From the NCBI GenBank assembly GCA_964564495.1, contig CAZMAW010000002.1, positions 75,364-139,363 on the forward strand: 64,000 bases of DNA. Reading direction: 5' to 3'. Below are positions 1 to 64,000 of this stretch, piece after piece. The notes under the pieces are model-generated. The model was not told the DNA's origin. It saw only the letters and a program-made list of their open reading frames with translations, and made no database searches. Numbering within the stretch: the first letter of the stretch is position 1; every line of letters starts with the position of its first letter. The translations under genes and the position numbers were made by a program. This DNA comes from an uncultured Candidatus Nemicrothrix sp. (GTDB lineage Bacteria > Actinomycetota > Acidimicrobiia > Acidimicrobiales > UBA8592).

Positions 1-188
1 TGATTGATGCAGCAATAATTTCCTCAGTGTTTAGAAGTTTGAATATCACTGCTGATAGTTCAGGTATAAGGATTGACGACGACTGGGAAAGCTCTGCTGC
101 TTCATTGGCATCAGATACTGGAGCTCTAATGTATAGAACTATGGAGAACTCGCCCAACGTGCAACATCTTGTTGAGTTTGAAGCGTGA
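1..188 (+). CDS. 3' end of a gene entering from the left edge; product unknown
   Basis: +3 frame is open from base 3 to TGA at 186-188 (IDAAIISSVF...QHLVEFEA*) and ends 1 nt before the P450 ATG at 190, typical operon spacing. Confidence 0.6.
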   Translation, partial: IDAAIISSVFRSLNITADSSGIRIDDDWESSAASLASDTGALMYRTMENSPNVQHLVEFEA

Positions 189-189
189 C

Positions 190-1449
190 ATGACTGCAAA
201 ATCAGAATTACCACTTGAAGAAGTGGATTTTTTTAACGCAGAAATATCAGAATGTCCATACAGTGCTTACAAAGTACTCCGGGAACAGGCACCTGTATGG
301 GAAGACCCTGTATCGGGCATGTATGTGATCACAAGATACGAGGACATAAAAGAGATTCTGGTTGATACCGAGCGATTTCGAAACGCTAGAAAATTTAGGG
401 CCAGAACGAACAAAAGATCGGAAACAATCCGCGAATTATATGAGTCGAAGGGATGGGTCCCTGCCCCAACTCTTGCAGGACGTGACAATCCAGAACATAA
501 AGAAATGAAAGCTCTGTTTACACATGCCTTTCGTCCACAAAAGATTAAACAACTGGATCCTTTTGTAGAAGGTCTAGCCACCAGACTCCTAGAAAAGTTC
601 CTTAACAAAGGGAAATGCGACTGGGTTAAAGAATTTGCGATTCCACTGCCACTGATAGTTATCGGGCATCAGATGGGTGTCCCTGAAAAAGATATCTGGC
701 AAATTAAGGCATGGACTGACGCGTGGGTTCAACGCTTAGGGATGATGCAAACAGAAGACGAAGCGATTTGGTCAACCGAGATGGAAATCGAAGCACAACA
801 TTATTTCCAGCCAATTTTTGATCGGTTGCGAGAGGAACCCGATGATACTCTTCTCAGCGATCTAGTAAATACAGAAGTTCCTGAGTGGGGGAGGACGTTA
901 ACCGACGAAGAACTCCACGCAGAGATGATGGCCGATACCTTTGTTGGAGGTTCAGAGACTAGTACGAACGCTATTGCAGCAGGAGTTATGCTCTTGATTG
1001 AACAGCCCGACCAATGGGAACTACTTAAGTCTGATCCAGAAAAATTGCTGCCGGTGTTAGTAGAGGAGATACTCCGGTTGGAGGGGCCTGTGCAAGGGCT
1101 GTTCAGGGAAACATCTGTAGACGTCACGCTCCACGGAGTGAAAATACCCGAAGGGTCAACAATCAATATTCGTTACGCTTCAGCGAATCTTGATGAAACC
1201 GTTTTCCAAGAACCAAGAAAACTAGATTTAGAGCGGTCGAACGCTAGGCAGCATCTTGCATTCGGTTTTGGGGTGCACTATTGCATGGGAGCACCGTTAG
1301 CTAGGAGGGAATTGTTCTATAGTTTTAAAACTCTCGTAGATCGTATTGATGATATGTGGTTCCTTGATGGAGAAAATGATTTCCGTCACCATCCGAATTT
1401 CTGCCTTCGTGCACTGCGCGAGTTGCACATAGGATTTTCACCAAAATGA
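190..1449 (+). CDS. cytochrome P450 (canonical type)
   Basis: I-helix VGGSETST, ExxR (EEILR), heme motif FGFGVHYCMG. ATG 190 preferred over TTG 169 because the upstream ORF stops at 188. Confidence 0.95.
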   Translation: MTAKSELPLEEVDFFNAEISECPYSAYKVLREQAPVWEDPVSGMYVITRYEDIKEILVDTERFRNARKFRARTNKRSETIRELYESKGWVPAPTLAGRDNPEHKEMKALFTHAFRPQKIKQLDPFVEGLATRLLEKFLNKGKCDWVKEFAIPLPLIVIGHQMGVPEKDIWQIKAWTDAWVQRLGMMQTEDEAIWSTEMEIEAQHYFQPIFDRLREEPDDTLLSDLVNTEVPEWGRTLTDEELHAEMMADTFVGGSETSTNAIAAGVMLLIEQPDQWELLKSDPEKLLPVLVEEILRLEGPVQGLFRETSVDVTLHGVKIPEGSTINIRYASANLDETVFQEPRKLDLERSNARQHLAFGFGVHYCMGAPLARRELFYSFKTLVDRIDDMWFLDGENDFRHHPNFCLRALRELHIGFSPK

Positions 1450-2096
1450 ACCTTCTGGTTATTGGATTAACCGGAGGCATCGGTGCCGGGAAGACAACTG
1501 CAGCAAAAGTATTAGAAAGCTTTGGAGCGGATGTCATAGATGTTGACCAAATAGGGAGGGACCTTTATGAGTTGGACAGCGCGGTCAGAGAACAGGTCAT
1601 CAACGTGTTTGGTGGCGGTATTCTTGAGGAGAATGGCTTAATCGATCGAAAGAAACTTGCCGCTGTTGTCTTTTCTGATGCAAGAGATCTGGAAGCACTA
1701 GAGGCAATAACTCATCCGGCTATAAATAGGATCTTACAATCTCGAATTTTGGAACGAAAGGGACAAACGGTAGTTCTGGATATGGCGATACTTGCCGAAA
1801 AGAAATTGGGATACGACGGAGAAGCTCCGATGTATCACAAAGTTGTGGTGGTTGAGTCAGCACGAGAGTTAAGGGTGAAGCGTCTGGAGAGTCGTGGATT
1901 GACGATAAGAGAGATACATGACCGTTTCGATTCACAGCCCTCGGATGCAGCTCGGAGAGCGGTAGCTGACTACATCATCCAGAATGATGGAAAAGTAAGC
2001 GAACTTTATCAAGCCGTTAAGGAAATGTGGCAGATGGTTGAGATTTGGCGTATCGAGGCTTCTGATGATTGTATAGAAGGAGAAGATACGAACTAG
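1446..2096 (+). CDS. coaE: dephospho-CoA kinase
   Basis: N-terminal GLTGGIGAGKTT P-loop, D-V-D motif, LEAITHP; 4-nt ATGA overlap with the P450. Confidence 0.9.
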   Translation: MNLLVIGLTGGIGAGKTTAAKVLESFGADVIDVDQIGRDLYELDSAVREQVINVFGGGILEENGLIDRKKLAAVVFSDARDLEALEAITHPAINRILQSRILERKGQTVVLDMAILAEKKLGYDGEAPMYHKVVVVESARELRVKRLESRGLTIREIHDRFDSQPSDAARRAVADYIIQNDGKVSELYQAVKEMWQMVEIWRIEASDDCIEGEDTN

Positions 2097-2139
2097 AGCG
2101 ACTCTGGTTTAGCTCAAAACGCAATAAAAGGATGTGCAA

Positions 2140-2496
2140 ATGGCAAATGTAACGATCTATCACAACCCACATTGAGGTTCTTCACGAAACGCCTTGGCGG
2201 TCGCTGAGGAAATGGGTGTAGAACACAACGTCGTGCTGTACATAAAAGAGCCACCAGATGAGAAAACCCTCCAGAAAATTGTCGATGGTCTTGAAGACTC
2301 TGTTGAAGACTTAGTCAGAAAGGACTCTTTGTTCAAAAAACTGGAATTAAATCCGGAGGATTATGTGGATAATCCAGACAATGTTGTACAGATCCTTGTC
2401 AAGCACAAGCAGCTGCTCCAAAGGCCCGTGATTGTCAGGGGGAATAAAGCAATTGTGGGTCGCCCCAAGGATCGAATAGCTTCGTTTCTATCCTAA
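2140..2496 (+). CDS. arsC: ArsC-family arsenate reductase with in-frame UGA at the catalytic Cys12 position (probable selenoprotein, 118 aa)
   Basis: SD AAGGA 2128-2132, ATG 2140. MANVTIYHNPH-[TGA 2173-2175]-GSSRNAL continues in frame into the track ORF 2194..2496. R60, R95 (QRP) and R108 (GRP) match the ArsC arginines. Confidence 0.85.
2176..2211 (+). promoter_or_regulatory. candidate bacterial SECIS stem-loop immediately 3' of the UGA
   Basis: TTCTTCA (2178-2184) pairs with TGAGGAA (2205-2211, one G-U), CGA with TCG, and CGC with GCG closing a CTTG loop at 2193-2196, 18-21 nt after the UGA; folded by eye. Confidence 0.55.
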
Positions 2497-2504
2497 AGTT
2501 CTCT

Positions 2505-3242
2505 ATGAATGATCATGAACTCGCTGGCTATTTAGCTGAACTTGCAGGTGACGCTCTTCTAAAATTTCGGCAAACAGGGAGTCGGGATGGAGCAAACCCG
2601 TGGTACTTAAGGGACCAAGGTGATCTACTTTCCCATAACCTGCTAAATGACGCATTGCGTGAGTATCGACCTGGTGATTGTGTCCTTTCCGAAGAAGGAA
2701 CGGATGATCGATCTCGAGTAAGTGCCGATCGTGTTTGGATTATAGATCCGTTAGATGGATCACAAGACTACCCGTACCCGGAAAGTGCCGAATGGGCGGT
2801 GCATATCGCATTGATAGAGTCCGGAGAAATAAAAGCCGGAGCAGTTGCATGCCCTTCACTAGGGCGCTATCACGTCACGGGTAGTGATGTGCAGATCGCG
2901 CCAAGAAAGAATCAAGATCCTCTTGTAGTTTCAAATCGTTGGAGCACATATCAGGCTTCTGGTATTGCAGAAACAATCGGAGCGGAATTGACATGCTGTG
3001 GGTCAGCAGGAGTGAAAACATCTTTAGTGTTGTGCGGAGATGCAGATGTGTACATTCATGGAAGCGGCTTATATGAATGGGATGCTTGTGCCCCTGTTGC
3101 AGTGTCGAGAGATGCTGGTCTGGCTGCATTTCAACTGGATGGCACCGATTTTGAATTCAATAAACAAACTCCAGTTGTTCGAGGGCTGGTGATTTCTCGG
3201 CCAGAGTTTTCCGAGATGGTTTTAGAGGCGCTTAGAGGATAA
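2505..3242 (+). CDS. inositol monophosphatase family / CysQ-like 3'(2'),5'-bisphosphate nucleotidase
   Basis: LSEE, WIIDPLDGS, GSAGxK and EWD motifs. Confidence 0.85.
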   Translation: MNDHELAGYLAELAGDALLKFRQTGSRDGANPWYLRDQGDLLSHNLLNDALREYRPGDCVLSEEGTDDRSRVSADRVWIIDPLDGSQDYPYPESAEWAVHIALIESGEIKAGAVACPSLGRYHVTGSDVQIAPRKNQDPLVVSNRWSTYQASGIAETIGAELTCCGSAGVKTSLVLCGDADVYIHGSGLYEWDACAPVAVSRDAGLAAFQLDGTDFEFNKQTPVVRGLVISRPEFSEMVLEALRG

Positions 3243-3301
3243 AGAAGACCTAAGGGAATAGAAATTTACAGGTTAAACACGTTTTTTTGCCCTCTATGCC
3301 C

Positions 3302-3330
3302 TAGAGTTTATTGGGCGACTAACCGGTCGC
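3302..3330 (+). promoter_or_regulatory. possible -10 box and 5' hairpin of the cold-shock mRNA
   Basis: TAGAGT 3302-3307 followed by GCGAC(3315-3319)-taaccg-GTCGC(3326-3330). Confidence 0.3.
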
Positions 3331-3352
3331 GATAACGTAAGGAAGTTTCATC

Positions 3353-3553
3353 ATGCCAAGGGGAACCGTCAAGTTCTTTAATACACAAAAGGGCTATGGA
3401 TTTATAGCCCAAGAACAAGGAGATGACGTTTTCGTCCACTATTCAAATATTTCCGGATCTGGTTTTAAAAACCTTGAAGAAGGACAGGAAGTAGAGTTCG
3501 AAATCGGTGAAGGACGTAAGGGTGAAGAAGCTTTAGATGTTCGGATTGTTTAA
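3353..3553 (+). CDS. cold-shock domain protein
   Basis: GTVKFFNxxKGYGFI (RNP-1) and DVFVHYS (RNP-2); 66 aa. Confidence 0.95.
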
Positions 3554-3555
3554 TT

Positions 3556-3819
3556 ATGGCGAGCAAAGGACGAGAGAGCTGGGATAAACGCCAGAGAGAG
3601 CGGACGAAAAAAGATCGTCAGGCCGCGAAACGTGCTGAACGAGCTGAACGAAGGAATACTGAGGAAGAGACTTCTAGTGAAGGGCCAAATGAGGCTGAAC
3701 TTTATGAGCGTTTCGCACAGCTCAGCGCTTCCCACGCGAATGGGGAAATAGACGATGAGACGTTTGAAGAGAAAAAAGAAGAAATATTCGAATTGTTAGG
3801 TCTCCAGCTCCATTCCTGA
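3556..3819 (+). CDS. small hypothetical protein, basic R/K-rich N-terminus, acidic middle, SHOCT-like C-terminus
   Basis: 87-aa ORF 2 nt after csp; C-terminal LxxxHANGEIDDETFEEKKxxI resembles a SHOCT helix pair. Confidence 0.7.
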   Translation: MASKGRESWDKRQRERTKKDRQAAKRAERAERRNTEEETSSEGPNEAELYERFAQLSASHANGEIDDETFEEKKEEIFELLGLQLHS

Positions 3820-3915
3820 TGGAGTGTTCGAAATTTCTCTTGCTGGACGTAGAAACGCAACTATAGTCAAAGCCACTTCGACCAATCGAAAGATCTTCCA
3901 TTAACCTTACCTATT

Positions 3916-4803
3916 ATGGGTCACACTAAAAAACTTAGTTCACGAGGTGTTTGGTTTTTCACAGAAACAATGAGCTCAGACGAAGCTATAGCCTTCGCCA
4001 AGAAAGTTGAAGAGCTTAACTACTCGGCGTTGTGGCTTCCAGAAACGACGGGACGTGATCCCTTCAGTCATATAGCTATGCTGGCATCACATACCGACCG
4101 TTTGCTCTTCGCAACAGGAATTGCAAATATTCACCATCGGCACCCAGGCGTAACGAAACAAGCTGCAGCTACCCTTGCTGAATTGAGTGATAATCGCTTC
4201 GTATTAGGATTAGGAGTTTCACACGCACCGTTAGTTGAGGGTTTACGTCAATTGGATTACTCCAAACCGCTGGAAAGTATGCGAAATTATCTCATCGCTA
4301 TGAAAAATTCCCCGTATACATCTGTGCCTCCATCGATGGAGCCTCCCTGTGTGTTGGCGGCACTTGGACCAAGAATGCTGGAACTTGCTGGTGAGGAAAC
4401 TGACGGAGCACATCCATATTTAACTACTCCCGAACACACCGCAAGAGCGCGAGAGATCATGGGGAAGGAGAAACTACTCTGCGTCGAACAAAAAGTAGCG
4501 TTTACAACTAGTCGAGAAGTAGTTTATGAGACAGCACGTCAAGAATTAGCCCGATATATTCGTCTTCCAAATTATCGCAATAATTGGAAGCGTCTTGGAT
4601 TTGGTGATGAAGAAATCGATGAGATCTCTGACCGGTTTATTGACGAGATTGTTGCTTGGGGGACACACGATCAAATAAGTCAACGACTACAAGAACATGA
4701 AGAGGCAGGAGCTACACATGTTTGCATTCAACCCATAGCAGTTCATGGCGAATTCGGCACTCCACATTGGGAAGCTCTAGAAGCATTGGCTCCGAATAGC
4801 TGA
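3916..4803 (+). CDS. LLM-class, probably F420-dependent oxidoreductase
   Basis: LWLPETTGRDPF, ATGIANI, FVLGLGVSH, AALGPRML, GAHPYL. Confidence 0.85.
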   Translation: MGHTKKLSSRGVWFFTETMSSDEAIAFAKKVEELNYSALWLPETTGRDPFSHIAMLASHTDRLLFATGIANIHHRHPGVTKQAAATLAELSDNRFVLGLGVSHAPLVEGLRQLDYSKPLESMRNYLIAMKNSPYTSVPPSMEPPCVLAALGPRMLELAGEETDGAHPYLTTPEHTARAREIMGKEKLLCVEQKVAFTTSREVVYETARQELARYIRLPNYRNNWKRLGFGDEEIDEISDRFIDEIVAWGTHDQISQRLQEHEEAGATHVCIQPIAVHGEFGTPHWEALEALAPNS

Positions 4804-4810
4804 AATTATA

Positions 4811-5998
4811 ATGTCGAAACAATCAACGGACACAGGTGTTTTCTCTCGATCTGTACTGACGCTGCTATTGGCGGGCATGTCCTACTTTGTTGTAGCCGGA
4901 ATTTCCTTTCCTGTCTTGCCTCGGCTTGTCAAACAAGAATTAGGAGGGGGCGAATTTGAGATAGGACTCGCCTTTGGCGCAATGGGATTAGGTATGTTAG
5001 CGATGCGACCCATGGTAGGGTTTTTAGCCGATAAGTATGGAAGAAAGCCGATGATTATTTGCGGGGCAGTAATCATTATTGCTACTCAGCTTCTGCACGT
5101 TCCATCTGCTCGATCCGGTCTATGGGCACTCTTGCTGATCCGTTTCATTCTTGGTATAGGTAGTTCAGCAATGTACGTAGGTCAGGCCACAATAGCTACT
5201 GAACTTCCCCCTTCAGAGAGAAGTGGAGAAATATTCTCACTTTTCAATGTTTCAGTCGTAGCCGGATTAGCTGTAGGACCGGTTGTTGGAGAAATCACGT
5301 TACAAAAATTCGGCTTTAGTTCTGCTTTTGCACTGGCGGCCCTATTTGCTGGTTTGTGTTTGCTGCTTGGATTATTATTGCCCGAAACACGACCTTCGGA
5401 GGTTACGGCCAGATTCGAAGGCGTGAGAAGCCTTATTCATCCAATAGCAGTTCGTGCCGGAGTAGTTTCGTTCCTTCTTTTCGCCGCGTTTCTTTCATTT
5501 AATGCATTCATCACGCCATTCGCAGAGTCAATGGGTGTTTTAACTGTGCGTTGGATTTTACTGAGCTACGCTGTCGCTTCTGTTCTGACTCGCCTATTCG
5601 GAGGGAAGCTAATCGATTCGGTAGACAGAAAGTTGCTCGGCTCATGTTCGCACGTAATCGTGATCATCGGCCTTCTCGTTCTTGTGATTTTCAACAACCA
5701 CCTCTCGCTCTACGTAGGAGGGGTCATTATGGCTATCGGCCTATCATTCAACGTTCCGCTTATGGTCGTTATCGCAGCAGACAGCACAACACCGGATCAG
5801 CGTTCACGAGTCGTAGCAACAGTCATTGTTTTTGGTGATCTTGCAAATAGTTTCGCAGCGTTTGGATTCGGAGGATTAGCGGAAGTAATTGGATATCGCT
5901 GGATGTATGCGGTAGTTGCTGCCATGGTAGGCTTTGCTGCGCTCCTATATAGATCGAGATTTACTGCACCATTAACCGGAATTAACAAGAACAATTAG
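4811..5998 (+). CDS. MFS transporter
   Basis: about 12 hydrophobic segments; motif A GFLADKYGRK. Confidence 0.9.
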   Translation: MSKQSTDTGVFSRSVLTLLLAGMSYFVVAGISFPVLPRLVKQELGGGEFEIGLAFGAMGLGMLAMRPMVGFLADKYGRKPMIICGAVIIIATQLLHVPSARSGLWALLLIRFILGIGSSAMYVGQATIATELPPSERSGEIFSLFNVSVVAGLAVGPVVGEITLQKFGFSSAFALAALFAGLCLLLGLLLPETRPSEVTARFEGVRSLIHPIAVRAGVVSFLLFAAFLSFNAFITPFAESMGVLTVRWILLSYAVASVLTRLFGGKLIDSVDRKLLGSCSHVIVIIGLLVLVIFNNHLSLYVGGVIMAIGLSFNVPLMVVIAADSTTPDQRSRVVATVIVFGDLANSFAAFGFGGLAEVIGYRWMYAVVAAMVGFAALLYRSRFTAPLTGINKNN

Positions 5999-6022
5999 TT
6001 CAGTATGTAAGGCCTACGGAAG

Positions 6023-6799
6023 CTACTCGTCTCCATCTCCAACAGAATCTACTGATTTAGGCCTAGGGAAGCTTGCCATTAATGAACTAGTGACTCCACC
6101 ATCCACTACTATCTGGTTCCCATTGACATAGGAACCTTCATCAGAACACAAAAACAAAACCGCGTGTGCTACATCTTCGACGGTACCAAGTCGTCTTGAA
6201 GGTACGCGCTCTTCTCTAGTGGCCCGGATTTCGGGATCTGCGAATATTGGTGCTGACATTCCTCCATCAATAAACCCAGGGGCTACAGAGTTGACCCGAA
6301 TTCCAAAGCCGCCCCACTCTACTGACATTTGTCTAGTAAGAAGATGAAGGCCTGCCTTGCCAGATCCGTACGACCCACCGTTAACATTTGGTTGTATCCC
6401 AGCGATAGAAGTCATATTGACTATCGCTCCGCCTCCATTGTCTTTCATCAAATTAGCTACAGCCTGGGAACAGATAAATACACCAGTTAAGTTCACGTCA
6501 ATAACGGATTTCCAATCTTCAAGAGAGAGGTCGATTAGCGGCCCAAATCGAACGATTCCTGCGTTGTTCACCAAAGCATCGGGGACTTGCGCGAATGCAT
6601 CTAATGCATCTTGAACTTGATCAGGGTCTGTAGTTGACGCATGAAGGGCTATGGCATTTGGAATTGAACCTGCGACTCGCTCAGCATTATCCCTGTTAAC
6701 ATCTAAAACTCCAACACGGTATCCTAAAGATCCAGCTGTACGTGCAATTGCTTCGCCGATTCCTCCTCCTGCTCCCGTAACAATTAGTGATTTATTCAT
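6023..6799 (-). CDS. short-chain dehydrogenase/reductase (SDR); paralogue of 45858..46577
   Basis: TGAGGGIG, NNAG, YGSGK; GGAGG SD upstream of ATG 6799. Confidence 0.92.
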   Translation of the reverse strand: MNKSLIVTGAGGGIGEAIARTAGSLGYRVGVLDVNRDNAERVAGSIPNAIALHASTTDPDQVQDALDAFAQVPDALVNNAGIVRFGPLIDLSLEDWKSVIDVNLTGVFICSQAVANLMKDNGGGAIVNMTSIAGIQPNVNGGSYGSGKAGLHLLTRQMSVEWGGFGIRVNSVAPGFIDGGMSAPIFADPEIRATREERVPSRRLGTVEDVAHAVLFLCSDEGSYVNGNQIVVDGGVTSSLMASFPRPKSVDSVGDGDE

Positions 6800-6838
6800 A
6801 TTGCCTCCAAGCAATTATCTATTAACTTCGTTAATAAT

Positions 6839-7054
6839 TTAGGTCGGTATTTCAACTCCATCTTCGCCGATGACTGATATAGCTCTACTCGGGCAGTTTC
6901 GCGCTGCTCGAATGCATTCCTCATCGGTAAGGGTGTGCGCTTCTTTGACGGTAGCGAGTTCCTCTTCATCAAATGCGAATGTTGAGGGATAGTCAGCGAC
7001 ACATTTGCCAGAACTCATACAGTCATCGACGTCTATTTGAATACGGTATGTCAT
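6839..7054 (-). CDS. single-cluster ferredoxin, likely [3Fe-4S]
   Basis: CMSSGKC...CP (CxxSxxC...CP); 71 aa. Confidence 0.88.
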   Translation of the reverse strand: MTYRIQIDVDDCMSSGKCVADYPSTFAFDEEELATVKEAHTLTDEECIRAARNCPSRAISVIGEDGVEIPT

Positions 7055-7056
7055 TC

Positions 7057-7356
7057 TTATCCCTCCACAAAGTATTGAACAGCTGTGCGGCCTTCAATGA
7101 TAGGGGCGAGTAATTTGGTGATTACTTCCTGGTGTTTGGGGTGGTCAGCGTAGATATCGTAGTCGGTTATTGAACCGAAATCTCCCACTACTGCAAGGTC
7201 ATAATTATCGCTTCGTGTTCCGGCATTGAGTCCTACTGAGTATGAAAGTATTTCTTCAATATGGTTGGGAAGGTCGCTAATCCCTTTACAAGCTAGATCT
7301 CTTTGTGCCTCAGTTGCTTCGTCCTTAAATTTGAGCATTACACAATGTCGAAACAT
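7057..7356 (-). CDS. Dabb family (stress-responsive A/B barrel) protein
   Basis: MFRHCVMLKFK...YADHPKH pattern; 99 aa. Confidence 0.8.
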   Translation of the reverse strand: MFRHCVMLKFKDEATEAQRDLACKGISDLPNHIEEILSYSVGLNAGTRSDNYDLAVVGDFGSITDYDIYADHPKHQEVITKLLAPIIEGRTAVQYFVEG

Positions 7357-7406
7357 TCGTACCTCCGTTTGTAGCCTTGCCGTAGTCTATGATCTAACCT
7401 TATACC

Positions 7407-8729
7407 ATGGCTGGTGAATTACTTATTGCAAATGGAAAGCTCATTGATGGACATGGGAACGCTCCTAAGTCCAGTACGTCCCTTTTGCTTCGAGACGGAG
7501 TTATCATCGATGTCGGGAGTGAAGCTGACTTCGATTGTTCTGAGAATGTCGAAAGGATTGATGCAACCGGTAAAACGATTATGCCCGGTTTGATTGATAG
7601 CCATCTCCATTGTTCATTTGATGATGTCCAATCAAATGATGAACTGTTTTTCCATCGGGATGCAACTTTGGCAGCACTCGTTACTGCGCAGAATTTACAG
7701 AAGATCCTTCGGGCAGGGGTTACTAGTTTTGTCGATCCCGATACATCCCATGGGATTGGTCCATCAATTAGAAATGCCATAGAAGCGGGAGTTATTGAAG
7801 GGCCAAGAATGAAGACTGGTGTTCAAGCCTTACTTACTGCAGTAGGAGGAACAGCTGGGCGTCTCATCCCAGATGAGGGCACTGTTGGTTACGCCCAAGT
7901 TGTCAATTCGGTGGACGAAGTTATTATGTGGACCCGGCGGCATATCAAATACGGGGCAGATTGGATTAAGCTTCATGCGACAGGATCTCTCCCTGGGCGT
8001 TCAGGGGAACTGATGGTGTGGAGTCGAGATGAAGTTCGAGCCGCATGCGATGCCGCTAGGGATCTAGGGGTTCCAGTAATGGCGCATTGTCGGAATGCCG
8101 AAAGTGTCCAAATTTGCGCTGAAGAAGGAGTTGATTTAATTCTTCATGCCTCGTATATGGATGATTTAGGGTTGGAAGCAATCGTAGAGAATGATGTAGC
8201 CATTTGCCCAACATTTACCTTCCTTGCGAACTTGGCTGATTTTGGTACGAAGGTCGGTGTCAGCTCCGGAATGGAAGAGATCTTTCGAGGCGAGATAGAA
8301 CAAACTGCGAAGATGCTCCGGAAGGCCTACGATGCAGATGTTCGTCTGCTGGCTGGATCAGAAAGTGGATTCGCTCTTACACCATATGGGCATTGGCATG
8401 CTCGAGAATTGGAAGTATTCGTTGAGGTTCTTGGTTTATCAGAGATCGAAGCAATTACTACAGCAACTAAGAACGGCGCTTGGGCGATGGGGATGGAGGA
8501 TGAGCTTGGGACCCTTGAAGTGGGGAAATTGGCTGATGTAATAATTGTTGATGGAGATCCAACTTCTGATATCAAAGTTCTGAATGACAAATCGCGACTC
8601 AGTGAAGTTATTTCCCGTGGGACACGTGTTGACTTAAGTCGCCCTTGGCCGGAGCATGGAGATATCTCAGGTTGGAAGGTAGGGAATTGGGGTAGCGAAG
8701 TTCTTACGTGGGAAAAGGCTTACGAATAA
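7407..8729 (+). CDS. metal-dependent amidohydrolase (prolidase-like subtype)
   Basis: PGLIDSHLH, carbamylated-Lys region WIKL, AH and LH metal ligands, AGSESG, GKLADVIIVDGDP. Confidence 0.88.
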   Translation: MAGELLIANGKLIDGHGNAPKSSTSLLLRDGVIIDVGSEADFDCSENVERIDATGKTIMPGLIDSHLHCSFDDVQSNDELFFHRDATLAALVTAQNLQKILRAGVTSFVDPDTSHGIGPSIRNAIEAGVIEGPRMKTGVQALLTAVGGTAGRLIPDEGTVGYAQVVNSVDEVIMWTRRHIKYGADWIKLHATGSLPGRSGELMVWSRDEVRAACDAARDLGVPVMAHCRNAESVQICAEEGVDLILHASYMDDLGLEAIVENDVAICPTFTFLANLADFGTKVGVSSGMEEIFRGEIEQTAKMLRKAYDADVRLLAGSESGFALTPYGHWHARELEVFVEVLGLSEIEAITTATKNGAWAMGMEDELGTLEVGKLADVIIVDGDPTSDIKVLNDKSRLSEVISRGTRVDLSRPWPEHGDISGWKVGNWGSEVLTWEKAYE

Positions 8730-8742
8730 GGTGAAGCAGAAT

Positions 8743-9129
8743 CTACAATTTGGCTTCTACTAAACGGGAACGCCATTCCCCCAAATCAACGTAATCTCGC
8801 ACAGAGCTTATCGAGGAAGTCTCAACGTTAAACTCGAATACACCATTGCAACGAACAGCATATTCACTTCCATCAATCCAAAATCTATCAATTCTTTCAA
8901 TCCACCCTCTAGTGCCCTCGAAAGATGACGAAACCACGTCCCATTGGATTTTCGAGCTACGTTTAACAATTGTCGCGAACGTTGTTCTAATTTCAGACAG
9001 ACCAATAGCCGGAGGGTGAGGAACATTCTGCCACTGCGAGACTTCAGTAAAGTTTTGCATTATCCGATCGAGGTCGCGCGATTCAAGATCTCTGAGAAAC
9101 GTTTCGAAGATTTTATTTGAAGTAGGCAT
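8743..9129 (-). CDS. limonene-1,2-epoxide hydrolase-like (NTF2/SnoaL fold)
   Basis: WQNVP, ERIDRF (R/D) and RDYVD (D) match the LEH catalytic pattern. Confidence 0.75.
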   Translation of the reverse strand: MPTSNKIFETFLRDLESRDLDRIMQNFTEVSQWQNVPHPPAIGLSEIRTTFATIVKRSSKIQWDVVSSSFEGTRGWIERIDRFWIDGSEYAVRCNGVFEFNVETSSISSVRDYVDLGEWRSRLVEAKL

Positions 9130-9182
9130 GCCTCAGAACCTATCCTTTCTTCTAGTGGTTGCAAATAACTGTGGGAAATAAT

Positions 9183-10382
9183 ATGAAGATTGAGCTTACT
9201 GACTGGTTGAGTGTCAAGGAGGCCTTTCGGTCGAAACACCTCCGGCAAGCGGGTTATACAGAAGGTGCAATTGTCATGGAAGGGACTCTTCTTGATCTGC
9301 ATGGGTTGGAGCATCGTGAACGACGCCGGTTAGAGAACCGGTTGTTTAGGCGAGAAATATTCAGCTATTGGGAACATCAGGTTCTAGGGAGGACGATTGA
9401 TGCGACCATACGGCCATTTGTGGAAAAGAGAAGGGGTGACCTTGCACAAATTGGATATCGATGTGCAATGAACTTGACGGCGACGATCGCAGGAATAGAC
9501 CAAGATCCCCGGAATGAGACTGAAACAGAGTTGCTGTACTCAAAGGTGAAAAAGTTTAGTGAGGGAGCAACCATAATGCATTCGACTCGAGACAAAGATG
9601 AAGTACGGTCTGAAGTAAAGGAAGCAATGACTTCGTTTCACAATGACTTTTACATACCATCGAAGACTCGACGTGAGGATGTTCTCTCAGATTTTATAGA
9701 TGGCAAAATATCTGAAGAAGAGTTGCCACGAGATGTTCTCACCACGCTTTTACGTAATGCCGAGGTGCTGATGCTTGACGACGATGTCGTTTTTCGCGAG
9801 ATCTGTTTTTACCTGCAAGCTGGCGCTCATTCAACTGCTAATGCTTTTACCCACACAGTCGATGATTTGTTTTCTTGGGGAGAAAAACATCCAAATGATT
9901 TAGATCTCGCTAGGAAAGACCTCTCGTTTGTTCAGAGATGTATGCACGAGTCTCTTCGGCTAAGTCCTGCAAGCCCCGTTGCCCTCCGTACACCTCTTGA
10001 GGACGTTGAATTATCAGACGGGACATTGTTGCCCCAGGGGGCGCATGTGGTTCTGAATTTGATCGAAGCAAATAGAGATCCATTAATTTTTGGTAGTTCA
10101 GCTGATGTTTTTGACCCGCATCGTAATGTACCTGATGGGGTTGCACGCTGGGGTATGAGTTTTGGTGCTGGGTCGCATGCTTGCGTCGGTGCAGAACTTG
10201 ATGGAGGTCTAGAAGTAGATCATGAACGACCTAATGAAGAAGCTTTATATGGAACTGTAGCGATCATGGTGCATGCTTTGCTCTCCGCAGGAGGGGCGAA
10301 AGATCCACACAATCCGCCCGTATTGGATCCTAATTCAGAAAGGAAACACTTCAGTAGTTATCCAGTCCAGTTTCTAAGTTGA
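9183..10382 (+). CDS. divergent cytochrome P450 (I-helix AGAHST)
   Basis: HRERRRL, HESLR, FGAGSHACVG; ATG 9183 (alternative TTG 9159). Confidence 0.88.
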   Translation: MKIELTDWLSVKEAFRSKHLRQAGYTEGAIVMEGTLLDLHGLEHRERRRLENRLFRREIFSYWEHQVLGRTIDATIRPFVEKRRGDLAQIGYRCAMNLTATIAGIDQDPRNETETELLYSKVKKFSEGATIMHSTRDKDEVRSEVKEAMTSFHNDFYIPSKTRREDVLSDFIDGKISEEELPRDVLTTLLRNAEVLMLDDDVVFREICFYLQAGAHSTANAFTHTVDDLFSWGEKHPNDLDLARKDLSFVQRCMHESLRLSPASPVALRTPLEDVELSDGTLLPQGAHVVLNLIEANRDPLIFGSSADVFDPHRNVPDGVARWGMSFGAGSHACVGAELDGGLEVDHERPNEEALYGTVAIMVHALLSAGGAKDPHNPPVLDPNSERKHFSSYPVQFLS

Positions 10383-10431
10383 CAAACAATAGAGGTTTTA
10401 AGAAGCTAAAAGATAAAGAAGAGGGAAGTAG

Positions 10432-11634
10432 ATGGCAGAAATCCTAATAACAAAACCCGATGATGCTCGTGAGTGCTATCGACATAAAAGCCTCAAGCAA
10501 GCCCTTTACGATGATGGTGAAGTAGTTATGGGAGATGCGATTATCAATTTACACGCAGACGAGCATCGTCAGAGAAGAAGACTAGAAAACCGCCTATTTC
10601 GCCGGGATACTTTCTTTGCCTACGAAAGAGAATTATTCCCATCCATTATTGAAGAGACTGTCCGCCCCTATCTAGATGAAGGGAGAGCTGAACTGGTTGA
10701 TTTCGGACACCAGCTGATGATGAATCTTGCTGCGGCAACTGCTGGCGTCGACCGACCTGACGGTACCGCTGAAGAAACATTTCGACTCTACGCATACATG
10801 ATGAATTTTATAGAGGCTGCGACCTTGGGTTTTTTCACCGGTGACAAAGACGCTAAACGACAGGAAATACAGGAAGCCATGGAAGCTTTCGATGCAGAAT
10901 TTCTAGAAGACGGGATTGCCCGTCGGAAAGGGTTGCTAGCGAACTTCGAAGCAGGAGAAATTGAGGAGGCAGATCTTCCGAAAGACGTTTTGATGGTTTT
11001 GTTGCGAAATCAAGACAAGATACCAATGAATAGGGAATCTTTAAGGCGCGAGATAGCCTTTTATCTTCTCGCTGGTGCCCACACCTCTGCAACAGCGTTT
11101 AATAGGGTCATTCACAATATTTTTAAATGGATAGAAGAACATCCAGAAGATATTGATCGTGCATATAACGATCGCTTGTTTCTTCAGCGATCTACACATG
11201 AAAGCATCCGACTGCAACCATCTTCCCCAACTGCTGCCCGTTGGGCTTTGGAAGATATAGATCTTAAATCAGGTATAAAAATAAGGGAGGGGGACCGTGT
11301 CGTGATTGACTTAGAGGCTGTGAACAGAGATAAGGAATTGTTTGGCGAAGATGCCGAAAAATTCAATCCTGATCGGGAATTACCAGATGGCGTAGCTCCT
11401 TGGGGTCTAAGTTTCGGCCAAGGAATGCATGCATGTATTGGACAGGACTTAGCAGTGGGGTTGGCCTTCTCCCCAGATAAAATTGTTGAAGACCATTTGT
11501 TTGGTTTAGTGCCAGTAGCGGTACAGACGATGTTCCTTAATGGCTGTCAGCCTGATCCCGAAAATCCACCGGAGATGGACGATTCAACGACAAGGCCTTA
11601 TTTTGGAAAGTACCCTGTCATTTTCGTAAGTTAA
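10432..11634 (+). CDS. divergent cytochrome P450 (I-helix AGAHTS), paralogue of 9183
   Basis: HRQRRRLENRLFRR shared with the neighbour, HESIR, FGQGMHACIG. Confidence 0.88.
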   Translation: MAEILITKPDDARECYRHKSLKQALYDDGEVVMGDAIINLHADEHRQRRRLENRLFRRDTFFAYERELFPSIIEETVRPYLDEGRAELVDFGHQLMMNLAAATAGVDRPDGTAEETFRLYAYMMNFIEAATLGFFTGDKDAKRQEIQEAMEAFDAEFLEDGIARRKGLLANFEAGEIEEADLPKDVLMVLLRNQDKIPMNRESLRREIAFYLLAGAHTSATAFNRVIHNIFKWIEEHPEDIDRAYNDRLFLQRSTHESIRLQPSSPTAARWALEDIDLKSGIKIREGDRVVIDLEAVNRDKELFGEDAEKFNPDRELPDGVAPWGLSFGQGMHACIGQDLAVGLAFSPDKIVEDHLFGLVPVAVQTMFLNGCQPDPENPPEMDDSTTRPYFGKYPVIFVS

Positions 11635-11659
11635 AGTAACCCTTGACTGGATTGGGCAG

Positions 11660-12844
11660 ATGAGAATTTCACAGATAGCGAAAATGTTAGCCACGAATCG
11701 ACGCGGTATTGACGCGCTTCACACCGTAGAAGATGCTAGAAAAATTTCAAAACGTAAACTTCCAAAAATGGTTTGGGATTTCATCGATGGTGGCGCTGAC
11801 GGAGAACTTGCCGTTGCTGCGAACCGACGCTCGCTTGATGAGATTTACTTACGCCCGAGATTCCTAACGGATGTTTCTAGACGTGATATATCAACAAACA
11901 TCTTTGGAGAACGAGCTGCCATTCCGTTTATTCTCTCGCCTGCTGGGATGGCGACCATCGCTCATCCACAAGGAGAATTAGCAGTAGCAAAAGCAGCTAG
12001 TAGCACAGGCGCAATCTTTTGCGTGAGTACCGCATCAGGTTACACCCTCGAGGAAATAGCGGAAGTTTCAAGTGGGAGACTTTGGTTCCAGTTGTATTTG
12101 TGGGGAAATGAAGAAGTAGTGGATTCGCTGATCAAAAGGGCACAAAAATTAGGTTATGAGGCGCTCGTGGTTACTGTCGATGTCCCAGTCGTAGGCAAGC
12201 GTGAACGTGATTTAACAAATGGGATGTCCCTACCAGTACGTATCCGGCCGAAGAATGCATTCAACACTCTTCGGAAGCCGAAATGGCTGTTCGGTCTTAT
12301 GAACGGCCCCGATATAACGTTCGCGAATCTTGTTGGAGTTGCAGATGGAGACGATGCAAGTTCGATTGGCGAATATACCGATCGTGAATTGGTCGACCAA
12401 ACCAGAACCTGGGATGACTTGGAACTAATTCGGAAACGTTGGAAGGGCCCTCTGCTTGTGAAGGGAATAATGACGCCCGAGGATGCAATACACGCGGTCG
12501 ACGCAGGTGCTGATGGTGTTATCGTTTCGAATCACGGAGGAAGGCAGATGAGTTTCGTCCCCGGTGTAGCGACTGTATTTAGAGACGTTGTTGATGCTGT
12601 AGGCCATCGAGCAGAAATATTTTTGGATGGGGGAGTCCGTCGCGGCGAAGACATCGTGAAAGCCCGCGCCTTAGGGGCGACAGCTGCTTGTGGAGGCCGA
12701 GCATGGTACTGGGGGCTTGCCGCAGGCGGCCAGCAGGGAGTGGAAAAAGTACTTTCAATTTTAGCAAGCGACATTGATAGAACGCTTGCATTATTGGGTC
12801 AAGAAAAATTCGAAAGAATCAACTCGAACTGTCTATACAACTAA
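11660..12844 (+). CDS. FMN-dependent alpha-hydroxy-acid dehydrogenase/oxidase
   Basis: FIDGGA, WFQLY, TVDVP, KG, SNHGGRQ, DGGVRRG. Confidence 0.92.
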   Translation: MRISQIAKMLATNRRGIDALHTVEDARKISKRKLPKMVWDFIDGGADGELAVAANRRSLDEIYLRPRFLTDVSRRDISTNIFGERAAIPFILSPAGMATIAHPQGELAVAKAASSTGAIFCVSTASGYTLEEIAEVSSGRLWFQLYLWGNEEVVDSLIKRAQKLGYEALVVTVDVPVVGKRERDLTNGMSLPVRIRPKNAFNTLRKPKWLFGLMNGPDITFANLVGVADGDDASSIGEYTDRELVDQTRTWDDLELIRKRWKGPLLVKGIMTPEDAIHAVDAGADGVIVSNHGGRQMSFVPGVATVFRDVVDAVGHRAEIFLDGGVRRGEDIVKARALGATAACGGRAWYWGLAAGGQQGVEKVLSILASDIDRTLALLGQEKFERINSNCLYN

Positions 12845-12884
12845 ACCGGAACGTCATTGATTTAGCGGAGACGAAAGGAGTGGT

Positions 12885-13595
12885 TCACTGTCCTAGATAA
12901 GCGGGTTGGAGCTTCGTGGGGTCATCTCGGTAATCTTCTGAATTTCCCTCTAAGGCTAGATCCCCATTTCTAATCACATAGAATCGCGAACAATGTGCGA
13001 GCGCCATGCCCGCGTTCTGTTCAACAAGGAGCAACGAAACCTCGCTGCTAAAGAGAGAGTCAAGTGTTTGATAAATTTCTTTTACTAACAATGGCGCTAA
13101 ACCTAGAGACATCTCATCAATTAGCAAAAATTTTGGTTTCGCAATAATAGCGCGGGCAAGTGAGAGCATTTGCTGTTGCCCTCCGCTCAAGAGACCTGCT
13201 GGCTGCTTGCGCCGCTCTTCTAGTATAGGAAAAGCATTGTATGCAGCCTTGAGGCCTTCACTTAGACGTTCGAGGCCTTGGCGATAACCCGCAATTTTCA
13301 AGTTGTCCTCTACGTTAAGTGCAGGAAATACCCTCCTACCTTCAGGTACATGGACGACTCCAAGATTGACAATATCAGCTGGCGAAGCCCCACCGATATC
13401 CTCTCCATCGAACTGGATGGAGCCTTCTGTTGGTGTGAGCAGCCCTGAAATGGTTTTAAGCACGGTAGATTTTCCAGCCCCATTGGCTCCAAGAAGGGCA
13501 ACGCGTTCGCCAGAGTCAACATGTAGATTCAATCCATGGATGACTTCATTTTTTTTATATCCTACTTTGAGGTTCGAAATAGTAAGTTGGCTCAT
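12885..13595 (-). CDS. Liv-type ABC transporter ATP-binding subunit (LivF-like)
   Basis: GANGAGKS, LSGGQQQ, LLIDE. Confidence 0.92.
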   Translation of the reverse strand: MSQLTISNLKVGYKKNEVIHGLNLHVDSGERVALLGANGAGKSTVLKTISGLLTPTEGSIQFDGEDIGGASPADIVNLGVVHVPEGRRVFPALNVEDNLKIAGYRQGLERLSEGLKAAYNAFPILEERRKQPAGLLSGGQQQMLSLARAIIAKPKFLLIDEMSLGLAPLLVKEIYQTLDSLFSSEVSLLLVEQNAGMALAHCSRFYVIRNGDLALEGNSEDYRDDPTKLQPAYLGQ

Positions 13596-13596
13596 T

Positions 13597-15495
13597 CTAC
13601 GTTCCTAGGTAAGCGGCGATAACGTCTTCATTTTTCATAACAGATTGAGCGGTTCCGTCAGCTAGTATTTTTCCGGCATCCATAACTATCACTCGTTCAC
13701 AAACGTCTGCGACAAGTTCAACATTATGTTCGATGACGATCACACCGCATCCAATATGTTTGGCATATTCGATAACATTTTGCATCATTTCTAAAGCTTC
13801 GGCTGTTGGTAGGCCCGCAGCGGGTTCATCTAAAAGTAGAATAGATGGATTGGTGGCTAGTCCTCTGGCGACGTCTACGCGTTTTTGGAGACCATAGGGG
13901 AGGTCGTCAACTTTTTCGTTCCAGTATTCTAATAGTTCCATGTGATCAAGTAGTTCAGCTGATTGCTCGTAGCCTTTACGTTCGTTTCGAACCACATGAG
14001 GAAGTCGGAAAGCCTCTGAGACTCTTCCATAATGCATTTCTCTATCGAGTCCGATGAGGGCATGGTCGAGAACCCGGATGTCTCCATGTAGATTTAAGTT
14101 TTGAAAAGTTCGTCCAAGTCCGGCAAGAGATCGGGCGAAGATTGGTTTATTTGACAATTCAACACCGTCGAGCGTAAATATTCCTTCGCCGTTCTTTGCA
14201 TGTCCAGTTATAGCATTAAATAATGTTGTTTTCCCTGCTCCATTAGATCCGATAACTCCGGTTACTTTTCCAGCCTCGACTTCAAAAGAAACGCCGTCAA
14301 CTGCTCGTACGCCGCCGAAGATCACTCTGGCATCCGCCACAGTTAGATGTCCTCGTTTTTCAGAACTTGCTAGTCCAGCTAGTGCAGAAGATTGTAACGG
14401 ACTTGTGGTTGTAGTAGTAGGTTCTATTTCTCCAGATATGCCTTTAGGCAAAAACCTCCCGACAGGAGTCTTTGCAAGTTGTGCGCCAATTATTCGAAGA
14501 AATGTTTCAATAAGTCCGATCAAGCCACGAGGGGAGAAGAGGGTAAGAAGAATAAGCGCGCCACCGTAGATAATGCCTTCGTACTCTTGGATATCTCGGA
14601 TAAGTTCCGGAAGGAATTTTACAAAAATAGCTCCCCCAACAGCTCCAGCGAGCCGATGACGCCCCCCAATAATAAGAGTGAGGATTAGAAGGATAGAGAG
14701 GTGTACGTTGAAGTTCTCTGGCCCTGCATACCTGAGGTTATGGATGTACAGAACTCCTGCTAAGCCACTGATAGCTCCGCTTATCCCAAATGCAAGAATT
14801 TTAAGCCATGCAACATTGATCCCAGCAGACCTAGCGGCAGTTTCGCTCGTCCGAAGGGCATTCATTGACCTGCCCGTTTTGCCATCAAGGATATTTCCGC
14901 ATATCCAAAAGGTGACCAACAAGATGATAAGGCTAAGGCGAATGTAGGGGGTTCCTCGACCTATCTCCCAACCAAAAAGGGTTAAATCACCAGCTGATTT
15001 TCCAGATCCGCCAGCGGTGAATTGTTTCCATTCATACAGGACTTGTTGGCCTACGTAAGCAATAGCAAACGTGGCTAAGGCTAGATAAAGTTCATTTACC
15101 CTTAGGCTTGGAAGGCCAACAATTAAACCAAGGACAAAACAAACAGCAAGCGCTATGGGGATCTCCACTTCCAGCCCTCGGCCCCATCCGTAACTATCAT
15201 TAGCAATATTGGCGGAGAGGAAAGCTCCTGCACCAAGGAAGATCGAATGCCCTAAAGTAAACTGCCCGGCGGCACCGAAAGCAATGACTAAGCTACCTCC
15301 AACAGCGGCAAACACAAGAATGAATCCAATAACGGTCGTGTATTGGTCGAATTGTGGAAGTAGGAGAAAAGTTAGCGCAAAGAAAAACGCTCCGAGTATG
15401 TGGTTCCGTTTGATATAGCCAGGTACAGGTATCCCAGCTCGTTGCATAGCTGATGCGGATGAAGAAGATGTTTGTTCATTATCGGTCATCGTCAT
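13597..15495 (-). CDS. fused Liv-type permease (LivM-like) plus ATPase (LivG-like)
   Basis: hydrophobic N-half (GQFTLGH, GRSMNALR); C-half GSNGAGKT, LPYGLQKR, LLLDEP. Confidence 0.9.
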   Translation of the reverse strand: MTMTDNEQTSSSSASAMQRAGIPVPGYIKRNHILGAFFFALTFLLLPQFDQYTTVIGFILVFAAVGGSLVIAFGAAGQFTLGHSIFLGAGAFLSANIANDSYGWGRGLEVEIPIALAVCFVLGLIVGLPSLRVNELYLALATFAIAYVGQQVLYEWKQFTAGGSGKSAGDLTLFGWEIGRGTPYIRLSLIILLVTFWICGNILDGKTGRSMNALRTSETAARSAGINVAWLKILAFGISGAISGLAGVLYIHNLRYAGPENFNVHLSILLILTLIIGGRHRLAGAVGGAIFVKFLPELIRDIQEYEGIIYGGALILLTLFSPRGLIGLIETFLRIIGAQLAKTPVGRFLPKGISGEIEPTTTTTSPLQSSALAGLASSEKRGHLTVADARVIFGGVRAVDGVSFEVEAGKVTGVIGSNGAGKTTLFNAITGHAKNGEGIFTLDGVELSNKPIFARSLAGLGRTFQNLNLHGDIRVLDHALIGLDREMHYGRVSEAFRLPHVVRNERKGYEQSAELLDHMELLEYWNEKVDDLPYGLQKRVDVARGLATNPSILLLDEPAAGLPTAEALEMMQNVIEYAKHIGCGVIVIEHNVELVADVCERVIVMDAGKILADGTAQSVMKNEDVIAAYLGT

Positions 15496-16376
15496 ACTCG
15501 CTCATGTGCTTTGGCTCGGGTGAAGAGACCGCGTGGGCGAATAAGGAGAATGAAAAATACGATGATAACTGGTAAAGCTGCAGCTGCTTGGCGGGGAGCA
15601 TATTTTACCGCTAGTGCTTCAAGTTCTCCGAGGAGAAGACCTCCGAATACTCCACCACTTAAGCTGGTAAATCCACCTAGGATCGCAGCAACGAAACCTT
15701 TAATGAATGGAATATTCATATAATCTTGCTGGAGGAATAGTACAGGGGCAAACAGGATTCCGGTTAAACCACCAACCGTGACCGATAGGGTCCATGTCCA
15801 CTGAGAAACAGTGGATTCTTTTATACCCATAAGGCGAGCAGCATCCTTATCTTCAGCAAATGCTCTCATGGCAAGCCCAAGTTCTGTTCTGTTAACAATA
15901 TATCCTACGATCGCGAGGATTATGAAGGTAGCAATAACGATGACAATGTGCCACCAGTTGAATCGGACTCCGCCGATTTCAAAATTTTTAAATTGAATGT
16001 CGCCAGGAATTCGAAGGCTTTCCGCTCGCCCCCCAAACATCCGTATGGAAACATTCGCAATTAAGAATTCAAGGCCCAGCGTAATAGTGACGATTGACAA
16101 AAAATTCTCGTTTATCAATGGTCGTATGGTCAACCGTTCAATTAATAATGTTGCAACAGCGACCATGACTATTGCAACCAAGATTGCTAGGAGAAATGGG
16201 ATTCCTTGCTTTGTAGCCCACCACCAAGCAAACCAACCTGTAAAGCCAGCCATAGTACCGGCAGCAAAATTTAGAATACGGGCAGTTTTAAATATAAGAA
16301 CTAGTGATAGGCCGATCAGTGCGTAACAAAGGCCATTCAGTATGCCAGACCAAAGTAGTTGAATAAACTCCGCCAT
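15492..16376 (-). CDS. Liv-type ABC permease (LivH-like)
   Basis: YALIGLSLVLIF, LNFAAG, GLAMRA, AAILGG. Confidence 0.92.
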   Translation of the reverse strand: MAEFIQLLWSGILNGLCYALIGLSLVLIFKTARILNFAAGTMAGFTGWFAWWWATKQGIPFLLAILVAIVMVAVATLLIERLTIRPLINENFLSIVTITLGLEFLIANVSIRMFGGRAESLRIPGDIQFKNFEIGGVRFNWWHIVIVIATFIILAIVGYIVNRTELGLAMRAFAEDKDAARLMGIKESTVSQWTWTLSVTVGGLTGILFAPVLFLQQDYMNIPFIKGFVAAILGGFTSLSGGVFGGLLLGELEALAVKYAPRQAAAALPVIIVFFILLIRPRGLFTRAKAHERV

Positions 16377-16403
16377 AGCTTTAGATTCTCATTCCTTATA
16401 GTA

Positions 16404-16456
16404 AAAGACATGCCCTTGCTGAGGAAGTACCCCAGCAAGGGCATTGTTATGTCTTT
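16404..16456. terminator. strong stem-loop between the binding-protein and permease genes (terminator or mRNA-stabilising element)
   Basis: perfect 12-bp inverted repeat ATGCCCTTGCTG 16410-16421 / CAGCAAGGGCAT 16433-16444, with outer AAAGACA / TGTCTTT arms. Confidence 0.7.
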
Positions 16457-16463
16457 AGTAGTT

Positions 16464-17735
16464 TTAACCTTCGTCTACGGTCGTCCACGCACCGTCAACA
16501 ACCTGTTGGATGATAGCACCCTGATTGCCTAGGCCGGTCGCCGGGTCGAAGTTAATTGGAGCCATAATGCCACCAGTGCTGAAGTCCTCAAGTGCGAGGA
16601 TTGCATCAGCTAGTGCATCAGCATTAAGGCACTGACCAACGTCTCTAAGTGCTTGTTCAAGAACAAGCCCACCTGCGTATGCAAGCATGCTTGCAGAACT
16701 TAGATCAGCATCAGATGCTCCTGCTGCAGCCATTTCCGTACGGAATTGGTCAAGTCCAGGTACATCAGCATTGAGACCAGTCATGACGGTTACGGCAAGT
16801 GCGCCTTCAGCTAGCGGGCCGACAAGGTCGATCAAGTTGGAGGTAACAACAGCGTTGGTTCCCCAAACTCTTGCCTCAAGTCCGACCTGATCCATTTCTT
16901 GGATGATCTGGGCGAATTGAGTGTCACCGACAACAGTGTAAATATCAGTAACTCCTGCATCTTTCATCGCTAGTAGCTGCGGCTGATATGTCGTCGCGTC
17001 ACGTTCCCAGGTTTGGGTTCCGCCTTCAAACTGACCAGCTGCACCATCGCGAACACCTTGTGCTGCTTCTTCACCGTCTGGTGAGCTAAGCACAAGTCCA
17101 GCAACTACTGGTGTTTCTGAACCGTAGTCGTATTTGTTTCCGAAGTAGTTAGAGAACGCTACTGCTTGCTTGTAACCGGATGGGTTAAGTGAGAAGAAGT
17201 ATGGGTGAGCTTCTCTATCAAACAGTGATGTATCTTGGGACCATGTAAACAGGGTCATAATTCCTGCTTCATCGTGCAACGGAATAGCTGCGACTGTTGG
17301 AGCTGAACCGATGCTTCCCCAGACGCCAAATACTCCGACTTGGTCAATGAAGTACTGAGCATTCGTTACTGTCTTTTCTGGGTTGAACTCATCATCTTGC
17401 ACAGTTAGTGAGATCGTTCTCCCTGCTATTCCACCACCATCATTAATTCGATTGACGGTTGCGTTAAGCGCGAATTCTGCTTGCACGCCCAGTGCCGCTA
17501 AGTTGCCTGTCAATGGTTGCGAAGAACCAAGTTTGATCTCAGTGTCAGAAACACCAGGACCGATCTCGCATTCTTCTGCAGTTTCTTCAGCAGCAGCTTC
17601 TTCGGAACTACTTGATTCTGAGCTGCTTGATTCTGAACTACTTGAACTACTACTGTCATCATCATCACCACAACCAACAGCGATAAAGCTAAAGACAGCT
17701 AGCAGAGCTAGTAACTTAAGTGCGTTTTTACGCAT
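16464..17735 (-). CDS. ABC substrate-binding lipoprotein (LivJ/Peripla_BP_6-like)
   Basis: signal peptide ending AVGC lipobox, D/S/E-rich linker, GGIAGRTI, DDEFNP. Confidence 0.9.
   Translation of the reverse strand: MRKNALKLLALLAVFSFIAVGCGDDDDSSSSSSSESSSSESSSSEEAAAEETAEECEIGPGVSDTEIKLGSSQPLTGNLAALGVQAEFALNATVNRINDGGGIAGRTISLTVQDDEFNPEKTVTNAQYFIDQVGVFGVWGSIGSAPTVAAIPLHDEAGIMTLFTWSQDTSLFDREAHPYFFSLNPSGYKQAVAFSNYFGNKYDYGSETPVVAGLVLSSPDGEEAAQGVRDGAAGQFEGGTQTWERDATTYQPQLLAMKDAGVTDIYTVVGDTQFAQIIQEMDQVGLEARVWGTNAVVTSNLIDLVGPLAEGALAVTVMTGLNADVPGLDQFRTEMAAAGASDADLSSASMLAYAGGLVLEQALRDVGQCLNADALADAILALEDFSTGGIMAPINFDPATGLGNQGAIIQQVVDGAWTTVDEG
17605..17649. repeat. three imperfect 15-nt tandem units encoding the SSESS linker
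   Basis: gaactacttgattct / gagctgcttgattct / gaactacttgaacta. Confidence 0.7.
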
Positions 17736-17805
17736 ATACCCTCCAATTTTTCAGTGAATGTATCGGGTGGTAAATGTATTTCCGCTATCTTGCCCACCCA
17801 TCTTT

Positions 17806-17821
17806 AACCAACCAAATGGTT
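17806..17821. promoter_or_regulatory. operator-like palindrome AACC-N8-GGTT
   Basis: AACCAACCAAATGGTT upstream of the ABC operon; similar site at 20117-20132. Confidence 0.35.
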
Positions 17822-17918
17822 GATAAAGACGATCTAAGCATTTCACAGATATTGCAGTATCGCAAAATACTCAGTCGGAACTCTATGAAAAAGAGAGTCA
17901 TGTTTCGGTGGGAAGGGG

Positions 17919-18596
17919 TTAATCGCTTAGGTGAGCAGCGACTTGTCGCTTCATAAGTTCCCAGGTTTGCTCTAGGTATCCGGCTCTCGTGTCTACTAAC
18001 TCTCTTAGGTGGTCTCGCCATTCAACTGGAATCTCTGGTGGGTCTGAGGGTTCAAGTAAAACATCTAACCTTGCCATATCTTCAAACGTCGAATGTAAAG
18101 CAGTTGCTCGAGCGATAGTCGTTCCAACGGTAATGCAGCCATGCCAAGGAATGATGACTGTATTTGCGTTACCAATGACTGGCCCTATTGAGGCAAATGA
18201 ATCATCGGGGCTCAGAGCTTGGTCATTGTGAAAAAAACAAGCCAAATTAGCGCGTATTTTTAATGGCCGTGCTAACCCAGCCAAAGCCGTACCCCATGGG
18301 CCATGAGTATGGACTATCGAGTTGACGTCTTTACGCACCCTATATATTCCGGGGTGAAATTCATGGCCTACGCTGACCTCTCTGTTTCCTTCAATGACAT
18401 TCCCATCGAAGTCAATCAATAACACATCATCGATAGTTATTTCTGAAAGTGTTCGATCAAATACATTTATCCAAAGGGCTTCCTCTCCTGGGACCCTAAT
18501 CGAAACGTGTCCGCCTATGCCAGATCCGCATCCACGAAGGCCTAGTGCTTGACAGGCTATTACTATTTCTTCTTTAGTGTTCTGTGCATTGTTCAT
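17919..18596 (-). CDS. class II aldolase/adducin family protein
   Basis: GHVSIR, EFH, HTH, HG Zn-ligand pattern. Confidence 0.85.
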   Translation of the reverse strand: MNNAQNTKEEIVIACQALGLRGCGSGIGGHVSIRVPGEEALWINVFDRTLSEITIDDVLLIDFDGNVIEGNREVSVGHEFHPGIYRVRKDVNSIVHTHGPWGTALAGLARPLKIRANLACFFHNDQALSPDDSFASIGPVIGNANTVIIPWHGCITVGTTIARATALHSTFEDMARLDVLLEPSDPPEIPVEWRDHLRELVDTRAGYLEQTWELMKRQVAAHLSD

Positions 18597-18657
18597 TCTA
18601 TGAAGCTAAATGAAATGATTTCTTGAGTCCAGACCGATTAACAGTTTTTGTGTGGTG

Positions 18658-19617
18658 CTAGGAGTTTTCTTTTGAGGGGAGGCGAATCAACGCAGTTGCC
18701 GAAGCAGCTAAATGGTTATTTTGCAACCGGCATGAGATTGATACTTCACACCAGTGGCCAGAATTGTCATCGAAAGTTTGTGTTACAGTTCCGCTGATGG
18801 TTGTTGTGCTCCCGAGAAATGGAAGTTCATTAAAACTCACTATCAATTGAGATAGGAATCCGTTGTCGCCCATCCAGTTAGTAATGAGGTGGATTATCCA
18901 AGCGGTTAGTTGCGGGCCTGTCGCTGCTTGGGTATCAAGACCACCGGAGCTGTACTCATATGGGCCTTCAGGGGCGCCTTGAGTTCCTGCACACCATGCA
19001 ACAATGTCCATGATGCTAAGCGGCCCTTTAGTTATAGTTCCAATGTCGTTACCAATGACGACTTCATCCCAAAGCCTTGGAATGGCACCACGGTAATCTT
19101 CAGACAAGACTCTCTCTTCAATCTCCAACAGCTCATCACTGTTGTAACGAATTTCTTGCCTTTGATCGATTTCGAGAAGGGGATGTTTATCACGAAGAAC
19201 TGTCACTGAGGCCTTAGCTATAATTCCTTTGGATTCAGATACGAAAGTTGTCTCGCCATATTGACGAATGCTATCCACTGAAGGATTTTCACCTTCTTCT
19301 ATTAGGTTTGATTCCGCAGTTATTCTGTCTCCAATTTCGAAACGGTGAAACCACTTCCAAATTACGGTTTGATAATGTCGTTCATATCCCTCATAGCCCG
19401 GCGCAACAGTCGTCTCGTCGATAGCGTATGCGAATGATGGGGGAGCAATAGCTTTCTTTAGTGATGACTGAGGTCCGTAGCTGGCATCCACCCATAGTGG
19501 ATTGCTGTCTCCGATCCCCCATGCGAAATGTTTGACGGCGTCTAGAGTCACTTCTGAGACCCAAGAAGTCCGCCTAACGTTTTCTCCGTGGCCCCCCTTT
19601 TTTCGATTAAGCTTCAA
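18658..19617 (-). CDS. double hot-dog (MaoC/FAS1-like) dehydratase family protein
   Basis: FAWGIGDSNPLW N-domain; C-domain LITNWMGDNG...PFLGST. Confidence 0.75.
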   Translation of the reverse strand: MKLNRKKGGHGENVRRTSWVSEVTLDAVKHFAWGIGDSNPLWVDASYGPQSSLKKAIAPPSFAYAIDETTVAPGYEGYERHYQTVIWKWFHRFEIGDRITAESNLIEEGENPSVDSIRQYGETTFVSESKGIIAKASVTVLRDKHPLLEIDQRQEIRYNSDELLEIEERVLSEDYRGAIPRLWDEVVIGNDIGTITKGPLSIMDIVAWCAGTQGAPEGPYEYSSGGLDTQAATGPQLTAWIIHLITNWMGDNGFLSQLIVSFNELPFLGSTTTISGTVTQTFDDNSGHWCEVSISCRLQNNHLAASATALIRLPSKENS

Positions 19618-20083
19618 ATCGATCAGTAATTTCAGTGGTGCCGAGAGTGTTACCTGCTCCTTTGCCTAACGGGATTCCTTCCCAGTTGCTGTCAGCAAAG
19701 ATAACTAAGACGGTAGCTCCTTCAGGTCCGGCAACAAGTGGGCCATATCCACGATTTGCTAAACCTATTCGTACATCTCCAGGATACAGCCATGTCCGTC
19801 CAATCATTTGAGACCCTTCGAGTACTATTTCAGAATAGTCACACGCATGCGTGTGGGATTCGATAGTACATCCAGGCGGAAAATTCATTTTGAATACTGT
19901 CGGAGCTTCTGGATTCTCAGGAAGGCCGATCTTATACATAGTCGCGATCGCTTCCGTGGGAAGGGTAATACCTCCGATACCTTCCCATGAAGTGACGATA
20001 TGGCCCCGTCTATTGAGTTCGCTTGAGATTTCTTCTGTAGTGAGTGGCTGCGCTGTTTCTTCTTTTAATTCCTCTGTTGTCAT
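19607..20083 (-). CDS. cupin-fold protein; paralogue of 28262..28759
   Basis: FPPG...HTHACDYSE cupin motif 1, GDVRIG motif 2. Confidence 0.75.
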   Translation of the reverse strand: MTTEELKEETAQPLTTEEISSELNRRGHIVTSWEGIGGITLPTEAIATMYKIGLPENPEAPTVFKMNFPPGCTIESHTHACDYSEIVLEGSQMIGRTWLYPGDVRIGLANRGYGPLVAGPEGATVLVIFADSNWEGIPLGKGAGNTLGTTEITDRFEA

Positions 20084-20116
20084 AATGCCCCCTTCTATGT
20101 TTTATCTAATATAGCC

Positions 20117-20143
20117 AACCATCCGTTTGGTTATTGCTAGATT
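20117..20143 (+). promoter_or_regulatory. operator-like AACC-N8-GGTT plus extended -10 of a leaderless SDR gene
   Basis: AACCATCCGTTTGGTT 20117-20132; TGc-TAGATT (TAGATT 20138-20143), 6 nt before ATG 20150. Confidence 0.45.
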
Positions 20144-20149
20144 GGTGAA

Positions 20150-20992
20150 ATGGCTGGACGGTTAGAAGGAAAAGTAGCAGTAATTACGGGTGCGTCAAGT
20201 GGCATTGGCGAGGCAACGGCGCATTGCTTCATCGAAGAAGGAGCTCATGTCATTCTTGGGGACATCCAGAGCGACCTTGGAAAAGCACTCGCTGAGAGCC
20301 TTGGCCCCAGAGCATCGTTTTCTTTTTGTGATGTCACACAGGAAGACCAGATCGAAGAACTGGTCGCCGATGGGATAAAGGTAAATGGAAACCTTGATGT
20401 CATGATGAATAATGCTGGGATTGTCGGGGCGAGGGCACCGATTGATGAGATCAAGCTTGATGAGTTCCAAAGAACCCTTGAAATTCTTGTCGCTGGCTCT
20501 TTTCTAGGTATTAAACATGCAGCAGCAAAAATGAAAGAGCAAGAACACGGCTCAATTATCAATATGGCCAGTACTGCGGGCTTGAGTGGCGGATTTGGGC
20601 CGCATGCCTATGCGGCTGCGAAGCATGCGATTGTCGGGTTGACAAGAAATACGGCGGCAGAGCTGTGCAGATATGGAGTTCGCGTCAATTGCATTGCCCC
20701 TAGCGGAGTGACTACACCTTTGGCTGCTCAAGCCCACCTCGGTGATTTTCGAGCTATGGACGACCTCAAGGAAACTCTTGCACAAAATTCACCATTGAAA
20801 AATCGGGCAGGAACTGCTGAAGATGTAGCAAACGCTGCCCTGTTTCTTGCATCTGAGGAATCAGGATACACAAATGGCCACTGTCTCACGGTAGATGCAG
20901 GGTTTACATCAGGCTCTAAAGGTGGAGATCCTCAGCATATGACTAATGTTCCATTTATGCGGGAAGCAGGAAAAGAAGGGCTGAGCGATTAA
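20150..20992 (+). CDS. SDR; close paralogue of 35952..36785
   Basis: TGASSGIG, NNAG, YAAAK. Confidence 0.92.
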   Translation: MAGRLEGKVAVITGASSGIGEATAHCFIEEGAHVILGDIQSDLGKALAESLGPRASFSFCDVTQEDQIEELVADGIKVNGNLDVMMNNAGIVGARAPIDEIKLDEFQRTLEILVAGSFLGIKHAAAKMKEQEHGSIINMASTAGLSGGFGPHAYAAAKHAIVGLTRNTAAELCRYGVRVNCIAPSGVTTPLAAQAHLGDFRAMDDLKETLAQNSPLKNRAGTAEDVANAALFLASEESGYTNGHCLTVDAGFTSGSKGGDPQHMTNVPFMREAGKEGLSD

Positions 20993-22653
20993 GAAGTAAT
21001 CTTGTCGGCGGATTTTATTCCTCTGCTATCTAGCTCTTCGGCGATCATCTCTCTCAATGCAAACTTTTTAATTTTTGTGCCAGACATTGGCCACTCGGTG
21101 ACAAACCGCACATATCTGGGTATGCGGTATGTTGCGATTTCGTCTCTACAGAAATCAATAATTTCTTCTTCGGTTACATCTGTATCAGGATTTAACTGAA
21201 TATAAGCCGCAGGAACTTCAACATAGCGCTCATCAGGGGCAGCTACTACTTGAGCTAAAGCAACAGCAGGATGAGTAAGAAGGTATCCCTCTACTTCAGC
21301 TGCAGCGACGTTTTCGCCGCCAACTTTTAGCATGTCTTTTAAACGAGAAATGAAAGTTACACGCCCGTCCGAGTCTAACTCACATATATCACCTGTCCGA
21401 AAGAAGCCTCTCTCATCAAACACTGACTCGTTCAATTCCGAGTCACGAAAATAACCGTCGAACATGGCAGGACCTCGATACCACAGTTCGCCAATGCTTC
21501 CATAGGGAAGTTTCTCTCCGGTTTCTGGGTCATGAACCTCTACCTCCAAGCCTGGCATTGGAAATCCGCCGGTAGTAAACCGGAGTTCAGGTTCGTCATC
21601 CAACTCTGAAAGACCAAGGAAAGCACAGGCTTCGGTTTGGCCGACCGCATTCAGTAAAGGTGCCTGGGGTGTCGCTTTTTGAAATTCCCGGAGCCTCTCC
21701 GGAACGCCCACGCACATTAAAGTCCTCAAGGAGTCGAAGTCATTATCACTTCTATCCTGATGAGTAATTATCGGAAGCCAAATAGTCTCAAATGCTGGGA
21801 GAGCCACTGTGCAATTTTCGTCACGTATCTGCGCAAGCGCTACGCCAGGGTCAAAGTGTCCGGTGTGGAAGTAAGTACCACCGACAAAAATTGAAGCAAG
21901 CATAAAAGCCACGCCTCCAATATGGAACATAGGGAGTGCGGACCAAATCTTATCGTCTTCGTTGAGTAGCATTCGTTGTTGGATTGATATTCCGTACCTG
22001 CTAAATGCTTCATGGCTTAACATCGCCCCCTTGGGCATAGCAGTGGTGCCGGAAGTGTACATAATTATTGCCGTCTCACGAACTCTGACTCCGGACTGCC
22101 GTAGCCGAACTTCTTCGTCGCTTACACCTTTAGCGAGTTGATCCAAATCGTTAAGGTTTATAGTTCCTGGTCGTTCAATCCCATCTAACACGACTATTGT
22201 TTGAAGCTCTGGGGCTTCTTCGAGATTTAGAGAAGCGCTTTCAGATTCAGCAATTTGCGGGAAGGTTCTTTGTATGAGTTCGTTGAAGTCTGTTCCACTG
22301 TCTGCTGCGGTAGTGAAAACAACTTTCATGCCGGCATGAACAATCACTTGTCGAAGCTCTCTAGGTTTAAACCGGGAATTTATGGGGGCAGCTATCGCAC
22401 CAATTTTCGCTGTTCCAAGCATTATCGAAACGGTTTCGACACATTCCCCGAGGAAGTACCCCACGCGATCTCCTGATTCTACTCCTAACGCTAGAAGCAA
22501 TTTCGACATTTGTTCCGATTGGGCGGCTATGTCGCTGTAGGTATGGCGTTCGTCGCGGAAAACTATTGCTTCTTTATCGGGGTGAAGCTCCGCTTTCATG
22601 TCAATGAGATCACCCAGTGTTGTTGCGTTTATCCAATTTCGTTTCTCTTCCAT
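20989..22653 (-). CDS. acyl-CoA synthetase (AMP-forming)
   Basis: YTSGTTAMPKG, GQTE, FRTGD, RLKDMLKVGGEN. Confidence 0.93.
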   Translation of the reverse strand: MEEKRNWINATTLGDLIDMKAELHPDKEAIVFRDERHTYSDIAAQSEQMSKLLLALGVESGDRVGYFLGECVETVSIMLGTAKIGAIAAPINSRFKPRELRQVIVHAGMKVVFTTAADSGTDFNELIQRTFPQIAESESASLNLEEAPELQTIVVLDGIERPGTINLNDLDQLAKGVSDEEVRLRQSGVRVRETAIIMYTSGTTAMPKGAMLSHEAFSRYGISIQQRMLLNEDDKIWSALPMFHIGGVAFMLASIFVGGTYFHTGHFDPGVALAQIRDENCTVALPAFETIWLPIITHQDRSDNDFDSLRTLMCVGVPERLREFQKATPQAPLLNAVGQTEACAFLGLSELDDEPELRFTTGGFPMPGLEVEVHDPETGEKLPYGSIGELWYRGPAMFDGYFRDSELNESVFDERGFFRTGDICELDSDGRVTFISRLKDMLKVGGENVAAAEVEGYLLTHPAVALAQVVAAPDERYVEVPAAYIQLNPDTDVTEEEIIDFCRDEIATYRIPRYVRFVTEWPMSGTKIKKFALREMIAEELDSRGIKSADKITS

Positions 22654-22663
22654 GGGCCCAAAC

Positions 22664-22696
22664 TATCTAATTTGTTGCTCTGTAACAAAATAGATA
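22664..22696. promoter_or_regulatory. 13-bp inverted repeat in a divergent promoter region
   Basis: TATCTAATTTGTT 22664-22676 / AACAAAATAGATA 22684-22696, one mismatch, 7-nt spacer. Confidence 0.5.
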
Positions 22697-22788
22697 TGTC
22701 GTCTTTGTCTTGGACTGCTCATTTGTCAGGTGAATCATGAGAATTTACGATAGTCGAAGAAGTAATATGATCCAGAATGGAGATAGCG

Positions 22789-23664
22789 ATGGCAGAGGAA
22801 GCACCCTTACTTAATGATGAAGCGGACCATCCTCATGATGTGATGTGGGAAAATAATGGGCGCAGAATAGTTGCGATGGATTCAGCCCGTTATGTCGATG
22901 CTCGTAATCGTGATTGTGATGTTGTAGTGCCTTCGTCTTACCTCGGCGTTTTGCCAGCGCGTCTGATGGCACCGCATAAGCCTCGTGCGGTGATAGGGCA
23001 TGATGGGTGCATAGGGAAAGATGGTGCTGGTATAGCTGGGCTGTGGTATCTAGAAGCTCTTGGTATTCCTTCCGCAGCAGCAGACGGCATGAGCGCAGAG
23101 CTAGGTAATGGGATTGACCTGTATGAAACAGGAATAATTTCAAGAATAAATATTCTTGCTGAAAGAGCAGGAGTCTCAGAAGGGATGGCAGTCTCTGAGG
23201 CGGCAAAAATCCTCGCCCTTAATGATCCAGGAGATGTTACGGCAGGGACCAAGATACGTCGCGAATCTGTCGCTACATCAGATACTGGAAGAGAGATCAT
23301 TGTTACAGATTCAATTGTTTTCGCTTTGCCCGAAGACACAAACAATGTTCTTGTGACAGCAGGTCATACAGGTCGGTCCGGAGCGAAATTCCTTTTAGAA
23401 GTTTCCCCGCATGGATTTATCTGTTCCGATGGTGGAATGAGTAAGAACAAAGCTGGAATTGCTGGGCTAGAAATGACTGAAGCCCACGGTCTGGCTGGAG
23501 CCTGTTGCGATGCATGGAGTGCTCCTGTAGGAGATGCATTCAAAGCATACTACGAGGGTTCTATCAGCGCATGCAACAAACCAGCGCGGGACCGTGGGGT
23601 CGAAGTAGGAATGAGTATAAAAGATGCCGCCTTTGCACTTTTGCAAGAGGAAAAGAATGCCTAA
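22789..23664 (+). CDS. uncharacterised protein built from two homologous domains; paralogue of 38131..38976
   Basis: halves share DS...D-G...GIAGL...D...G...G.IS..N..A...GV..GM motifs. GGAG SD before ATG 22789 (alternative 22777). Confidence 0.8.
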   Translation: MAEEAPLLNDEADHPHDVMWENNGRRIVAMDSARYVDARNRDCDVVVPSSYLGVLPARLMAPHKPRAVIGHDGCIGKDGAGIAGLWYLEALGIPSAAADGMSAELGNGIDLYETGIISRINILAERAGVSEGMAVSEAAKILALNDPGDVTAGTKIRRESVATSDTGREIIVTDSIVFALPEDTNNVLVTAGHTGRSGAKFLLEVSPHGFICSDGGMSKNKAGIAGLEMTEAHGLAGACCDAWSAPVGDAFKAYYEGSISACNKPARDRGVEVGMSIKDAAFALLQEEKNA

Positions 23665-24052
23665 ACAATCCACATCGGAACTGACAGGTGAATTTTGGAA
23701 ACAGGCTCAAGCCCAAATACTTGTTCGTCCTGTCTGCAGGTCCTGTGGGGAAAATTTCTTCATTCCCCAAGTCATCTGTCCGAGTTGCCACTCGGATACT
23801 TGGAACTACCAAGAAAGTTCTGGAGCGGGTTCAATTTATAGCTATACAGTGATTCATCGTCCACCCGACCCCAGTTTCCCTAGCCCGCTTTTCGTCGCTG
23901 ACATTGAACTGGATGAAGGGTGGAGGATGTTCTCATGGATAGTTGACTCACCGGCCACTGAAATCGAAATTTCTGCAAGAGTTAAAGTGACCTTCATCGA
24001 TTTTAAAGGAAGAAGCCTTCCAGCTTTTGAAATTGTTCGGGATAAATCATGA
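23657..24052 (+). CDS. DUF35/ChsH2-type Zn-ribbon plus OB-fold protein
   Basis: CRSC...CPSC, SGAGSIYSYTVIH; overlaps both neighbours. Confidence 0.88.
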   Translation: MPKQSTSELTGEFWKQAQAQILVRPVCRSCGENFFIPQVICPSCHSDTWNYQESSGAGSIYSYTVIHRPPDPSFPSPLFVADIELDEGWRMFSWIVDSPATEIEISARVKVTFIDFKGRSLPAFEIVRDKS

Positions 24053-25584
24053 ATGTCGGGTTGTCTATCCATCGAAACGCAGTTCGGTCTCCAAAGTCAC
24101 CCGCAATTTTTGGTAGCGCTCAATTGACCTATGCGCAATTGGACAGAAGAAGTAATCAAATCGCTCATTATCTGAATACATTCCTAACTAAAGGTGACCG
24201 TATTGCACTATTTGTAGCGAATCGTCCTGAGGTAGTCGAAGTTATGGGTGGGATCGCAAAGGCTGGAGGTATCTACGTCGGTTTAAATTTTAGGCTTGGT
24301 TCCCTTGAACTACAGCAAATCTTTGAGAACTCAGAACCCTCATTAGTGATTACAGACGAAGAGCATTTAGGGCAAATTGAAATGTTGGCTAAAAAAATTA
24401 ACATTCCGATATTGAATCTAGATTCAAAAAAGTGGGAGGACGAAATAGCCGCGATGCCTGATCTTGTTCCAGATACCCTTCATGAGGTCCGCTATGACGA
24501 CGACTTTTGTATTGTCTATACAAGCGGGACGACCGGAAGGCCGAAAGGCGTCCTTTTTGATCATGGACGGGCTATTCAACACGCCACAGTTGCGTGCATG
24601 GAATACGAAATCGATTCAGAGGCTCGATACCTGATACAAATTCCTCACAATTCGAGCGTAAATATTACTATCGTCCCCTGTCTTACTGTAGGGGCAGCTT
24701 TGTCGTTTCGCGATAGTCGGAATTTCGATCCTGTAGGGTTTGCTCGAGAAGTTGAAGAGCAAGGGGTGACCCATAGCTTCCTCGTACCTACTCAGTTGAT
24801 GAGGATTCTTGATCGGCTACCGCATGAAGCTGATCAAAAATTTTCCGGATTAGTCACATTAGGGTACGGATCTTCCCCCATCTCGCCTGACCGCCTACGA
24901 GAGCTTGTAGATCGTTTCGGATGTATATTCAATCAACTTTATGGGATGGCAGAAATTGCTTCTATAGGGACAATTTTACGAAAGAATGATCACATGATTG
25001 GGCTAAATGATCGCCCCGAACTTCTCTCTTCATGCGGTCAACCTTCCCATGCTGTGCACGTTCGAGTAGTTGACAAGAGCGGAGAAGATGTTCCAATCGG
25101 AGATAGGGGAGAAGTAATTTTCGCGGGCCCTCATGTTATGAAGGGTTATTATCGAGACACTCAACGCACAGAAGAGGTATTAATTGACGGGTGGATGCAT
25201 TCTGGCGACATAGCCGAAGTAACAGAGGACGGGTTCATCTTTATTGTTGATAGGAAAAAGAACCTTATTATTCGAGGTGGCTTGAACATCGCGCCGACAG
25301 AGATAGAGAATGTCCTGTACAGGCACGAAGATGTTCTTGATGCAACAGTGATAGGCGTCCCTGATCCTGAATGGGGCGAAGCGGTTGTAGCTGTTGTAGC
25401 TCTCACTCATGAGGCTAATGCGACAGCAGAAGACCTTAGGGTCCATTGTCGCAACTCGGAATTAACCTCAATCAAAATACCTGAACGAATTGAAATTTGG
25501 GAGGCACTACCGAAAAACGCAGTAGGGAAGATATCAAAGAATGAAATCCGGGAAAGTTTTTGGGGATCTGGAAGGCAAGTCTAA
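24049..25584 (+). CDS. acyl-CoA synthetase (AMP-forming)
   Basis: YTSGTTGRPKG, YGMAE, HSGD, DRKKNLIIRGG. Confidence 0.93.
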   Translation: MNVGLSIHRNAVRSPKSPAIFGSAQLTYAQLDRRSNQIAHYLNTFLTKGDRIALFVANRPEVVEVMGGIAKAGGIYVGLNFRLGSLELQQIFENSEPSLVITDEEHLGQIEMLAKKINIPILNLDSKKWEDEIAAMPDLVPDTLHEVRYDDDFCIVYTSGTTGRPKGVLFDHGRAIQHATVACMEYEIDSEARYLIQIPHNSSVNITIVPCLTVGAALSFRDSRNFDPVGFAREVEEQGVTHSFLVPTQLMRILDRLPHEADQKFSGLVTLGYGSSPISPDRLRELVDRFGCIFNQLYGMAEIASIGTILRKNDHMIGLNDRPELLSSCGQPSHAVHVRVVDKSGEDVPIGDRGEVIFAGPHVMKGYYRDTQRTEEVLIDGWMHSGDIAEVTEDGFIFIVDRKKNLIIRGGLNIAPTEIENVLYRHEDVLDATVIGVPDPEWGEAVVAVVALTHEANATAEDLRVHCRNSELTSIKIPERIEIWEALPKNAVGKISKNEIRESFWGSGRQV

Positions 25585-26738
25585 TGGGTATCAAAGCCGC
25601 AATAGCTGGTGTCGGGCTAACTGAACAAGGTAAAACGCTAGACCGCACAAACATTTCCATATGCGTAGAAGCTCTGAGCTTGGCCTTGCAAGATGCAGGT
25701 ATGACAATAGATGATGTTGACGGAATTGCTGCCCGATGGCCTGGACCGGGAGGAACGTTATTTGATCCTGGGGTCGTTGACTGGTCTGGGACCCTTGGTA
25801 CCTCATTCCGTTGGGTATGTGATACTTATCCCCAAGGCGTTCCAGGCCTTCTGGACGCAGCTGCCGCTGTTTCAGCTGGCATATGCGAGGTTGCAGTCGT
25901 TTTTGGAGGTCAAGCGGGAGTCCTTCAAAAATCAGACCTTGCCGCCTATACGAGGCCAGAAAATGAATTTGTGGCCCCTTGGGGACTATTTACAGCAGCC
26001 CACTTTGCAATGATTGCACAGGTTTACTTCAACCGTTATAACCCTGACCGTTATCGGCTTTCTGAGGTGGCAGCGACAATACGTAATGCAGGGAATGTGA
26101 ATCCTAGGGCAGTAATGTATGATCGAGGCCCATATGAACCTGGTGATGTTACCGATTCTCCCCTTATATGTGAACCATTTCATCTTCTCGATCTTTGCTT
26201 AGCCACTGAAGGTGCATCTGCAGTCGTAGTGACATCTATCGAGAGAGCGAGAGACTGCCCACATACTCCAATTAAGATTTTGAGTGGAAGCTCTGAATGG
26301 CATAGGCAACAATATGTCAATCCCCCTCGTTATGACGAAGTAGGCCACATAGGTAAAGACGCCTTTTCTCGAACGTTCGGTGGAGCGGGGTTGGCACCTG
26401 GCGATATCGATGTATATGAGCTTTACGACATAAACACTTGGGAAGTAGTTCGACAGTTCGAAACGATGGGCTTATGTGATGAAGGAGAAGGAGTAGACTT
26501 TCTGCACGAGAATGGGATCGCTTGGAATCAGAAATATCCAACCAATACTGATGGGGGACTTCTTTCTTTCAGTCATACCGGTTGGGGGGGTCCGACATTA
26601 AAGATCGTCGAAGCAACTAGTCAACTCCGAGGCATAGCTAAATCAGGACAAGTCGAAGGTGCGGAGACAGCTTTAGTCACTGGAGCGGGTTCAGGAGCGC
26701 AGTACTTTAACGCAGCAATTTTATCAATTGACCGGTAG
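25584..26738 (+). CDS. SCP2/Ltp2-type thiolase-fold protein lacking the nucleophilic Cys
   Basis: AAIAGVG, ELYD, NTDGGLLSFSH; YPQG where the thiolase C-A-S-G motif is expected; TAATG coupling to the ligase. Confidence 0.85.
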   Translation: MGIKAAIAGVGLTEQGKTLDRTNISICVEALSLALQDAGMTIDDVDGIAARWPGPGGTLFDPGVVDWSGTLGTSFRWVCDTYPQGVPGLLDAAAAVSAGICEVAVVFGGQAGVLQKSDLAAYTRPENEFVAPWGLFTAAHFAMIAQVYFNRYNPDRYRLSEVAATIRNAGNVNPRAVMYDRGPYEPGDVTDSPLICEPFHLLDLCLATEGASAVVVTSIERARDCPHTPIKILSGSSEWHRQQYVNPPRYDEVGHIGKDAFSRTFGGAGLAPGDIDVYELYDINTWEVVRQFETMGLCDEGEGVDFLHENGIAWNQKYPTNTDGGLLSFSHTGWGGPTLKIVEATSQLRGIAKSGQVEGAETALVTGAGSGAQYFNAAILSIDR

Positions 26739-26773
26739 TTAGTTCGCACCATAATTTCGAAACTACTAATCTG

Positions 26774-28039
26774 ATGACGAGGATAGGAGAAGTCATGGAA
26801 ACTATAAGGGACATGGAACCACCCCCCCACATTGTCGGAATTCAACATTTTGTTGACTACGAATCGGTAGACGAAATTCTTAAATCTAAAGACTTCCGCC
26901 AAGGTTCACACCAGGAAAGTCAACCTTTCTTTGGAGACTCTCTCCTAACCATTGACCATGGTGATCATTTCGATCGGAGGAGGCTTGAGGCTCCACTCTT
27001 TCGGAAGGAAGCTTTGGAATATTATGAACGTGAAGAATTGCTCCCGTTGATAGCGAGATCTCTTGAAGAATGTGAACAGAATCGCGGGCAGGATGGTTTA
27101 GTAAGGGCAGATCTCTGTCTCCTAGTACGGAATATGTTGGCCCGAATCTCCGCAGTTACGACAGGCATAGACGGTGTTGACACACCTGAGCGCACCGATG
27201 CTTTCAGGATGTATGTTGAGCAATTAGGGACAGGTGCGACTGTGGAATGGTCAACGGAAGACCATGATGAGGTGATCGATCGAATTCTTGCTATCCGAGA
27301 GGGGTTTGTTAATGAATTCTATGGCCCTTCTGTAGAGCGCCGGCGTAAACTGATCTCGAAGTTTCAAGCAGGTGACATATCAGAGGAGGACCTCCCCCAT
27401 GATTTGTTAACTCTTATGTACCTTCACTGGAATGACGACTGGGATGACGAGCTGCCCTTACGGGAAGCGACCTTATACACAGTTGCCTCGAGTCAGACGA
27501 CAACTCATGCGGTCCCACACATGATGATGCATCTTCATGAATGGTTTGAAGCACATCCTGAAGATTATGAAAAAAGATTCGATCGAGAGTTCCTAAAACG
27601 CGCTGGACATGAAGCAATTCGGCTTCATCTGCCCTCCCCAGCTTTACTGAGAATAGCCCTTAAGGACGTCACTTTGAGTAGCGGGATTGAGATAGCTGAA
27701 GGGGAACGTGTCGCATGTTTATTCACTCCGGCGAATCGTGACATTTCCGTCTTCGGAGATGATGCAAAGTCTTTTGACCCCTATCGTGAAGTTGCCGATG
27801 TGAAACCTTGGGGATTCGCTTTTGGAGGGGGAGAACATACATGCATTGGTCGTACATTGGTAACAGGACTTTCCGCAAGAACTGACGGTGATGAAGGAAC
27901 AGATGGTACTTTGGTCAATATTGCCCTCGCACTTTTCGAAGCTGGATTAGAACTCGATCCAGAAGACTGGCCGGCATTTACCGAGCTCAGTTATCACGAT
28001 GCTTATGGTAGCTTCCCAGTAATTTTAAGAAGTCTTTAG
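26774..28039 (+). CDS. divergent cytochrome P450 (I-helix ASSQTT), same family as 9183/10432
   Basis: HFDRRRLEAPLFR, HEAIR, FGGGEHTCIG; alternative start 26795. Confidence 0.88.
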   Translation: MTRIGEVMETIRDMEPPPHIVGIQHFVDYESVDEILKSKDFRQGSHQESQPFFGDSLLTIDHGDHFDRRRLEAPLFRKEALEYYEREELLPLIARSLEECEQNRGQDGLVRADLCLLVRNMLARISAVTTGIDGVDTPERTDAFRMYVEQLGTGATVEWSTEDHDEVIDRILAIREGFVNEFYGPSVERRRKLISKFQAGDISEEDLPHDLLTLMYLHWNDDWDDELPLREATLYTVASSQTTTHAVPHMMMHLHEWFEAHPEDYEKRFDREFLKRAGHEAIRLHLPSPALLRIALKDVTLSSGIEIAEGERVACLFTPANRDISVFGDDAKSFDPYREVADVKPWGFAFGGGEHTCIGRTLVTGLSARTDGDEGTDGTLVNIALALFEAGLELDPEDWPAFTELSYHDAYGSFPVILRSL

Positions 28040-28046
28040 GGGGAAG

Positions 28047-28247
28047 ATGCCTGACTCCGAGTTTCACGTCAAAATCGACACATTAATTTGTGAGGGTACA
28101 GGTTATTGTGTGCGCGTAGTGCCAGAAATATTTGGCATTGGAGGCGATGGCTTGGGTGAAGTTCTTGTCGACAGGCCAGACTCGAATTATACAGAAGCCC
28201 TCGAAGAGGCAGCGACGCTATGCCCAACCAGGGCGATCACATATTGA
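28047..28247 (+). CDS. single-cluster ferredoxin, likely [3Fe-4S], partner of the upstream P450
   Basis: CEGTGYC...CP (CxxTxxC...CP); 7 nt after the P450. Confidence 0.9.
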   Translation: MPDSEFHVKIDTLICEGTGYCVRVVPEIFGIGGDGLGEVLVDRPDSNYTEALEEAATLCPTRAITY

Positions 28248-28261
28248 ACGACTTGCGCTAG

Positions 28262-28759
28262 TTAAACGCTTTTTGAATCAGCAGCACTATATTCTTGTAG
28301 AAGTTTTTCTGCGTTAATGGTACTTCCATCCCCAGCACCGATTTGGACAGGAGGCCAGTGACCGTCCTTAAAGATTACTAGCACGGTGACCCCTTCTTCT
28401 CCTGCAATTAATGGCCCATACCCTCGGTTCGCTAGCCCGATTCTTATGTCGCCTTCATGGAGCCATTTACCACTGACCTTCTGGCTTCCTTGAAGAATGA
28501 TTTCTGAATAGTCACATGCATGTGTATGGGCCTCTACTCGACAATTGGGTGGAAAGTAGGCCTTGAAAACTGTAGGAGATGAATCATCGGTTGGTAACCC
28601 GATTCGGTATTGAGTGGTTTCAACACCTGTTTCCTCTATCCAGACTTGACCAAGTTGTTCCCAAGAAGTGACAACGTGACCACGGCGGTTGAGTTCTTCA
28701 GCGATAACTTCCGGGGTATCTTGTGCCTTTCGGTCTTTAGTAACAGGTGAAGATTCCAT
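28262..28759 (-). CDS. cupin-fold protein; paralogue of 19607..20083
   Basis: HTHACDYSE and RIGLANRGYGPL identical to the paralogue. Confidence 0.75.
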   Translation of the reverse strand: MESSPVTKDRKAQDTPEVIAEELNRRGHVVTSWEQLGQVWIEETGVETTQYRIGLPTDDSSPTVFKAYFPPNCRVEAHTHACDYSEIILQGSQKVSGKWLHEGDIRIGLANRGYGPLIAGEEGVTVLVIFKDGHWPPVQIGAGDGSTINAEKLLQEYSAADSKSV

Positions 28760-28780
28760 TCGTCTCCTTAATTTTCTTGA

Positions 28781-29509
28781 TTATGCTTGCTCGTAGATCA
28801 TCCAAAGGTCATGGAAAAGCCGGCTTGTTTCGATAGTGCAATCGAACACTGCTTTTCTTGCATCTCCCGTTAGTGCATAGTCTGAAACCATTTCTATGCC
28901 TTCATCGCCGTGATCTTGGTCAGCAATGATATGCATTGTCCAGAAAATGACTTGTTCATCGGTCATGTCATAGTTTTCTTTAAACGCAGCCACCATTCTT
29001 GTAAAGGTTTCAGGGACGAAAGATTCCAATCCGATTCCGATAGCAGAGAGCGGGACAAACCACTCGCGGCATAAGCCCATGAATTCAAAATAATCCGTGA
29101 CCCTTCTGCCAGCTGGCCTTTGCTCAGCTAGTCGAATAGCGTCAGTATCGGATCCAACCGCGTCGGCAAATTGGAGAAGCAATTCAGGGTGCGCGTCTGT
29201 TTGTGTCTCGTATCCAGTGCATTCTTCAGCAAGATTTTTGACTAATGAAGTTCGCACGTCCTCGTGGGGGCATCGCACATAGATCGCTCCAATCCATGGA
29301 AGCATTCGTGAAATATGGAGATAAAACTGTTCAGTGAATAATTGCAGTTGAGGAAGTGTGATCGTACCGGCTTCAAGACCATTGACAAGCGGGTGGTTAT
29401 ACATACCTCGACCAGGTTTCATGCACTCTTCACGAATTGCACCGACAAATTCAGCTGGAGACATTTCAGCGAGTTCGTTTTTGTCAATATGGGTTTCAAT
29501 CAAAGCCAT
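28781..29509 (-). CDS. heme-oxygenase-like diiron oxidase (CADD/PqqC/TenA superfamily)
   Basis: E96 (NLAEE), H107, E162, H193-x3-D197-x2-H200 match the CADD diiron ligand set. Confidence 0.82.
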   Translation of the reverse strand: MALIETHIDKNELAEMSPAEFVGAIREECMKPGRGMYNHPLVNGLEAGTITLPQLQLFTEQFYLHISRMLPWIGAIYVRCPHEDVRTSLVKNLAEECTGYETQTDAHPELLLQFADAVGSDTDAIRLAEQRPAGRRVTDYFEFMGLCREWFVPLSAIGIGLESFVPETFTRMVAAFKENYDMTDEQVIFWTMHIIADQDHGDEGIEMVSDYALTGDARKAVFDCTIETSRLFHDLWMIYEQA

Positions 29510-29634
29510 AGAGGTCCTCCTAGGGTTTCACACATTGTAACTTGGTTTGTTCTTTCTGTCATTATCGAACTCCACTTCCTATGTACTCTAATTGCTACTA
29601 AAATCAGATTCTCTTGGAATATTTTGGAGGATAA

Positions 29635-30780
29635 TTGTCTTTACCGATTGAAATAAGCGCAGATCATGAAGAAATAGTTAAAGAGTGTCGTCTCCTTGCG
29701 AAACAAGTGGAGCCTTTCGCGATGGAAGCTGATGAATCAAGCGTAATGCATGAACCTACGCTTGCAGCTCTTAGATCAAGTGGGCTTTCTGACCTTATGG
29801 TCCCATCTGCATATGGTGGGCGGTTTGATGAAGTCGACCCCCTTGCGGTCTGCCTTGCCCGTGAAGTATTCATGAAAACTTCGTCACATTTAGATTCAGT
29901 TTTCGCTTTACAAGGAATTGGAAGTTATGCAATTTCTCGGGCAGGAACTGATTCGCAAAAAGAGGAATGGTTACCAGCTGTAGCTAAAGGTGACGCGTTG
30001 GCAGCTCTTGCTTTGACAGAGCCTATAGCGGGATCTGATCTTAAAGGCATAGAGACAACCGCAACTGCAGTAGACAATGGACTTATTCTAAATGGAGCCA
30101 AATCATTTATTTCCAATGCGGGATCAGCTTCTTTCTATACGACGCTTGCGAAAGAAGATGACGGCTACTCACTTTTCCTTGTCCCTGCAGACAGTGAAGG
30201 ACTGACGGTGTCGCCATCCCCCGAGATAATAGCGCCACACGTTTTGGGTGAACTAACCTTTGACGAAGTATTTCTTCCGGAATCCTCTCGTTTGGGAGAA
30301 AAAGGCGCTGCATTTCGACATGTACTGGCGACATTGTCCGTTTTTAGAATTTCAGTAGCTGGAGCAGCTGTAGGATTAATGGAAGGAGCATTAGAAGAAG
30401 CAGTTCGTCATTGCCGTACGCGCGAACAATTCGGAAGGCCCTTAGTAAAACATGGTCCAGTTGCTACCTTACTGGCCGATTCATGGTCCGACCTAGAATC
30501 AGCTCGGCTACTTACATACCAAACTGCTGCAATGGCAGCCGCCGATCCAGAAGGAAATCTAGACCGATCGTCGTTAGCAAAACTAACAGCCACTGAAGCT
30601 GCAACTCGGGTCGTCGATAGATGCGTCCAAACCATGGGCCGTTGGGGTTTGATACGGGGATCAAAGATTGAGAAGTATTATCGTCAAGCCCGCCCTATGC
30701 GCATATACGAAGGCGCCTCTGAGATACTCCGTTTAGGGATTGCCTCTCGCCTCGTAAAGGAGATCTCAGATGAATCTTGA
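29635..30780 (+). CDS. acyl-CoA dehydrogenase
   Basis: ALTEPIAGSD, NGAKSFISN, REQFGRPL, IYEGASE. Confidence 0.93.
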   Translation: MSLPIEISADHEEIVKECRLLAKQVEPFAMEADESSVMHEPTLAALRSSGLSDLMVPSAYGGRFDEVDPLAVCLAREVFMKTSSHLDSVFALQGIGSYAISRAGTDSQKEEWLPAVAKGDALAALALTEPIAGSDLKGIETTATAVDNGLILNGAKSFISNAGSASFYTTLAKEDDGYSLFLVPADSEGLTVSPSPEIIAPHVLGELTFDEVFLPESSRLGEKGAAFRHVLATLSVFRISVAGAAVGLMEGALEEAVRHCRTREQFGRPLVKHGPVATLLADSWSDLESARLLTYQTAAMAAADPEGNLDRSSLAKLTATEAATRVVDRCVQTMGRWGLIRGSKIEKYYRQARPMRIYEGASEILRLGIASRLVKEISDES

Positions 30781-31522
30781 TCTCAAAGACCGGATTGCTA
30801 TCGTTACAGGAGCTAGTAGAGGGCTAGGTGAAGCGATCGTCAAAGACCTAGTAGACGAGGGGGCTCTGGTTGTAGCTGCTGCTCGATCAGAGGAAGCTCT
30901 TAATGAACTGTCATTATATTCTCCTGACCGGATAGCAGTAAAAGTCGCAGATATGCAGAAATCAGACGACGTTGAGGCGATTGTCGATTTTGCAATCCAC
31001 CGATTCGGTTCTCTAGATGCTGTTGTGAACAATGCAGGGATTGCGCCAGCTGGAAAATTTATTGATACCGAAATAGGAGTTATGGAGAAGACATTTACTG
31101 TAAATGTCTTAGCTCCGGCCATTCTGGCAAGAAAAGCGGCCCAGTACTTTATAGAAAATAATCTAGGAGGTTCGATAGTAAATATTGCGTCAACTTCCGG
31201 CATTAAGGGGAAAGCATTGCTTGTTGGTTACTCAGCATCCAAAGGCGCAATGATGCGAATGACTGAAGCATTGGCTGCTGAGTGGGCTCGGTTCGGAATT
31301 AGGGTCAACACTATTGCACCCGGGGCATTTGAAACTGAAGCCCAAGCAGCTGTATTGGAGGATGAAAATATTCTTGCGGCAAGACTACGAAAGATACCGC
31401 TACGGCGGATGGGGGACCCTTCGGAGATTGGAGCCTTAGTATCATATTTAGTTTCTACGAAATCAAGTTTTGTAACAGGTTCCTGCTTCGTTATTGACGG
31501 TGGCGAAGTAAACAAACAATAA
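30770..31522 (+). CDS. SDR
   Basis: TGASRGLG, NNAG, YSASK. Confidence 0.92.
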   Translation: MNLDLKDRIAIVTGASRGLGEAIVKDLVDEGALVVAAARSEEALNELSLYSPDRIAVKVADMQKSDDVEAIVDFAIHRFGSLDAVVNNAGIAPAGKFIDTEIGVMEKTFTVNVLAPAILARKAAQYFIENNLGGSIVNIASTSGIKGKALLVGYSASKGAMMRMTEALAAEWARFGIRVNTIAPGAFETEAQAAVLEDENILAARLRKIPLRRMGDPSEIGALVSYLVSTKSSFVTGSCFVIDGGEVNKQ

Positions 31523-31539
31523 TTTAGAAAAGGAGAAAT

Positions 31540-32262
31540 ATGTCTAATAATGCAGACCACGACGTCCTTGGTAGCGCTGCTCTTGCATCGCGGGAAGTTG
31601 CAGCAAAGTCGCACAAATTCGCAGAGGGGTACGCACGTGTCCGTGAAGTGACGGACCTTGACGGGGCTTGCCCCGCTTGGGCAAAAGCTCTTTTTATGTC
31701 CTGTGCGGCTGCAGTAAGAGGCCATGAAGAGCTTATGCTAAGGGAGCTGGGCCGTTCGAAAGATCTAGGGCTATCGCTAAATGATGCCCGCGGGGCAGCC
31801 TTAACTGTTTTTATAAGTAGAGGTGAAGGTGTATATAGCAAGTTTACATCTGCAATTAACGAATTTTATGGTGAGGAAATCGGACAGCCTGATGAAGACT
31901 CTCCAGCATTTCAATTGGATAAAGACGCTTGCTTGGAATACTTTGAAGGTTATTTTGGCTTCATACCAACCTACGTTCAGCTCATGGCCGAGGAAGCTCC
32001 TAGAGCCCTTGAGGGGTATGTGCTTATGAGAGAGTTCTCTTTAGCGGAGAATTTACTTGATGCTAAAAATGTCGAATTGCTTCTCTGCACAGTTAATGCA
32101 GCTGAATTTTCATCCAGATTCACAAATGTGCATGCGAACGGGGCTAGAAATGCTGGAGCTACAGAAGCTGAAATCGTTGAAGCGGTAATTTGTGCCTTGC
32201 CTGTTTCCGGAGTTGCGTCTTGGCTGCCCGGTGCGGACGGAATTATGGAAGGTCGCAGCTAG
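31540..32262 (+). CDS. two-domain carboxymuconolactone decarboxylase/AhpD-like protein
   Basis: two CMD-like helical units (KALF...H...GLS; LDAKNVELL...H...GATEAEIVE); no CxxC. Confidence 0.7.
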   Translation: MSNNADHDVLGSAALASREVAAKSHKFAEGYARVREVTDLDGACPAWAKALFMSCAAAVRGHEELMLRELGRSKDLGLSLNDARGAALTVFISRGEGVYSKFTSAINEFYGEEIGQPDEDSPAFQLDKDACLEYFEGYFGFIPTYVQLMAEEAPRALEGYVLMREFSLAENLLDAKNVELLLCTVNAAEFSSRFTNVHANGARNAGATEAEIVEAVICALPVSGVASWLPGADGIMEGRS

Positions 32263-32279
32263 AAACTTGCTTTGGATAT

Positions 32280-32636
32280 TTAAAAATCTGAAGAGTTCAA
32301 CTTGACTGACTGGTGAGTTATCTCTCCGTTCTGGATCGTTAATGTATCTGTTCCAGAGGCTTTAATGTTTTCTCCGACTATCCGCCAAAAAAATGTCGCT
32401 TGCGTGCCATCGATTAATAACTTGTCAAAATGTATCTGAGCATTGCCGAGTCGGTTGGGGACCGTTTGGAAGTAAGCTTGGATCTCTTTAATCCCTGTAT
32501 ATATGTCGCCACCACGTTCCAAGATGGCATCTTTTGAATAATCAGCTGCCATTTGCGTGGTGTCTCCACTTAGAACTGCTGTAATATGGTTTTGAGCGAC
32601 CTGCTCGGGGGTTCGGTTGGGCTTTTGAGAAGTCAT
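32280..32636 (-). CDS. SnoaL/NTF2-like protein
   Basis: 118 aa; YSKDA, YTGIKEI, DTLTIQNGEI. Confidence 0.75.
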   Translation of the reverse strand: MTSQKPNRTPEQVAQNHITAVLSGDTTQMAADYSKDAILERGGDIYTGIKEIQAYFQTVPNRLGNAQIHFDKLLIDGTQATFFWRIVGENIKASGTDTLTIQNGEITHQSVKLNSSDF

Positions 32637-32684
32637 TAGTCTAGCTTGCCGTTAGATTAACTAACTTGCAAGAAAAGGATTTCC

Positions 32685-34316
32685 ATGGACAAAGTTTCTG
32701 ATCTTTATACTTTCCCTGACCTTCTAGTTCGGGCTGTAAATCGAGCGGGGGATGACGACGCTATTCTTTTCCCGGATCAAACGTTTACATATTCAGAAAT
32801 ATACGATCGGGCAGTAGCTTCAGCTCGCTCGCTCATGACGTTGGGGATTCGTACGGGAGATCATGTAGGTATTCTTATGTCAAATTGCCAAGAGTTTGTT
32901 GACATATTTTTTGGGGCCCAACTTATAGGGGCGTGGCCCGTTCCAATAAACGCCCGATATAAAGCTAGGGAATTGAACTATGTCATTCGAAATGCAGATC
33001 TAAAAACGCTTTTCACTACAGATCGTATTGTCGAACATGTTGATTTTGTAGCGTTACTAACAGACGCATTCCCAAGTCTTAGAGAGCAGAAAGATCCTTC
33101 GTCGCTTCAAATAGACGACGCACCGCTACTGCAAAATATTATTCTTTTCGGTGGGCGATCCCCGGAAGGAATGATGGACCAAGAAACATTTCAAAGCATG
33201 GCTCCCGGTACCACAGAAGAAGAAATTGAACTTTGTCGTTCCCGAATCGCAATTCGTGATGTGGCCATGATGATGTATACCTCGGGGACTACAGCGATGC
33301 CGAAAGGATGCCCAATATCCCATGAAGCTCTTGTAAGGCCAGCTATTGAAGCGGGTAGAAGTAGATTTTTTCTTGAAAAGGATGACAGAATGTGGGACCC
33401 ACTGCCCATGTTTCATATGAGCTTTGTTCTTCCTTTGATTGCATGCATGGATGCCGGGGCAGCTCTGCTGAGTATGGAATATTTCGAACCCGAATCAGCA
33501 ATTGAGTACATGGAAAGAGAGGGAGCAACGGTAAATTTCGCAAGCTTCCCTACAATAACCGAAGCAATATTGAATCATCCGAATTATGACTCAAGCAAGC
33601 TTCTTATCCGGATAGTTAATAATGTCGGACCGGCAAAGATGCTTCTTTCAATGCAGGAAAGGATGCCGGAGGCCACTCAGATTAGTGCCTACGGAATGAC
33701 AGAATGTGGTGGTGTTTCATGTTTCGGCGACATAAATGACAGCTTAGAAAAACGGACTGAAACTAGTGGAAAGCCATTTCGTGGTATCGAAATGCAAATT
33801 AGGGATATAGAAACCGATGAAGTTCTTGGGCCTGATGAAGTCGGAGAAATATTAGTTCGGGGATATTGCGTATTCGAAGGCTATTACAAGGATCCAGAAA
33901 AAAATACTGAAGCGTTTACCACCGACGGCTGGTTTCGAACAGGTGATATTTGTTCAATAGATGAAGATGGGAGAGTCACATATCGTTCACGTTTAAAGGA
34001 CATGCTTAAAGTCGGAGGAGAAAATGTTGCGGCAGCAGAAATCGAGGGTCTGCTTTCCGGACATCCTTCAGTTGTTCTGGCTCAAGTAGTTTCAGCTCCT
34101 GACGACAAATACATGGAAGTTCCGGCGGCCTATATCCAGATTCTGGATGGTTCAAGTGTTTCTGAAGAAGAGATTATTGAATTCTGTAAGGGGAAGATTG
34201 CGAACTTCAAGATACCTAAGCATGTTCGTTTTGTTTCGGAGTGGCCAATGTCGGCTACGAAAATTCAAAAGGTTCGTTTGCGGGAAATGATTTCCGAAGA
34301 GCTTGCAGGTTCTTAA
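32685..34316 (+). CDS. acyl-CoA synthetase; close paralogue of 20989 and 44220
   Basis: YTSGTTAMPKG, YGMTE, FRTGD, RLKDMLKVGGEN. Confidence 0.93.
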   Translation: MDKVSDLYTFPDLLVRAVNRAGDDDAILFPDQTFTYSEIYDRAVASARSLMTLGIRTGDHVGILMSNCQEFVDIFFGAQLIGAWPVPINARYKARELNYVIRNADLKTLFTTDRIVEHVDFVALLTDAFPSLREQKDPSSLQIDDAPLLQNIILFGGRSPEGMMDQETFQSMAPGTTEEEIELCRSRIAIRDVAMMMYTSGTTAMPKGCPISHEALVRPAIEAGRSRFFLEKDDRMWDPLPMFHMSFVLPLIACMDAGAALLSMEYFEPESAIEYMEREGATVNFASFPTITEAILNHPNYDSSKLLIRIVNNVGPAKMLLSMQERMPEATQISAYGMTECGGVSCFGDINDSLEKRTETSGKPFRGIEMQIRDIETDEVLGPDEVGEILVRGYCVFEGYYKDPEKNTEAFTTDGWFRTGDICSIDEDGRVTYRSRLKDMLKVGGENVAAAEIEGLLSGHPSVVLAQVVSAPDDKYMEVPAAYIQILDGSSVSEEEIIEFCKGKIANFKIPKHVRFVSEWPMSATKIQKVRLREMISEELAGS

Positions 34317-34333
34317 AATTTGCTTCTTGCTTT

Positions 34334-35872
34334 TCAGGTGCTTCGCTGGCGGAGCTCCCTTTTAAGTATTTTCCCAGTCTGAGCTTTAGGAAGTTCGTTA
34401 ACGAATTCAACAGTTCGAGGTTTTTGGTAGCTCGCTAGGTTGTCCTTGGCCGTTTCGATGATCTCTGCTTCGTTGGCATTTCGGCCTGGTTTGAGTACAA
34501 CGAAAGCTTTGACTGATTCTCCCCACTCATCATCCGGAATCCCAATAACTGCTACTTCCAATACAGCAGGATTTTTCGCTATTGCTTCCTCAACCTGAAC
34601 GGAGTAGATATTTTCTCCTCCGGAAATTATCATATCTTTCGCACGATCAACGATAAAGCAGTAGCCATCGTCATCCCAAGTTGCTATATCGCCAGTCCAC
34701 ATCCATCCATCTCTAATGGTTTCAGCTGTTAAATCTGGCCGCTCAAAATATCCGAGCATATTCGCGGGGGATTTAACGATAATCTGCCCAGGGGTTTTTC
34801 CATCTTGAGGAACATCAATTCCATGATCATCAACTATTCTTACCGTGGTTATAAACCCCTCGCGGCCACATGAACGAAGACGTTCAGTTCTATGCCCGTC
34901 TCGAATAGCCCGTATGTGGTCTTCCTGAGAAAGAAATGTCATGGTTGTTCCTTCAGTTTGACCATATCCCTGTAACAGCGTGCAAGGAAAGGCAGATAAA
35001 GCCTCAGCTATAACTCGACTCGGCATTGGGCCTCCACCGTATTGGATGTTCCGAAGCGAGCTCAGGTCATAGTTATCAAAGTCCTCTACAGCCATCATCC
35101 AGTTGAGCATCGTTGTTACTCCGAGGAATGCGGATACCTTCTCTGTCGAAATAAGTTCTAGCGCGAGAGTTGGTTCAAAGTTCATTAATACGAGTGGGCA
35201 TCCGTGCGCCTGGTAGTTCATAGCGAGGACAACTGGAATATGGAACATCTGACCAGTCAGCATATAAACGTCAGAAGGGACAATACGCTCCGCGACAGTT
35301 TGATTTAGCATCCCGTACCAAACAGATTTATGGGAATGCAAGGCTCCCTTCGACTCTCCAGTCGTTCCACCAGTGTAAAGAATGAAAAAAGGGTCATTGC
35401 CTCCGATGTGATCGGAATTGATCGGCTCTACTTCGCTGCTGTTTTCTATGAGCTGTTCGAAGCTGCCATCTCCTAAGGAACCGAATTCAAACCAGTATTG
35501 GATAGAGGTATTCTGTTGTTTCAATAATGTCTTTTCGTCGTTCAAAGCATCTCCAGAGATCAAAACTTTTGGAGATCCATTTCCGATGACCCTAAGTAGT
35601 TCTGGAATTGATAACCGCCAGTTCATAGGTTGAGCAATAAGGCCTACTCGTCCACAGGCATAGAATGTCGCAAGATTTTCAATGGAGTTCTGACTTAGTA
35701 TCGCAACACGGTCGCCCTTCTCTAGACCAAGATCTAGAAGGCCATTTGCCAGCTTTCTAATAATGCGGTCGAAATCCGCATAATTTATTCTCTGTCCAGT
35801 TGAAGCGTCGATAACTGCTTCATTATCCGGTGTTAATTTCGCCCATTTTTTGGGAACCGAACCGATATTCAT
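34334..35872 (-). CDS. acyl-CoA synthetase (long-chain type)
   Basis: YTGGTTGESKG, YGQTE, WTGD, DRAKDMIISGGEN. Confidence 0.93.
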   Translation of the reverse strand: MNIGSVPKKWAKLTPDNEAVIDASTGQRINYADFDRIIRKLANGLLDLGLEKGDRVAILSQNSIENLATFYACGRVGLIAQPMNWRLSIPELLRVIGNGSPKVLISGDALNDEKTLLKQQNTSIQYWFEFGSLGDGSFEQLIENSSEVEPINSDHIGGNDPFFILYTGGTTGESKGALHSHKSVWYGMLNQTVAERIVPSDVYMLTGQMFHIPVVLAMNYQAHGCPLVLMNFEPTLALELISTEKVSAFLGVTTMLNWMMAVEDFDNYDLSSLRNIQYGGGPMPSRVIAEALSAFPCTLLQGYGQTEGTTMTFLSQEDHIRAIRDGHRTERLRSCGREGFITTVRIVDDHGIDVPQDGKTPGQIIVKSPANMLGYFERPDLTAETIRDGWMWTGDIATWDDDGYCFIVDRAKDMIISGGENIYSVQVEEAIAKNPAVLEVAVIGIPDDEWGESVKAFVVLKPGRNANEAEIIETAKDNLASYQKPRTVEFVNELPKAQTGKILKRELRQRST

Positions 35873-35951
35873 GTAATTGTCTTACTAGAACTATCAGGAG
35901 AAACCAAATTTGGAATCTTAGGACGTACTTTGGTTCTCTAATCGAAATCGA

Positions 35952-36785
35952 TTACATTCCCGACTTTCCGCCTTCGCGTAAGAAAGGTTCGGGTGTTGAA
36001 TACGGCGGATCGCCAGGTTTTGATCCCGTCGTTGCCCCGCCGTCGACGACAAGACAATGCCCATTAGTATTTCCAGACTCTTCTGATGCTAGATATAAAG
36101 CTGCGTTTGCAACATCTATTGCTTGCCCAGGCCTACCGAGGATGGGTGAGAGTTCAGCAAGTCGATCTTTCACTTCTGATAATGCCTCATGATCATCCAA
36201 GTGCGCTTTCGCGACAAGTGGGGTAGCAGTAGATCCTGGAGCAATGCAATTTACGCGGATTCCGTATCTACATAGTTCTGCAGCAACGTTTTTTGTCAAT
36301 CCCACAATGGCATGTTTGGCGGCAGCATAGGCGTGTGGCCCCAATCCTCCGTTCACTCCAGCTGTACTTGCCAAATTTATAATTGATCCGTCCCCGTGGC
36401 CTTTCATTGCTTGAGCAGCATATTTCATCCCAAGAAATGTACCAATAAGATGGATTTGGATCGTAGCCTCGAATTCCTCTCTCGGAATTTGAGTTATCGG
36501 CCCTCGTGCACCAACGACGCCAGCATTATTCATCATTATGTCGATATCCCCCCCATAGGTATCAATCGCGAAATCAATAAGTCCTGATACATCATCTTCG
36601 TTAGTGACATCACACTTGTAGAAAACTGCAGAGTCTCCAAGTTGATCTGCAACCTTATTTCCAAGGTCTAATTGAATGTCGCCTAGAACGACTTTCGCGC
36701 CTTCTTGAATGAACCTTTCAGCAGTACAGGCTCCTATCCCAGAAGCTCCGCCCGTAATGACAGCGACTTTTCCTTCTAATCTCAT
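35952..36785 (-). CDS. SDR; close paralogue of 20150
   Basis: TGGASGIG, NNAG, YAAAK; same C-terminal PF-RE-GK-G tail. Confidence 0.92.
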   Translation of the reverse strand: MRLEGKVAVITGGASGIGACTAERFIQEGAKVVLGDIQLDLGNKVADQLGDSAVFYKCDVTNEDDVSGLIDFAIDTYGGDIDIMMNNAGVVGARGPITQIPREEFEATIQIHLIGTFLGMKYAAQAMKGHGDGSIINLASTAGVNGGLGPHAYAAAKHAIVGLTKNVAAELCRYGIRVNCIAPGSTATPLVAKAHLDDHEALSEVKDRLAELSPILGRPGQAIDVANAALYLASEESGNTNGHCLVVDGGATTGSKPGDPPYSTPEPFLREGGKSGM

Positions 36786-36803
36786 ATGTAACCTTTCGTC
36801 TAT

Positions 36804-37982
36804 TCAACTAAGTTGACTTTGAATTTTTCCGGCTCTCTGCCATGCTGCAATAGCTGAAACCAGTATGGCTAATGTTGCTAACCAAGAATATAAGTATGTG
36901 TCCGTAATATCCACAAGAACACCGAAACCTGCCGGAGTAACAAGAGCCCCGAGGTAATAGCCTGTCATGGTTATTCCGGTAGCGCTACCAATACTCAGTG
37001 GAGCTATATCAATGACTGCAGCGTGCATCGTTCCAATAGCGGCCAGCTGCGTTGATATTCCAAGAGTCAACCCAATAATCACAATAAAGGTTCCAAGAGT
37101 AGTTCCAAGAATCACCATGATTACTGAAAGTGAACTCACACATAAGAGGATCATGATGAGCGGTATTCGCTTTAGTGCACCGAGTTTGTCCGCCCAAACA
37201 CCGTTACAGATCATCATGATCACACCTGTAAATGATGCAATGGCCATAATTCCGCCTGACAAACCTGCTGAAGCATCCAGGGATTCTTCAAGATATGAAA
37301 CTGTCCAAGAATAAAGAGGTTGAGATCCGCCGATTAACAGGAAAGCAGCTATACCAAACCAGTAGAACCCGCGGGGGAGAGGGTGAGTAGATATGCTGGT
37401 GGTAGCTTCCATTCGATCGTCATCTAGAATCACAAGAGCGGCAAGCCCCGCGATGGTCGCACTTATAGCGTTTATCACCAGTATTGTCTGCCAATTCCAA
37501 ACGTTTGCAGCCCATGGCCCTATAGCAGCAGCAACTGTTGCCATTAGCGGAACTCCCGATGTTTTCACAGACATCGCAAGCGCTCTTCGTTCGAGTGGAA
37601 CAGCATTACCGATAGCAACATTTGTGCCAGTGTTTGCCAACGCGTACCCCATGCCAGCTAAAACACTCATAATAATCCAAATAGCGTAGGTGCTTAAAAT
37701 AGCTATAAGTACTGAAGCACCTGCAACAAGCAGCATATTTGATACAACTACTTTTCGAGCACCAAATCTATCTGTTAGTCGCCCTGCTGGGATTGACCCT
37801 ATACCAGTGGCACCAAAGTAGACGCCTACGATTAGACCGATTTTTCCTCGGGATACATCTAAATCTTCGCTTAGGGTTGTCGCTAAAAACCCTGGAATGA
37901 ATCCGAGAGATGCCCCCATCCCTACACTTGCGCAACAAGAGAGAACTGTCGGCCAGGCGGAAATCTGCAGTTTAGATGACAA
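36804..37982 (-). CDS. MFS transporter
   Basis: GRLTDRFGARK motif A; about 12 hydrophobic segments. Confidence 0.9.
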   Translation of the reverse strand: MSSKLQISAWPTVLSCCASVGMGASLGFIPGFLATTLSEDLDVSRGKIGLIVGVYFGATGIGSIPAGRLTDRFGARKVVVSNMLLVAGASVLIAILSTYAIWIIMSVLAGMGYALANTGTNVAIGNAVPLERRALAMSVKTSGVPLMATVAAAIGPWAANVWNWQTILVINAISATIAGLAALVILDDDRMEATTSISTHPLPRGFYWFGIAAFLLIGGSQPLYSWTVSYLEESLDASAGLSGGIMAIASFTGVIMMICNGVWADKLGALKRIPLIMILLCVSSLSVIMVILGTTLGTFIVIIGLTLGISTQLAAIGTMHAAVIDIAPLSIGSATGITMTGYYLGALVTPAGFGVLVDITDTYLYSWLATLAILVSAIAAWQRAGKIQSQLS

Positions 37983-38130
37983 CGTAATACGAAATTATGT
38001 TCATGATTCCACCTGGAAAATCGGCTGGCTACTTTGCCTAAGAACTCAAATTGAATTTTTCCATTAAGCGGTATTAGTGTCAAATGGATCGAATCCGATA
38101 TTGCCACATGCAATCGGCGTTTCTCGCTGC

Positions 38131-38976
38131 TTAATTTAGTAAAAGCAAAGACGCTGCACCCGCAGCTGGCATTCCAATCGTTACTCCTTTAGTAGCTGCA
38201 TGGCTATTCACAGCAGAAATCACTCCATCGTGGTAATGGGATAACCCACTGCCCATTCTCGCATACCGTGCATCTATCGTCGCGCCAGGGAGGCCTTCTT
38301 CTTCAACAATATAAAGCCCTGCCATTCCTGAGTCGTCCATTCCCTTACCGCCATCTGAGCAGATGAATCCCCGTGGCCTACATCGGAGAAGGTATGGAAC
38401 GGCAGAACGACCGGTATGGCCAGCAGTAACAAGCACATTTCTCCCAGTGTCCTCGTCGGTGCCAAACGCAATGGAGTCCGTAGCAATAACGTACCTGCCA
38501 TCTGGTGAGGTTTCCATAATGGTCCGATTTGTTATCTCAGAGGCACTTGCCGCTTCCGGATCATTTTCCAAAAGCACGGGTGCAGCATCTTTAACACTCA
38601 TACCAACCGTTACTCCGCAATCAAGGGCTAGCTGATTCATGAAGCTAATTACACCATTCTCATATAGGTGCACCCCATTCCCCAAATGTGCGGTCATTAC
38701 ATCGGCGACAGCTGCGGGGATTGAAAGGGCTTCCAAATACCAGAGGCCAGCAATAGCTGAACCTTCTGGACCTATACCGCAATCCATCCCGATCGCTCCA
38801 CGTGGCGCGTGTTCTGCAATAAATCTGGCAGGTAGGACGCCACAATACGACGAGTTGACACACACATCTTTCCCTGTGTTGCGTTCGTCAACGTCGTATG
38901 CCGAGTCCATAGCCATAACTGACCCTCTACCTGACTTTGATTCAAAAACTTTCGTTTGCGTATCAATCGAAGACAT
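38131..38976 (-). CDS. uncharacterised two-domain repeat protein; paralogue of 22789
   Basis: MDSA, GVLPAR, AGLWYLEAL, NVLVTAGHTGRS and GFICSDGG shared with 22789. Confidence 0.8.
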   Translation of the reverse strand: MSSIDTQTKVFESKSGRGSVMAMDSAYDVDERNTGKDVCVNSSYCGVLPARFIAEHAPRGAIGMDCGIGPEGSAIAGLWYLEALSIPAAVADVMTAHLGNGVHLYENGVISFMNQLALDCGVTVGMSVKDAAPVLLENDPEAASASEITNRTIMETSPDGRYVIATDSIAFGTDEDTGRNVLVTAGHTGRSAVPYLLRCRPRGFICSDGGKGMDDSGMAGLYIVEEEGLPGATIDARYARMGSGLSHYHDGVISAVNSHAATKGVTIGMPAAGAASLLLLN

Positions 38977-40637
38977 TATTGCCTCTTCTTTCTGGCCTGC
39001 GGGCCACGATCACTAGTTTCCGGGCCTACTCCCATTTCCCTCAATTCAATTTTCCGAACTTTCTCGGAGGGAGTCTTTGGCAATTCTGGAAGAACTTGAA
39101 TATATCTGGGTATTGCAAAGTCAGGTAGTTGCTTTACCGAGTAGTCCCAAATCTCTTGGGGAATCACTTCCTTCCCTTCTTCTGGTACGACAAAGATCAT
39201 TACTTCGTCTTCTCCAGCTTCCTGGTCTGCAGGAACCCCGACAGCAGCGATTTCTTCTATTGATGGGTGGGAGACTAAAGCCTGCTCGACTTCGTACGAG
39301 CTAATATTTTCTCCACGCCTACGAAGAGCATCCTTTAAACGATCGACAAAATAGTACCATCCGTCCTCATCACGCTTTAGCCCATCGCCAGTGTGGAACC
39401 AAAGATTTCTAAAAGCCTCTGCTGTTTTATCGGCCATATCGTAGTAGCCCTGGCAGGAAGTCCAAGGGAAAACAGCTCGTACAATAAGTTCGCCAACGTC
39501 ACCTACTTCAACCTCTTCGTCCGTCTCGGAATCGACGAGTCGTATGTCAAACCAGTCCCTGTTTAAAAGCCCAGCTGCTCCGGCGGGACGTTCAACGCCA
39601 TATGGGGTCAAAATTGGCATACAAGTTTCCGTCAAACCAAAAACTTCAACAAATGCTTCTATCCCAAAGCGTTCTTTGTATTCTTCAAGTATCGAGCTTG
39701 CAGTAGGGGCTGCGAAAACACAGCGCAATTTGTTATCAGTATCATCGGGCTTACGATCTTGTTGCCATACAAAATCCATCATTACCCCAATAAAATTTGT
39801 AACAGTTGCTTCCGACGCACGAATTTGGTTTATCCATTCCGAAGCACTAAATCGTTCCTGCAATACATATCGAGAACCGGCTATGAGAGCGGGATATGCT
39901 GCGAGAAACTGCGAATTTCCATGAAATAACGGCCCACAAGACATGTATGTATCTTCTTCGGTGAGTCGTGTTAAAGATACGGTCTCATCAGCAAATAGGT
40001 ACATGTGGGCATGTGGCATCATGACGCCCTTTGAGAGCCCAGTGGTGCCCGAAGTGAAAAATATCGAACCCAAATCAGAATATTTCACCGTAGGCAATTC
40101 CAATTTGTCGGATTCAAACAATTCTTTCCAATTAGATGCTGTTTTTCCCCTTGCATTAAGATCGGTAATAGCTTGTTTAACTTGTTCGTCTTCGCCAACT
40201 AAATAGAAATGCTTCACGGTCTCGAAAGCCTCTTGAACATCAAGAATGCGTTCTACGTAGTCAGGCGATATGACAGCAATTGATGGGGTAGTCGTAGATA
40301 CTTGGTGTGCGAGAAAGGCACCCCGATATGCGGTATTGATTGGGACCTCAACAAGGCCAGCTACTGAACTACCTAGCCATGCAAATATATATGCGGAGCA
40401 ATTAGGGATCATTATGAGGACACGATCTCCGCAACTTGCTCCGGCATGTAACATCCCAGACCCGACGCGCTCAGCTATATTTAGAGTCTCAGAGTACGTG
40501 TAGGTTTCACCCGCCCAAGGAACATCCAGGTAAATTTTCTCTGGGTGACGTCGCGCACGCTCTCGTAATACTGTCGGGGAATTCCAATCGGAACGCGACA
40601 GGAACGTGGGATAATACTCTTCGTAGTATCTAGTCAT
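38976..40637 (-). CDS. acyl-CoA ligase (CaiC/crotonobetaine-carnitine-like subfamily)
   Basis: FTSGTTGLSKG, FGLTE, HTGD, DRLKDALRRRGENISS. Confidence 0.9.
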   Translation of the reverse strand: MTRYYEEYYPTFLSRSDWNSPTVLRERARRHPEKIYLDVPWAGETYTYSETLNIAERVGSGMLHAGASCGDRVLIMIPNCSAYIFAWLGSSVAGLVEVPINTAYRGAFLAHQVSTTTPSIAVISPDYVERILDVQEAFETVKHFYLVGEDEQVKQAITDLNARGKTASNWKELFESDKLELPTVKYSDLGSIFFTSGTTGLSKGVMMPHAHMYLFADETVSLTRLTEEDTYMSCGPLFHGNSQFLAAYPALIAGSRYVLQERFSASEWINQIRASEATVTNFIGVMMDFVWQQDRKPDDTDNKLRCVFAAPTASSILEEYKERFGIEAFVEVFGLTETCMPILTPYGVERPAGAAGLLNRDWFDIRLVDSETDEEVEVGDVGELIVRAVFPWTSCQGYYDMADKTAEAFRNLWFHTGDGLKRDEDGWYYFVDRLKDALRRRGENISSYEVEQALVSHPSIEEIAAVGVPADQEAGEDEVMIFVVPEEGKEVIPQEIWDYSVKQLPDFAIPRYIQVLPELPKTPSEKVRKIELREMGVGPETSDRGPQARKKRQ

Positions 40638-40648
40638 TAATGCCTAGC

Positions 40649-41419
40649 CTAAATTGTGCCGCGAGGTGGAAATTGCGGCTTTCGTTTTTCCATAAATGCA
40701 TTTGCTCCTTCGAGCATGTCAGGTGAACCAATAGCTTGGATAAGCGCACCGAGACTGTTCACCATATTGTCTCTCATTTGGTGGTACATAACGTTTGAGC
40801 TAGCTTTCGCCACTTCCAAATACCTAGCGCTCATTTTAATTATCTCTTCGCACCAGATCTCGACTTCTGCATGTAATTGATCGTCCGGAACTACTTTGTT
40901 GATCCATCCGAGTTCGAAAGCCTCCTGTGCTGAGTATTTACGACACAAGAAAGAAACCTCTTTGGCACGTTTTTCTCCAATGGTCATTGCCAAAAGATTC
41001 GTGCCTCCTAAAACAGGAGCACTGCCTACCTTGACGCCTGTTTGTCCGAGTTGTGCGCTTTCCGCTGCGATTGCCAAATCACACATTACGACGAGCTCGT
41101 TCCCACCTCCAAATGCACCACCGTTCACTGCGGCAATGATAGGGAAAGGGGCACCGCGGAGAGCATCAAATAACTCTAGACTTCCGGTAAACATTGCACG
41201 CACATTCCAAAAATCGGCTTCGGCGAGGTTGCCTAAATATCCGCCCGCGCAGAATGCTCGCCCCTCTCCCGTTATTACGCCAACCCGTGCATCCATATTT
41301 TCTCGAAGGGCTTGGATGATTTCGTCAACTGTCTGACGGCCATAGGAATTAAGTCGTTCAGGCCGGTTCAGCGTTATCCAAAGAACGTCACCTCGTCTAT
41401 CCACTAAAATATCTTCCAT
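40649..41419 (-). CDS. crotonase-fold enzyme, MenB/BadI-like (possible beta-ketoacyl-CoA ring hydrolase)
   Basis: AFCAGG, GGGNEL, GQTGVKVGS, AFMEKRKP; GGAGG SD before ATG 41419. Confidence 0.8.
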   Translation of the reverse strand: MEDILVDRRGDVLWITLNRPERLNSYGRQTVDEIIQALRENMDARVGVITGEGRAFCAGGYLGNLAEADFWNVRAMFTGSLELFDALRGAPFPIIAAVNGGAFGGGNELVVMCDLAIAAESAQLGQTGVKVGSAPVLGGTNLLAMTIGEKRAKEVSFLCRKYSAQEAFELGWINKVVPDDQLHAEVEIWCEEIIKMSARYLEVAKASSNVMYHQMRDNMVNSLGALIQAIGSPDMLEGANAFMEKRKPQFPPRGTI

Positions 41420-41617
41420 TGATACCTCCAAGAATAATTGATCCGAGTCAGAGATAATGTAGTTCAGATACTTCAATTTTGTAAAACATGGCTCTGTTAT
41501 AAGAATTGACTGATTGTGGTGACCCTTTAAAATGAGGATGGACTTTGGAAATTTCGAGATCTTAAAATACCTAAGGAAACAGAAAATGAAAAATGTAATT
41601 GCAGAAGGTGGACGAAT

Positions 41618-42319
41618 ATGAAGATCCTAGTCACTGGGGGAGCACAAGGGATTGGGCGTGCGGTATGCGAAAAGTTAGACAGTGAAGGGCATCACGTAAT
41701 CTCGGCAGACCGACAAGAACAAAATGGTGGTATCTATCTTGATGTGACAAGCGAAAAGTCATGGGAAGATGTTCTTGATTCAACAGGCCCAATAGATGGA
41801 CTTGTCAATTGTGCTGGTATCAGAACGAGAAATCTCATAGTCGATACTAGTTATGAAGAGTTTCAGAGACATTTAGATGTCAATATAACTGGGACATGGT
41901 TGGGTATCCGAGGTGTCTTCCGACGTCGAGCAAATGATTCAACATCGCCGGATAGCTCAGTAGCGTCGATCGTTAATATTGCATCAGTCAATGTTGTCAT
42001 CGCTGTCCCTGGTCAAGCTCATTACGTCGCTTCGAAAGGAGCAATCGTTGGATTGACAAAGGCAGCTGCAATAGAAGGATCGGCTATCGGTGTACGCGTC
42101 AATGCGATTGCACCTGGCGCAATTCGAACGCCAATGACGGAAGAGAGATTAGTAGATCCTGAACAAGTCGCTTGGCTGGAAGGACGTATTCCAGCTGGAA
42201 GAGTAGGAGAACCAGACGAGATCGCGTCAGTTGCAAGTTTTTTACTTTCGGATGGTGCATCATATATAACTGGAACTACTGTTTTTGCTGATGGAGGATG
42301 GACTGCGAATGGAGTATGA
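41618..42319 (+). CDS. SDR
   Basis: TGGAQGIG, NCAG, YVASK. Confidence 0.92.
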   Translation: MKILVTGGAQGIGRAVCEKLDSEGHHVISADRQEQNGGIYLDVTSEKSWEDVLDSTGPIDGLVNCAGIRTRNLIVDTSYEEFQRHLDVNITGTWLGIRGVFRRRANDSTSPDSSVASIVNIASVNVVIAVPGQAHYVASKGAIVGLTKAAAIEGSAIGVRVNAIAPGAIRTPMTEERLVDPEQVAWLEGRIPAGRVGEPDEIASVASFLLSDGASYITGTTVFADGGWTANGV

Positions 42320-42322
42320 CTT

Positions 42323-42820
42323 ATGTTTCCTTTAAAAAATTTCTACCATTATGGAATAGTTGCGAGTGATTTCGATAAGACTGTCGAAGAGCTAACTGAA
42401 AACCTTGGGCTTGAATGGGCGTCAGTCACTGAATTTGAAATGGTATGTGAACAGCCGAATGGTGTAGTGACAGCAGATATGAAAGTGGTGTATTCGACGA
42501 CCGGACCACCCCATTTTGAAGTCATCCGCGTTGCTCCAGGGACTGTTTGGGGGGAAGCTGATCTTGGGGTTCACCACTTGGGATACTGGACAGAGAATCT
42601 CCAAGAAGACCATCAACAGTTAACCGACGCTGGATATGTATGGGAGGCTACCTATCATAATCCAGAAACTGAAGGACCATATGGCTTTACGTATCATACG
42701 TTGTCGAATACACGTCTTCGACTTGAACTTGTAGATATAGCCCGAAAACCAGCGTTTGACATTTGGATGGCGGGGGGAGATTTCCCGACAGCCATGGAAC
42801 CTGGAGGAATGCAAGATTGA
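42323..42820 (+). CDS. VOC/glyoxalase family protein
   Basis: YHYGIV, HFEVI, VHHLGY, RLELV. Confidence 0.85.
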   Translation: MFPLKNFYHYGIVASDFDKTVEELTENLGLEWASVTEFEMVCEQPNGVVTADMKVVYSTTGPPHFEVIRVAPGTVWGEADLGVHHLGYWTENLQEDHQQLTDAGYVWEATYHNPETEGPYGFTYHTLSNTRLRLELVDIARKPAFDIWMAGGDFPTAMEPGGMQD

Positions 42821-44223
42821 GTAATGAAGCTGATTTAGTTGTTGTCGGTGGCGGCCCAGGAGGGATGGCGACCGCTCTCGAAGCAGCGAACCATGGGGCT
42901 TCAGTTATTTTGCTGGAAGCTGATACACAGATTGGTGGCAACGCTGCGCGTTCCACAGGCTACTTGGCCTTCCAAAATTTTGACATGCAAACTGAAGAGG
43001 GAATAAGTGACAATGCAGAAATATTTGTTGAAGATATGTTTGCCGAGATCGCCAGGCAAAATGATAAATACGGGATTTCATTCGACGAAGATTTAGCTTG
43101 GCTCTTTTCAGAAGAATCATCTGATACATACGTATGGCTCTGTGATTTGGGGTTCGAATTTAACCGTTTTCTACCTCGTCCGAAACAACACTCAGTTAAC
43201 AGAATGGTCGATGTTAAAGATACAACAATGTTTACATCACTTTTCGAGGAAGCTCTTGAAACCGCTGGAGTCAAAGTTATTACCGAGACTCGAGTTCGTC
43301 GACTCTTGACCCTTAATGAATCCGTTGTTGGTGCCGCAACTGATACGGCTAGCTACAGGGCAAAAAAAGCAGTCGTACTCGCCACTGGGGGCTATCAAGC
43401 CAATCCTCAGATCAGAATCAAATATCAACCCGAAGTTATGGCGTCGACACCCTATTTAGGAACGGAGCATGATGTCGGAGACGGTCACCTTATGGGCCAA
43501 GAAGTGGGTGGAGATTTGATCAATATGACAATGATCCCTCCCCTGATAATGGTGGGTTCAGCGTTAGTAGAGGAATCAATCGCGGTGAATCTAGAAGGAG
43601 AACGATTTCATGATGAAGCTGGGCCTTATGATTACCGCGTGGAACAGCTCGCCATGCAGCCCAACCGTTTAGCTTGGTACATTTTTGACGACAGGACGCT
43701 TCGAAGTAAAAAACAACTGATTGATGAAATGCCAGAAAACCCAATTTCTGATCTAAGTTTGGAAGGGCTCGCTAAGAAACTGGGATGCGACTCTCAGGGT
43801 CTAAACAGATGTGTTGAAGAATGGAATTCACTAGTTGCATCTACAGAAACAAAAGATCCAAAATTTGGGAGAGTAATATTTCCCGATCCGAGAATTGGGA
43901 TCGTAGAAGCGCCATTCCATGCGAGCAGGATGGTTGTTGGGATTAACTTTCCCGCAGGTGGTTTCAGAGTCTCGAACTCTATGCAAGTTCTCAATGTGTA
44001 TGGAGAACCTATCTCTAATCTGTTTGCAGTAGGTGATTGTGCTGGCGGTCTGGGTCCCGTGATCGGGATGGGAGGAATGAGGATAACTCCAGCTTTAAGT
44101 TTAGGTCGTATAGCTGGACGTAGAATTGCTACCGGTACAAGTTCGGAAGCCACTGAGCAAGATAGAGACTTGAAGATTCCGGAAAATCAAATGAAGATAC
44201 CAGTTGTTGATGAGCCAGAGTGA
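42817..44223 (+). CDS. FAD-dependent oxidoreductase, fumarate-reductase/3-ketosteroid dehydrogenase flavoprotein family
   Basis: VVVGGGPGG, GGNAARS, LATGG, AVNLEGERF, LFAVGD; TTG 42817 overlaps the VOC stop. Confidence 0.85.
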   Translation: MSNEADLVVVGGGPGGMATALEAANHGASVILLEADTQIGGNAARSTGYLAFQNFDMQTEEGISDNAEIFVEDMFAEIARQNDKYGISFDEDLAWLFSEESSDTYVWLCDLGFEFNRFLPRPKQHSVNRMVDVKDTTMFTSLFEEALETAGVKVITETRVRRLLTLNESVVGAATDTASYRAKKAVVLATGGYQANPQIRIKYQPEVMASTPYLGTEHDVGDGHLMGQEVGGDLINMTMIPPLIMVGSALVEESIAVNLEGERFHDEAGPYDYRVEQLAMQPNRLAWYIFDDRTLRSKKQLIDEMPENPISDLSLEGLAKKLGCDSQGLNRCVEEWNSLVASTETKDPKFGRVIFPDPRIGIVEAPFHASRMVVGINFPAGGFRVSNSMQVLNVYGEPISNLFAVGDCAGGLGPVIGMGGMRITPALSLGRIAGRRIATGTSSEATEQDRDLKIPENQMKIPVVDEPE

Positions 44224-45851
44224 TGAAGCCAATCACCTCAAAACTTCTTTCTTCTATCGAGAGTCATCCTGAACGCCCGATCCTTATATTCCCTGATGAG
44301 TGCGTTTCCTACGAAGAGTTGTACTCTGGTGCTCTGAAAATAGCGAAATCTTTGCACTCGATGGATGTACAGCGCGGAGATCATGTAGGAATTCTCATGG
44401 CTAATTCGATTGAGTATGTTGAGATTCTATTTGGTGCTGCTTTCTTGGGCGCAATTCCGGTTCTCTATAATGGTCGGTTTAAAGCTCGTGAAATCTCCCA
44501 TGTGACAAGCGATGCTGACATTAAAGTAATCATCACAAGTGACCAGATTGATGAACACGTCGACTACGGGGAATTACTACATAGTGCTTTACCGGGCCTT
44601 GTTGATCAGAGATATGGAAAAACCGATTTTCACATAAACGATGCACCTAGTCTTCATGGGGCGGTAATGTTCGGAGGAAAACAACTTGAGGGATTTATAG
44701 ATCAAAACACATTTAAAGAGATGGGAGAAGATGTATCCGACGAGAAAGTTACTAAACATCTTCAGGGGATTCGTAGTGAAGATCCAGCAGTTATGTTCTA
44801 TACATCCGGCACAACTGCGATGCCGAAAGGTTGCTATCTGGACCACATTGTTTTACAGCACGCTGGAGTTGTAGGAGGTGTGGAAAATCTTGGATTAAGA
44901 GATAGTGATAAAGTTTTTGCACCTCTACCAATGTTTCATACTGCTTTTTCGCAACCATTTTCCGGTATTTTGCATGTTGGCGGAACACTGATTTCTATGA
45001 AACGCTTCGAAGCAAAGGCAGCTTTGGATTTGATTCACAAAGAAGCACCAACCGCAATGTTTCCAGCATTTGCGATGATCACAAATGAAATCTTGGCACT
45101 ACCTGAATATACGAGTAAGTCATTCCAAAGTGTTCGAACAATCGTCAATGTTGGGCCTCCCGACGTATTGATGCAACTCCAGAACAGAATGCCATATACA
45201 AAGCAAATTACGGTATTTGGTATGACAGAAACAGGAGGTTCTGTATGTATGGGAAATAGAAAACTTTCTGACCTAGAGCGGACGCAAACGAGCGGTCAAG
45301 CTCTCATCGGTAATGAGATTGAGATAAGGGATCCAGATACAAACGAAAAGCTTCCACCGAATACTCCCGGAGAGATTGTCGCGAGAGGTATCGGTGTATT
45401 TTCTGGCTATCACAATGCTCCAGGAAAAAATTCAGAGGTATTTGATACCGAAGGCTGGTTCCATACTGGGGATCTGGGTGAAATCACGAAAAACGGAGAA
45501 GTGGTTTTCTCCGGAAGATTAAAGGATATGTTAAAAGTAGGTGGAGAAAATGTTGCATCAGTAGAAGTTGAGGGCTATTTATCAACTCATGATGGAGTTA
45601 AGTTAGCTGCAATCGTAGGACTCCCCGATGAAAAATATGGGGAAGTGCCCGTAGCATATATCGAGAGAGAAGAGGGGAGTGACGTTAGCGAAGAAGAGAT
45701 AATAGCTTACTGCAAAGGCCAGATTGCTTCATTTAAGATCCCTCGTCATGTTCGGTTTTTGACCGAATGGCCGATGGGCGCAACAAAAATACTAAAATAT
45801 GAACTTCGAGAAAAAATCGCAAACGAACTTCGGCCTATTCAGGAAAGCTAA
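44220..45851 (+). CDS. acyl-CoA synthetase; close paralogue of 20989 and 32685
   Basis: YTSGTTAMPKG, FGMTE, HTGD, RLKDMLKVGGEN. Confidence 0.93.
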   Translation: MMKPITSKLLSSIESHPERPILIFPDECVSYEELYSGALKIAKSLHSMDVQRGDHVGILMANSIEYVEILFGAAFLGAIPVLYNGRFKAREISHVTSDADIKVIITSDQIDEHVDYGELLHSALPGLVDQRYGKTDFHINDAPSLHGAVMFGGKQLEGFIDQNTFKEMGEDVSDEKVTKHLQGIRSEDPAVMFYTSGTTAMPKGCYLDHIVLQHAGVVGGVENLGLRDSDKVFAPLPMFHTAFSQPFSGILHVGGTLISMKRFEAKAALDLIHKEAPTAMFPAFAMITNEILALPEYTSKSFQSVRTIVNVGPPDVLMQLQNRMPYTKQITVFGMTETGGSVCMGNRKLSDLERTQTSGQALIGNEIEIRDPDTNEKLPPNTPGEIVARGIGVFSGYHNAPGKNSEVFDTEGWFHTGDLGEITKNGEVVFSGRLKDMLKVGGENVASVEVEGYLSTHDGVKLAAIVGLPDEKYGEVPVAYIEREEGSDVSEEEIIAYCKGQIASFKIPRHVRFLTEWPMGATKILKYELREKIANELRPIQES

Positions 45852-45857
45852 ATTAAG

Positions 45858-46577
45858 CTAGCCTAGATCGTCAGGTCGGGGAAGCAGAGTCATCAGCGCT
45901 TTAGATAACCCTCCGTCCACATAGAGGATATGGCCATTGATATATGCTGATTGCTCAGAAGTTAAGAAGTAAACAGCTTCAGCAATATCGTTAGGTGAAC
46001 CGAGCCGCTGAAGGGGGACAGCCTTCGCTCGCATTTCTCGCATAGCTTTTGTGTCATATACGTTATTTGTTCCTGGCGTCGGTATTAGTCCTGGACCTAC
46101 GCCATTACACCGAACTCCTCTAGGACCCCATTCGATCGCGACTTGCTCAGTTAAAGACACTAAAGCCGCTTTAGAAGGTCCATAACTACCTACCGCCGGG
46201 TTCGCCTGTTTTGCAGCGATTGACACAATATTAACTATGGAGCCTTTACCTTTCGTTAGCATGCCAGATCCAAAATGTTTTATGGTGTTGAACGCTCCTT
46301 TTAGATTGACATCCAGAACGTGAGCGAAGTCATCAACTGTCGTATTTTCGATCGGTCCGAATTTCCATATACCAGCACTATTTATTAGTACGTCAACTGG
46401 GCCAATTCTCGCCGCTGCATCAGCGACTGCCTCCTCGTCGCTAACATCGCATTGAATAGTATTTTTTGATCCGTCGATATCAAGGACTAACACTTCATAT
46501 GAAGCTTCAGCTAGTCTTTCTGAAATTGCTAAGCCAATACCGCGGGCTCCACCGGTAACAACTGCTCGTAATGACAT
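45858..46577 (-). CDS. SDR; paralogue of 6023
   Basis: TGGARGIG, NSAG, YGPSK; shared FGP and LM...PRP C-terminus. Confidence 0.92.
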   Translation of the reverse strand: MSLRAVVTGGARGIGLAISERLAEASYEVLVLDIDGSKNTIQCDVSDEEAVADAAARIGPVDVLINSAGIWKFGPIENTTVDDFAHVLDVNLKGAFNTIKHFGSGMLTKGKGSIVNIVSIAAKQANPAVGSYGPSKAALVSLTEQVAIEWGPRGVRCNGVGPGLIPTPGTNNVYDTKAMREMRAKAVPLQRLGSPNDIAEAVYFLTSEQSAYINGHILYVDGGLSKALMTLLPRPDDLG

Positions 46578-46603
46578 ATAGTAGATGTTAGGAGATAATT
46601 ACT

Positions 46604-47365
46604 ATGCGTGCGTTAGAGGGTATGTCAGTTTTAATTACCGGCGGTGGATCCGGAATTGGCGAGGGATGTGCAACACATTTTGCCAATAAGGGGGCGAGAG
46701 TCACTATTGCCGGCCGTCGGGAAGAGCCTCTTGCCAAAACAGTATCAACTATCGGCACTAATGCTCATTACGTTGTGGGTGACGTTACAAAAGCAGAAGA
46801 TCGAATCAGGATGGTTCAGGAGTCAGTGCAACATGGAGACGGCCTAGAGGTCCTTATCAGTAACGCTGGCAACATCTATAGGTGTGATGTTGAAGATTAT
46901 GAAGAGCAGCAACTCCTTGATCTCTTCCATTCGAACGTAGTGGGAGGAATGATGCTCCTTAAAGAATCGGTTGGCTACCTAAAAAAAAGTAAAGGTTGCG
47001 TCCTCTTTGTAGGCTCTGTTCATACACAAAGGGCTTTTCCCAACGCGTCACCGTATGCAGCGACAAAAGGCGCTCTTGAGTCTTTGACAGGCGTTCTCGC
47101 AGCAGAACTCGGCAAAGACGGAGTTCGCGTTGGCTGTGTTCGCCCCGGAGGTGTTCTTACAGAAATTAATGTTCGCGCCGGCCTTTCAACTGCGGAAGAG
47201 GCTAAGGAACGATTAGAAGGGATGGGCAACTTACATGCTCTTGGACGTATCGGAACGACAGAGGAAATAGCAGAGGCCTTTGAATACCTAGCATGCGCTG
47301 AATGGGCGACTGGGAATGTATTGACCGTCGATGGGGGACTTGGGCTGGGTGTGACTCAAGAGTAA
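46604..47365 (+). CDS. SDR
   Basis: TGGGSGIG, SNAG, YAATK. Confidence 0.92.
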   Translation: MRALEGMSVLITGGGSGIGEGCATHFANKGARVTIAGRREEPLAKTVSTIGTNAHYVVGDVTKAEDRIRMVQESVQHGDGLEVLISNAGNIYRCDVEDYEEQQLLDLFHSNVVGGMMLLKESVGYLKKSKGCVLFVGSVHTQRAFPNASPYAATKGALESLTGVLAAELGKDGVRVGCVRPGGVLTEINVRAGLSTAEEAKERLEGMGNLHALGRIGTTEEIAEAFEYLACAEWATGNVLTVDGGLGLGVTQE

Positions 47366-47433
47366 TCTCATAGACCATCTATTAAACGCCATCAGTATCG
47401 GTAAAAATGGTTCATGACTAGCAAAGGAATCAG

Positions 47434-48435
47434 ATGGAGTTAGATCGTCTGGAGTGGATATCACAACGAAATGAAGAGGCAATAGATCCAAGTATCCGTA
47501 TTGTTGATCCTCACCATCATTTATGGCATAGAGGAGGCAGCAGATATTTAGCTGAAGAGCTTCGAGAAGATACAACCCGTTCACACAATGTAACAAACAC
47601 GGTTTTCGTAGAATGTAAAGCCAACTATGACCGTGACCGACCTAAAGAACTTCAACCTGTGGGCGAAACAGTGTTTGTCGAAGGGGAGGCCCGACGCACC
47701 AAAGTGATGGGCGGACCTCAAATCTCTGGAATAGTAGGTTTCGCTGACCTTACTCTCGGCAAAGAAGTTGCTAAGGTTCTACGCGCGCACGAAGAAAGCG
47801 GTAAGGGGTTATTCCGGGGGGTACGGCATGCAACGGCTTGGAGCGATGATCCGGAGATTTCTATAAGTCATACGAAGCCGACAGAAATGATGATGAATAC
47901 GAATGAATTCCATGAGGGGCTGTCGACTCTCGGCCAATTGGGATACAGCTTTGATGCATGGATGTACTTCAATCAACTAGGTGAGCTTGTAAATCTTGCT
48001 AGAGAGTACCCAACCGTTCCTATAATCCTAAATCATCTTGGAGCCCCGCTTGCTATTGGAGGTTGGAAAAGTAGGAGGAAGGAAGTTGATGAATTCTGGC
48101 GAAAAAAACTTCGAGAGTTGTCGACGTGTGAAAATATCTTTTTGAAGATAGGCGGTATTGGCATGGACAACTACTTTGGGACTGGCTGGACAGATCTATC
48201 ATCTCCGCCATCTTCTGAGACTGTTGCAGAATATTGGAGAGATAGGATTCAATGGTGTATTGATCTTTTCTCTCCAAATCGTTGCATGTTTGAGTCGAAC
48301 TTTCCTGTGGACCGACAATCTCTTCCGTACTCTGTTCTCTGGAACGCATTTCAACGTATCGCAGAGATTTATAACAATTCTGAACAAGAGTCACTCTTCT
48401 CCCAAACTGCATGTGATGTGTATAAGATCACTTAA
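47434..48435 (+). CDS. amidohydrolase-2 family protein (lactonase-like)
   Basis: DPHHHLW, GVRH, LNHLG, MFESNFPVD. Confidence 0.88.
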   Translation: MELDRLEWISQRNEEAIDPSIRIVDPHHHLWHRGGSRYLAEELREDTTRSHNVTNTVFVECKANYDRDRPKELQPVGETVFVEGEARRTKVMGGPQISGIVGFADLTLGKEVAKVLRAHEESGKGLFRGVRHATAWSDDPEISISHTKPTEMMMNTNEFHEGLSTLGQLGYSFDAWMYFNQLGELVNLAREYPTVPIILNHLGAPLAIGGWKSRRKEVDEFWRKKLRELSTCENIFLKIGGIGMDNYFGTGWTDLSSPPSSETVAEYWRDRIQWCIDLFSPNRCMFESNFPVDRQSLPYSVLWNAFQRIAEIYNNSEQESLFSQTACDVYKIT

Positions 48436-48553
48436 ACTTCTAAGGAAATAGAGTATTTTCTTGATAGAAAGATCAGTTATGCTAGTTAGTTTTTAGATTT
48501 AAGTATGAACTTTTATACTCAATGCTGTTGGTTCATAATTGGAAAGATAATTA

Positions 48554-49672
48554 ATGACTCTTGATTTTTCCCTACCTCCGGAATTGCAAACGTTGCAAGA
48601 AAAAGCTAAATCGGTTGCTTTGCAGGGCATCAAAGAATACGGCGTATACAACGATTCATGGATTAATGGTTATTCGAAAGAATTCTCAAAAATTCTTGCT
48701 ATGGAAGGCTGGATAGGCATGACATGGCCAGAAGAGTATGGGGGAGGTGGTAGGCCAGGTATTGAGCGGATGATTGTTGCAGAAGAGATGATCCGTGCTG
48801 GTGCACCAATTGCTGCCAGTTGGATAGCAGATCGGCAAATGGGACCTTCTATTTGTAATTATGGAAATTCTGAGCAGCAGGAGCGGTTTCTTCCTGGGAT
48901 GTTATCTGGCGAAGCTACTTGGTGCATTGGAATGAGCGAACCAAATTCAGGTTCCGATTTGGCCTCATTGACTACTTCAGCGGTCCGTGATGGGAAGGAT
49001 TACATTCTCAACGGGCAAAAGACATGGACTAGCCTCGCAGCGATATCAGACTACTGTTATTTGATTGTTCGAACTGCAAATGATGGCCCTCCTCACCGAG
49101 GATTAAGCGAAATGGTTGTTCCTATGGATCAAGTTGGCATTGAGATACGTACCATAGAAGACAGCGTAAATAATAAGCATTTCTGCGAAGTTTTCTTTAC
49201 TGATGTTCGAGTTCCTATGGAAAACCTAATAGGTGAAGAAAATCAAGCCTTCTCTCAAACCATGTCACAATTAGAGCATGAACGGGGTGGGATTGACAGG
49301 CTAATGTCGAATCGCCCTCTCTACGACGCTGCATGTCAAATTGCAGATAAAGCAGATCCATTAATTCGTCAAGAAATTGCTGATCTGGAAATCGGATATA
49401 AGCTTGGCAGGTTGCTGGTTTACAAAGGTGCTCTTGGGCAGTCACTTAAAGGGTTCAGCGCTGGGACGAAATGCTTTTGTACTGAACATGAGCAACGTGT
49501 TGCTGATTTTGCTGCCCGAATCCTAGGCGCTAAAGCAACTGCTGGAGGAGATTTCGCAGACGCTATATGCTATTCGCCCGCATACACAATTCAGGGCGGT
49601 ACGTCAGGCATCATGCGGAATATTTTAGGTGAGCGAGTGTTGGGCTTACCACGAGAGCCCAAGGTTAAATAA
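48554..49672 (+). CDS. acyl-CoA dehydrogenase (actinobacterial FadE-like)
   Basis: CIGMSEPNSGSDLA, NGQKTWTS, TIQGGTS. Confidence 0.92.
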   Translation: MTLDFSLPPELQTLQEKAKSVALQGIKEYGVYNDSWINGYSKEFSKILAMEGWIGMTWPEEYGGGGRPGIERMIVAEEMIRAGAPIAASWIADRQMGPSICNYGNSEQQERFLPGMLSGEATWCIGMSEPNSGSDLASLTTSAVRDGKDYILNGQKTWTSLAAISDYCYLIVRTANDGPPHRGLSEMVVPMDQVGIEIRTIEDSVNNKHFCEVFFTDVRVPMENLIGEENQAFSQTMSQLEHERGGIDRLMSNRPLYDAACQIADKADPLIRQEIADLEIGYKLGRLLVYKGALGQSLKGFSAGTKCFCTEHEQRVADFAARILGAKATAGGDFADAICYSPAYTIQGGTSGIMRNILGERVLGLPREPKVK

Positions 49673-50451
49673 TGGATCTCTCTTTAAGTGGGAAAACGGC
49701 GCTCATTACTGGAAGTTATCGGGGTACTGGTGCAGGAATTGCGTCTTGTTTGGCGGAAGAAGGAGCAAAAGTTTTCGTACATGGTTTCAATCCAGGAGAT
49801 TCAAGTACGGTATCCGAGCAAATCAATGCCCAGGGGGGAGTTGCTGAATCAGTTGACGCTGACTTATTTGCAGAAGATGGAATAAGCCTATTACGAAATT
49901 CTATTCCTGACGTAGATATTCTGATTAACAACTACGGCAAACCTTCAGGGTCTTCGTGGGCTTCTAGTGAGAGTTGGTCAGATGAATGGGAAAGAAATGT
50001 TCTGATCGGAATAAAGGTCACTCAACTATTTCTCGATGGGATGAAAGAGCGTAACTGGGGGAGAATTGTCTTTGTCGGTACTGTTGGAGTCAACAAACCA
50101 AGTACTCACAGCCCAGGTTACTATGGCGCAAAAGCTTCACTTCATGCAATTGTTCGTACGCTAGCGAAAGAAGTAAGTGGTACAGGGGTCACCTCTAATG
50201 TTGTAAACCCTGGGATGATAGCCACCAGCGAAGTAAGAGAAATGCTTACACGAGCAGCTGCGAAACGAAATTTAGCTACTGATTGGGAAAATGTACAAAA
50301 TTGGGCAGCAGGAAAGTACATGCCGAACCTCACTGGTCGACTTCCTACCCCAGAGGATATTGGTAGAATAATCTCTTTTTTGGTGAGTGAGCCAGCGTGG
50401 TATATCAACGGGGCAAGTATTGCTGTAGATGGAGGTAGCGTAGATGCGTAG
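49672..50451 (+). CDS. SDR
   Basis: TGSYRGTG, NNYG, YYGAK. Confidence 0.88.
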   Translation: MDLSLSGKTALITGSYRGTGAGIASCLAEEGAKVFVHGFNPGDSSTVSEQINAQGGVAESVDADLFAEDGISLLRNSIPDVDILINNYGKPSGSSWASSESWSDEWERNVLIGIKVTQLFLDGMKERNWGRIVFVGTVGVNKPSTHSPGYYGAKASLHAIVRTLAKEVSGTGVTSNVVNPGMIATSEVREMLTRAAAKRNLATDWENVQNWAAGKYMPNLTGRLPTPEDIGRIISFLVSEPAWYINGASIAVDGGSVDA

Positions 50452-50476
50452 GGAAAAGTTTACGAGGGAATAACTG

Positions 50477-51694
50477 ATGAGTAATGAACCCCGATGGTTA
50501 GAAGGCATCAAAGTTCTTGACTTGACTAGGTATCTAGCTGGCCCTTCATGCACTCGGTTGTTAACTGAATTGGGGGCGGATGTTATTAAAATCGAAACTC
50601 CACCGTATGGTGACCCAAACCGTTCAACTCGACCGCGCGTAAATAAGCGAGCGGGCACCCATATCCAACAAAATCGTGGGAAGCGAAGCTTTTGTGTCGA
50701 TATGAACCACCCAGAAGGCGCAGATCTAATCAGAGAGCTGGCAACAAAGGTAGACATAATCGTAGAAAACTTCAGCCCTGGAGTCTTGAAACGACGAAAT
50801 CTGGACTATATAACGTTAAAAGAGTCCAATCCGTCCTTAATCATGGCGTCTGTTTCTGGGTTTGGTCAAACAGGTCCGCTTTCCGAGCAGCCGTGCTTTG
50901 ATCTAATAGCCCAAGGCTACGCAGGTTTAATGCATATGACTGGTGAACCCGATAGGCCACCGATGTTCGTAGGATTTGGTTTAGCAGATACCAACGCTGG
51001 CGCTCATGCCTTTGCTGCGATTGGACATGCTCTATATAACAGAGAACGAACTGGTCGCGGAACGCACTTAGATATTTCTATGGTTGATGCCCTCTTTCAT
51101 ATGCAGGATCTTCCTGTTCACGCCGAATCAATGACTGATGGCGAATATGGGGCGATGAGGCAAGGAAGAAATTTTCAAATGCTTTCGCCAGCTGGATCAT
51201 TTCAAGGCCCTGAAGGGTGGATTGTTATATTATGTGCTGAGGCACAAATCCCGAATCTCTATGAGGCAATGGGAAAGAGTGAATTAAACGAAGATTCAAG
51301 ATTTAAAGGAAATCCAGCTCGAATTGAAAATCGGCAAGAACTTACTTCGATCATAGAAGAATGGATGTCTTCTTTCTCTACTGACAAAGAAGTGTTAGAA
51401 ATGCTTCAAAAGCACCGAGTCCCCTGTGGGCCGGTTCTAACACCTAAGGAAACATTGTCCCACCCCCACTTTGTCGAGCGAGGAACAATTAGAACTGTGA
51501 ATGATCCCTTGATAGGCGATGTGCAGATCCCCGGGTTCCCCTTTAAAAGCTCTGACCCACTTCCGGAAGACTCATATGTCGCAGCCGCACTGGGAGAACA
51601 TAATCACGAAGTTCTGATCAAAGAGCTAGGAAAGACTAAAGAAGAAATCATTGAATTAGAAAATTCTGGGGTAATCGCCTCAAAGCCCCACTAA
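50477..51694 (+). CDS. class III CoA-transferase (CaiB/BaiF)
   Basis: LAGP, NRGKRS, ENFSPG, SGFGQTGP, catalytic GLAD. Confidence 0.92.
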   Translation: MSNEPRWLEGIKVLDLTRYLAGPSCTRLLTELGADVIKIETPPYGDPNRSTRPRVNKRAGTHIQQNRGKRSFCVDMNHPEGADLIRELATKVDIIVENFSPGVLKRRNLDYITLKESNPSLIMASVSGFGQTGPLSEQPCFDLIAQGYAGLMHMTGEPDRPPMFVGFGLADTNAGAHAFAAIGHALYNRERTGRGTHLDISMVDALFHMQDLPVHAESMTDGEYGAMRQGRNFQMLSPAGSFQGPEGWIVILCAEAQIPNLYEAMGKSELNEDSRFKGNPARIENRQELTSIIEEWMSSFSTDKEVLEMLQKHRVPCGPVLTPKETLSHPHFVERGTIRTVNDPLIGDVQIPGFPFKSSDPLPEDSYVAAALGEHNHEVLIKELGKTKEEIIELENSGVIASKPH

Positions 51695-51696
51695 CT

Positions 51697-52173
51697 ATGA
51701 GCTCGGTCGATGAATCATCCATCAGTAGTCAAAAGAGGTATTTTGATGATCTGATTCTAGGTGAAAAAAACTCTTCACGATGGTTCTCGGCAGATGAAAC
51801 TGAAATGATCGAATTTGCTCGTCAATATGACCCTCAGTATTTTCACATAGATCCGGTACAGGCAAAAAATTCACCATTTGGGCAAATAGTTGCTTCTGGT
51901 ACATATACGTTTGCTATCTGGAATAAACTTAATATGGAAGTGAATGGTGGTATCGCTTGGATAGCAGGATTGGGATTCAATGATTTTAAGTTTACTAACC
52001 CTTTTCTACCCGATACTCCTGTCCAGTCAACTAGCCATCTTGTTTCAAAGCGTGAATCAAAGAAAAATCCTCTTCGTGGTTTAGTTGTTCATGAATATCG
52101 AATGAGAGACGAATCCGGTGTGTCTATCTTCGAGTGCACTTGCCCCGCATTAGTTGAGCGAGTTAAGGAATAA
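51697..52173 (+). CDS. MaoC-family dehydratase
   Basis: YFDDL, FARQYDPQYFHID, ASG. Confidence 0.85.
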   Translation: MSSVDESSISSQKRYFDDLILGEKNSSRWFSADETEMIEFARQYDPQYFHIDPVQAKNSPFGQIVASGTYTFAIWNKLNMEVNGGIAWIAGLGFNDFKFTNPFLPDTPVQSTSHLVSKRESKKNPLRGLVVHEYRMRDESGVSIFECTCPALVERVKE

Positions 52174-52211
52174 AGATAGATGTAAAATGATCAGTGGAAT
52201 AAGGAGTGCCC

Positions 52212-53408
52212 ATGTCTGATTTAAATGAAGTAGTGATAGTGGATGCCGTTCGTTCCGCTACTGCGAAGCGTAATGGAAGACTATCTAGCTTTCATGTAAC
52301 GAAACTCCTAGGTGACGTTCTGGTTTCCTTAGTTGAACGTAACAATCTAGACCCGAGTCTTGTCGATCATGTCGCTGGTGGTTGTATTGCTCAAGTTGGA
52401 ATGCAAGCGAACAATGTAACTCGAACATCTTGGCTGGCTGCAGGCCTACCTGTTCATGTTGGCGCTTCAACTACCACGACGCAATGTGGTTCGGGCCAAC
52501 ACGCTAATACGTGGGCGCATTCACTGATCTCATCGGGAATGGCTGAAATAGTCATTGTTTGTGGTGTGGAATCCATGTCGCATGTTCCAATGGCCTCACA
52601 AATCCCAGTAAACGAAAAAGGGGAGGCGTATCTCGGGGAAAGGTACACAGATCAATATTCAGAGTTGCATGACCCTACTAACCAGCTTGAAGGGGCGGAA
52701 CGTATTGCAGAAAAATGGGGGTTAACTCGAGAAGAACTTGACCGCTACGGTGTTAGATCGCAACAGCTCGCGGCTCAAGCCTGGGAAGAGGGAAGATTCG
52801 AAGGACAAATAGTACCTTTCGATATTTCAGGTGATGGAACAGATATCCACGACCGTGATGAGGGGCTTCGCGAGACGACATACGAAGGCTTGGAAAAGCT
52901 CTCTCCAATTTCTGGTGCTAGTTATTTTGATGAAGCAGCAAAATATCATACAGCAGGTACGGCTTCACAACTCGCTGATGCGGCATCAGCTCTTCTTGTA
53001 ATGAGTGCATCCAAAGCAGAGGAATTAGGGATGGAGCCAATGGCGCGAATCCTGAGTTCATGTCTTGTTGGTAGTGACCCCGCTTTGATGCTGACAGGCC
53101 CAATACCCGCTACAAAAAAACTTCTTACTGATAGTGGCTATAAGAAAGAGGATATTGATATTTTTGAAATCAATGAAGCTTTTGCAGCAGTTGTGCTTGC
53201 ATGGGCGAAAGAACTAGAGATTGAAATTGATAGAAAAGTGAATCCTAATGGAGGAGCTATAGCTATTGGCCATGCACTGGGGTCTACTGGCCCACTGCTC
53301 ATAACAAAAACGGTTCATGAACTTCAAAGATCCGGCGGCCGTTTGGGACTGATCAGCATGTGTTGTGGCGGAGGACTGGGAACAGGAACTTTAGTTGAGC
53401 GTCTGTAA
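52212..53408 (+). CDS. acetyl-CoA acyltransferase (3-ketoacyl-CoA thiolase)
   Basis: QCGSG nucleophile, NEAFA, GAIAIGHALG, MCCGGG; AAGGAG SD before ATG 52212. Confidence 0.93.
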   Translation: MSDLNEVVIVDAVRSATAKRNGRLSSFHVTKLLGDVLVSLVERNNLDPSLVDHVAGGCIAQVGMQANNVTRTSWLAAGLPVHVGASTTTTQCGSGQHANTWAHSLISSGMAEIVIVCGVESMSHVPMASQIPVNEKGEAYLGERYTDQYSELHDPTNQLEGAERIAEKWGLTREELDRYGVRSQQLAAQAWEEGRFEGQIVPFDISGDGTDIHDRDEGLRETTYEGLEKLSPISGASYFDEAAKYHTAGTASQLADAASALLVMSASKAEELGMEPMARILSSCLVGSDPALMLTGPIPATKKLLTDSGYKKEDIDIFEINEAFAAVVLAWAKELEIEIDRKVNPNGGAIAIGHALGSTGPLLITKTVHELQRSGGRLGLISMCCGGGLGTGTLVERL

Positions 53409-53448
53409 GTTGGACATAGTTTATTCAATGAGAAAGAGCTATTAGATT

Positions 53449-54609
53449 ATGCTCGTATCCGAACAAATCAACCAAATTAAAAAGCTACTGGAGCGGATTG
53501 ATTCTGGAACAAATGTCGACGCTGGAAAATTCTATGAAAATCCGACAGATAACTACATCAATAAAGAATTAGCGAATAGGGAATGGGAAACTTTCTTTTG
53601 CAACTCTCCTCAACTTGTTGGCCTCTCAGGGGACCTGCCTGAAAGCAATTCTTTCTTGACTATGAAAGAATTTGGGACACCAATTCTCGCGATAAGAGAT
53701 GAGGATGGAGAATTTCACGCTTATGTAAATTCATGCCGCCATCGTGGTGTCATCGTAGAGGAGAATGAACGTGGCACCGCTAGACGCTTCACGTGCAGGT
53801 TCCATGGGTGGACCTACGATGTCAATGGCACACTGGTTGGATTACCAAAATCAGATCACTTCGGGCAGCCAGAAACTGAGACGTTGGGTTTGATTGAATT
53901 GCCTTCTGAGGAAAGGCATGGCCTGTTGTGGGTGCACCCAGACCCCAACGGGGTCATTGACCTTCAAGAATTACTTACCGAAGAACTTCTAGTAGAACTT
54001 GAGACCTGGGATCTCCATGAATTGGACTATCTGGGGAACGATACATATGACGTTGCTTGCAATTGGAAACTTGCCATGGATACGTTTGGCGAGACATATC
54101 ATTTCAGTTCATTACACGTAAACACGTTGAACAACGCATTCCATGGCAATGTTCAGTGTTATGACACATTTGGAAATAATCATAGGATGCTCCTTTGCCG
54201 GAGAGACATTGATGAAATGAGAAAACTTCCTGAAGCTGAATGGAGTATCACTACTGCAGCGCTTCCGGTGTATTGGTTATTTCCCAATGTGCAACTAATG
54301 CCATCGAAGGAAGGCCTGTACCTTGTTCGTGCATATCCTTCCTTGGGCGATCCAGGTCAACATCGTTCCCTTATCAGTTTTTACTTACGACCAGAATTTT
54401 CTGAGGATGCGGAAATGAAAGAGGTTCTCACAATGATCTCGCACGGATTCGGAGGAGTTATCCGAGACGAGGACTACGCCGTGAGTGCAAGTCAGCAACT
54501 AACGGCAAATAGTCAGTCCCTTGACTATGTTTTGTTTGGAAGGAATGAACCTGCATTGCATCATTACCACTCAACTTATGAACGTGTACTAGCGAAAGCT
54601 AACACGTAA
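53449..54609 (+). CDS. Rieske non-heme iron oxygenase, alpha subunit
   Basis: CRHRG...CRFHGW Rieske motif; DTFGETYH..LH mononuclear Fe site; C-terminal ED. Confidence 0.92.
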   Translation: MLVSEQINQIKKLLERIDSGTNVDAGKFYENPTDNYINKELANREWETFFCNSPQLVGLSGDLPESNSFLTMKEFGTPILAIRDEDGEFHAYVNSCRHRGVIVEENERGTARRFTCRFHGWTYDVNGTLVGLPKSDHFGQPETETLGLIELPSEERHGLLWVHPDPNGVIDLQELLTEELLVELETWDLHELDYLGNDTYDVACNWKLAMDTFGETYHFSSLHVNTLNNAFHGNVQCYDTFGNNHRMLLCRRDIDEMRKLPEAEWSITTAALPVYWLFPNVQLMPSKEGLYLVRAYPSLGDPGQHRSLISFYLRPEFSEDAEMKEVLTMISHGFGGVIRDEDYAVSASQQLTANSQSLDYVLFGRNEPALHHYHSTYERVLAKANT

Positions 54610-54624
54610 TGGCTAGAAGCATAC

Positions 54625-55032
54625 TTAGTCAACTGGTAAGGCAATAATTGCTTCGCCTTCCAATAGACGCTCACCTTGGCGCTCTAACCAAATCTCACAT
54701 CTAGCGAGTCTTGTGTCAGAACTTGAGCGTATCTCAACAACTTTTCCGCATGCTGTAAGGTGATCCCCTCCTAAAACCCAACCGGTGAAATCGACGGTGA
54801 GCCTGCGAATACAGTCTGCACCTTGCCATTCCATTAACATGTTCACAAGGTATGACAAATTTAGTGGCCCTTGATTAACCACTTTCCCTTTAATCCCCAT
54901 TTGCTCATTCCCTTTGGCATCCCAATGTATGGGGTAGGGGTCTCGTAATAGGGCAGCCATCGTTTTCATTTTCTGCTCATCAACTGATGGGATTTCGAGC
55001 GGTGGGATCTGAGTCCCAACTTCAACGTTCAA
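54625..55032 (-). CDS. MaoC-family dehydratase (catalytic-type subunit)
   Basis: DPYPIHWD, QGPL. Confidence 0.85.
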   Translation of the reverse strand: MNVEVGTQIPPLEIPSVDEQKMKTMAALLRDPYPIHWDAKGNEQMGIKGKVVNQGPLNLSYLVNMLMEWQGADCIRRLTVDFTGWVLGGDHLTACGKVVEIRSSSDTRLARCEIWLERQGERLLEGEAIIALPVD

Positions 55033-55471
55033 TCTGACCCCTCCTTAACCTCCAATAGCTTGTAGCTCTTGCGACTGGCTGATTCTCACTATCAAAAAGC
55101 TCAATGGAGAAAACAAAACGATCGTAAACTTTTCCAGACTCGGTCAATCGTCGTTCAACCTCAATAATTTCACCTTCACACATGTATTCAACTTCTTCAC
55201 GTAATGGTTGAAAATATTCCCAGTCATATCCATCAAGACCTACCGTACCGACATCCTTTACTTTGCCTAGCTCGAAAAGCTCGGCAATTGATGTTTGCGC
55301 CCCCTGAATTGGTATATGGAAAAGGGCAATGGGATGCGCTAATCCATTGCTCAACTGAGACGAGGTAGTGCAGTCTGTTAAAAGAAAGTTTTCCCAATGG
55401 GCTATAGTCCTTTTCCCGCCAGGGAATTTATGACCGACCAAGCTCATCATGTATTCTTCTGATGCAGTCAT
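55022..55471 (-). CDS. hot-dog fold protein (FAS1/MaoC N-terminal type), probable partner of 54625
   Basis: AHPI, YDWEYFQPLR; 11-nt overlap with the MaoC gene. Confidence 0.7.
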   Translation of the reverse strand: MTASEEYMMSLVGHKFPGGKRTIAHWENFLLTDCTTSSQLSNGLAHPIALFHIPIQGAQTSIAELFELGKVKDVGTVGLDGYDWEYFQPLREEVEYMCEGEIIEVERRLTESGKVYDRFVFSIELFDSENQPVARATSYWRLRRGQIER

Positions 55472-55472
55472 T

Positions 55473-56000
55473 CTAATCCAATTCTCGTATGGCCTTCTCG
55501 GCCATCAGTAATGCGGGTAGGTCGTGGCTCACTACGGATTTAACGTGTAACTGCATCATATGCCTATCCGGAGCCTGGAAAGTTTCAAGTTCACGTTTCA
55601 AGCGTTTCTTAGAGGGGGGAGTCCCGCCCAAAGCGCGCGTAAGAAAAGCTTCAGTGTAACGTTCTAGCAACTCATCACTTTGGAAAATATCTACTTCACC
55701 TCGGAGTGTAACCTGCCGACCAATATTCTCAGGGTCCCAAATGCAAAAGGAAGTGGCAGGATTTCTCCGCCACGAATGATATTTCGCCCGATTCGTTGTT
55801 GAAGTGACAGTAATTTTCCCGTCGAGAACTGTATAAAGCATTATTGCAGTTACTGGTGCGTTTGATTTTGTGACCCAAGATACGACTGCGTGAGTTGCGT
55901 TTTCAACAATTCCTTCTATTTCCTCGTCAGAGAGCGAAAAGGATTTAATCTCGCGACGTAATTTCCACGGTTCAGAAATATCGGACTCATTGATTTCCAT
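55473..56000 (-). CDS. pyridoxamine-phosphate-oxidase-like split-barrel protein (possibly F420-binding)
   Basis: TTNRAK..SWRRNPATS, QVTLRGE. Confidence 0.75.
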   Translation of the reverse strand: MEINESDISEPWKLRREIKSFSLSDEEIEGIVENATHAVVSWVTKSNAPVTAIMLYTVLDGKITVTSTTNRAKYHSWRRNPATSFCIWDPENIGRQVTLRGEVDIFQSDELLERYTEAFLTRALGGTPPSKKRLKRELETFQAPDRHMMQLHVKSVVSHDLPALLMAEKAIRELD

Positions 56001-56090
56001 GTTGGTTGATTTAAGATCCTTCGCCTAAGTGATTCCGTATTCATATCAAATGCAGAATGTTTATGCGAATTCTCGTGTAAAACTGTATAT

Positions 56091-56633
56091 ATGGTTACCG
56101 AGAATGCTCGATATATTCGACGCCTTATAGCGAAAGATGCAATTCGCGATCTTGTTTTGCAGTATTCCGTTGCAGTGGCTGATCGGGATACTGAGTTAAT
56201 GACCTCTCTCTTTGTTAAAGATGCAGATTTCGGTACATCGGGTAAGGGTCCAGAAGCATTAAAGCAGCTTATGGACTCCACGATGGGAGAGTTGGAATTA
56301 GGAATCATTCTCGTCACAAATCACCTAATTAAGTTTGTTGATGATGAAAATGCCGAAGGAGAAGTGTGGGCAAAATGCTTTGCGCAGAATCAAAGTGAAG
56401 GATATTACGAACAATTGATAAAATATGTCGATAATTATCGGTGTACATCTATGGATAATACAGGAAGCCAGATTTGGAAATTCGAGAAACGTAAACATAT
56501 GCTCTGGTTCGGAGAAGGAAAGAATTCCCCTTTACTTCAAGAACCAGCGAACTGGCCATCAAAGAATATTGGAATTGGACGGATTCCTTTGTCAGATAGT
56601 GCGGTTCAGGGCTTCCGGAAAGATAGAGAATAA
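56091..56633 (+). CDS. SnoaL/NTF2-like protein
   Basis: AIRDLVLQYSVAVAD, HLI, YVDNY. Confidence 0.8.
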   Translation: MVTENARYIRRLIAKDAIRDLVLQYSVAVADRDTELMTSLFVKDADFGTSGKGPEALKQLMDSTMGELELGIILVTNHLIKFVDDENAEGEVWAKCFAQNQSEGYYEQLIKYVDNYRCTSMDNTGSQIWKFEKRKHMLWFGEGKNSPLLQEPANWPSKNIGIGRIPLSDSAVQGFRKDRE

Positions 56634-56644
56634 AGGTTTGCTGC

Positions 56645-57874
56645 TCATGTAATGACGCCGCTCTCTTGGAGTTCAGTTATTTCACTGTTCGACATTGAGA
56701 GTTCAGCAGATAGAACATCAGATGTATGCTGCCCGAGTGTCGGTGGGGGAGTGTCTATATCGTCGTCAAGGTCGCTCATTTTGATAGGGTTACCGGCGGC
56801 AAGAACTATTTCATCATTTTGAGTTAAAATTTCAACCAGCATCTTTCTACTTCTTACATGAGGATCATTGATAATGTCTTTAGCTTCAAATGATGGTCCT
56901 GCAGCAATTCCGGCATTTGCGAGTAAGTCACAGGCTTCGATTGGAGTTTTATCTCCTGCCCAGTCGTGAACAGCTCTTCGGATCAATTCTATGTTTTCTA
57001 CCCAACCCTCTCGCGAAGAGAATCTCTGGTCTTCAAGCCATTCTGTGCAACCAAGTAATTCTGCGAAACGCTCGAACTGATGTTCGCGCCCTATTTGAAT
57101 AACAATCTCTCCATTAGTAATTCTGAAACCATGGTTGATGAGAAAACTAGGCGAACGCGGATCGTGCCCCATAGAGAAATAATTCGGGACGATATCTGCA
57201 AAAGCAATCATAGAGTCAAACATCGAAAGGTCTATGTATTGACCTTTACCTGTTATTTCTCGATGACGTAAAGCAGCTAATATGCCAATTACTGCAAAGA
57301 GCCCCGTCCCTGTGTCACCAAGAGCAGCGGCAGGGGAGACCTTTACATCTTCGTCTGCTGGACGGTTGAACGTGTATAGGCCCGACATCGCTTCAGCAAT
57401 TGGGGCGAATGCAGGCCATTCTCGGTAAGGACTATTAGTGCTATTTCCGAATCCTGAAATTGAAAGATAAATCAATGATTCGTTGTCTAGCGACAACGAG
57501 GCAAAGTCGAGACCAAATCTCTTCATAGTTCCCGGCTTGAAATTTTCCGCAACCACGTCAAAGTTGGGGACAAGGCGCTTGAAGAGAGTTTGTCCCATCT
57601 GATGCTTGAGGTCGATTCCGACGCTTCGCTTAGAAAGGTTATTTCGTATAAATGTGGCACCGATTTGATTTCCAGATAGATCTTCTACAGCTGGGAGAGA
57701 GCTGCGGCCGAGGTCGCCACGGACCGGATGTTCAATTTTCACTACGTCAGCTCCTAGCCTCGCAAGGATCTGCGTTGCGAAGGGGAGTGATTGCATTTGC
57801 TCAACCGCGAGAACTCTGACACCTTCTAAAGGGCGATGAGACGATGTACTTTCTGCGTTTAATGCATTACCCAT
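56645..57874 (-). CDS. class III CoA-transferase (CaiB/BaiF)
   Basis: NLSKRS, ENFKPG, SGFG, ALGD. Confidence 0.92.
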   Translation of the reverse strand: MGNALNAESTSSHRPLEGVRVLAVEQMQSLPFATQILARLGADVVKIEHPVRGDLGRSSLPAVEDLSGNQIGATFIRNNLSKRSVGIDLKHQMGQTLFKRLVPNFDVVAENFKPGTMKRFGLDFASLSLDNESLIYLSISGFGNSTNSPYREWPAFAPIAEAMSGLYTFNRPADEDVKVSPAAALGDTGTGLFAVIGILAALRHREITGKGQYIDLSMFDSMIAFADIVPNYFSMGHDPRSPSFLINHGFRITNGEIVIQIGREHQFERFAELLGCTEWLEDQRFSSREGWVENIELIRRAVHDWAGDKTPIEACDLLANAGIAAGPSFEAKDIINDPHVRSRKMLVEILTQNDEIVLAAGNPIKMSDLDDDIDTPPPTLGQHTSDVLSAELSMSNSEITELQESGVIT

Positions 57875-57900
57875 TGGTGTCGTGCCCTCCCTACAGTGAC

Positions 57901-59610
57901 TTATTTTTCCTTCTCAGCTCTATTGATGGCACTGATGATAGCCCGCATTGATGCTGTAGTGATATCTGTGTGCAAACCACAGCCCCATAATTCATTTCCG
58001 TCTATAGCCATTTCGATGTATGCGACTGCTGTCGCATCTGAGCCGGTACCTTTTGAATGTTCGTGGTAGTCGAGAACTTTGAGATCTAGATCAAGGGAAG
58101 TTCGGAGCCCAGTTACAAACGCATCCAACGATCCGGCTCCTTCACCTTGAACAACTAGTTGTTCACCATCCTTGGAAATACGTGCCGTGAGCAAAGTCCG
58201 GTCCTTCCCAGCCGCATTTTGTGCTGACTCGTAACCATGCAAAAGATGGGGGTAATCAAGATCTAAGTATTCTCCGGCAAACTCGTTATAAATTTGTTGA
58301 GATGTTATTTCCTTCCCAGTCGAATCTGTGATCCGTTGGATTCTTCTGGTGAATTCAATCTGCATTCGACGCGGTAAATCAAATTGGTTCTCTGTCTTGA
58401 GTAGATAAGAAACACCACCTTTGCCTGACTGACTGTTTACTCGAACGACATCTTCGTAAGTTCGACCCACATCCTTTGGGTCGATAGGAATGTAAGGTAC
58501 CTCGAATATCTCAGAATTTGATTTCTCAAGGGCTTGGAAGCCCTTCTTAATCGCATCTTGGTGAGACCCTGAGAAGGCCGTGTAAACCAAGTCACCTACA
58601 TATGGATGTCGAGGGTGGACCGGAAGTTGATTGCAGTATTCTGCGACCCTTCGTAGTTCGTTGATATCACTTATATCGAGCATCGGGTCGATTCCTTGGC
58701 TGAACATATTCATTGCAATATTGACCAAGTCAACGTTTCCTGTTCTTTCGCCGTTACCGAACAAGGTTCCCTCAACACGATCTGCTCCAGCCATAATTCC
58801 GAATTCAGCGGCCGCAACACCTGTACCGCGGTCATTATGTGGGTGGAGGCTAAGGATCACATCTTGTCTTCGGTTTAAATTTCTATGCATCCATTCGATC
58901 ATGTCTCCGTATGTGTTAGCTGTCGCCATTTCAACGGTTGCGGGGAGATTTATAATTAGTCTGTTCTCAGGTGTCGGGTCGATGACTTCAATAACGGCTT
59001 CACAAATCTCTTTCGCATATGGTAATTCTGTTCCCGTGAATGACTCTGGAGAATATTCGTAACGAATTCGGGTTTCAGGAACTTCTGTTTCTAAACTTTT
59101 ACAGATAGCGGCAGCATCAGTGGCAATTCTTGTTATCCCATTAGTCTCTAAGTCAAAGACGACATTGCGCTGAAGTGTTGATGTTGAGTTGTAAAAATGG
59201 ATTATTGCTTGCTTGCTGCCGGCAATTGACTCGAATGTTCTATGAATTAGTTCCTCTCGACTTTGAACCAATACTTGGATGGTAACGTCATCGGGGATTG
59301 CGTCAGCTTCAATGATTTCTCGGACAAACTTAAAGTCGGCTTCTGAGGCAGATGGAAACCCAACTTCAATTTCTTTGAAGCCTATTGAAATGAGAGTTTC
59401 GAACATTTTCCATTTTCTCTCCGGGTCCATTGGTTCAATTAGCGCTTGGTTGCCATCACGAAGATCGACGGAACACCATAATGGCGCTTTAGAAATAACT
59501 GCTGTTGGCCAAGTTCGATCAGGAAGATTTATGGGAGCAAAGGGTTTGTACTTGGCGTACGGCATTTCGCTCGGTTGCTGGATGTCTTCTAAGTGGTTGT
59601 GTGTATTCAT
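57901..59610 (-). CDS. leuA: 2-isopropylmalate synthase (actinobacterial/yeast type)
   Basis: VDLRDGNQAL, YSPESF, NLPATVE, HPHNDRG, GNGERTGN, YTAFSGSHQDAI, VNSQSGKGG. Confidence 0.97.
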   Translation of the reverse strand: MNTHNHLEDIQQPSEMPYAKYKPFAPINLPDRTWPTAVISKAPLWCSVDLRDGNQALIEPMDPERKWKMFETLISIGFKEIEVGFPSASEADFKFVREIIEADAIPDDVTIQVLVQSREELIHRTFESIAGSKQAIIHFYNSTSTLQRNVVFDLETNGITRIATDAAAICKSLETEVPETRIRYEYSPESFTGTELPYAKEICEAVIEVIDPTPENRLIINLPATVEMATANTYGDMIEWMHRNLNRRQDVILSLHPHNDRGTGVAAAEFGIMAGADRVEGTLFGNGERTGNVDLVNIAMNMFSQGIDPMLDISDINELRRVAEYCNQLPVHPRHPYVGDLVYTAFSGSHQDAIKKGFQALEKSNSEIFEVPYIPIDPKDVGRTYEDVVRVNSQSGKGGVSYLLKTENQFDLPRRMQIEFTRRIQRITDSTGKEITSQQIYNEFAGEYLDLDYPHLLHGYESAQNAAGKDRTLLTARISKDGEQLVVQGEGAGSLDAFVTGLRTSLDLDLKVLDYHEHSKGTGSDATAVAYIEMAIDGNELWGCGLHTDITTASMRAIISAINRAEKEK

Positions 59611-59723
59611 ATTAATCCTCTCAACTCGTATACGACTTCAATAAGTCCCGATGGTCAGTCCGAGCAGACCACCGGGCGTATAAGTCGTAGAGCGAGGAGT
59701 AAGTTAAGCACAGTCTAAGGGTA
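59611..59723 (-). promoter_or_regulatory. leuA translational attenuator (LEU-element-like RNA)
   Basis: TACGACTT/AAGTCGTA (59682-59689 with 59631-59638) and CCCGGTGGTC/GACCATCGGG (59667-59676 with 59647-59656) stems. TCCTC in the Leu codons (59694-59698) is complementary to the leuA SD GAGGA (59616-59620). Confidence 0.75.
59655..59711 (-). CDS. Leu-rich leader peptide of leuA (MLNLLLALRLIRPVVCSD, 18 aa)
   Basis: GTG CTT AAC TTA CTC CTC GCT CTA CGA CTT...TGA; 6 Leu in the first 10 codons; TACCCT -10 box 6 nt upstream. Confidence 0.8.
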   Translation of the reverse strand: MLNLLLALRLIRPVVCSD

Positions 59724-59763
59724 GCTAGAAAGTTGTCTTATGCCACAAGGGGCCAGAGAGACA

Positions 59764-60594
59764 TCACCGAATCTGATGATTAATTCTTTTCCCCGATTTA
59801 AACAAATTCTGCCCTTCGGCCATTGCCTTCTTGGACATCCCAGTACTTAGAAGTGACGGTGCCTGATCTAAAGCATTGATCCGGCCGAGATCGTTTGCGG
59901 CCCAGATGGCTCTAAGGCTCGCTTGGACAGCTATCGGTGGTTGGCTAGCGATAGCATTCGCGATCCATTCTGCTCTTTCATGAAGTTTCCCTATGGAGAC
60001 GACTTCGCTTACTAGTCCGATTTGGTGTGCAGTTGCTGCTGAGAGACGTTCATGATTTCCCAAAAGAGTCATTCTTAATATTTCACCTAGGGGCATGCGT
60101 TGAGCCATTTTCATTGGTTCATAAATAGCAGGCATACCGTAAGTAACGTGAGGGTCGAAGAAAGTAGCGTGTTCAGCTGCGACAATGATGTCGCATTCAG
60201 CGAGAAAATAGAAAGCACCTCCGCAGCACATGCCATTCACTGCACATATAACAGGTTTCCACAAATCGCATGACTTTGGTCCTAGGTCGTCTCCCGGGTC
60301 ATCGTACATGTAGTTGTTTGAAGTCCCGTAGAGATTTTCGTTGTCTTCAAGGGCAGGCATTTCTCCGTCGCGATCAATCCCTACGCAAAACGATTTTTCT
60401 CCACTGCCAGTAAGTACAATTGCGTGAACTTCGTCCATTTTTCTAAATGCAAGCCAAGTCTCACGGATTTCATCTTGCATTTGGGAATTAAATGCATTGA
60501 GCACATCCGGCCGATTGAGCGTGACCCAAGCAACATTATTATCAAAATTAACTGTGATTGTTTGGAATGTCGTTGGATCAAAGTTGTTTGCCAT
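59764..60594 (-). CDS. enoyl-CoA hydratase/isomerase family protein
   Basis: LNRPDVLNA, FCVG.D, AVNGMCCGG, FFDPHV. Confidence 0.9.
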   Translation of the reverse strand: MANNFDPTTFQTITVNFDNNVAWVTLNRPDVLNAFNSQMQDEIRETWLAFRKMDEVHAIVLTGSGEKSFCVGIDRDGEMPALEDNENLYGTSNNYMYDDPGDDLGPKSCDLWKPVICAVNGMCCGGAFYFLAECDIIVAAEHATFFDPHVTYGMPAIYEPMKMAQRMPLGEILRMTLLGNHERLSAATAHQIGLVSEVVSIGKLHERAEWIANAIASQPPIAVQASLRAIWAANDLGRINALDQAPSLLSTGMSKKAMAEGQNLFKSGKRINHQIR

Positions 60595-60683
60595 TATTCC
60601 AGTTTGGCAGGTAGATCGACAAACACCACGGAAGCGAAAGGATTTGCCTGATTGGCTGCGGTTTTTGTGCGAAAAGAAAGTTT

Positions 60684-61127
60684 CTAAGCAGGTTTACTTT
60701 CACGAACTAGAGAGTTTCCTTTGGTCCATGTGATATCAATTTTGCGCCTTGTTAAACGCCAACCAACATCCGTAAGAAGAGCCTCATCGGTGTATATCCC
60801 TCCCATTTCATGAAAATCTCCCCCAGGTGTGTCCTTTAAGTACTGGATTACGTGAAGATAGCACCCCGCTTCAGCTGTATTTCCTGCAATTCTTGACCAG
60901 TGGTTTCCATTAAAGTGTTGAACTGATGTCAAATATTCACACCCAGCGTACATTGCCTGTTTTATCGCTTCGATCCCAATATACGAATGACCGTAGAAGC
61001 CAATAGCATCTCGGGTAAAGATATCATCCAGTTGCTCGTAATTTCCGCTATCGATCGCTAGCGCGTAGGAAATTTGGAGTTCGCGTATAGCTTCTTTGTG
61101 CATACATTCCTGAGAAAGGTCGTCCAT
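60684..61127 (-). CDS. SnoaL/NTF2-like protein (LinA/BaiE-like)
   Basis: IRELQISYALAID, QHFNGNH, YTDE, WRL. Confidence 0.8.
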   Translation of the reverse strand: MDDLSQECMHKEAIRELQISYALAIDSGNYEQLDDIFTRDAIGFYGHSYIGIEAIKQAMYAGCEYLTSVQHFNGNHWSRIAGNTAEAGCYLHVIQYLKDTPGGDFHEMGGIYTDEALLTDVGWRLTRRKIDITWTKGNSLVRESKPA

Positions 61128-61191
61128 AGCGCTCCGTAGGTTTCAGAGATTGGCAGTTTGCTAGCGTTTAAATACGAAAGTTTACAAAATC

Positions 61192-61207
61192 ATGACAGAA
61201 TTGTCAT
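61192..61207. promoter_or_regulatory. perfect palindrome abutting the SDR start codon
   Basis: ATGACA-gaat-TGTCAT directly before ATG 61208. Confidence 0.35.
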
Positions 61208-61960
61208 ATGGCATTCAATTTTGATGGCAAGGTAGCAGTTGTTACTGGGGCAAGTAGGGGTATCGGAGAAGCTACGGTTCGGCAATTAGATGCTGGAGGC
61301 GCAAGAGTTGTTCTTGTGTCTCGTAGCAAGAAGAAATTAAATAAGATCGCTACTGAATTGGTAAACGAAACTCTTGTTGTTGACTGTGACCTTAGCGCTG
61401 ATAGGTCCACAGACGATATCAGAGATCGCGTTTTTGAGAAGTTCGACCGCATTGATATTCTGGTGAACAATGCCGCCATAGAGCGTAACGAACCAGCACA
61501 CCGAGCAACAGCTGCTGCCATAGATGAAACCCTTCTGGTGAATCTTCGACAAGCATTTATGTTGTGTGCTGTCTTTGCAAAAGACCTCTTTGCGACTCAA
61601 GGCAATGTTGTGAACGTAACCTCAACAGCAGCTGCTGGAGCCGGAGGAACCCAAGGAGCTTATGCTGCTTCAAAGGGAGGATTGAACACTCTGACGAAGA
61701 ACCTTAGCAATGAATGGGCTAACAAGGGAGTCAGAATCAATGCCGTAGCTCCAGGTTTAGTGCTCACAGAGATGTGGGAACCTACATTTGAGTTGTTAGG
61801 GGAAGAGAACGTGATGGAGAACTTCGTGAAACGCGTCCCACTCGGCAAATGGGGAACACCTGAGGAGATTGCCAATGTCATCTGTTTCCTCGCATCTGAC
61901 CTTGCTTCCTATATGACGGGACAAGTTGTTCGAGTTGACGGCGGAATGCTGAATCTTTGA
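61208..61960 (+). CDS. SDR
   Basis: TGASRGIG, NNAA, YAASK. Confidence 0.92.
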   Translation: MAFNFDGKVAVVTGASRGIGEATVRQLDAGGARVVLVSRSKKKLNKIATELVNETLVVDCDLSADRSTDDIRDRVFEKFDRIDILVNNAAIERNEPAHRATAAAIDETLLVNLRQAFMLCAVFAKDLFATQGNVVNVTSTAAAGAGGTQGAYAASKGGLNTLTKNLSNEWANKGVRINAVAPGLVLTEMWEPTFELLGEENVMENFVKRVPLGKWGTPEEIANVICFLASDLASYMTGQVVRVDGGMLNL

Positions 61961-62024
61961 CGGGTATAGAAATGACGAATATTTGAATCCCCACATGAAA
62001 GAGATTTAGACTAGGCGGAAGAAT

Positions 62025-63320
62025 ATGACTACAGGAACAACAGAAGAAAAACTAGACGCTTTAATTGACCGTGACCAAGAAGCTATTGGATGTCCATATC
62101 CGATATTTTCTGCGTTACGTGATGAAAGTCCAATTCACTTCAGTGACAAACTCGGGACATGGGTCTGCACTCGATATGAAGACATCATGGAAATCCTTCA
62201 CGATACAGATCGTTTCTCATCACAAATGCCGACGGGCCCAGTTGATGGACGAGGAGGATTCGCCAGTGCGATGGAAGAATTGGCTGCTGATCCCAGTATG
62301 GAAGAATATTTTCAGAGCTTTTTGGCAAACGCAGCAAACGCAGCTGTTCTCTTGAATGCTGATCCTCCGGATCATCGGCGTCAACGTAAAGCAGTAAATA
62401 GGGCATTTAGGCCCACGCGCCTTCGCGGCATGGAACCAATGATTCAAGAAGTAACGAAAAACCTGCTCGACGAGATCGTTGATAATGGGGAATCGGAATT
62501 TGTTGCTGAATTTGCGGTAGGGCTTCCCATGACAATCATCGCAGTTGCCTTGGGAGTTGAAACCGACGATCTTGGAACATTTAAGAAATGGTCAGATGAT
62601 TTGGTTATGCCTGTCGGCAATTCAAATCCCACAACGGAAAAGGTCCGCGACTATCTAGTTTCGCTCGCTCAATTTAATAGTTTCTTCGGTGATCTCCTTG
62701 AGTTACGAAGAGAGGAAGCACAGGAAGACATTATTTCCGATGTAGCAAACGCTGAAGTAAACGATGAAATGCTGAATGAAGCTGAAATGCTTTCTATGCT
62801 TCAGCAGTTTCTCGTTGCAGGCAATGAAACTACGACGAAGCTCATTACAAATTTGATGCACCACCTTGCCGTTGAAGACGGGCTCGAGGAAAAACTCAGA
62901 GATGAGCCGGAGCTTATAGATAATTTCATCGAGGAGGGGCTTCGGTTCGAAGCACCAGTTGGCGGACTCTTTCGAATGGCGAAAGAGGATACCGTAGTCG
63001 GTGGAACCGAGTTGCGGGAAGGTGACCATATCTGGCTTATCTTTGCCGCTGCAAATCGAGATCCCGAAATGTTTCCTAAACCTGATGAATTTTCGGTCGA
63101 CCGTGAAAATGCGCGTGACCATCTAGCCTTTGGACATGGCGAACATTTCTGTATCGGAGCGACTCTAGCTCGGTTGGAAGCTCGAATCGCTGTGGAACAG
63201 ATCCTTCACCGAATGGAGAATATTCGACTCATTGAGGATAAAAATAACTTTGAGTATGAAGACACATTCGTCCTTCGTGGACTGAAGGAACTCCATGTAG
63301 CATTTGATGTCCGTGAGTAA
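62025..63320 (+). CDS. cytochrome P450 (canonical type)
   Basis: VAGNETTT, EEGLR, FGHGEHFCIG. Confidence 0.95.
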   Translation: MTTGTTEEKLDALIDRDQEAIGCPYPIFSALRDESPIHFSDKLGTWVCTRYEDIMEILHDTDRFSSQMPTGPVDGRGGFASAMEELAADPSMEEYFQSFLANAANAAVLLNADPPDHRRQRKAVNRAFRPTRLRGMEPMIQEVTKNLLDEIVDNGESEFVAEFAVGLPMTIIAVALGVETDDLGTFKKWSDDLVMPVGNSNPTTEKVRDYLVSLAQFNSFFGDLLELRREEAQEDIISDVANAEVNDEMLNEAEMLSMLQQFLVAGNETTTKLITNLMHHLAVEDGLEEKLRDEPELIDNFIEEGLRFEAPVGGLFRMAKEDTVVGGTELREGDHIWLIFAAANRDPEMFPKPDEFSVDRENARDHLAFGHGEHFCIGATLARLEARIAVEQILHRMENIRLIEDKNNFEYEDTFVLRGLKELHVAFDVRE

Positions 63321-63352
63321 AAAGATGCCTATGTCTTTCAGGAGGAACCACC

Positions 63353-64000
63353 ATGGCTGAATGTCCTGGAAATCCACAAACTATAGGAGACGTTGATGTT
63401 TTTGCTCCTGAAACAATAGAAAACTGGTATCCGACGTACGACCTCTTGAGAGAGGAAGCTCCTATATACCACGTTCCAGGAACTCAGACTTATTTCCTCA
63501 CCCGCTATGAAGATATCAGTCACGTTCTTCGGAGAACAGATCTATTTAGAAGGGGAGCAGGAAAATCACGTCCGCTACTTTCTGACTCAGAGGCTCTGAA
63601 AATTTTCCAAGAACAAGGTTGGCCCAAAAGGACGGTGTTGGGTTCGAACCCCCCTGAACATCGCCGTTACAGAGATATGGTTGACCACTTTTTTTCAGTA
63701 ATAGGAGCTGAGAAACAAACTGCTCTCATTACGAATATTATCAATGCTCTAATTGATGAATGGATCGACGGTGGGGAAGTGGAATATGTAAAATGCTTTG
63801 CTGAACCACTGCCGTCGATGGTGATAACGACGATGATGGGATTTCCACTAGAGGATCTTGAGAATTTAAAGATCTGGAGCGAAGCATGGGTCGCGCCTTT
63901 CTCCCTTCAATTAAGTGCAGAAGAAGAGCGTGAAGCGGCGCAACATATGGTCGATTTCCAGCATTATATTTATGGCCACATACAGATGAGGAGAGAAAAT
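63353..64000 (+). CDS. cytochrome P450, N-terminal part (runs off the window)
   Basis: GGAGG SD, ATG 63353. MAECPGNP...LREEAPIYHVP...LTRYEDI...NPPEHRRYR...FAEPLPSMVITTMMGFP...WSEAWV, open to base 64000; absent from the ORF track. Confidence 0.85.
   Translation, partial: MAECPGNPQTIGDVDVFAPETIENWYPTYDLLREEAPIYHVPGTQTYFLTRYEDISHVLRRTDLFRRGAGKSRPLLSDSEALKIFQEQGWPKRTVLGSNPPEHRRYRDMVDHFFSVIGAEKQTALITNIINALIDEWIDGGEVEYVKCFAEPLPSMVITTMMGFPLEDLENLKIWSEAWVAPFSLQLSAEEEREAAQHMVDFQHYIYGHIQMRREN

Follow-up and report, generated by a model that had tools for sequence, protein, structure and literature searches.

An ArsC-family reductase gene of marine Acidimicrobiales with a conserved in-frame UGA, very probably encoding selenocysteine, at the catalytic cysteine position

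Arsenate reductase selenoproteins with a UxxS motif were first known from anonymous marine reads. Fourteen such sequences, accompanied by predicted SECIS elements, were described from the Sargasso Sea (Zhang, Fomenko & Gladyshev 2005, PMC1088965), and 77 Sec sequences of pfam03960 with the UxxS motif were subsequently reported from the GOS data (Zhang & Gladyshev 2008, PMC2398784). The UxxS ArsC family is listed in reviews of 2022 (PMC9312934) and 2026 (PMC13188914), the more recent of which states that the functions of such selenoproteins remain uncharacterised. The gene described here belongs to this published marine family, designated 'arsenate reductase (ArsC) 1, UxxS'. The first-pass annotation of the locus, which was made from the DNA letters alone, had noted that Sec-containing ArsC-like proteins occur in marine metagenome surveys, a statement that the two survey papers bear out, and had called the gene a hidden selenoprotein. 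The latter description stands insofar as gene callers miss the gene, but not with regard to the family. Because papers have described the UxxS family from 2005 onwards, the present result is the correction of an annotation and not a discovery.

The stretch of DNA that was analysed, hereafter the window, is 64,000 nt long; all positions are numbered on it, and the gene lies on its + strand (Table 1). The frame at 2140-2496 reads MANVTIYHNPH, a TGA, and then GSSRNALAVAEE..., and remains open up to a terminal TAA. Around codon 12 the DNA is CAC AAC CCA CAT TGA GGT TCT TCA CGA AAC. A mechanical ORF list begins the ORF at the TTG at 2194, giving a product of 100 aa, and public gene calls begin either there or at the ATG at 2212 (94 aa). 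The Shine-Dalgarno sequence with its ATG at 2140, the listed start at 2194 and the in-frame TGA at codon 12 had all been pointed out in the first-pass annotation and are confirmed by the sequence.

Table 1. Positions, in window coordinates, of the elements of the ArsC-family gene and of representative P450 genes
Feature	Position	Strand	Basis or remark
Shine-Dalgarno AAAGGA	2127..2132	+	7-nt spacer to ATG 2140; GGAG/AGGA-like motif equally spaced in many close relatives
Full CDS, predicted Sec-containing ArsC-family protein, 118 aa, motif U-G-S-S	2140..2496	+	full-length frame kept in L001-L027
Start codon ATG	2140..2142	+	ATG in 26 relatives, GTG in one
UGA codon 12, probably read as Sec	2173..2175	+	TGA in 27/27 relatives; Cys in L028-L030; aligns with R773 ArsC Cys12 (1I9D/1JZW)
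Candidate SECIS apical hairpin, CCUUGGC / loop GGUC / GCUGAGG	2192..2209	+	fold, compensatory changes, frozen synonymous sites
TTG, false start of gene callers (Leu19 within SECIS stem)	2194..2196	+	TTA (non-start codon) in L006, L012, L018
ATG, false start of 94-aa public calls (Met25)	2212..2214	+	codon 25 = Leu in 13/20
Arg60 codon (R773 ArsC Arg60)	2317..2319	+	alignment; invariant 20/20
Arg95 codon (R773 ArsC Arg94)	2422..2424	+	alignment; invariant 20/20
Arg108 codon (R773 ArsC Arg107)	2461..2463	+	alignment; invariant 20/20
True stop TAA	2494..2496	+	TAA, TAG or TGA in relatives
P450 genes (examples)	169-1449, 9159-10382, 10432-11634, 26774-28039, 62025-63320		

Six assemblies made independently of each other (three from JGI, two from ENA and one from Logan) agree in every letter of the gene, the TGA included. 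The Logan contigs of four independent public runs also span it without a single letter difference, and in two further metagenomes that contain diverged strains, variants are scattered over the neighbouring genes with none between 2106 and 2249. Codon 12, which the first-pass annotation had singled out for checking, is TGA in the six assemblies and in the contigs of the four runs. A sequencing or assembly error at 2173-2175 has nothing in its favour except prior expectation and, against the identical assemblies from three sources, the contigs without letter differences and the unchanged stretch in the two divergent-strain runs, is vanishingly improbable. A scan of the window for further TGA-interrupted ORFs returned 47 mechanical candidates, none of which is gene-like except 2140-2496.

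Relatives of the gene were collected by scanning genomes, each species being represented by a single one, which gave 30 loci: L001-L027 at 45-88% identity and L028-L030 at 36-40%. Codon 12 is TGA in all 27 of the closer loci, well beyond what chance would give, with a conserved N-terminal peptide, MANVTIYHNP[H/N], running up to it. Their hosts are MAGs of Acidimicrobiaceae/Acidimicrobiales, Microthrix, Ilumatobacter and Actinomycetota, and also of Verrucomicrobiia and Akkermansiaceae. The in-frame UGA is thus conserved among orthologues (the 27 loci, and 29 full-length protein clusters in which it appears as W), and Cys homologues align at the UGA: R773 ArsC at its Cys12, the solved structure 3RDW, and the three most distant loci, from Phycisphaerae and Flavobacteriales, which carry Cys at the codon-12 column in the motif HNPRCSKSR. 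The alternation of Cys and UGA at this column that the first-pass annotation had named as a check is therefore found, with TGA in 27/27 relatives and Cys in L028-L030.

Protein-level conservation extends to both sides of the UGA. Across codons 1-11 the protein is conserved and the differences are mostly synonymous, such that Ala2 is encoded by four codons, Ile6 by three, and Tyr7 and His8 by both of theirs, while the DNA 5′ of the Shine-Dalgarno or ribosome-binding site is not conserved among relatives. This combination implies translation of the 11 codons that precede the TGA. Relatives end the gene with TAA, TAG or TGA, the last being used in 10 of 26, and codon 12 is invariably TGA. It would take a single base change (TGY to TGA) to kill an ArsC gene by converting its Cys codon, TGT or TGC, to a stop, and annotation pipelines do handle this gene as truncated. 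A dead gene, however, would not hold its TGA while the real stop drifts among three codons, and the TGA here is kept in 27/27 relatives over two phyla, with purifying selection on both flanks and frozen synonymous sites in the downstream hairpin. Nor is there any reason for which a mere nonsense codon should be TGA in every relative; a pseudogene is extremely improbable, and is already refuted by the comparative data.

The same alignments bear on the proposal that the true product is the 94-100-aa protein initiated at TTG 2194 or ATG 2212, which would have no catalytic loop, with the upstream codons forming a short leader ORF. Gene callers pick these two starts, and a GAGGA lies immediately 5′ of ATG 2212. 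Against this, the TTG is replaced by TTA in three relatives and Met25 by Leu in most, the 11 upstream codons match the N-terminal strand of ArsC and are conserved as protein, and the shortened product would be without its first beta-strand and its nucleophile. The lack of conservation of the internal starts rules out the truncated product as a conserved function, and we regard it as a very improbable account of the gene.

With regard to public databases, the best 120 homologue clusters include none with Cys at position 12; 91/120 are N-terminally truncated, beginning downstream of the TGA and measuring 94-107 aa, and 29/120 have W at position 12. The statement in the first-pass annotation that gene callers would miss the full gene is consistent with these counts and with the 94-100-aa calls made for the gene itself. 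Public ENA calls on short contigs, among them P0001-P0005, P0007 and P0014, use genetic code 4, by which Sec becomes Trp, and several of the code-4 products overrun the true TGA stop (…FLSWLRV…), a systematic artefact of the protein collection. Because some calls (P0003-P0005) run past the true TGA stop in this way, the Trp at position 12 is to be seen as a product of code 4. The listing of cluster members gave no accessions that tie the short NCBI contigs to GOS or Sargasso data.

A decoding of the UGA as something other than Sec would require either a genome in which UGA has been reassigned to Trp or Gly, or a SECIS/SelB-like system that delivers Cys. Recoding of the tRNA 'ReC' type, in which Cys is delivered at UGA, was reportedly described by Mukai and colleagues in 2016, and such delivery is known in few lineages only. 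The W at codon 12 in public ENA calls could be taken to favour reassignment, and the Sec machinery was not directly seen in the DNA that was searched. The W stems from code-4 gene calling, however, and TGA is an ordinary stop in the window, where it terminates 13/50 ORFs of at least 200 codons, as well as in 10/26 homologous genes, in agreement with the first-pass view that there is no genome-wide recoding. Moreover, codon 12 falls in the column of the catalytic Cys, and an enzyme with Trp or Gly there would be dead. Non-Sec decoding is therefore quite improbable.

Immediately downstream of the UGA, the coding sequence is predicted to fold into a hairpin, CCUUGGC-GGUC-GCUGAGG, whose 7-bp stem begins 19 nt past the U of UGA and whose loop occupies +27 to +30. 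A bacterial SECIS (bSECIS) is expected to be a stem-loop approximately 11-40 nt downstream of the UGA with a G in its apical loop, and the 7-bp stem and GGUC loop here lie at +20 to +37. The energy of the fold taken alone is unremarkable (z = -1.5, with 17/200 shuffles folding equally well), and Cys homologues likewise fold into hairpins. The support for the candidate SECIS comes from its evolution and not from its fold energy. Synonymous sites are frozen across codons 18-23, and in a comparison of the window gene with 19 relatives, the third base never varies in the four-fold-degenerate codons 18, 20 and 21 (Ala, Ala, Val), which holds for no other four-fold-degenerate codon of the gene; in the others the entropy at the third position is 1.1-2.0 bits. 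Within the stem, synonymous change is confined to TTG/TTA at codon 19 and GCC/GCT at codon 22, which affect mutually paired bases and give G-C, G-U and A-U pairs; with Y for the codon-22 base, the hairpin is CCUUGGC-GGUC-GCYGAGG. One stem pair is swapped from C-G to G-C in L021.

Distant Sec forms have other hairpins in the same place: CAAUGC-CGUGA-GCAUUG in those of Ilumatobacter/Microthrixaceae and GCGGCAC-UGGAC-GUGCUGC in L027. Owing to this shift of the stem in the distant clades, RNAalifold did not arrive at a single consensus for the full set of 25 Sec forms, and folds of individual sequences together with pair counts were used in its place. The pair counts gave four cells in which both sides had changed, a value reached by 3/500 shuffles. 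A search against Rfam returned no matches to the window at gathering thresholds, and 2100-2300 at E<=10 gave only chance matches to ToxI and v-snoRNA, so that the hairpin corresponds to no Rfam family. In runs X5 and X6, unitigs of 31-42 nt over the SECIS core (2187-2223) reach coverage of up to 146x, compared with ~7x in the flanks; a 33-nt core is so conserved across species that the metagenome shows separate unitigs for it. The loose ends in these two runs lead to further variants of ArsC, such as ...CATAATCCACATTGAAACTC... and ...AACCCCCATTGACACGCATCC..., each of which has the TGA. The SECIS core is common, at the nucleotide level, to many co-occurring species.

The proposal of Sec at position 12, made in the first-pass annotation, agrees with the conserved TGA at the catalytic Cys column, the Cys of distant homologues, the purifying selection on both flanks and the constrained hairpin. 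On these comparative grounds it is highly likely that UGA-12 encodes Sec, and there is strong reason to regard 2140-2496 as the gene for a 118-aa ArsC-family (thioredoxin-fold) reductase with a UGA-encoded Sec12 nucleophile in a UGSS, or 'UxxS', motif. Modelled on the E. coli paradigm, translation would begin at ATG 2140, and as the ribosome arrives at the UGA the hairpin in the coding sequence would serve as a bacterial SECIS. Its GGUC loop would be offered to SelB-GTP-Sec-tRNASec, so that Sec would be delivered instead of termination taking place, with the dependence on SelB presumed from the same paradigm. The Sec12 selenolate may then attack arsenate or a similar oxyanion, after which a thiol or redoxin partner would resolve the intermediate, the substrate and the reductant both being putative.

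The machinery for Sec insertion was looked for in the window, in ~17 kb past its two ends and in the related loci, which together amount to a few per cent of a genome; no selA, selB, selD or tRNA-Sec was found there. Specifically, tblastn with E. coli SelA, SelB and SelD (queries taken from NC_000913.3) gave zero matches to the window and related loci, and ARAGORN found zero tRNA, and hence zero tRNA-Sec, in the window and 34 loci. The genes selA/B/C/D are reported, in a 2026 preprint, from all complete genomes of Actinomarinales, like the present lineage members of Acidimicrobiia (bioRxiv 10.64898/2026.04.03.716425), and the main text of Peng et al. 2016 (PMC5029168) holds nothing specific to Acidimicrobiia. 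We infer that this genome has Sec machinery, the outside support being the class-level preprint on Actinomarinales.

The assignment of the product to the ArsC family was made with Cys substituted at position 12 of the 118-aa sequence. Pfam ArsC (PF03960) matches the whole product with E=8e-16, and the PF03960/COG1393 domain is accompanied by U12-G-S-S15, as in the ArsC 1 (UxxS) family. Among NCBIfam models, TIGR00014, arsenate reductase (glutaredoxin), matches best by a wide margin, and its score of 100.5 bits is a near miss of the equivalog cut-off of 106.05. The structures of R773 ArsC (1I9D/1JZW) align end to end with E=2e-17, placing position 12 on Cys12 and R60/R95/R108 on Arg60/94/107. 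Both the equivalence to Cys12 and the arginine triad had been recognised in the first-pass annotation, and both are seen in this alignment. The nucleophile at position 12 and the arginines, which are invariant in 20/20 sequences, are as in Grx-coupled ArsC, and because R60, R95 and R108, the oxyanion holders of R773 ArsC, are kept, the most likely chemistry would be attack by Sec12 on an arsenate-like oxyanion. The Spx/MgsR regulators were considered as an identity and rejected: the motif is UGSS with no CxxC, TIGR01617 reaches 50.9 where its cut-off is 75.05, and the scores of the Spx models are far under theirs.

Whether the substrate is arsenate is less certain than the decoding. That the enzyme reduces arsenate is somewhat favoured by the sequence comparisons. 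An alternative, which we consider possible but on balance unlikely, is a genuine selenoprotein that is not an arsenate reductase: a YfgD-like selenol reductase of the ArsC fold with another substrate or a general redox role. It would account for a solitary gene, since the ars operon context (arsR, arsB/ACR3) is absent and no arsB/ACR3/arsR neighbours were found in any of the four different contexts inspected, and also for the TIGR00014 score under the cut-off. In length the 118-aa product resembles the 121-residue 3RDW chain and is shorter than the 141-aa R773 enzyme, and the characterisation of such selenoproteins as functionally undescribed in review PMC13188914 points the same way. It is opposed by the retention of all three oxyanion-binding arginines and of the CxxS-type motif of Grx-coupled ArsC, and by the wide margin with which TIGR00014 is the best NCBIfam match. 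As regards the reductant, glutathione is usually absent from Actinobacteria.

In the window the gene is found among genes for CoaE, an inositol-phosphatase-family protein, a cold-shock protein and a P450, and the other contexts are equally unrelated to arsenic. Only close relatives share the arrangement CoaE, ArsC, inositol-phosphatase-family gene, cold-shock protein, and the neighbours in Verrucomicrobia are unrelated. The downstream inositol-phosphatase-family gene starts with ATG at 2505, 8 nt past the ArsC stop. One metatranscriptome contig spans 2350-2515, covering the 3′ part of ArsC, the stop and the first codons of the inositol-phosphatase-family gene, so the gene is expressed in situ; the contig also suggests that the two genes are co-transcribed.

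The window as a whole (1-64000) is a dense catabolic island with several cytochrome P450s accompanied by small ferredoxins, many acyl-CoA dehydrogenases, AMP-dependent CoA ligases, short-chain dehydrogenases, enoyl-CoA hydratases and thiolases, a Rieske oxygenase, CoA-transferases, ChsH2-like OB-fold proteins and a branched-chain-type ABC transporter. This gene content resembles a repertoire for the degradation of lipids, steroids or hydrocarbon side chains in a marine Acidimicrobiales genome, and the Pfam context around the window contains catabolic genes only. At 31540-32262 a 240-aa protein weakly matches PF02627, the carboxymuconolactone decarboxylase/AhpD-like family, which has some Sec-containing members in marine metagenomes; it is called at full length, and the scan for TGA-interrupted ORFs gave no candidate there. 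A Rieske oxygenase upstream of the window, called with 262 aa in one case and 452 aa in another, proved to be a calling difference only, the DNA being identical.

The actinobacterial host proposed in the first-pass annotation fits the closest genomes, which are marine Acidimicrobiaceae/Acidimicrobiales MAGs. Four loci from Verrucomicrobiia/Akkermansiaceae (L010, L013, L014 and L042) have 71-77% protein identity to the window gene and an identical GCCUUGGCGGUCGCCGAGG core, and these verrucomicrobial copies sit on large contigs among typical PVC-type neighbours. These observations suggest that the gene may have been horizontally transferred between phyla together with its SECIS. A bolder proposal, which we put forward tentatively and consider rather doubtful, is that the Sec clade, for which no Cys form and no link to an ars operon turned up, is a non-arsenic selenol-based reductase and/or a portable cassette exchanged between Acidimicrobiia and Verrucomicrobiota with an identical 19-nt SECIS core. 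Were the portable cassette real, unrelated SelB proteins would recognise its fdhF-like GGUC hairpin. The TGA in all recovered relatives with at least 45% identity also suggests that Sec may be preferable to Cys for the chemistry of this enzyme in seawater, one possibility being that the advantage of Sec lies in faster turnover at low seawater arsenate.

The current understanding of Sec decoding is unchanged by these results. What is added to the published family is the identity of host lineages, namely marine Acidimicrobiales and relatives plus Verrucomicrobiia; the occurrence of TGA in all recovered relatives with an identity of at least 45%, with Cys in none of the best 120 clusters; the description of a GGUC loop like that of fdhF; and the finding that public databases mis-annotate the family almost throughout. 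A UxxS family that was first seen in reads of anonymous origin is now tied to abundant marine Acidimicrobiales and Verrucomicrobiia, lineages that by implication maintain Sec machinery. The correct annotation of the gene is 2140-2496 with a transl_except for Sec at 2173-2175.

Among described SECIS elements, that of E. coli fdhF (sequence extracted from NC_000913.3) resembles the candidate hairpin in being located inside the coding sequence right after the UGA, with an apical GGUC tetraloop and a G-C-rich closing stem. The two differ in that the fdhF loop lies at +22 to +25, so that the loop here is 5 nt farther from the UGA, and in that the predicted fold of fdhF has an unpaired U in the upper stem, in contrast to 7 continuous base pairs in the hairpin predicted here.

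With regard to the protein, R773 ArsC has the same fold, an N-terminal motif MSNITIYHNPACGTSRN that corresponds to MANVTIYHNPHUGSSRN, its nucleophile at position 12, and an arginine triad equivalent to R60/95/108. It differs in having Cys in place of the predicted Sec and a C-terminal extension that is missing here, and the present gene differs from it in lying outside any ars operon and in scoring slightly below the TIGR00014 cut-off. The 'putative arsenate reductase' 3RDW is the best-scoring solved structure (E=5e-20), is of nearly the same length and shares the HNPxC/U..SR N-terminus, its HNPRCSKSR motif being that of L028-L030; it has Cys (in CSKSR) and not Sec, its identity is ~40%, and it is itself an uncharacterised short type. 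Spx/MgsR and the 'ArsC 2 / arsenate reductase-like' UxxC selenoproteins are also members of Pfam family PF03960, but have CxxC or UxxC where the present protein has UGSS without a second Cys. The 'ArsC 1' UxxS family combines a PF03960/COG1393/TIGR00014 domain, Sec at the catalytic Cys, a downstream SECIS and an origin in marine metagenomes, and from this family the gene at 2140-2496 shows no difference in kind.

Follow-up and report, generated by a model that had tools for sequence, protein, structure and literature searches.

DUF1805 (PF08827), represented by YunC of B. subtilis and Ta1206 of Thermoplasma (PDB 1qw2), is a single small domain of ~100 aa to which no function is assigned. It resembles the final ~60 residues of each half of two internally duplicated proteins encoded in the window (the whole stretch of 64,000 nucleotides that was analysed). 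In this part of each half the order is helix, strand, loop, helix, a strand with GvIS..N, helix, GV..GM and helix. Unlike DUF1805, the window proteins contain two ~130-aa halves in tandem, and in each half a further ~65 residues at the N-terminus, with D-S, G-S-H-G-G and N-D-A-G-x-G-K-D, lie outside the 64-position Pfam model. The match of the window copies covers model positions 36-60 only and scores 21.8 bits for copy 1 and 18.3 bits for copy 2, below the gathering score of 29.5; another family member (P0262) exceeds this score with 35.2 bits over positions 2-63, and E-values under 0.1 were obtained for 17 of 41 half-domains. Some members bear the JGI label "YunC (DUF1805 family)", and the distant members are all named either in this way or "hypothetical". 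Since DUF1805 has no assigned function, the link supplies no mechanism, and our search of the literature on DUF1805, YunC/HcgF and Poriferisocius found nothing useful. A possible connection of DUF1805 to HcgF of FeGP-cofactor synthesis was dropped, no HcgF structure being among the best 50 Foldseek matches listed.

The two proteins, copy 1 (DUPa) and copy 2 (DUPb), lie among the following genes.

20989..22653, minus strand, acyl-CoA ligase, divergent from copy 1
22789..23664, plus strand, copy 1 (DUPa), two-domain protein of 291 aa from Met; the ORF opens at 22777
22834..23232, plus strand, N-terminal half of copy 1 (residues 20-152 of the 295-aa ORF), with D35-S36, S54-Y55 (22936..22941), D76 and N125; the ancestral His has become Tyr
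23254..23652, plus strand, C-terminal half of copy 1 (residues 160-292 of the 295-aa ORF), with D178-S179, VLVTAGHTG including H197 (23365..23367), D218 and N267; the ancestral Ser has become Gly
23657..24052, plus strand, DUF35/ChsH2-type zinc-ribbon and OB-fold protein; the ORF opens at 23624, likely start 23657
24049..25584, plus strand, acyl-CoA ligase within the copy 1 operon
25560..26738, plus strand, SCP-x/lipid-transfer-type thiolase
26774..28039, plus strand, cytochrome P450, last gene of the copy 1 operon
29635..32262, plus strand, acyl-CoA dehydrogenase (ACAD), SDR and CMD-family protein
38131..38976, minus strand, copy 2 (DUPb), 281 aa, built from two halves like copy 1; N-half with S43-Y44, C-half with A185-G186-H187 (His codon 38416..38418)
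38976..40637, minus strand, AMP-forming acyl-CoA ligase, upstream of copy 2
40649..41476, minus strand, enoyl-CoA hydratase, first gene of the hydratase-ligase-copy 2 operon

As the first-pass annotation of this DNA had proposed, the two proteins are paralogues (52% identity over 265 aa, E 1e-84 by sequence comparison). They sit in a catabolic island of a marine actinobacterium. For copy 1, 22789 (Met5) is a better start than 22777, because GGAG lies 7 nt upstream and the orthologues begin MAE... Each copy shows translational coupling to an adjacent gene. DUF35 probably starts at 23657, which gives an overlap of 8 nt with the copy 1 stop (ATGCCTAA), and copy 1 does head a DUF35-ligase-thiolase-P450 operon divergent from a ligase, just as had been described; an SCP-x-type thiolase is the usual partner of DUF35. 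At the other locus the ligase stop and the copy 2 start share 1 nt (TAATG) and are preceded by GAAGAGG, so that the coupling claimed for copy 2 also stands; for the ligase, which had been called CaiC-like, the best score is that of PRK06155 ("ATP-dependent acyl-CoA ligase"), with CaiC scoring lower and both below cutoff.

The family is large, with about 1100 clusters at 50% identity, and its members occur in several phyla, among marine, soil and sponge-associated bacteria. No Pfam family model was accepted for either copy, the PF00817 match being short and the DUF1805 match sub-threshold, and NCBIfam gave no meaningful match to either above the curated cutoff. Searches of PDB sequences with a single protein, a full-length profile and a half-domain profile found no relative except the Y-family motif discussed below. 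Together with the Foldseek comparisons, these results agree with the earlier statement that no characterised family could be assigned.

A comparison of 62 N-halves with 60 C-halves by hhalign gave a probability of 100% and an E of 7.9e-49 over 127 columns; the internal duplication, on which the description of each protein as two homologous ~130-aa halves was based, is therefore real. The C-half of copy 1 also matches the N-half of copy 2 (35% identity, E 1e-16). Each half conserves D-S, G-S-H-G-G, N-D-A-G-x-G-K-D-x-A-G, S-A-R-I-G-D-G-x-D and G-x-I-S-x-x-N. The motifs that had been picked out from the window alone are invariant or nearly so among 25 diverse members of its clade (D35-S36, S54-Y55-x-G57, V191-LVTAGHTG-G199, D76/D218, G88-L89 and G119..S122..N125..A128..G136-M137, with their C-half counterparts). 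Over the whole family, conservation is 97% for S54, 99% for N125, 95% for D218 and N267, and 91% for H197 and D76. The contrast drawn between SSYxG in the first half and TAGHTG in the second is present in the clade, but it is derived, since the ancestral motif is GSHGG in both halves. In a set of 106 sequences (104 full-length representatives and the two window copies), 74 have Ser and His in both halves (SH,SH), and the degenerate forms nearly all combine S[YF] in the N-half with [SGAT]H in the C-half. None of the 106 has one half missing both Ser and His while the other half retains both, but in a few members Ser or His is missing entirely.

The half-domain was modelled by AlphaFold with a pLDDT of 96.6 and a pTM of 0.91, and full-length copy 1 with a pLDDT of 85 and a pTM of 0.63, the inter-domain geometry being predicted with less confidence. 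Each half is predicted to consist of a beta-hairpin and a Rossmann-like beta-alpha-beta unit (DSSP order beta-beta-beta-alpha-beta-alpha-beta-alpha-beta-alpha-alpha), and each protein to form a pseudo-dimer of two homologous ~130-aa alpha/beta domains. Rossmann-like folds bind their ligands in loops at the C-terminal ends of strands, and in the model the conserved residues are all found in such loops, as would be expected of a ligand or active site. This lends support to the suggestion that the conserved polar residues mark an enzyme. There are also two Gly-rich loops at helix N-termini in the predicted half-domain, an arrangement typical of phosphate binding. Against the PDB, Foldseek gave Ta1206 as the best match of the half-domain model and as its sole structural neighbour (1qw2, E 0.21; 58 columns, rmsd 1.5 A, probability 0.92, TM 0.37/0.47). 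The full-length model had no match under E 0.45, and 1qw2 was absent from the best 50 matches listed for it.

In the window's clade, the DUPa-DUF35-ligase-thiolase order is shared by Acidimicrobiia, Pseudonocardia, Patulibacter, Elongatibacter/Wenzhouxiangellaceae and Hyphococcus; Pseudonocardia thermophila DSM 43832 and Elongatibacter sediminis CH-27 are carriers that have been cultured. A DUF35 gene is conserved behind DUPa in 30 of 68 loci, and 43-45 of 80 genomes have orthologues of the ACAD, SDR and CMD genes at most 6 kb from DUPa. The lineages with the window-type gene neighbourhood include alpha- and gammaproteobacteria. Patulibacter unites both window segments within a single operon which, with two loci (L073 and L078) taken as one array, reads hydratase, ligase, a ~0.8-kb unannotated stretch, DUPb, DUPa, DUF35, ligase and thiolase. 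The orthologue of the ligase at 38976..40637 precedes DUPb both there and in a TARA contig, and in Poriferisocius both copies belong to one divergent operon pair. The clade has a conserved, CoA-dependent catabolic regulon of ~12 genes comprising the hydratase, two ligases, the DUF35/SCP-x thiolase, ACAD, SDRs, CMD, P450 and both copies; in related genomes an Amidohydro_2 gene joins this core. Since the orthologues keep their place in a catabolic regulon in at least five bacterial lineages, the context supports the earlier idea of a candidate for a missing step in a CoA-dependent pathway. The statement that each copy stands next to a CoA ligase applies to the window's clade but fails at the DUPb loci of sponge symbionts, where the hydratase is joined straight to DUPb and there is no ligase. 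Three gammaproteobacterial loci have the order DUPb, hydantoinase-A-like gene, DUPa, the middle gene having a caprolactamase-alpha-like score below cutoff. A ketone-carboxylase or lactamase role suggested by this gene was set aside except as a minor rival, since the gene is confined to those three loci and does not occur in the window.

Beyond this clade the neighbours are different. Members of the canonical subfamily have an acetolactate-synthase-like ThDP enzyme directly downstream in 27 of 47 loci, and the two genes overlap by 4 nt at 13 of 25 junctions and lie within 12 nt at 23 of 25. E1 alpha/beta, BKACE and Dak neighbours are also found in this subfamily, Dak1/Dak2 at one locus. The neighbour census, which was built on crude ORF calls in high-GC contigs, contained no CoA ligase among the labelled neighbours of canonical members; adjacency to a ligase is a feature of the window's clade alone, and the wider family is linked to ThDP enzymes and not to ligases. 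One sampled member has no metabolic context. Fusions to CMD domains of the Rosetta-stone kind occur on two separate branches (P0244, a CMD protein joined to a DUPa-like protein, and P0276), and the 106-aa gene that follows the ThDP enzyme at one locus (L081) is not CMD-like. Operon linkage to C-C-cleaving enzymes across phyla makes the family a good candidate for a novel enzyme or for a subunit of one.

We tentatively favour, at a little below an even chance, the reading that these proteins are enzymes or obligate partner subunits acting on a carbonyl intermediate. A DUP protein would handle, for example, a beta-keto or alpha-hydroxy-keto compound, and might isomerise or epimerise, decarboxylate or hydrolyse it. 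It would do so either in complex with the C-C-cleaving enzyme of the neighbouring gene or in the step just before or after that enzyme, which is DUF35/thiolase in the window and the ThDP enzyme in most of the family. Since the Ser of the N-half and the His of the C-half persist while the N-half His and C-half Ser are lost, we infer from the residue pattern that Ser54 and His197 may form one asymmetric active site. DUPa and DUPb probably act together, either in consecutive steps or as a hetero-oligomer. A more far-reaching version, which we regard as rather unlikely in its entirety, would make the family a novel class of subunits, either catalytic or obligate partners, of C-C lyases directed at carbonyl compounds. 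Each protein would be a pseudo-dimer of structurally unsolved fold in which Ser and His form a composite site, and would be responsible for an unassigned step, for instance the isomerisation, decarboxylation or hydrolysis of a beta-keto or alpha-hydroxy-keto intermediate, in an undescribed but widespread catabolic pathway of marine and sponge-associated Actinomycetota. The lyase partners in that version are mostly acetolactate-synthase-like and E1-type ThDP enzymes, with the DUF35/SCP-x thiolase in the window.

Since the partners vary (ThDP enzyme, thiolase/DUF35, ligase, BKACE, Dak and hydantoinase-A-like protein), a generic binding or scaffold role fits them as well as an enzyme does. The proteins could then be non-catalytic accessory subunits, that is, small-molecule-binding regulators, chaperones or scaffolds that assemble with the neighbour-encoded enzyme, an alternative that we consider rather unlikely. 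The small subunit of acetolactate synthase and DUF35 for thiolases offer a likeness, and the role of the Gly-rich loops would be to bind a cofactor or effector, e.g. CoA, a nucleotide or diphosphate. The tight translational coupling to chemically diverse enzymes, the phosphate-binding type of the two loops and the replacement of Ser or His in about 30% of representatives all favour such a role, as does the relationship of the canonical partner to acetolactate synthase, since separate regulatory subunits are known in that family. However, the many polar residues that are highly conserved in both halves are more typical of catalysis, the fusions join CMD domains and not the supposed client enzymes, and no similarity to ACT-type regulatory subunits was found. 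A phosphoryl- or acyl-transfer protein, whose conserved His (or Ser) would serve as covalent carrier from an ATP-using enzyme to the next step, appears improbable. Its candidate ATP users would be the AMP-forming ligase, the hydantoinase-A-like ATPase and the Dak kinase. A likeness of the strand-G-S-H-G-G-helix motif to phospho-His loops, the hydantoinase-A-like gene flanked by DUPb and DUPa, the single Dak1/Dak2 locus and the ligases of the window clade are consistent with it, but the commonest partners, the ThDP enzymes, use no ATP, the hydantoinase-A-like gene is limited to one lineage and absent from the window, the N-half His is lost in the window's clade, and no phosphotransfer domain was among the Foldseek matches listed.

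The swivelling beta/beta/alpha domain that the first-pass annotation had suggested, here as a phosphohistidine-type enzyme that would act specifically on what the adjacent CoA ligases produce, is largely refuted and now very improbable. In its favour are the beta/alpha alternation, the invariant His of TAGHTG and the ligases adjoining the two copies in the window. The predicted topology is Rossmann-like, Pfam at E<=1 gave no PEP-utiliser or other swivelling domain, Foldseek gave no match at E<0.2 for either model and no swivelling structure among the best 50 matches listed for each, and an adjacent ligase is absent from the sponge-symbiont orthologues, the sampled canonical members and the census loci. 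A relationship to Y-family DNA polymerases (IMS, impB/mucB/samB, PF00817) is refuted by coverage, and we give it next to no credence. Copy 1 does score 28.1 bits against a cutoff of 23.2 (the other score is 20.3), and the label is precomputed for most homologues, but the match takes in only 26-30 of 148 model positions (31-56), once per half, and corresponds to a single strand-helix element, GvIS.aN..Ar..GV..GM. This element nearly superposes on the polymerase palm motif over 26-30 residues (rmsd 0.4-0.7 A, 33-41% identity; 27 residues only by Foldseek), whereas the remainder of the 148-position domain is absent from the family and the gene context is purely catabolic. The resemblance is a local motif and not family membership, and it acts as an annotation trap, since automated pipelines assign to these proteins a Y-family polymerase (IMS) domain.

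This is a large family without a family model or a solved structure, and its partners belong to well-known enzyme classes, which are believed not to need it for their reactions. If the favoured reading of an enzyme or obligate subunit is correct, pathway reconstructions for the ThDP-enzyme and thiolase operons miss a step, and the ~12-gene regulon, abundant both in sponge symbionts and in marine Acidimicrobiia, would become open to experiment through it.

The known accessory genes of catabolic acetolactate-synthase-type ThDP enzymes provide a further comparison, namely those for the small subunit (IlvN/IlvH) and for acetolactate decarboxylase in the alsSD operon. Neither Pfam nor Foldseek revealed any likeness in sequence or fold between the family and either acetolactate decarboxylase or the ACT-domain small subunits, and no ThDP enzyme stands beside the window-clade copies; the comparison is one of analogy only. 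The canonical gene also differs from these accessory genes in its position upstream of the ThDP enzyme. Its translational coupling to the acetolactate-synthase-like enzyme is nonetheless an arrangement like that of a stoichiometric partner or of the next enzyme in the pathway.

The two copies of the internally duplicated protein, DUPa (copy 1) and DUPb (copy 2), lie in a dense catabolic island of the window, which has a G+C content of about 46%. The window's closest protein matches come from marine Acidimicrobiia metagenome-assembled genomes.

20989..22653, -, ligase divergent from DUPa
22777..23664, +, DUPa reading frame, likely start 22789
23657 (likely start), +, DUF35, first gene led by DUPa, 8-nt overlap with the end of copy 1
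24049, +, ligase of the DUPa operon
25560, +, SCP-x thiolase of the DUPa operon
26774, +, P450 of the DUPa operon
31540..32262, +, free-standing carboxymuconolactone-decarboxylase family (CMD) gene
38131..38976, -, DUPb, 281 aa
38976..40637, -, ligase directly ahead of DUPb, its stop overlapping the DUPb start by 1 nt (TAATG)
40649..41476, -, enoyl-CoA hydratase ahead of this ligase and DUPb
42763, KstD-like FAD enzyme
47434, Amidohydro_2
48554..53408, acyl-CoA dehydrogenase (ACAD), SDR, CoA-transferase III, MaoC hydratase and thiolase
53449, KshA-like Rieske oxygenase

DUPa most likely starts at 22789, since GGAG lies 7 nt upstream and orthologues begin there (MAE...). The DUF35 reading frame opens at 23624, inside copy 1 (23624..23664), and the more likely start is an ATG in the same frame at 23657, which is preceded by GAGGA and gives an 8-nt ATGCCTAA overlap with copy 1. 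An MFS transporter and an SDR come after DUPb, and the interval between the copies holds ACAD, SDR, CMD-family, SnoaL and haem-oxygenase-like genes and a further two ligases. Farther out, the KstD-like, KshA-like, MaoC, thiolase, CoA-transferase III and Amidohydro_2 genes lend the island a steroid/alicyclic-degradation flavour, and genes of this kind together span 42763..54609. The island is unusually ligase-rich, with six AMP-forming acyl-CoA ligase genes within 25 kb (20989..45851; at 20989, 24049, 32685, 34334, 38976 and 44220) accompanied by at least seven SDRs; the ligases at 20989, 24049 and 38976 were scanned, and all three stay below the NCBIfam equivalog cutoffs. It also carries a second paralogue pair, 19607..20083 (-) and 28262..28759 (-), of 158 and 165 aa (54% identity, E 3e-62), which has no Pfam or NCBIfam match and shares an HTHACDYSEI.L.G motif. 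The 28262 gene adjoins a haem-oxygenase-like (PF14518) gene, and these two neighbours are kept beside the P450 in many related loci.

The first-pass annotation had described DUPa and DUPb as paralogues, each built of two homologous halves of about 130 aa, and both points are confirmed by pairwise identity (52%, E 1e-84), by alignment of the C-half of one copy with the N-half of the other (35% identity, E 1e-16) and by hhalign of a profile of 62 N-halves against 60 C-halves (probability 100%, E 7.9e-49, 127 columns). The motifs it listed are invariant across 25 diverse members of the clade. About 2000 homologues were recovered per copy, nearly all unnamed or "hypothetical", some with the JGI label "YunC (DUF1805 family)", and a profile run exhaustively against 1.84 billion representatives gave 1103 clusters at E<=0.001; the full-length matches listed are mostly 255-330 aa. 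Family-wide, both halves share D-S, G-S-H-G-G, N-D-A-G-x-G-K-D-x-A-G-I-x-G-L, S-A-R-I-G-D-G-x-D and G-v-I-S-x-x-N..A...G...G-M. The window's clade is derived in both, with Tyr in place of His in the N-half (S-S-Y) and Gly in place of Ser in the C-half (A-G-H).

Pfam gave only two weak matches, DUF1805 and the Y-family polymerase domain IMS, both on the G-v-I-S..N..A...GV..GM element that ends each half. The IMS scores were 28.1 and 20.3 bits, and copy 1 exceeds the gathering score (23.2 bits) through a 26-residue motif. Since only model positions 31-56 of 148 are matched, we rejected a polymerase identity as a local-motif artefact; the label is precomputed on most homologues, and there is thus a risk of systematic mis-annotation. 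DUF1805 scored 21.8 and 18.3 bits, below its cutoff of 29.5, but matched 17 of 41 half-domains, and in the distant member P0262 the whole 64-position model was matched above threshold. NCBIfam yielded nothing for either copy, and sequence searches of the PDB only the short Y-family motif. AlphaFold2 modelled the full-length protein confidently (pLDDT 85, pTM 0.63) and the half-domain very confidently (pLDDT 96.6, pTM 0.91). Foldseek against the PDB found no relative of the whole-protein model among the matches listed (best E 0.45), and for the half-domain only Ta1206 (1qw2, DUF1805; 58 columns, rmsd 1.5 A, probability 0.92, E 0.21) among those listed. The predicted topology, a beta-hairpin followed by beta-alpha-beta-alpha-beta-alpha-beta-alpha-alpha, does not bear out the swivelling beta/beta/alpha fold suggested earlier. 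Given the sub-threshold Pfam matches and the Foldseek match to Ta1206, each half is probably an extended, distant DUF1805-like domain. To our knowledge, DUF1805 has no known function.

To compare context, 80 genome loci of GTDB species were annotated through BLAST matches to proteins of the window. DUF35, ligase or thiolase comes after DUPa in 30-34 of the 68 loci whose sequence extends far enough downstream, and an orthologue of the window's CMD gene is found within 6 kb in 45/80 loci and one of its ACAD gene in 43/80. Beyond Acidimicrobiia, the arrangement recurs in Pseudonocardia (P. thermophila DSM 43832 among them), Patulibacter, the alphaproteobacterium Hyphococcus and, among gammaproteobacteria, Elongatibacter and Wenzhouxiangellaceae. 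Two Patulibacter loci (L078 and L073) combine into one array (hydratase, ligase, a stretch of about 0.8 kb unannotated here, DUPb, DUPa, DUF35, ligase, thiolase), which unites both window segments in a single operon, and a TARA contig repeats the order hydratase, ligase, DUPb. The gammaproteobacterial order is DUPb, a hydantoinase-A-like gene, DUPa, DUF35, ligase, thiolase, P450. This hydantoinase-A/caprolactamase-alpha-like gene (L071 3830..5869 in Elongatibacter; L068 3858..5891 in Wenzhouxiangellaceae) encodes 679 aa and scores below cutoff; a hydantoinase-B partner is absent from the operon, raising the question of whether the DUP proteins might stand in for it. The 'Ca. Poriferisocius' locus has a hydratase-DUPb pair divergent from ACAD, SDR, CMD, Amidohydro_2, SDR, DUPa and Amidohydro_1, and carries no ligase. 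Ligase adjacency is frequent, not obligatory. The recurrent synteny across lineages places both copies in one conserved CoA-dependent regulon and argues for a functional link between them.

The CoA-ligase association proposed earlier holds for the window's clade and is too narrow for the family. Among sampled distant members, two have an acetolactate-synthase-like ThDP enzyme as their immediate downstream neighbour, another comes after E1 alpha/beta ThDP subunits, one is flanked by a beta-keto-acid cleavage enzyme (BKACE) and Dak1/Dak2, one has no metabolic context, and one (P0254) is divergent from an unknown-thiolase-ligase operon, whose first gene (L085 5380..6759, -) codes for 459 aa and matches nothing in Pfam or NCBIfam. 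When canonical members were surveyed (59 of the 80 metagenome loci fetched), the ThDP enzyme proved to be the next gene downstream in 27 of 47 cases, with a 4-nt overlap at 13 of 25 junctions and 12 nt or less at 23 of 25; E1 alpha/beta genes were also common nearby, and the ThDP enzymes reached no NCBIfam cutoff. Elsewhere in the family, the protein and its ThDP-enzyme partner are thus tightly coupled. In the representative search, P0244 (541 aa) fuses a DUPa-like protein to a domain that shares 61% identity with the window's CMD protein, and P0276 (393 aa) fuses a distant member to a single CMD domain, two independent Rosetta-stone events in distant branches. Common to the recurring partners (ThDP lyases/carboligases, thiolase/DUF35, BKACE, CMD and amidohydrolase-type decarboxylases, SDRs) is chemistry on carbonyl compounds, at a C-C bond that is made or broken or beside one.

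Operonic coupling and fusions, together with two homologous, predicted Rossmann-like domains bearing conserved polar and Gly-rich loops after the strand C-termini, are consistent with an enzyme, or an obligate partner subunit, that would act on a beta-keto or alpha-hydroxy-keto intermediate. A serious rival is that the protein regulates or scaffolds and is not a catalyst; phosphotransfer is a minor one. Among 106 sequences (104 full-length representatives and the two window copies), 74 keep S-H in both halves. In the degenerate cases, the N-half His becomes Tyr or Phe with Ser kept (97% conserved), while the C-half keeps His (91%) and loses Ser mainly in proteins with N-half His loss. Independent sites would predict loss of both residues in one half; the complementary retention suggests instead a single asymmetric site built from the N-half Ser and the C-half His.

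The finding holds up, and the earlier view that no family could be assigned stands, since Pfam, NCBIfam, PDB and Foldseek searches yield no characterised family that explains DUPa and DUPb. Its place in a conserved catabolic regulon here, and its coupling to ThDP enzymes elsewhere, make the uncharacterised family a good target for enzyme discovery. Set against known proteins, DUPa and DUPb are probably best described as a tandem, extended, uncharacterised DUF1805-like protein.

Follow-up and report, generated by a model that had tools for sequence, protein, structure and literature searches.

The acid-alcohol pair of the I helix (D/E-T/S) is the textbook proton-delivery device in O2 activation by cytochromes P450, and mechanistic studies of P450s have mutated its acid more often than any other residue. 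The pair is typical of P450s, not obligatory; CYP51, CYP255 and CYP152 are without it. To our knowledge, the acid-less exceptions are either isolated families such as these three or enzymes that do their chemistry without activating O2. In CYP51, a non-acidic His at the acid position functions within a proton-delivery salt bridge (PMC7908997). A Gln-Thr pair is not automatically competent, since the QT mutant of GcoA, which carries this pair on a CYP255 scaffold, was active neither as a monooxygenase nor with peroxide (PMC11842817). Among small ferredoxins, those of the CXX?XXC(X)nCP class tested from M. marinum had [3Fe-4S] clusters and supported P450 turnover (PMC6237146). A published proposal holds that marine Acidimicrobiales are the principal carriers of P450s in the dark ocean (PMC10205998).

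The window analysed here, a DNA stretch of 64 kb from a marine actinobacterium, encodes a P450 followed directly by a ferredoxin (Table 1). We read this pair, with a probability of about 0.6, as a class I system in which an acid-less P450 with a dedicated ferredoxin activates O2 with the aid of Gln241 and serves a CoA pathway in planktonic Acidimicrobiales. A literature search found no paper on this P450 family or gene cluster, and members of the family cluster are annotated merely as "cytochrome P450" or carry no annotation.

Table 1 Coordinates of the genes and motifs discussed in the text; positions are those of the window unless a contig is named
Feature	Position	Strand	Description
Operon gene 1, internally duplicated protein	22777..23664	+	Sub-threshold Pfam matches only
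DUF35 protein	23624..24052	+	ChsH2-type zinc ribbon and OB fold; PF01796 E 4e-17, PF12172 E 1.7e-6; weak BbsA match
AMP-forming acyl-CoA ligase	24049..25584	+	PF00501 E 1.4e-72, PF13193
SCP2/Ltp-type thiolase-like protein	25560..26738	+	PF22691 E 2.5e-31
Cytochrome P450, divergent uncharacterised family	26774..28039	+	PF00067, AF2/Foldseek; longest ORF 421 aa
C-helix motif H65-F-D-R-R-R-L-E-A-P-L-F-R77	26966..27004	+	Heme-propionate His/Arg and family-specific triple Arg
I-helix O2-binding motif A238-S-S-Q241-T242-T243	27485..27502	+	Gln codon CAG 27494-27496
K-helix ExxR, E280-A-I-R283	27611..27622	+	Conserved: E280 98%, R283 100% (164 family members)
Heme-thiolate loop F350-G-G-G-E-H-T-C357-I-G359 (FxxGxxxCxG)	27821..27850	+	Cys codon TGC 27842-27844
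Post-Cys insertion S367-ARTDGDEGTD-G378	27872..27907	+	Breaks the L helix; alignment, AF2
Single-cluster ferredoxin	28047..28247	+	66 aa, pI 4.2; Fer4_15 E 1.4e-9, Fer4_13 E 2.3e-8, both above cut-off
Atypical P450 paralogue, His at acid position (AGAHST)	9159..10382	+	35% identity; short N-terminus, post-Cys insertion
Atypical P450 paralogue, His at acid position (AGAHTS)	10432..11634	+	34% identity; short N-terminus, post-Cys insertion
Fourth atypical P450 (AGASTS)	C18:10296-11498		Outside the 64-kb window

Gene, fold and heme motifs

The gene upstream of the ferredoxin encodes a genuine but very divergent cytochrome P450. ATG 26795 is probably its true start, yielding a protein of 414 aa, since GGAG lies 6 nt 5' of this codon and nearly all homologues have the same length. 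The Pfam match to PF00067 scores 38.3 bits (E 9e-10; cut-off 22.8) and aligns residues 264-362 only, and a search of NCBIfam returned only matches far below threshold. The AlphaFold2 (AF2) model adopts the P450 fold (pLDDT 87.7, pTM 0.87) and was matched by Foldseek to many solved P450s at E 1e-14 and TM-scores of 0.66-0.70, values that seem low for class I P450s in our own judgement rather than by a reference comparison. Neither single-sequence nor profile searches of the PDB returned a solved structure for the family.

The motif RRRLE..LFR is the form that the HxxxR heme-propionate motif, universal in the P450 C helix, takes in this family, and its residues are well kept among 164 family members (H65 97%, R68 93%, R69 96%, R70 87%). 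The meander Arg is present in F334-D-P-Y-R338 and completes the ERR triad. In the heme-thiolate loop, F350, G353, H355, C357 and G359 are conserved at 95-98% in the same 164 members, and the ExxR, the FDPYR and the heme-propionate ligands R69, R293 and H355 are all intact, with a family conservation of about 96-100%. From its sequence, the protein is thus predicted to bind heme. Every element listed in the preliminary description of this locus, from the P450 and its I helix to the ferredoxin and the upstream genes, was recovered in its place.

Short N-terminus and L-helix insertion

The genome contains 26 P450s, of which 22 are ordinary and four combine a short N-terminus with an insertion of 9-11 aa that splits the L helix. 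The stretch N-terminal of the C-helix His measures 44-64 aa in the four atypical P450s, compared with 80-131 aa in the 22 ordinary ones. Set against the same 22 proteins, the atypical P450s have an HxxRRRLExxLFR motif in the C helix, and their insertion, which follows CxGxxLxxGL, occurs in none of the 22. This bears out the proposal that the present P450 shares its short N-terminus, RRRLE..LFR motif and post-Cys insertion with the genes placed at 9183 and 10432. It had also been called the third member of its family; the membership stands, but a fourth member exists on another contig.

In the AF2 model, the insertion lies within a loop (residues 365-378) between two helices (360-364 and 379-389). 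All PDB profile matches stop at profile position 357, and no solved P450, those of CYP255 among them, aligns into the inserted segment. The stretch D-G-D-E-G-T-D-G was considered as a Ca-binding loop and rejected because G378 alone is conserved across the family. A truncated B-C loop (SRS1), first read from the AF2 secondary structure, was likewise dropped, as the B-C region has a normal length in the alignment with the ordinary P450s of the genome. In that alignment the residues missing from the N-terminus belong to helix A and strand beta1-1, ahead of the B helix.

Variation at the I-helix acid position

Gln241 occupies the canonical acid position and Thr242 is kept at the alcohol position, so that the acid-alcohol pair is absent. 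The assignment rests on HMMER alignments that pair VASSQTT with VAGNETT of CYP125MRCA and 4rm4. The A-S-S-Q-T-T motif with its Gln codon is present as first described, and His245 follows one helical turn after Gln241. Of 119 close homologues, which extend to an identity as low as 53%, 117 have Gln at the acid position, and it is retained in orthologues of 92% to 47% identity across Acidimicrobiia, Actinomycetes, Alphaproteobacteria and Betaproteobacteria. In the tree, 21 of the 23 tips of the orthogroup clade (support 0.98) carry Gln, with two nested reversions to Asp. As QTTTH was among the search patterns of the scan for related loci, the Gln conservation in the scanned loci is partly built in; the 119 homologues, the set of 164 family sequences and the tree are independent of it.

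The wider family comprises at least 392 clusters at 50% identity. Its acid position holds 17 residue types (Q, G, N, S, H, D, R, L and others) among the 164 family sequences, with D/E in only 13 of them, and parsimony on the family tree requires at least 76 changes at this site. The residue that follows is T/S in 95% of the family. In the outgroup, the ordinary P450s of the same genome, D/E is found at the acid position in 20 of 21 sequences. The acid position varies between subfamilies and is fixed within each, Gln being nearly invariant in this orthogroup. At the comparative level, these data support the earlier suggestion that the acid is dispensable in the family.

Ferredoxin and reductase

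The ferredoxin gene starts 7 nt 3' of the P450 stop codon and has its own Shine-Dalgarno-like GGGGAAG. With C15-E-G-T18-G-Y-C21 ... C59-P60, the protein affiliates with the CXX?XXC(X)nCP class, having a non-Cys residue at the '?' position; this motif and the M. marinum homologues (PMC6237146) suggest that its cluster is probably [3Fe-4S]. The preliminary description named it a Thr-type ferredoxin, which is correct for the CEGTGYC of the protein directly after this P450, but Thr is limited to one clade, and from clade to clade the variable position holds T, V, I, L or A.

A ferredoxin is located directly 3' of the P450 in 56 of 75 usable homologous loci; in 64 of the 75, one lies no farther than 3 kb away. 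Adjacent ferredoxins occur in planktonic (20/21), sponge-type (28/30), proteobacterial (4/4) and other actinobacterial loci (4/8); the 12 Pseudonocardia loci have none. The linkage persists in sponge-symbiont and proteobacterial genomes whose remaining neighbourhood is unrelated, and the pair sometimes stands alone. Within the present genome, only 2 of the 26 P450s have an adjacent ferredoxin. The synteny survey thus found the proposed ferredoxin linkage to be conserved.

The genome encodes one ferredoxin reductase, a 403-aa ORF with a Reductase_C domain (C8:~94151-95360) that lies beside another ferredoxin and is not linked to the P450 operon. The genes of a class I system, a linked small ferredoxin and an NAD(P)H-ferredoxin reductase elsewhere in the genome, are therefore present. 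Together with the conserved linkage, the single reductase lends comparative support to the argument that the coupled ferredoxin points to electron uptake by this P450, and the ferredoxin is predicted to be its dedicated redox partner.

Operon and CoA-pathway neighbours

The P450 is the fifth gene of a tight six-gene operon consisting of an unknown protein, a DUF35 protein, a CoA ligase, a thiolase-like protein, the P450 and, as the last gene, the ferredoxin. The genes overlap or are separated by 7-56 nt, and Pfam assignments agree with the upstream order described before. The AF2 model of the first gene product (pLDDT 84) was matched to PDB folds at E 0.14 at best; this gene is found together with the P450 in loci L077 and L095. 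DUF35 proteins are the usual partners of SCP2-type thiolases and aldolases. The acyl-CoA ligase has sub-threshold matches to fatty-acid and steroid-24-oyl-CoA ligases. The start of the thiolase-like gene is probably ATG 25584, which overlaps the ligase stop by 1 nt. PDB relatives of its product are 4u4e, 9myr, 6ok1 (annotated as Lipid-transfer protein, and which we take to be the Ltp2 aldolase) and 7pxp (BbsB). Pairwise alignments of the thiolase-like protein do not separate a nucleophilic-Cys thiolase from an Ltp2-like aldolase. A promoter-like sequence just 5' of the P450 gene, TTGACC-16-CATAAT (26728-26755), was discounted as an internal promoter because a scan gave 6 such sites against 9.0 in shuffled sequence.

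The ligase, DUF35, thiolase-like and unknown proteins accompany the P450 repeatedly, namely in planktonic Acidimicrobiales, in Pseudonocardia and in a single Acetobacteraceae MAG; the P450 neighbourhood also includes homologues of ACAD and SDR at Pseudonocardia loci (L075-L085, L077) and in the Acetobacteraceae MAG (L095). The CoA gene set is missing at about 30 sponge-type and three betaproteobacterial loci, and all that 5 of the about 30 sponge-type loci carry of it is a thiolase/DUF35 pair at a distance of 2.5-4 kb upstream. Since the CoA neighbours are absent elsewhere, the pathway role may be lineage-specific, or the linkage may in part be a coincidence of location in a catabolic island of 64 kb. 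The earlier suggestion that the substrate may itself be a CoA ester, or may lead to one, consequently fits the lineages with the ligase/DUF35/thiolase-like set, but does not extend to the sponge-type and betaproteobacterial loci.

Proposed role and alternative explanations

In the proposed class I system, electrons would pass from NAD(P)H to the single putidaredoxin-reductase-type ferredoxin reductase on contig C8, and from there to the dedicated and probably [3Fe-4S] ferredoxin. With two electrons received from this ferredoxin, the P450 would activate O2 and oxygenate its substrate. The family would have lost the requirement for an I-helix acid and kept Thr, with the orthogroup becoming fixed on Gln241. 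Gln241 and Thr242, together with ordered water and possibly His245, may do what Asp/Glu otherwise do, namely gate protons or relay them to the dioxygen on the iron. The most likely role of the P450 in planktonic Acidimicrobiales would be the initial oxidation of a hydrophobic compound to a carboxylic acid, or to a precursor that is converted to one. The ligase would then form the CoA ester, and the DUF35/SCP2-thiolase-like pair would shorten it in steps resembling beta-oxidation, much as CYP125, FadD19 and Ltp2-ChsH2 act in turn in steroid side-chain breakdown. We infer this electron flow, the role of Gln and His and the order of the pathway from the genes, motifs, fold, variability, linkage and presence of the reductase reported above.

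Other readings of the locus are conceivable. The P450 might be a natural peroxygenase that uses H2O2 through the peroxide shunt, as does SyoA of CYP255. SyoA and GcoA have a Gln-Glu pair with a His at +4 (Q252/E253/H256), to be compared with Q241 and H245 here, and SyoA works by the peroxide shunt only (PMC11842817); moreover, GcoA had the top TM-score in Foldseek (6ycp, TM 0.70). The identity to GcoA is merely 19%, however, and the alcohol position holds Thr instead of the Glu that CYP255 needs, a Glu to Thr exchange having killed the activity of both GcoA and SyoA (PMC11842817). A ferredoxin, adjacent in 56 of 75 loci, would also be superfluous for a peroxide-driven enzyme, which makes this reading quite improbable. 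Decay of a non-catalytic paralogue might be suspected in a duplicate-rich genome with 26 P450s, in which one P450-like ORF is without the Cys ligand, and the weak Pfam match would suit it. It is hardly credible given that every heme ligand is conserved, that orthologues of 92% to 47% identity over four classes retain Gln and that the ferredoxin co-evolves with the P450.

Location in the same operon, directly behind the CoA ligase and the thiolase-like gene, would also suit a P450 that works after the ligase on a thioester-tethered substrate, bound to CoA or to a carrier protein, as BioI does on acyl-ACP. The BioI-ACP complexes 3ejb, 3ejd and 3eje are indeed the top Foldseek matches by E-value (1e-14), but dozens of other class I P450s lie less than 10-fold away; the truncated N-terminal region, which sets the atypical family apart, would be in keeping with such a substrate. 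We nevertheless consider it unlikely, as about 30 sponge-type and three betaproteobacterial P450-ferredoxin pairs have no ligase nearby and we know of no P450 described as active on a CoA ester. Alternatively, the missing acid could represent functional tuning of a still ferredoxin-driven enzyme, in which a slow second protonation prolongs the life of the ferric-peroxo species and leads to nucleophilic chemistry (deformylation, C-C cleavage of a carbonyl substrate) or another non-hydroxylating reaction. Retention of Thr while the acid varies agrees with this, as do the C-C-cleaving types among the operon partners (SCP2 thiolase or aldolase with DUF35) and the example of CYP51, which with His at the acid position finishes its cycle with C-C cleavage (PMC7908997). 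Yet Hargrove et al. 2020 (cited in PMC7908997) favour compound I for the cleavage by CYP51, and the hypervariability of the position (G, N, S, R, L and others) suits a substrate-contact role equally well; we find tuning rather unlikely.

Returning to the ferredoxin-driven, Gln241-aided system, the pair may, as a tentative generalisation, be a tractable representative of a lineage that keeps Thr, has its L helix under the heme split by an insertion and uses ferredoxin electrons for O2 activation without an I-helix acid, by another proton route or by ferric-peroxo tuning. If so, the proton route of the lineage might be a Gln241-His245-water relay or substrate assistance, for example; or else the ferric-peroxo species would be held for nucleophilic C-C cleavage that feeds the adjacent thiolase/aldolase pathway. 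A large family with a kept alcohol, a dedicated ferredoxin and a free acid position would amount to a natural mutagenesis series. The atypical P450 family is abundant in marine Acidimicrobiales, and to know the substrates of its members would help to understand how recalcitrant dissolved organic matter is broken down. Orthologues in cultured strains of Pseudonocardia (such as P. thermophila DSM 43832 and P. parietis DSM 45256), Nocardioides and Nakamurella make experiments feasible.

Comparison with known systems

The P450 resembles the CYP255 enzymes GcoA and SyoA in its Gln at the acid position and the His four residues on, and all are bacterial, soluble and catabolic (PMC11842817). In contrast to CYP255, the alcohol position holds Thr instead of an essential Glu. 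SyoA is peroxide-driven and GcoA depends on a fused three-domain reductase, GcoB, whereas a small ferredoxin is encoded here. The identity to 6ycp in the Foldseek alignment is 19%, against the usual rule of at least 40% within a CYP family, so that the protein does not belong to CYP255; GcoA was absent from its 60 best PDB sequence matches.

With CYP51 the P450 shares the lack of the acid (His-Thr in CYP51) and would share the dependence on a redox partner and O2 activation with an alternative proton route (PMC7908997), and the two paralogues of the window also have His. It differs by its Gln, its catabolic context without sterol-pathway genes, the L-helix insertion and the truncated N-terminus, and no specific relationship to CYP51 was detectable. 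The top PDB sequence matches were CYP125/CYP142 (CYP125MRCA 8vxi, E 5e-10), weak matches over about 130 residues of the C-terminal half. These enzymes keep the canonical E/D-T pair, with Glu where Gln is found here, and have no insertion, and the P450 is accordingly no member of either family. The gene set nonetheless parallels CYP125/CYP142, FadD19 and Ltp2-ChsH2(DUF35) in combining P450 oxidation, a CoA ligase and an SCP2-type thiolase or aldolase with DUF35, although the operon contains no other steroid-degradation genes.

The variable residue of the orthologous ferredoxins may also be V, I, L or A, of which Val, Ile and Leu are outside the M. marinum list of PMC6237146. The ferredoxin of the present locus, in contrast, resembles the CXX?XXC(X)nCP ferredoxins of M. 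marinum, such as the Thr-type Fdx2 (PMC6237146), in size, acidity, Thr motif and linkage to a P450.

A divergent cytochrome P450 and its family

The ORF at 26774-28039 (+) encodes a cytochrome P450 according to Pfam (PF00067, 38.3 bits against a cut-off of 22.8, E 9e-10), with the match limited to residues 264-362. Its start is probably 26795 rather than 26774, because nearly all homologues comprise 414 aa and a GGAG lies 6 nt upstream of the ATG at 26795. Besides the motifs tabulated below, the meander FDPYR was found. The AlphaFold2 model, calculated with 62 homologues, was confident (pLDDT 87.7, pTM 0.87). Foldseek matched it to hundreds of solved P450s, at TM scores of only 0.62-0.70 and 15-20% identity; P450 BioI-ACP (3ejb) had the lowest E-value (1e-14) and GcoA (6ycp) the highest TM score (0.70).

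Coordinates of the focal P450, its operon and its family members in the source genome (window positions unless a contig is named)
Feature	Position	Strand	Remarks
His-type paralogue	9159-10382		AGAHST
His-type paralogue	10432-11634		AGAHTS
Unknown two-domain protein	22777-23664	+	overlaps DUF35 gene
DUF35	23624-24052		4-nt overlap with ligase gene
Acyl-CoA ligase	24049-25584		1-nt overlap with thiolase-like gene
SCP2/Ltp-type thiolase-like	25584-26738	+	56-nt gap to P450
Focal P450, from probable start	26795-28039	+	7-nt gap to ferredoxin
C-helix motif	26966-27004	+	HFDRRRLEAPLFR
I-helix A-S-S-Q-T-T	27485-27502	+	Gln = CAG, 27494-27496
K-helix ExxR	27611-27622	+
Heme-thiolate loop FGGGEHTCIG	27821-27850	+	Cys357 codon 27842-27844
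Post-Cys insertion	27872-27907	+	SARTDGDEGTDG
Ferredoxin	28047-28247	+	66 aa, pI 4.2; Fer4_15 + Fer4_13 (Pfam); operon end
CEGTGYC of ferredoxin	28089-28109
CP of ferredoxin	28221-28226
Fourth family member	C18:10296-11498	+	AGASTS

The source assembly (2.18 Mb, 33 contigs, ~95% complete) contains 26 P450 ORFs, four of which are set apart from the other 22. In these four, 44-64 residues precede the C-helix His, vs 80-131 in the others, and 9-11 residues are inserted C-terminal to CxGxxLxxGL. The preliminary description had counted the focal P450 as a third member, which holds within the window; genome-wide there are four, since a protein on contig C18 with Ser at the acid position of the I-helix acid-alcohol pair shares the short N-terminus and the insertion. 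The alignment places the N-terminal deficit in helix A and strand beta1-1, and loss of the B-C loop was rejected. The L helix is split in the focal model (helix 360-364, loop 365-378, helix 379-389).

The P450 richness of marine Acidimicrobiales is already known (PMC10205998); with ~12 P450s per 1000 genes, on a rough estimate of gene number, the density here is ~2-4 times the value reported there. Directly after another P450 (C2:64152-65597), and ~8.5 kb upstream of the window, C2:65601-66899 (+) is a P450-like ORF (432 aa). Its heme loop, FGFGKPSIHPAVPKG, lacks the Cys ligand; it may be a pseudogene or encode a P450-derived protein that carries no heme.

Searched exhaustively with phmmer, 1.84 billion cluster representatives yielded 392 proteins at E<=1e-30 yet just 1868 at E<=1e-3: the family is sizeable and distant from mainstream P450s. 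No solved member turned up in the PDB; profile matches reached at most 81 bits, covered the C-terminal half only and all stopped at profile position 357, immediately before the insertion. In a FastTree phylogeny that combined 164 members of the family with 21 ordinary P450s from the source genome, the latter split from the family with support 1.0. Among the residues conserved family-wide are the heme-propionate ligands H65/R69, R293 and H355, a triple Arg (68-70) and the family-specific Glu231 and Trp257.

The I-helix acid position

In the HMMER alignment, the focal VASSQTT lies opposite VAGNETT in CYP125MRCA (8vxi) and in 4rm4, which identifies Gln241 as the acid position and Thr242 as the alcohol position. 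Among 139 full-length representatives, the acid position is G (29), N (17), Q (15), S (15), R (12), H (12), D (10), L (8) or a single E, with others scattered. The alcohol position is T/S in 156/164 family sequences, and D/E occupies the acid position in 20 of the 21 ordinary P450s. By Fitch parsimony the acid position must have changed 76 times or more, and an acidic residue is present there in only 13 of the 164 sequences; the earlier suggestion that the acid is dispensable is thus borne out for the family scaffold.

Of the close homologues that are full-length (119, at 53-92% identity), all but two carry A-[SAT]-[ST]-Q-T-T-T-H (117); those two carry AAIDTT. The Gln clade comprises 23 tips (support 0.98), with both Asp sequences nested within it. 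This conservation and nesting argue that Gln is under purifying selection in the orthogroup and exchangeable with Asp, and hence that the residue at this position still matters. His at +4 accompanies Gln in 26/35 cases, which are phylogenetically non-independent. From the sequences, Gln241 would serve either proton/water handling, possibly with His245, or substrate contact.

Linkage to the ferredoxin

The ferredoxin begins 7 nt past the P450 stop, after GGGGAAG; the gene 3' of it is convergent, so the operon ends there. We scanned one genome per species (78 loci, 75 with enough downstream sequence), calling ORFs and scoring them against the window proteins. The linkage, noted beforehand at the focal locus, proved conserved: a ferredoxin adjoins the P450 downstream in 56/75 loci and lies within 3 kb in 64/75. 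Directly downstream positions account for 20/21 loci of planktonic Acidimicrobiales (variable residue of CxxXxxC: T), 28/30 of sponge-associated, Poriferisocius-like bacteria (V), 4/4 of Alpha- and Betaproteobacteria MAGs (I), 4/8 of other Actinomycetota (T, A; three more behind a second family P450, L) and 0/12 of Pseudonocardia, four of which have a His-type (H) ferredoxin 1-3 kb away. On a sponge-symbiont chromosome (L048) and in a betaproteobacterial MAG (L093), the pair has only unrelated genes around it. Clade counts and lone pairs together indicate that the ferredoxin is the sole neighbour recurring in all clades but Pseudonocardia. Because the scan used two patterns, one of them [TSF]QTTTH[AT]xPH, the occurrence of Gln in the scanned loci is partly built in, whereas no such bias affects the ferredoxin linkage.

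In the source genome, just two of the 26 P450s adjoin a ferredoxin. One ferredoxin reductase carries a Reductase_C domain; its gene is on contig C8, next to a further ferredoxin gene. Only six single-cluster ferredoxins and this one reductase serve the 26 P450s. A 71-aa single-cluster ferredoxin of Ser type (CMSSGKC...CP; 6839-7054, -) is encoded on the other strand, ~2.1 kb upstream of the His-type P450s.

Tandem arrangements also occur. In a close relative, the MAG Acidimicrobiaceae SP83 (L033:7010-9794), the pair is followed by a second P450 copy, 76% identical to the focal one, again with ASSQTT but with the heme loop FAVGGGEHSCIG. In Nocardioides hwasunensis (L097), an Actinomycetes MAG (L099) and Nakamurella leprariae (L105), two tandem family P450s precede one Leu-type ferredoxin (CQGLGYC); the second P450 of L105 has Ala as its acid-position residue (AASATT). 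Here a single ferredoxin may serve two family P450s that differ at this position.

Operon and CoA-related neighbourhood

Solved relatives of the thiolase-like protein include BbsB (7pxp) and 6ok1, annotated as Lipid-transfer protein, which we take to be the steroid side-chain aldolase Ltp2; the closest are 4u4e, 9myr and 6ok1. Because the spacing near the expected nucleophilic Cys is unlike that of canonical thiolases, it may be an aldolase-type enzyme instead. AlphaFold2 modelled the operon-head protein decently (pLDDT 84), but no solved fold matched the model significantly, and only weak hints of DUF1805 and TA1206 emerged. The protein is internally duplicated and occurs with Gln-type P450s in three distant lineages; the observation also takes in 38131-38976 (-).

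Genes for a cupin, a heme-oxygenase-like diiron oxidase, an ACAD, an SDR, a CMD-family protein and more ligases lie 3' of the operon. A ligase and an SDR are near the orthologue in 9-11 of the 12 Pseudonocardia loci, one of which (L077) additionally has the unknown protein, DUF35, the thiolase-like protein and ACAD. An Acetobacteraceae MAG (L095) has DUF35, thiolase-like protein, diiron oxidase, unknown protein and ligase. The set was not found at the sponge-type loci, except for a distant upstream thiolase/DUF35 pair in five, nor at the three betaproteobacterial loci. The substrate link to CoA esters put forward in the preliminary description is therefore supported for the planktonic clade, Pseudonocardia and L095 but not for the sponge-type and betaproteobacterial loci; gene content argues for a real connection to CoA metabolism confined to some lineages.

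EamA-type transporter genes lie near both lone pairs (L048:6078-6905, -; L093:3483-4346, +), and a divergently transcribed MFS transporter lies upstream in a Pseudonocardia locus (L079); they could hint at an imported substrate or be chance. A sigma-70-like site (TTGACC-16-CATAAT, 26728-26755, +, 10/12) at the 56-nt gap just before the P450 start would, if real, make the P450 and ferredoxin a separate transcription unit, in a scan that overall was not above chance.

Comparison with known systems

The findings are most simply read as a class I system: electrons would pass from reductase via a [3Fe-4S] ferredoxin to the P450, and the P450 would activate O2 normally with Thr242 kept and Gln241 in place of the acid. 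In M. marinum, ferredoxins with CXX?XXC(X)nCP motifs, the Thr type included, have been established as [3Fe-4S] partners of P450s (PMC6237146). On rival readings, the P450 could be a peroxygenase, could act on a substrate tethered to CoA or a carrier, could be tuned to cleave C-C bonds by ferric-peroxo chemistry, or could be a decaying paralogue. All of the findings and readings here draw on sequence comparison and structure prediction.

The kind of system, a P450 plus a ferredoxin, is already known. NCBIfam, cluster annotation, the PDB and the literature yielded neither a CYP family name nor a solved structure nor a publication for the atypical family, and the variant, with its unconstrained acid position, split L helix and shortened N-terminus, appears undescribed. 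The acid is likewise absent from CYP51, where its place is taken by His, not Gln, as part of a salt bridge that has been implicated in delivering protons (PMC7908997). CYP255 GcoA/SyoA share Gln with the focal P450, but pair it with an essential Glu in place of Thr242; their Gln-Thr mutant is dead (PMC11842817), a warning that a Gln-Thr pair need not be competent. The most likely role of the focal enzyme in the planktonic clade is to oxidise a hydrophobic substrate in the opening step of a pathway modelled on CYP125, FadD19 and Ltp2-ChsH2: the acid form of the product would be ligated to CoA and then shortened.
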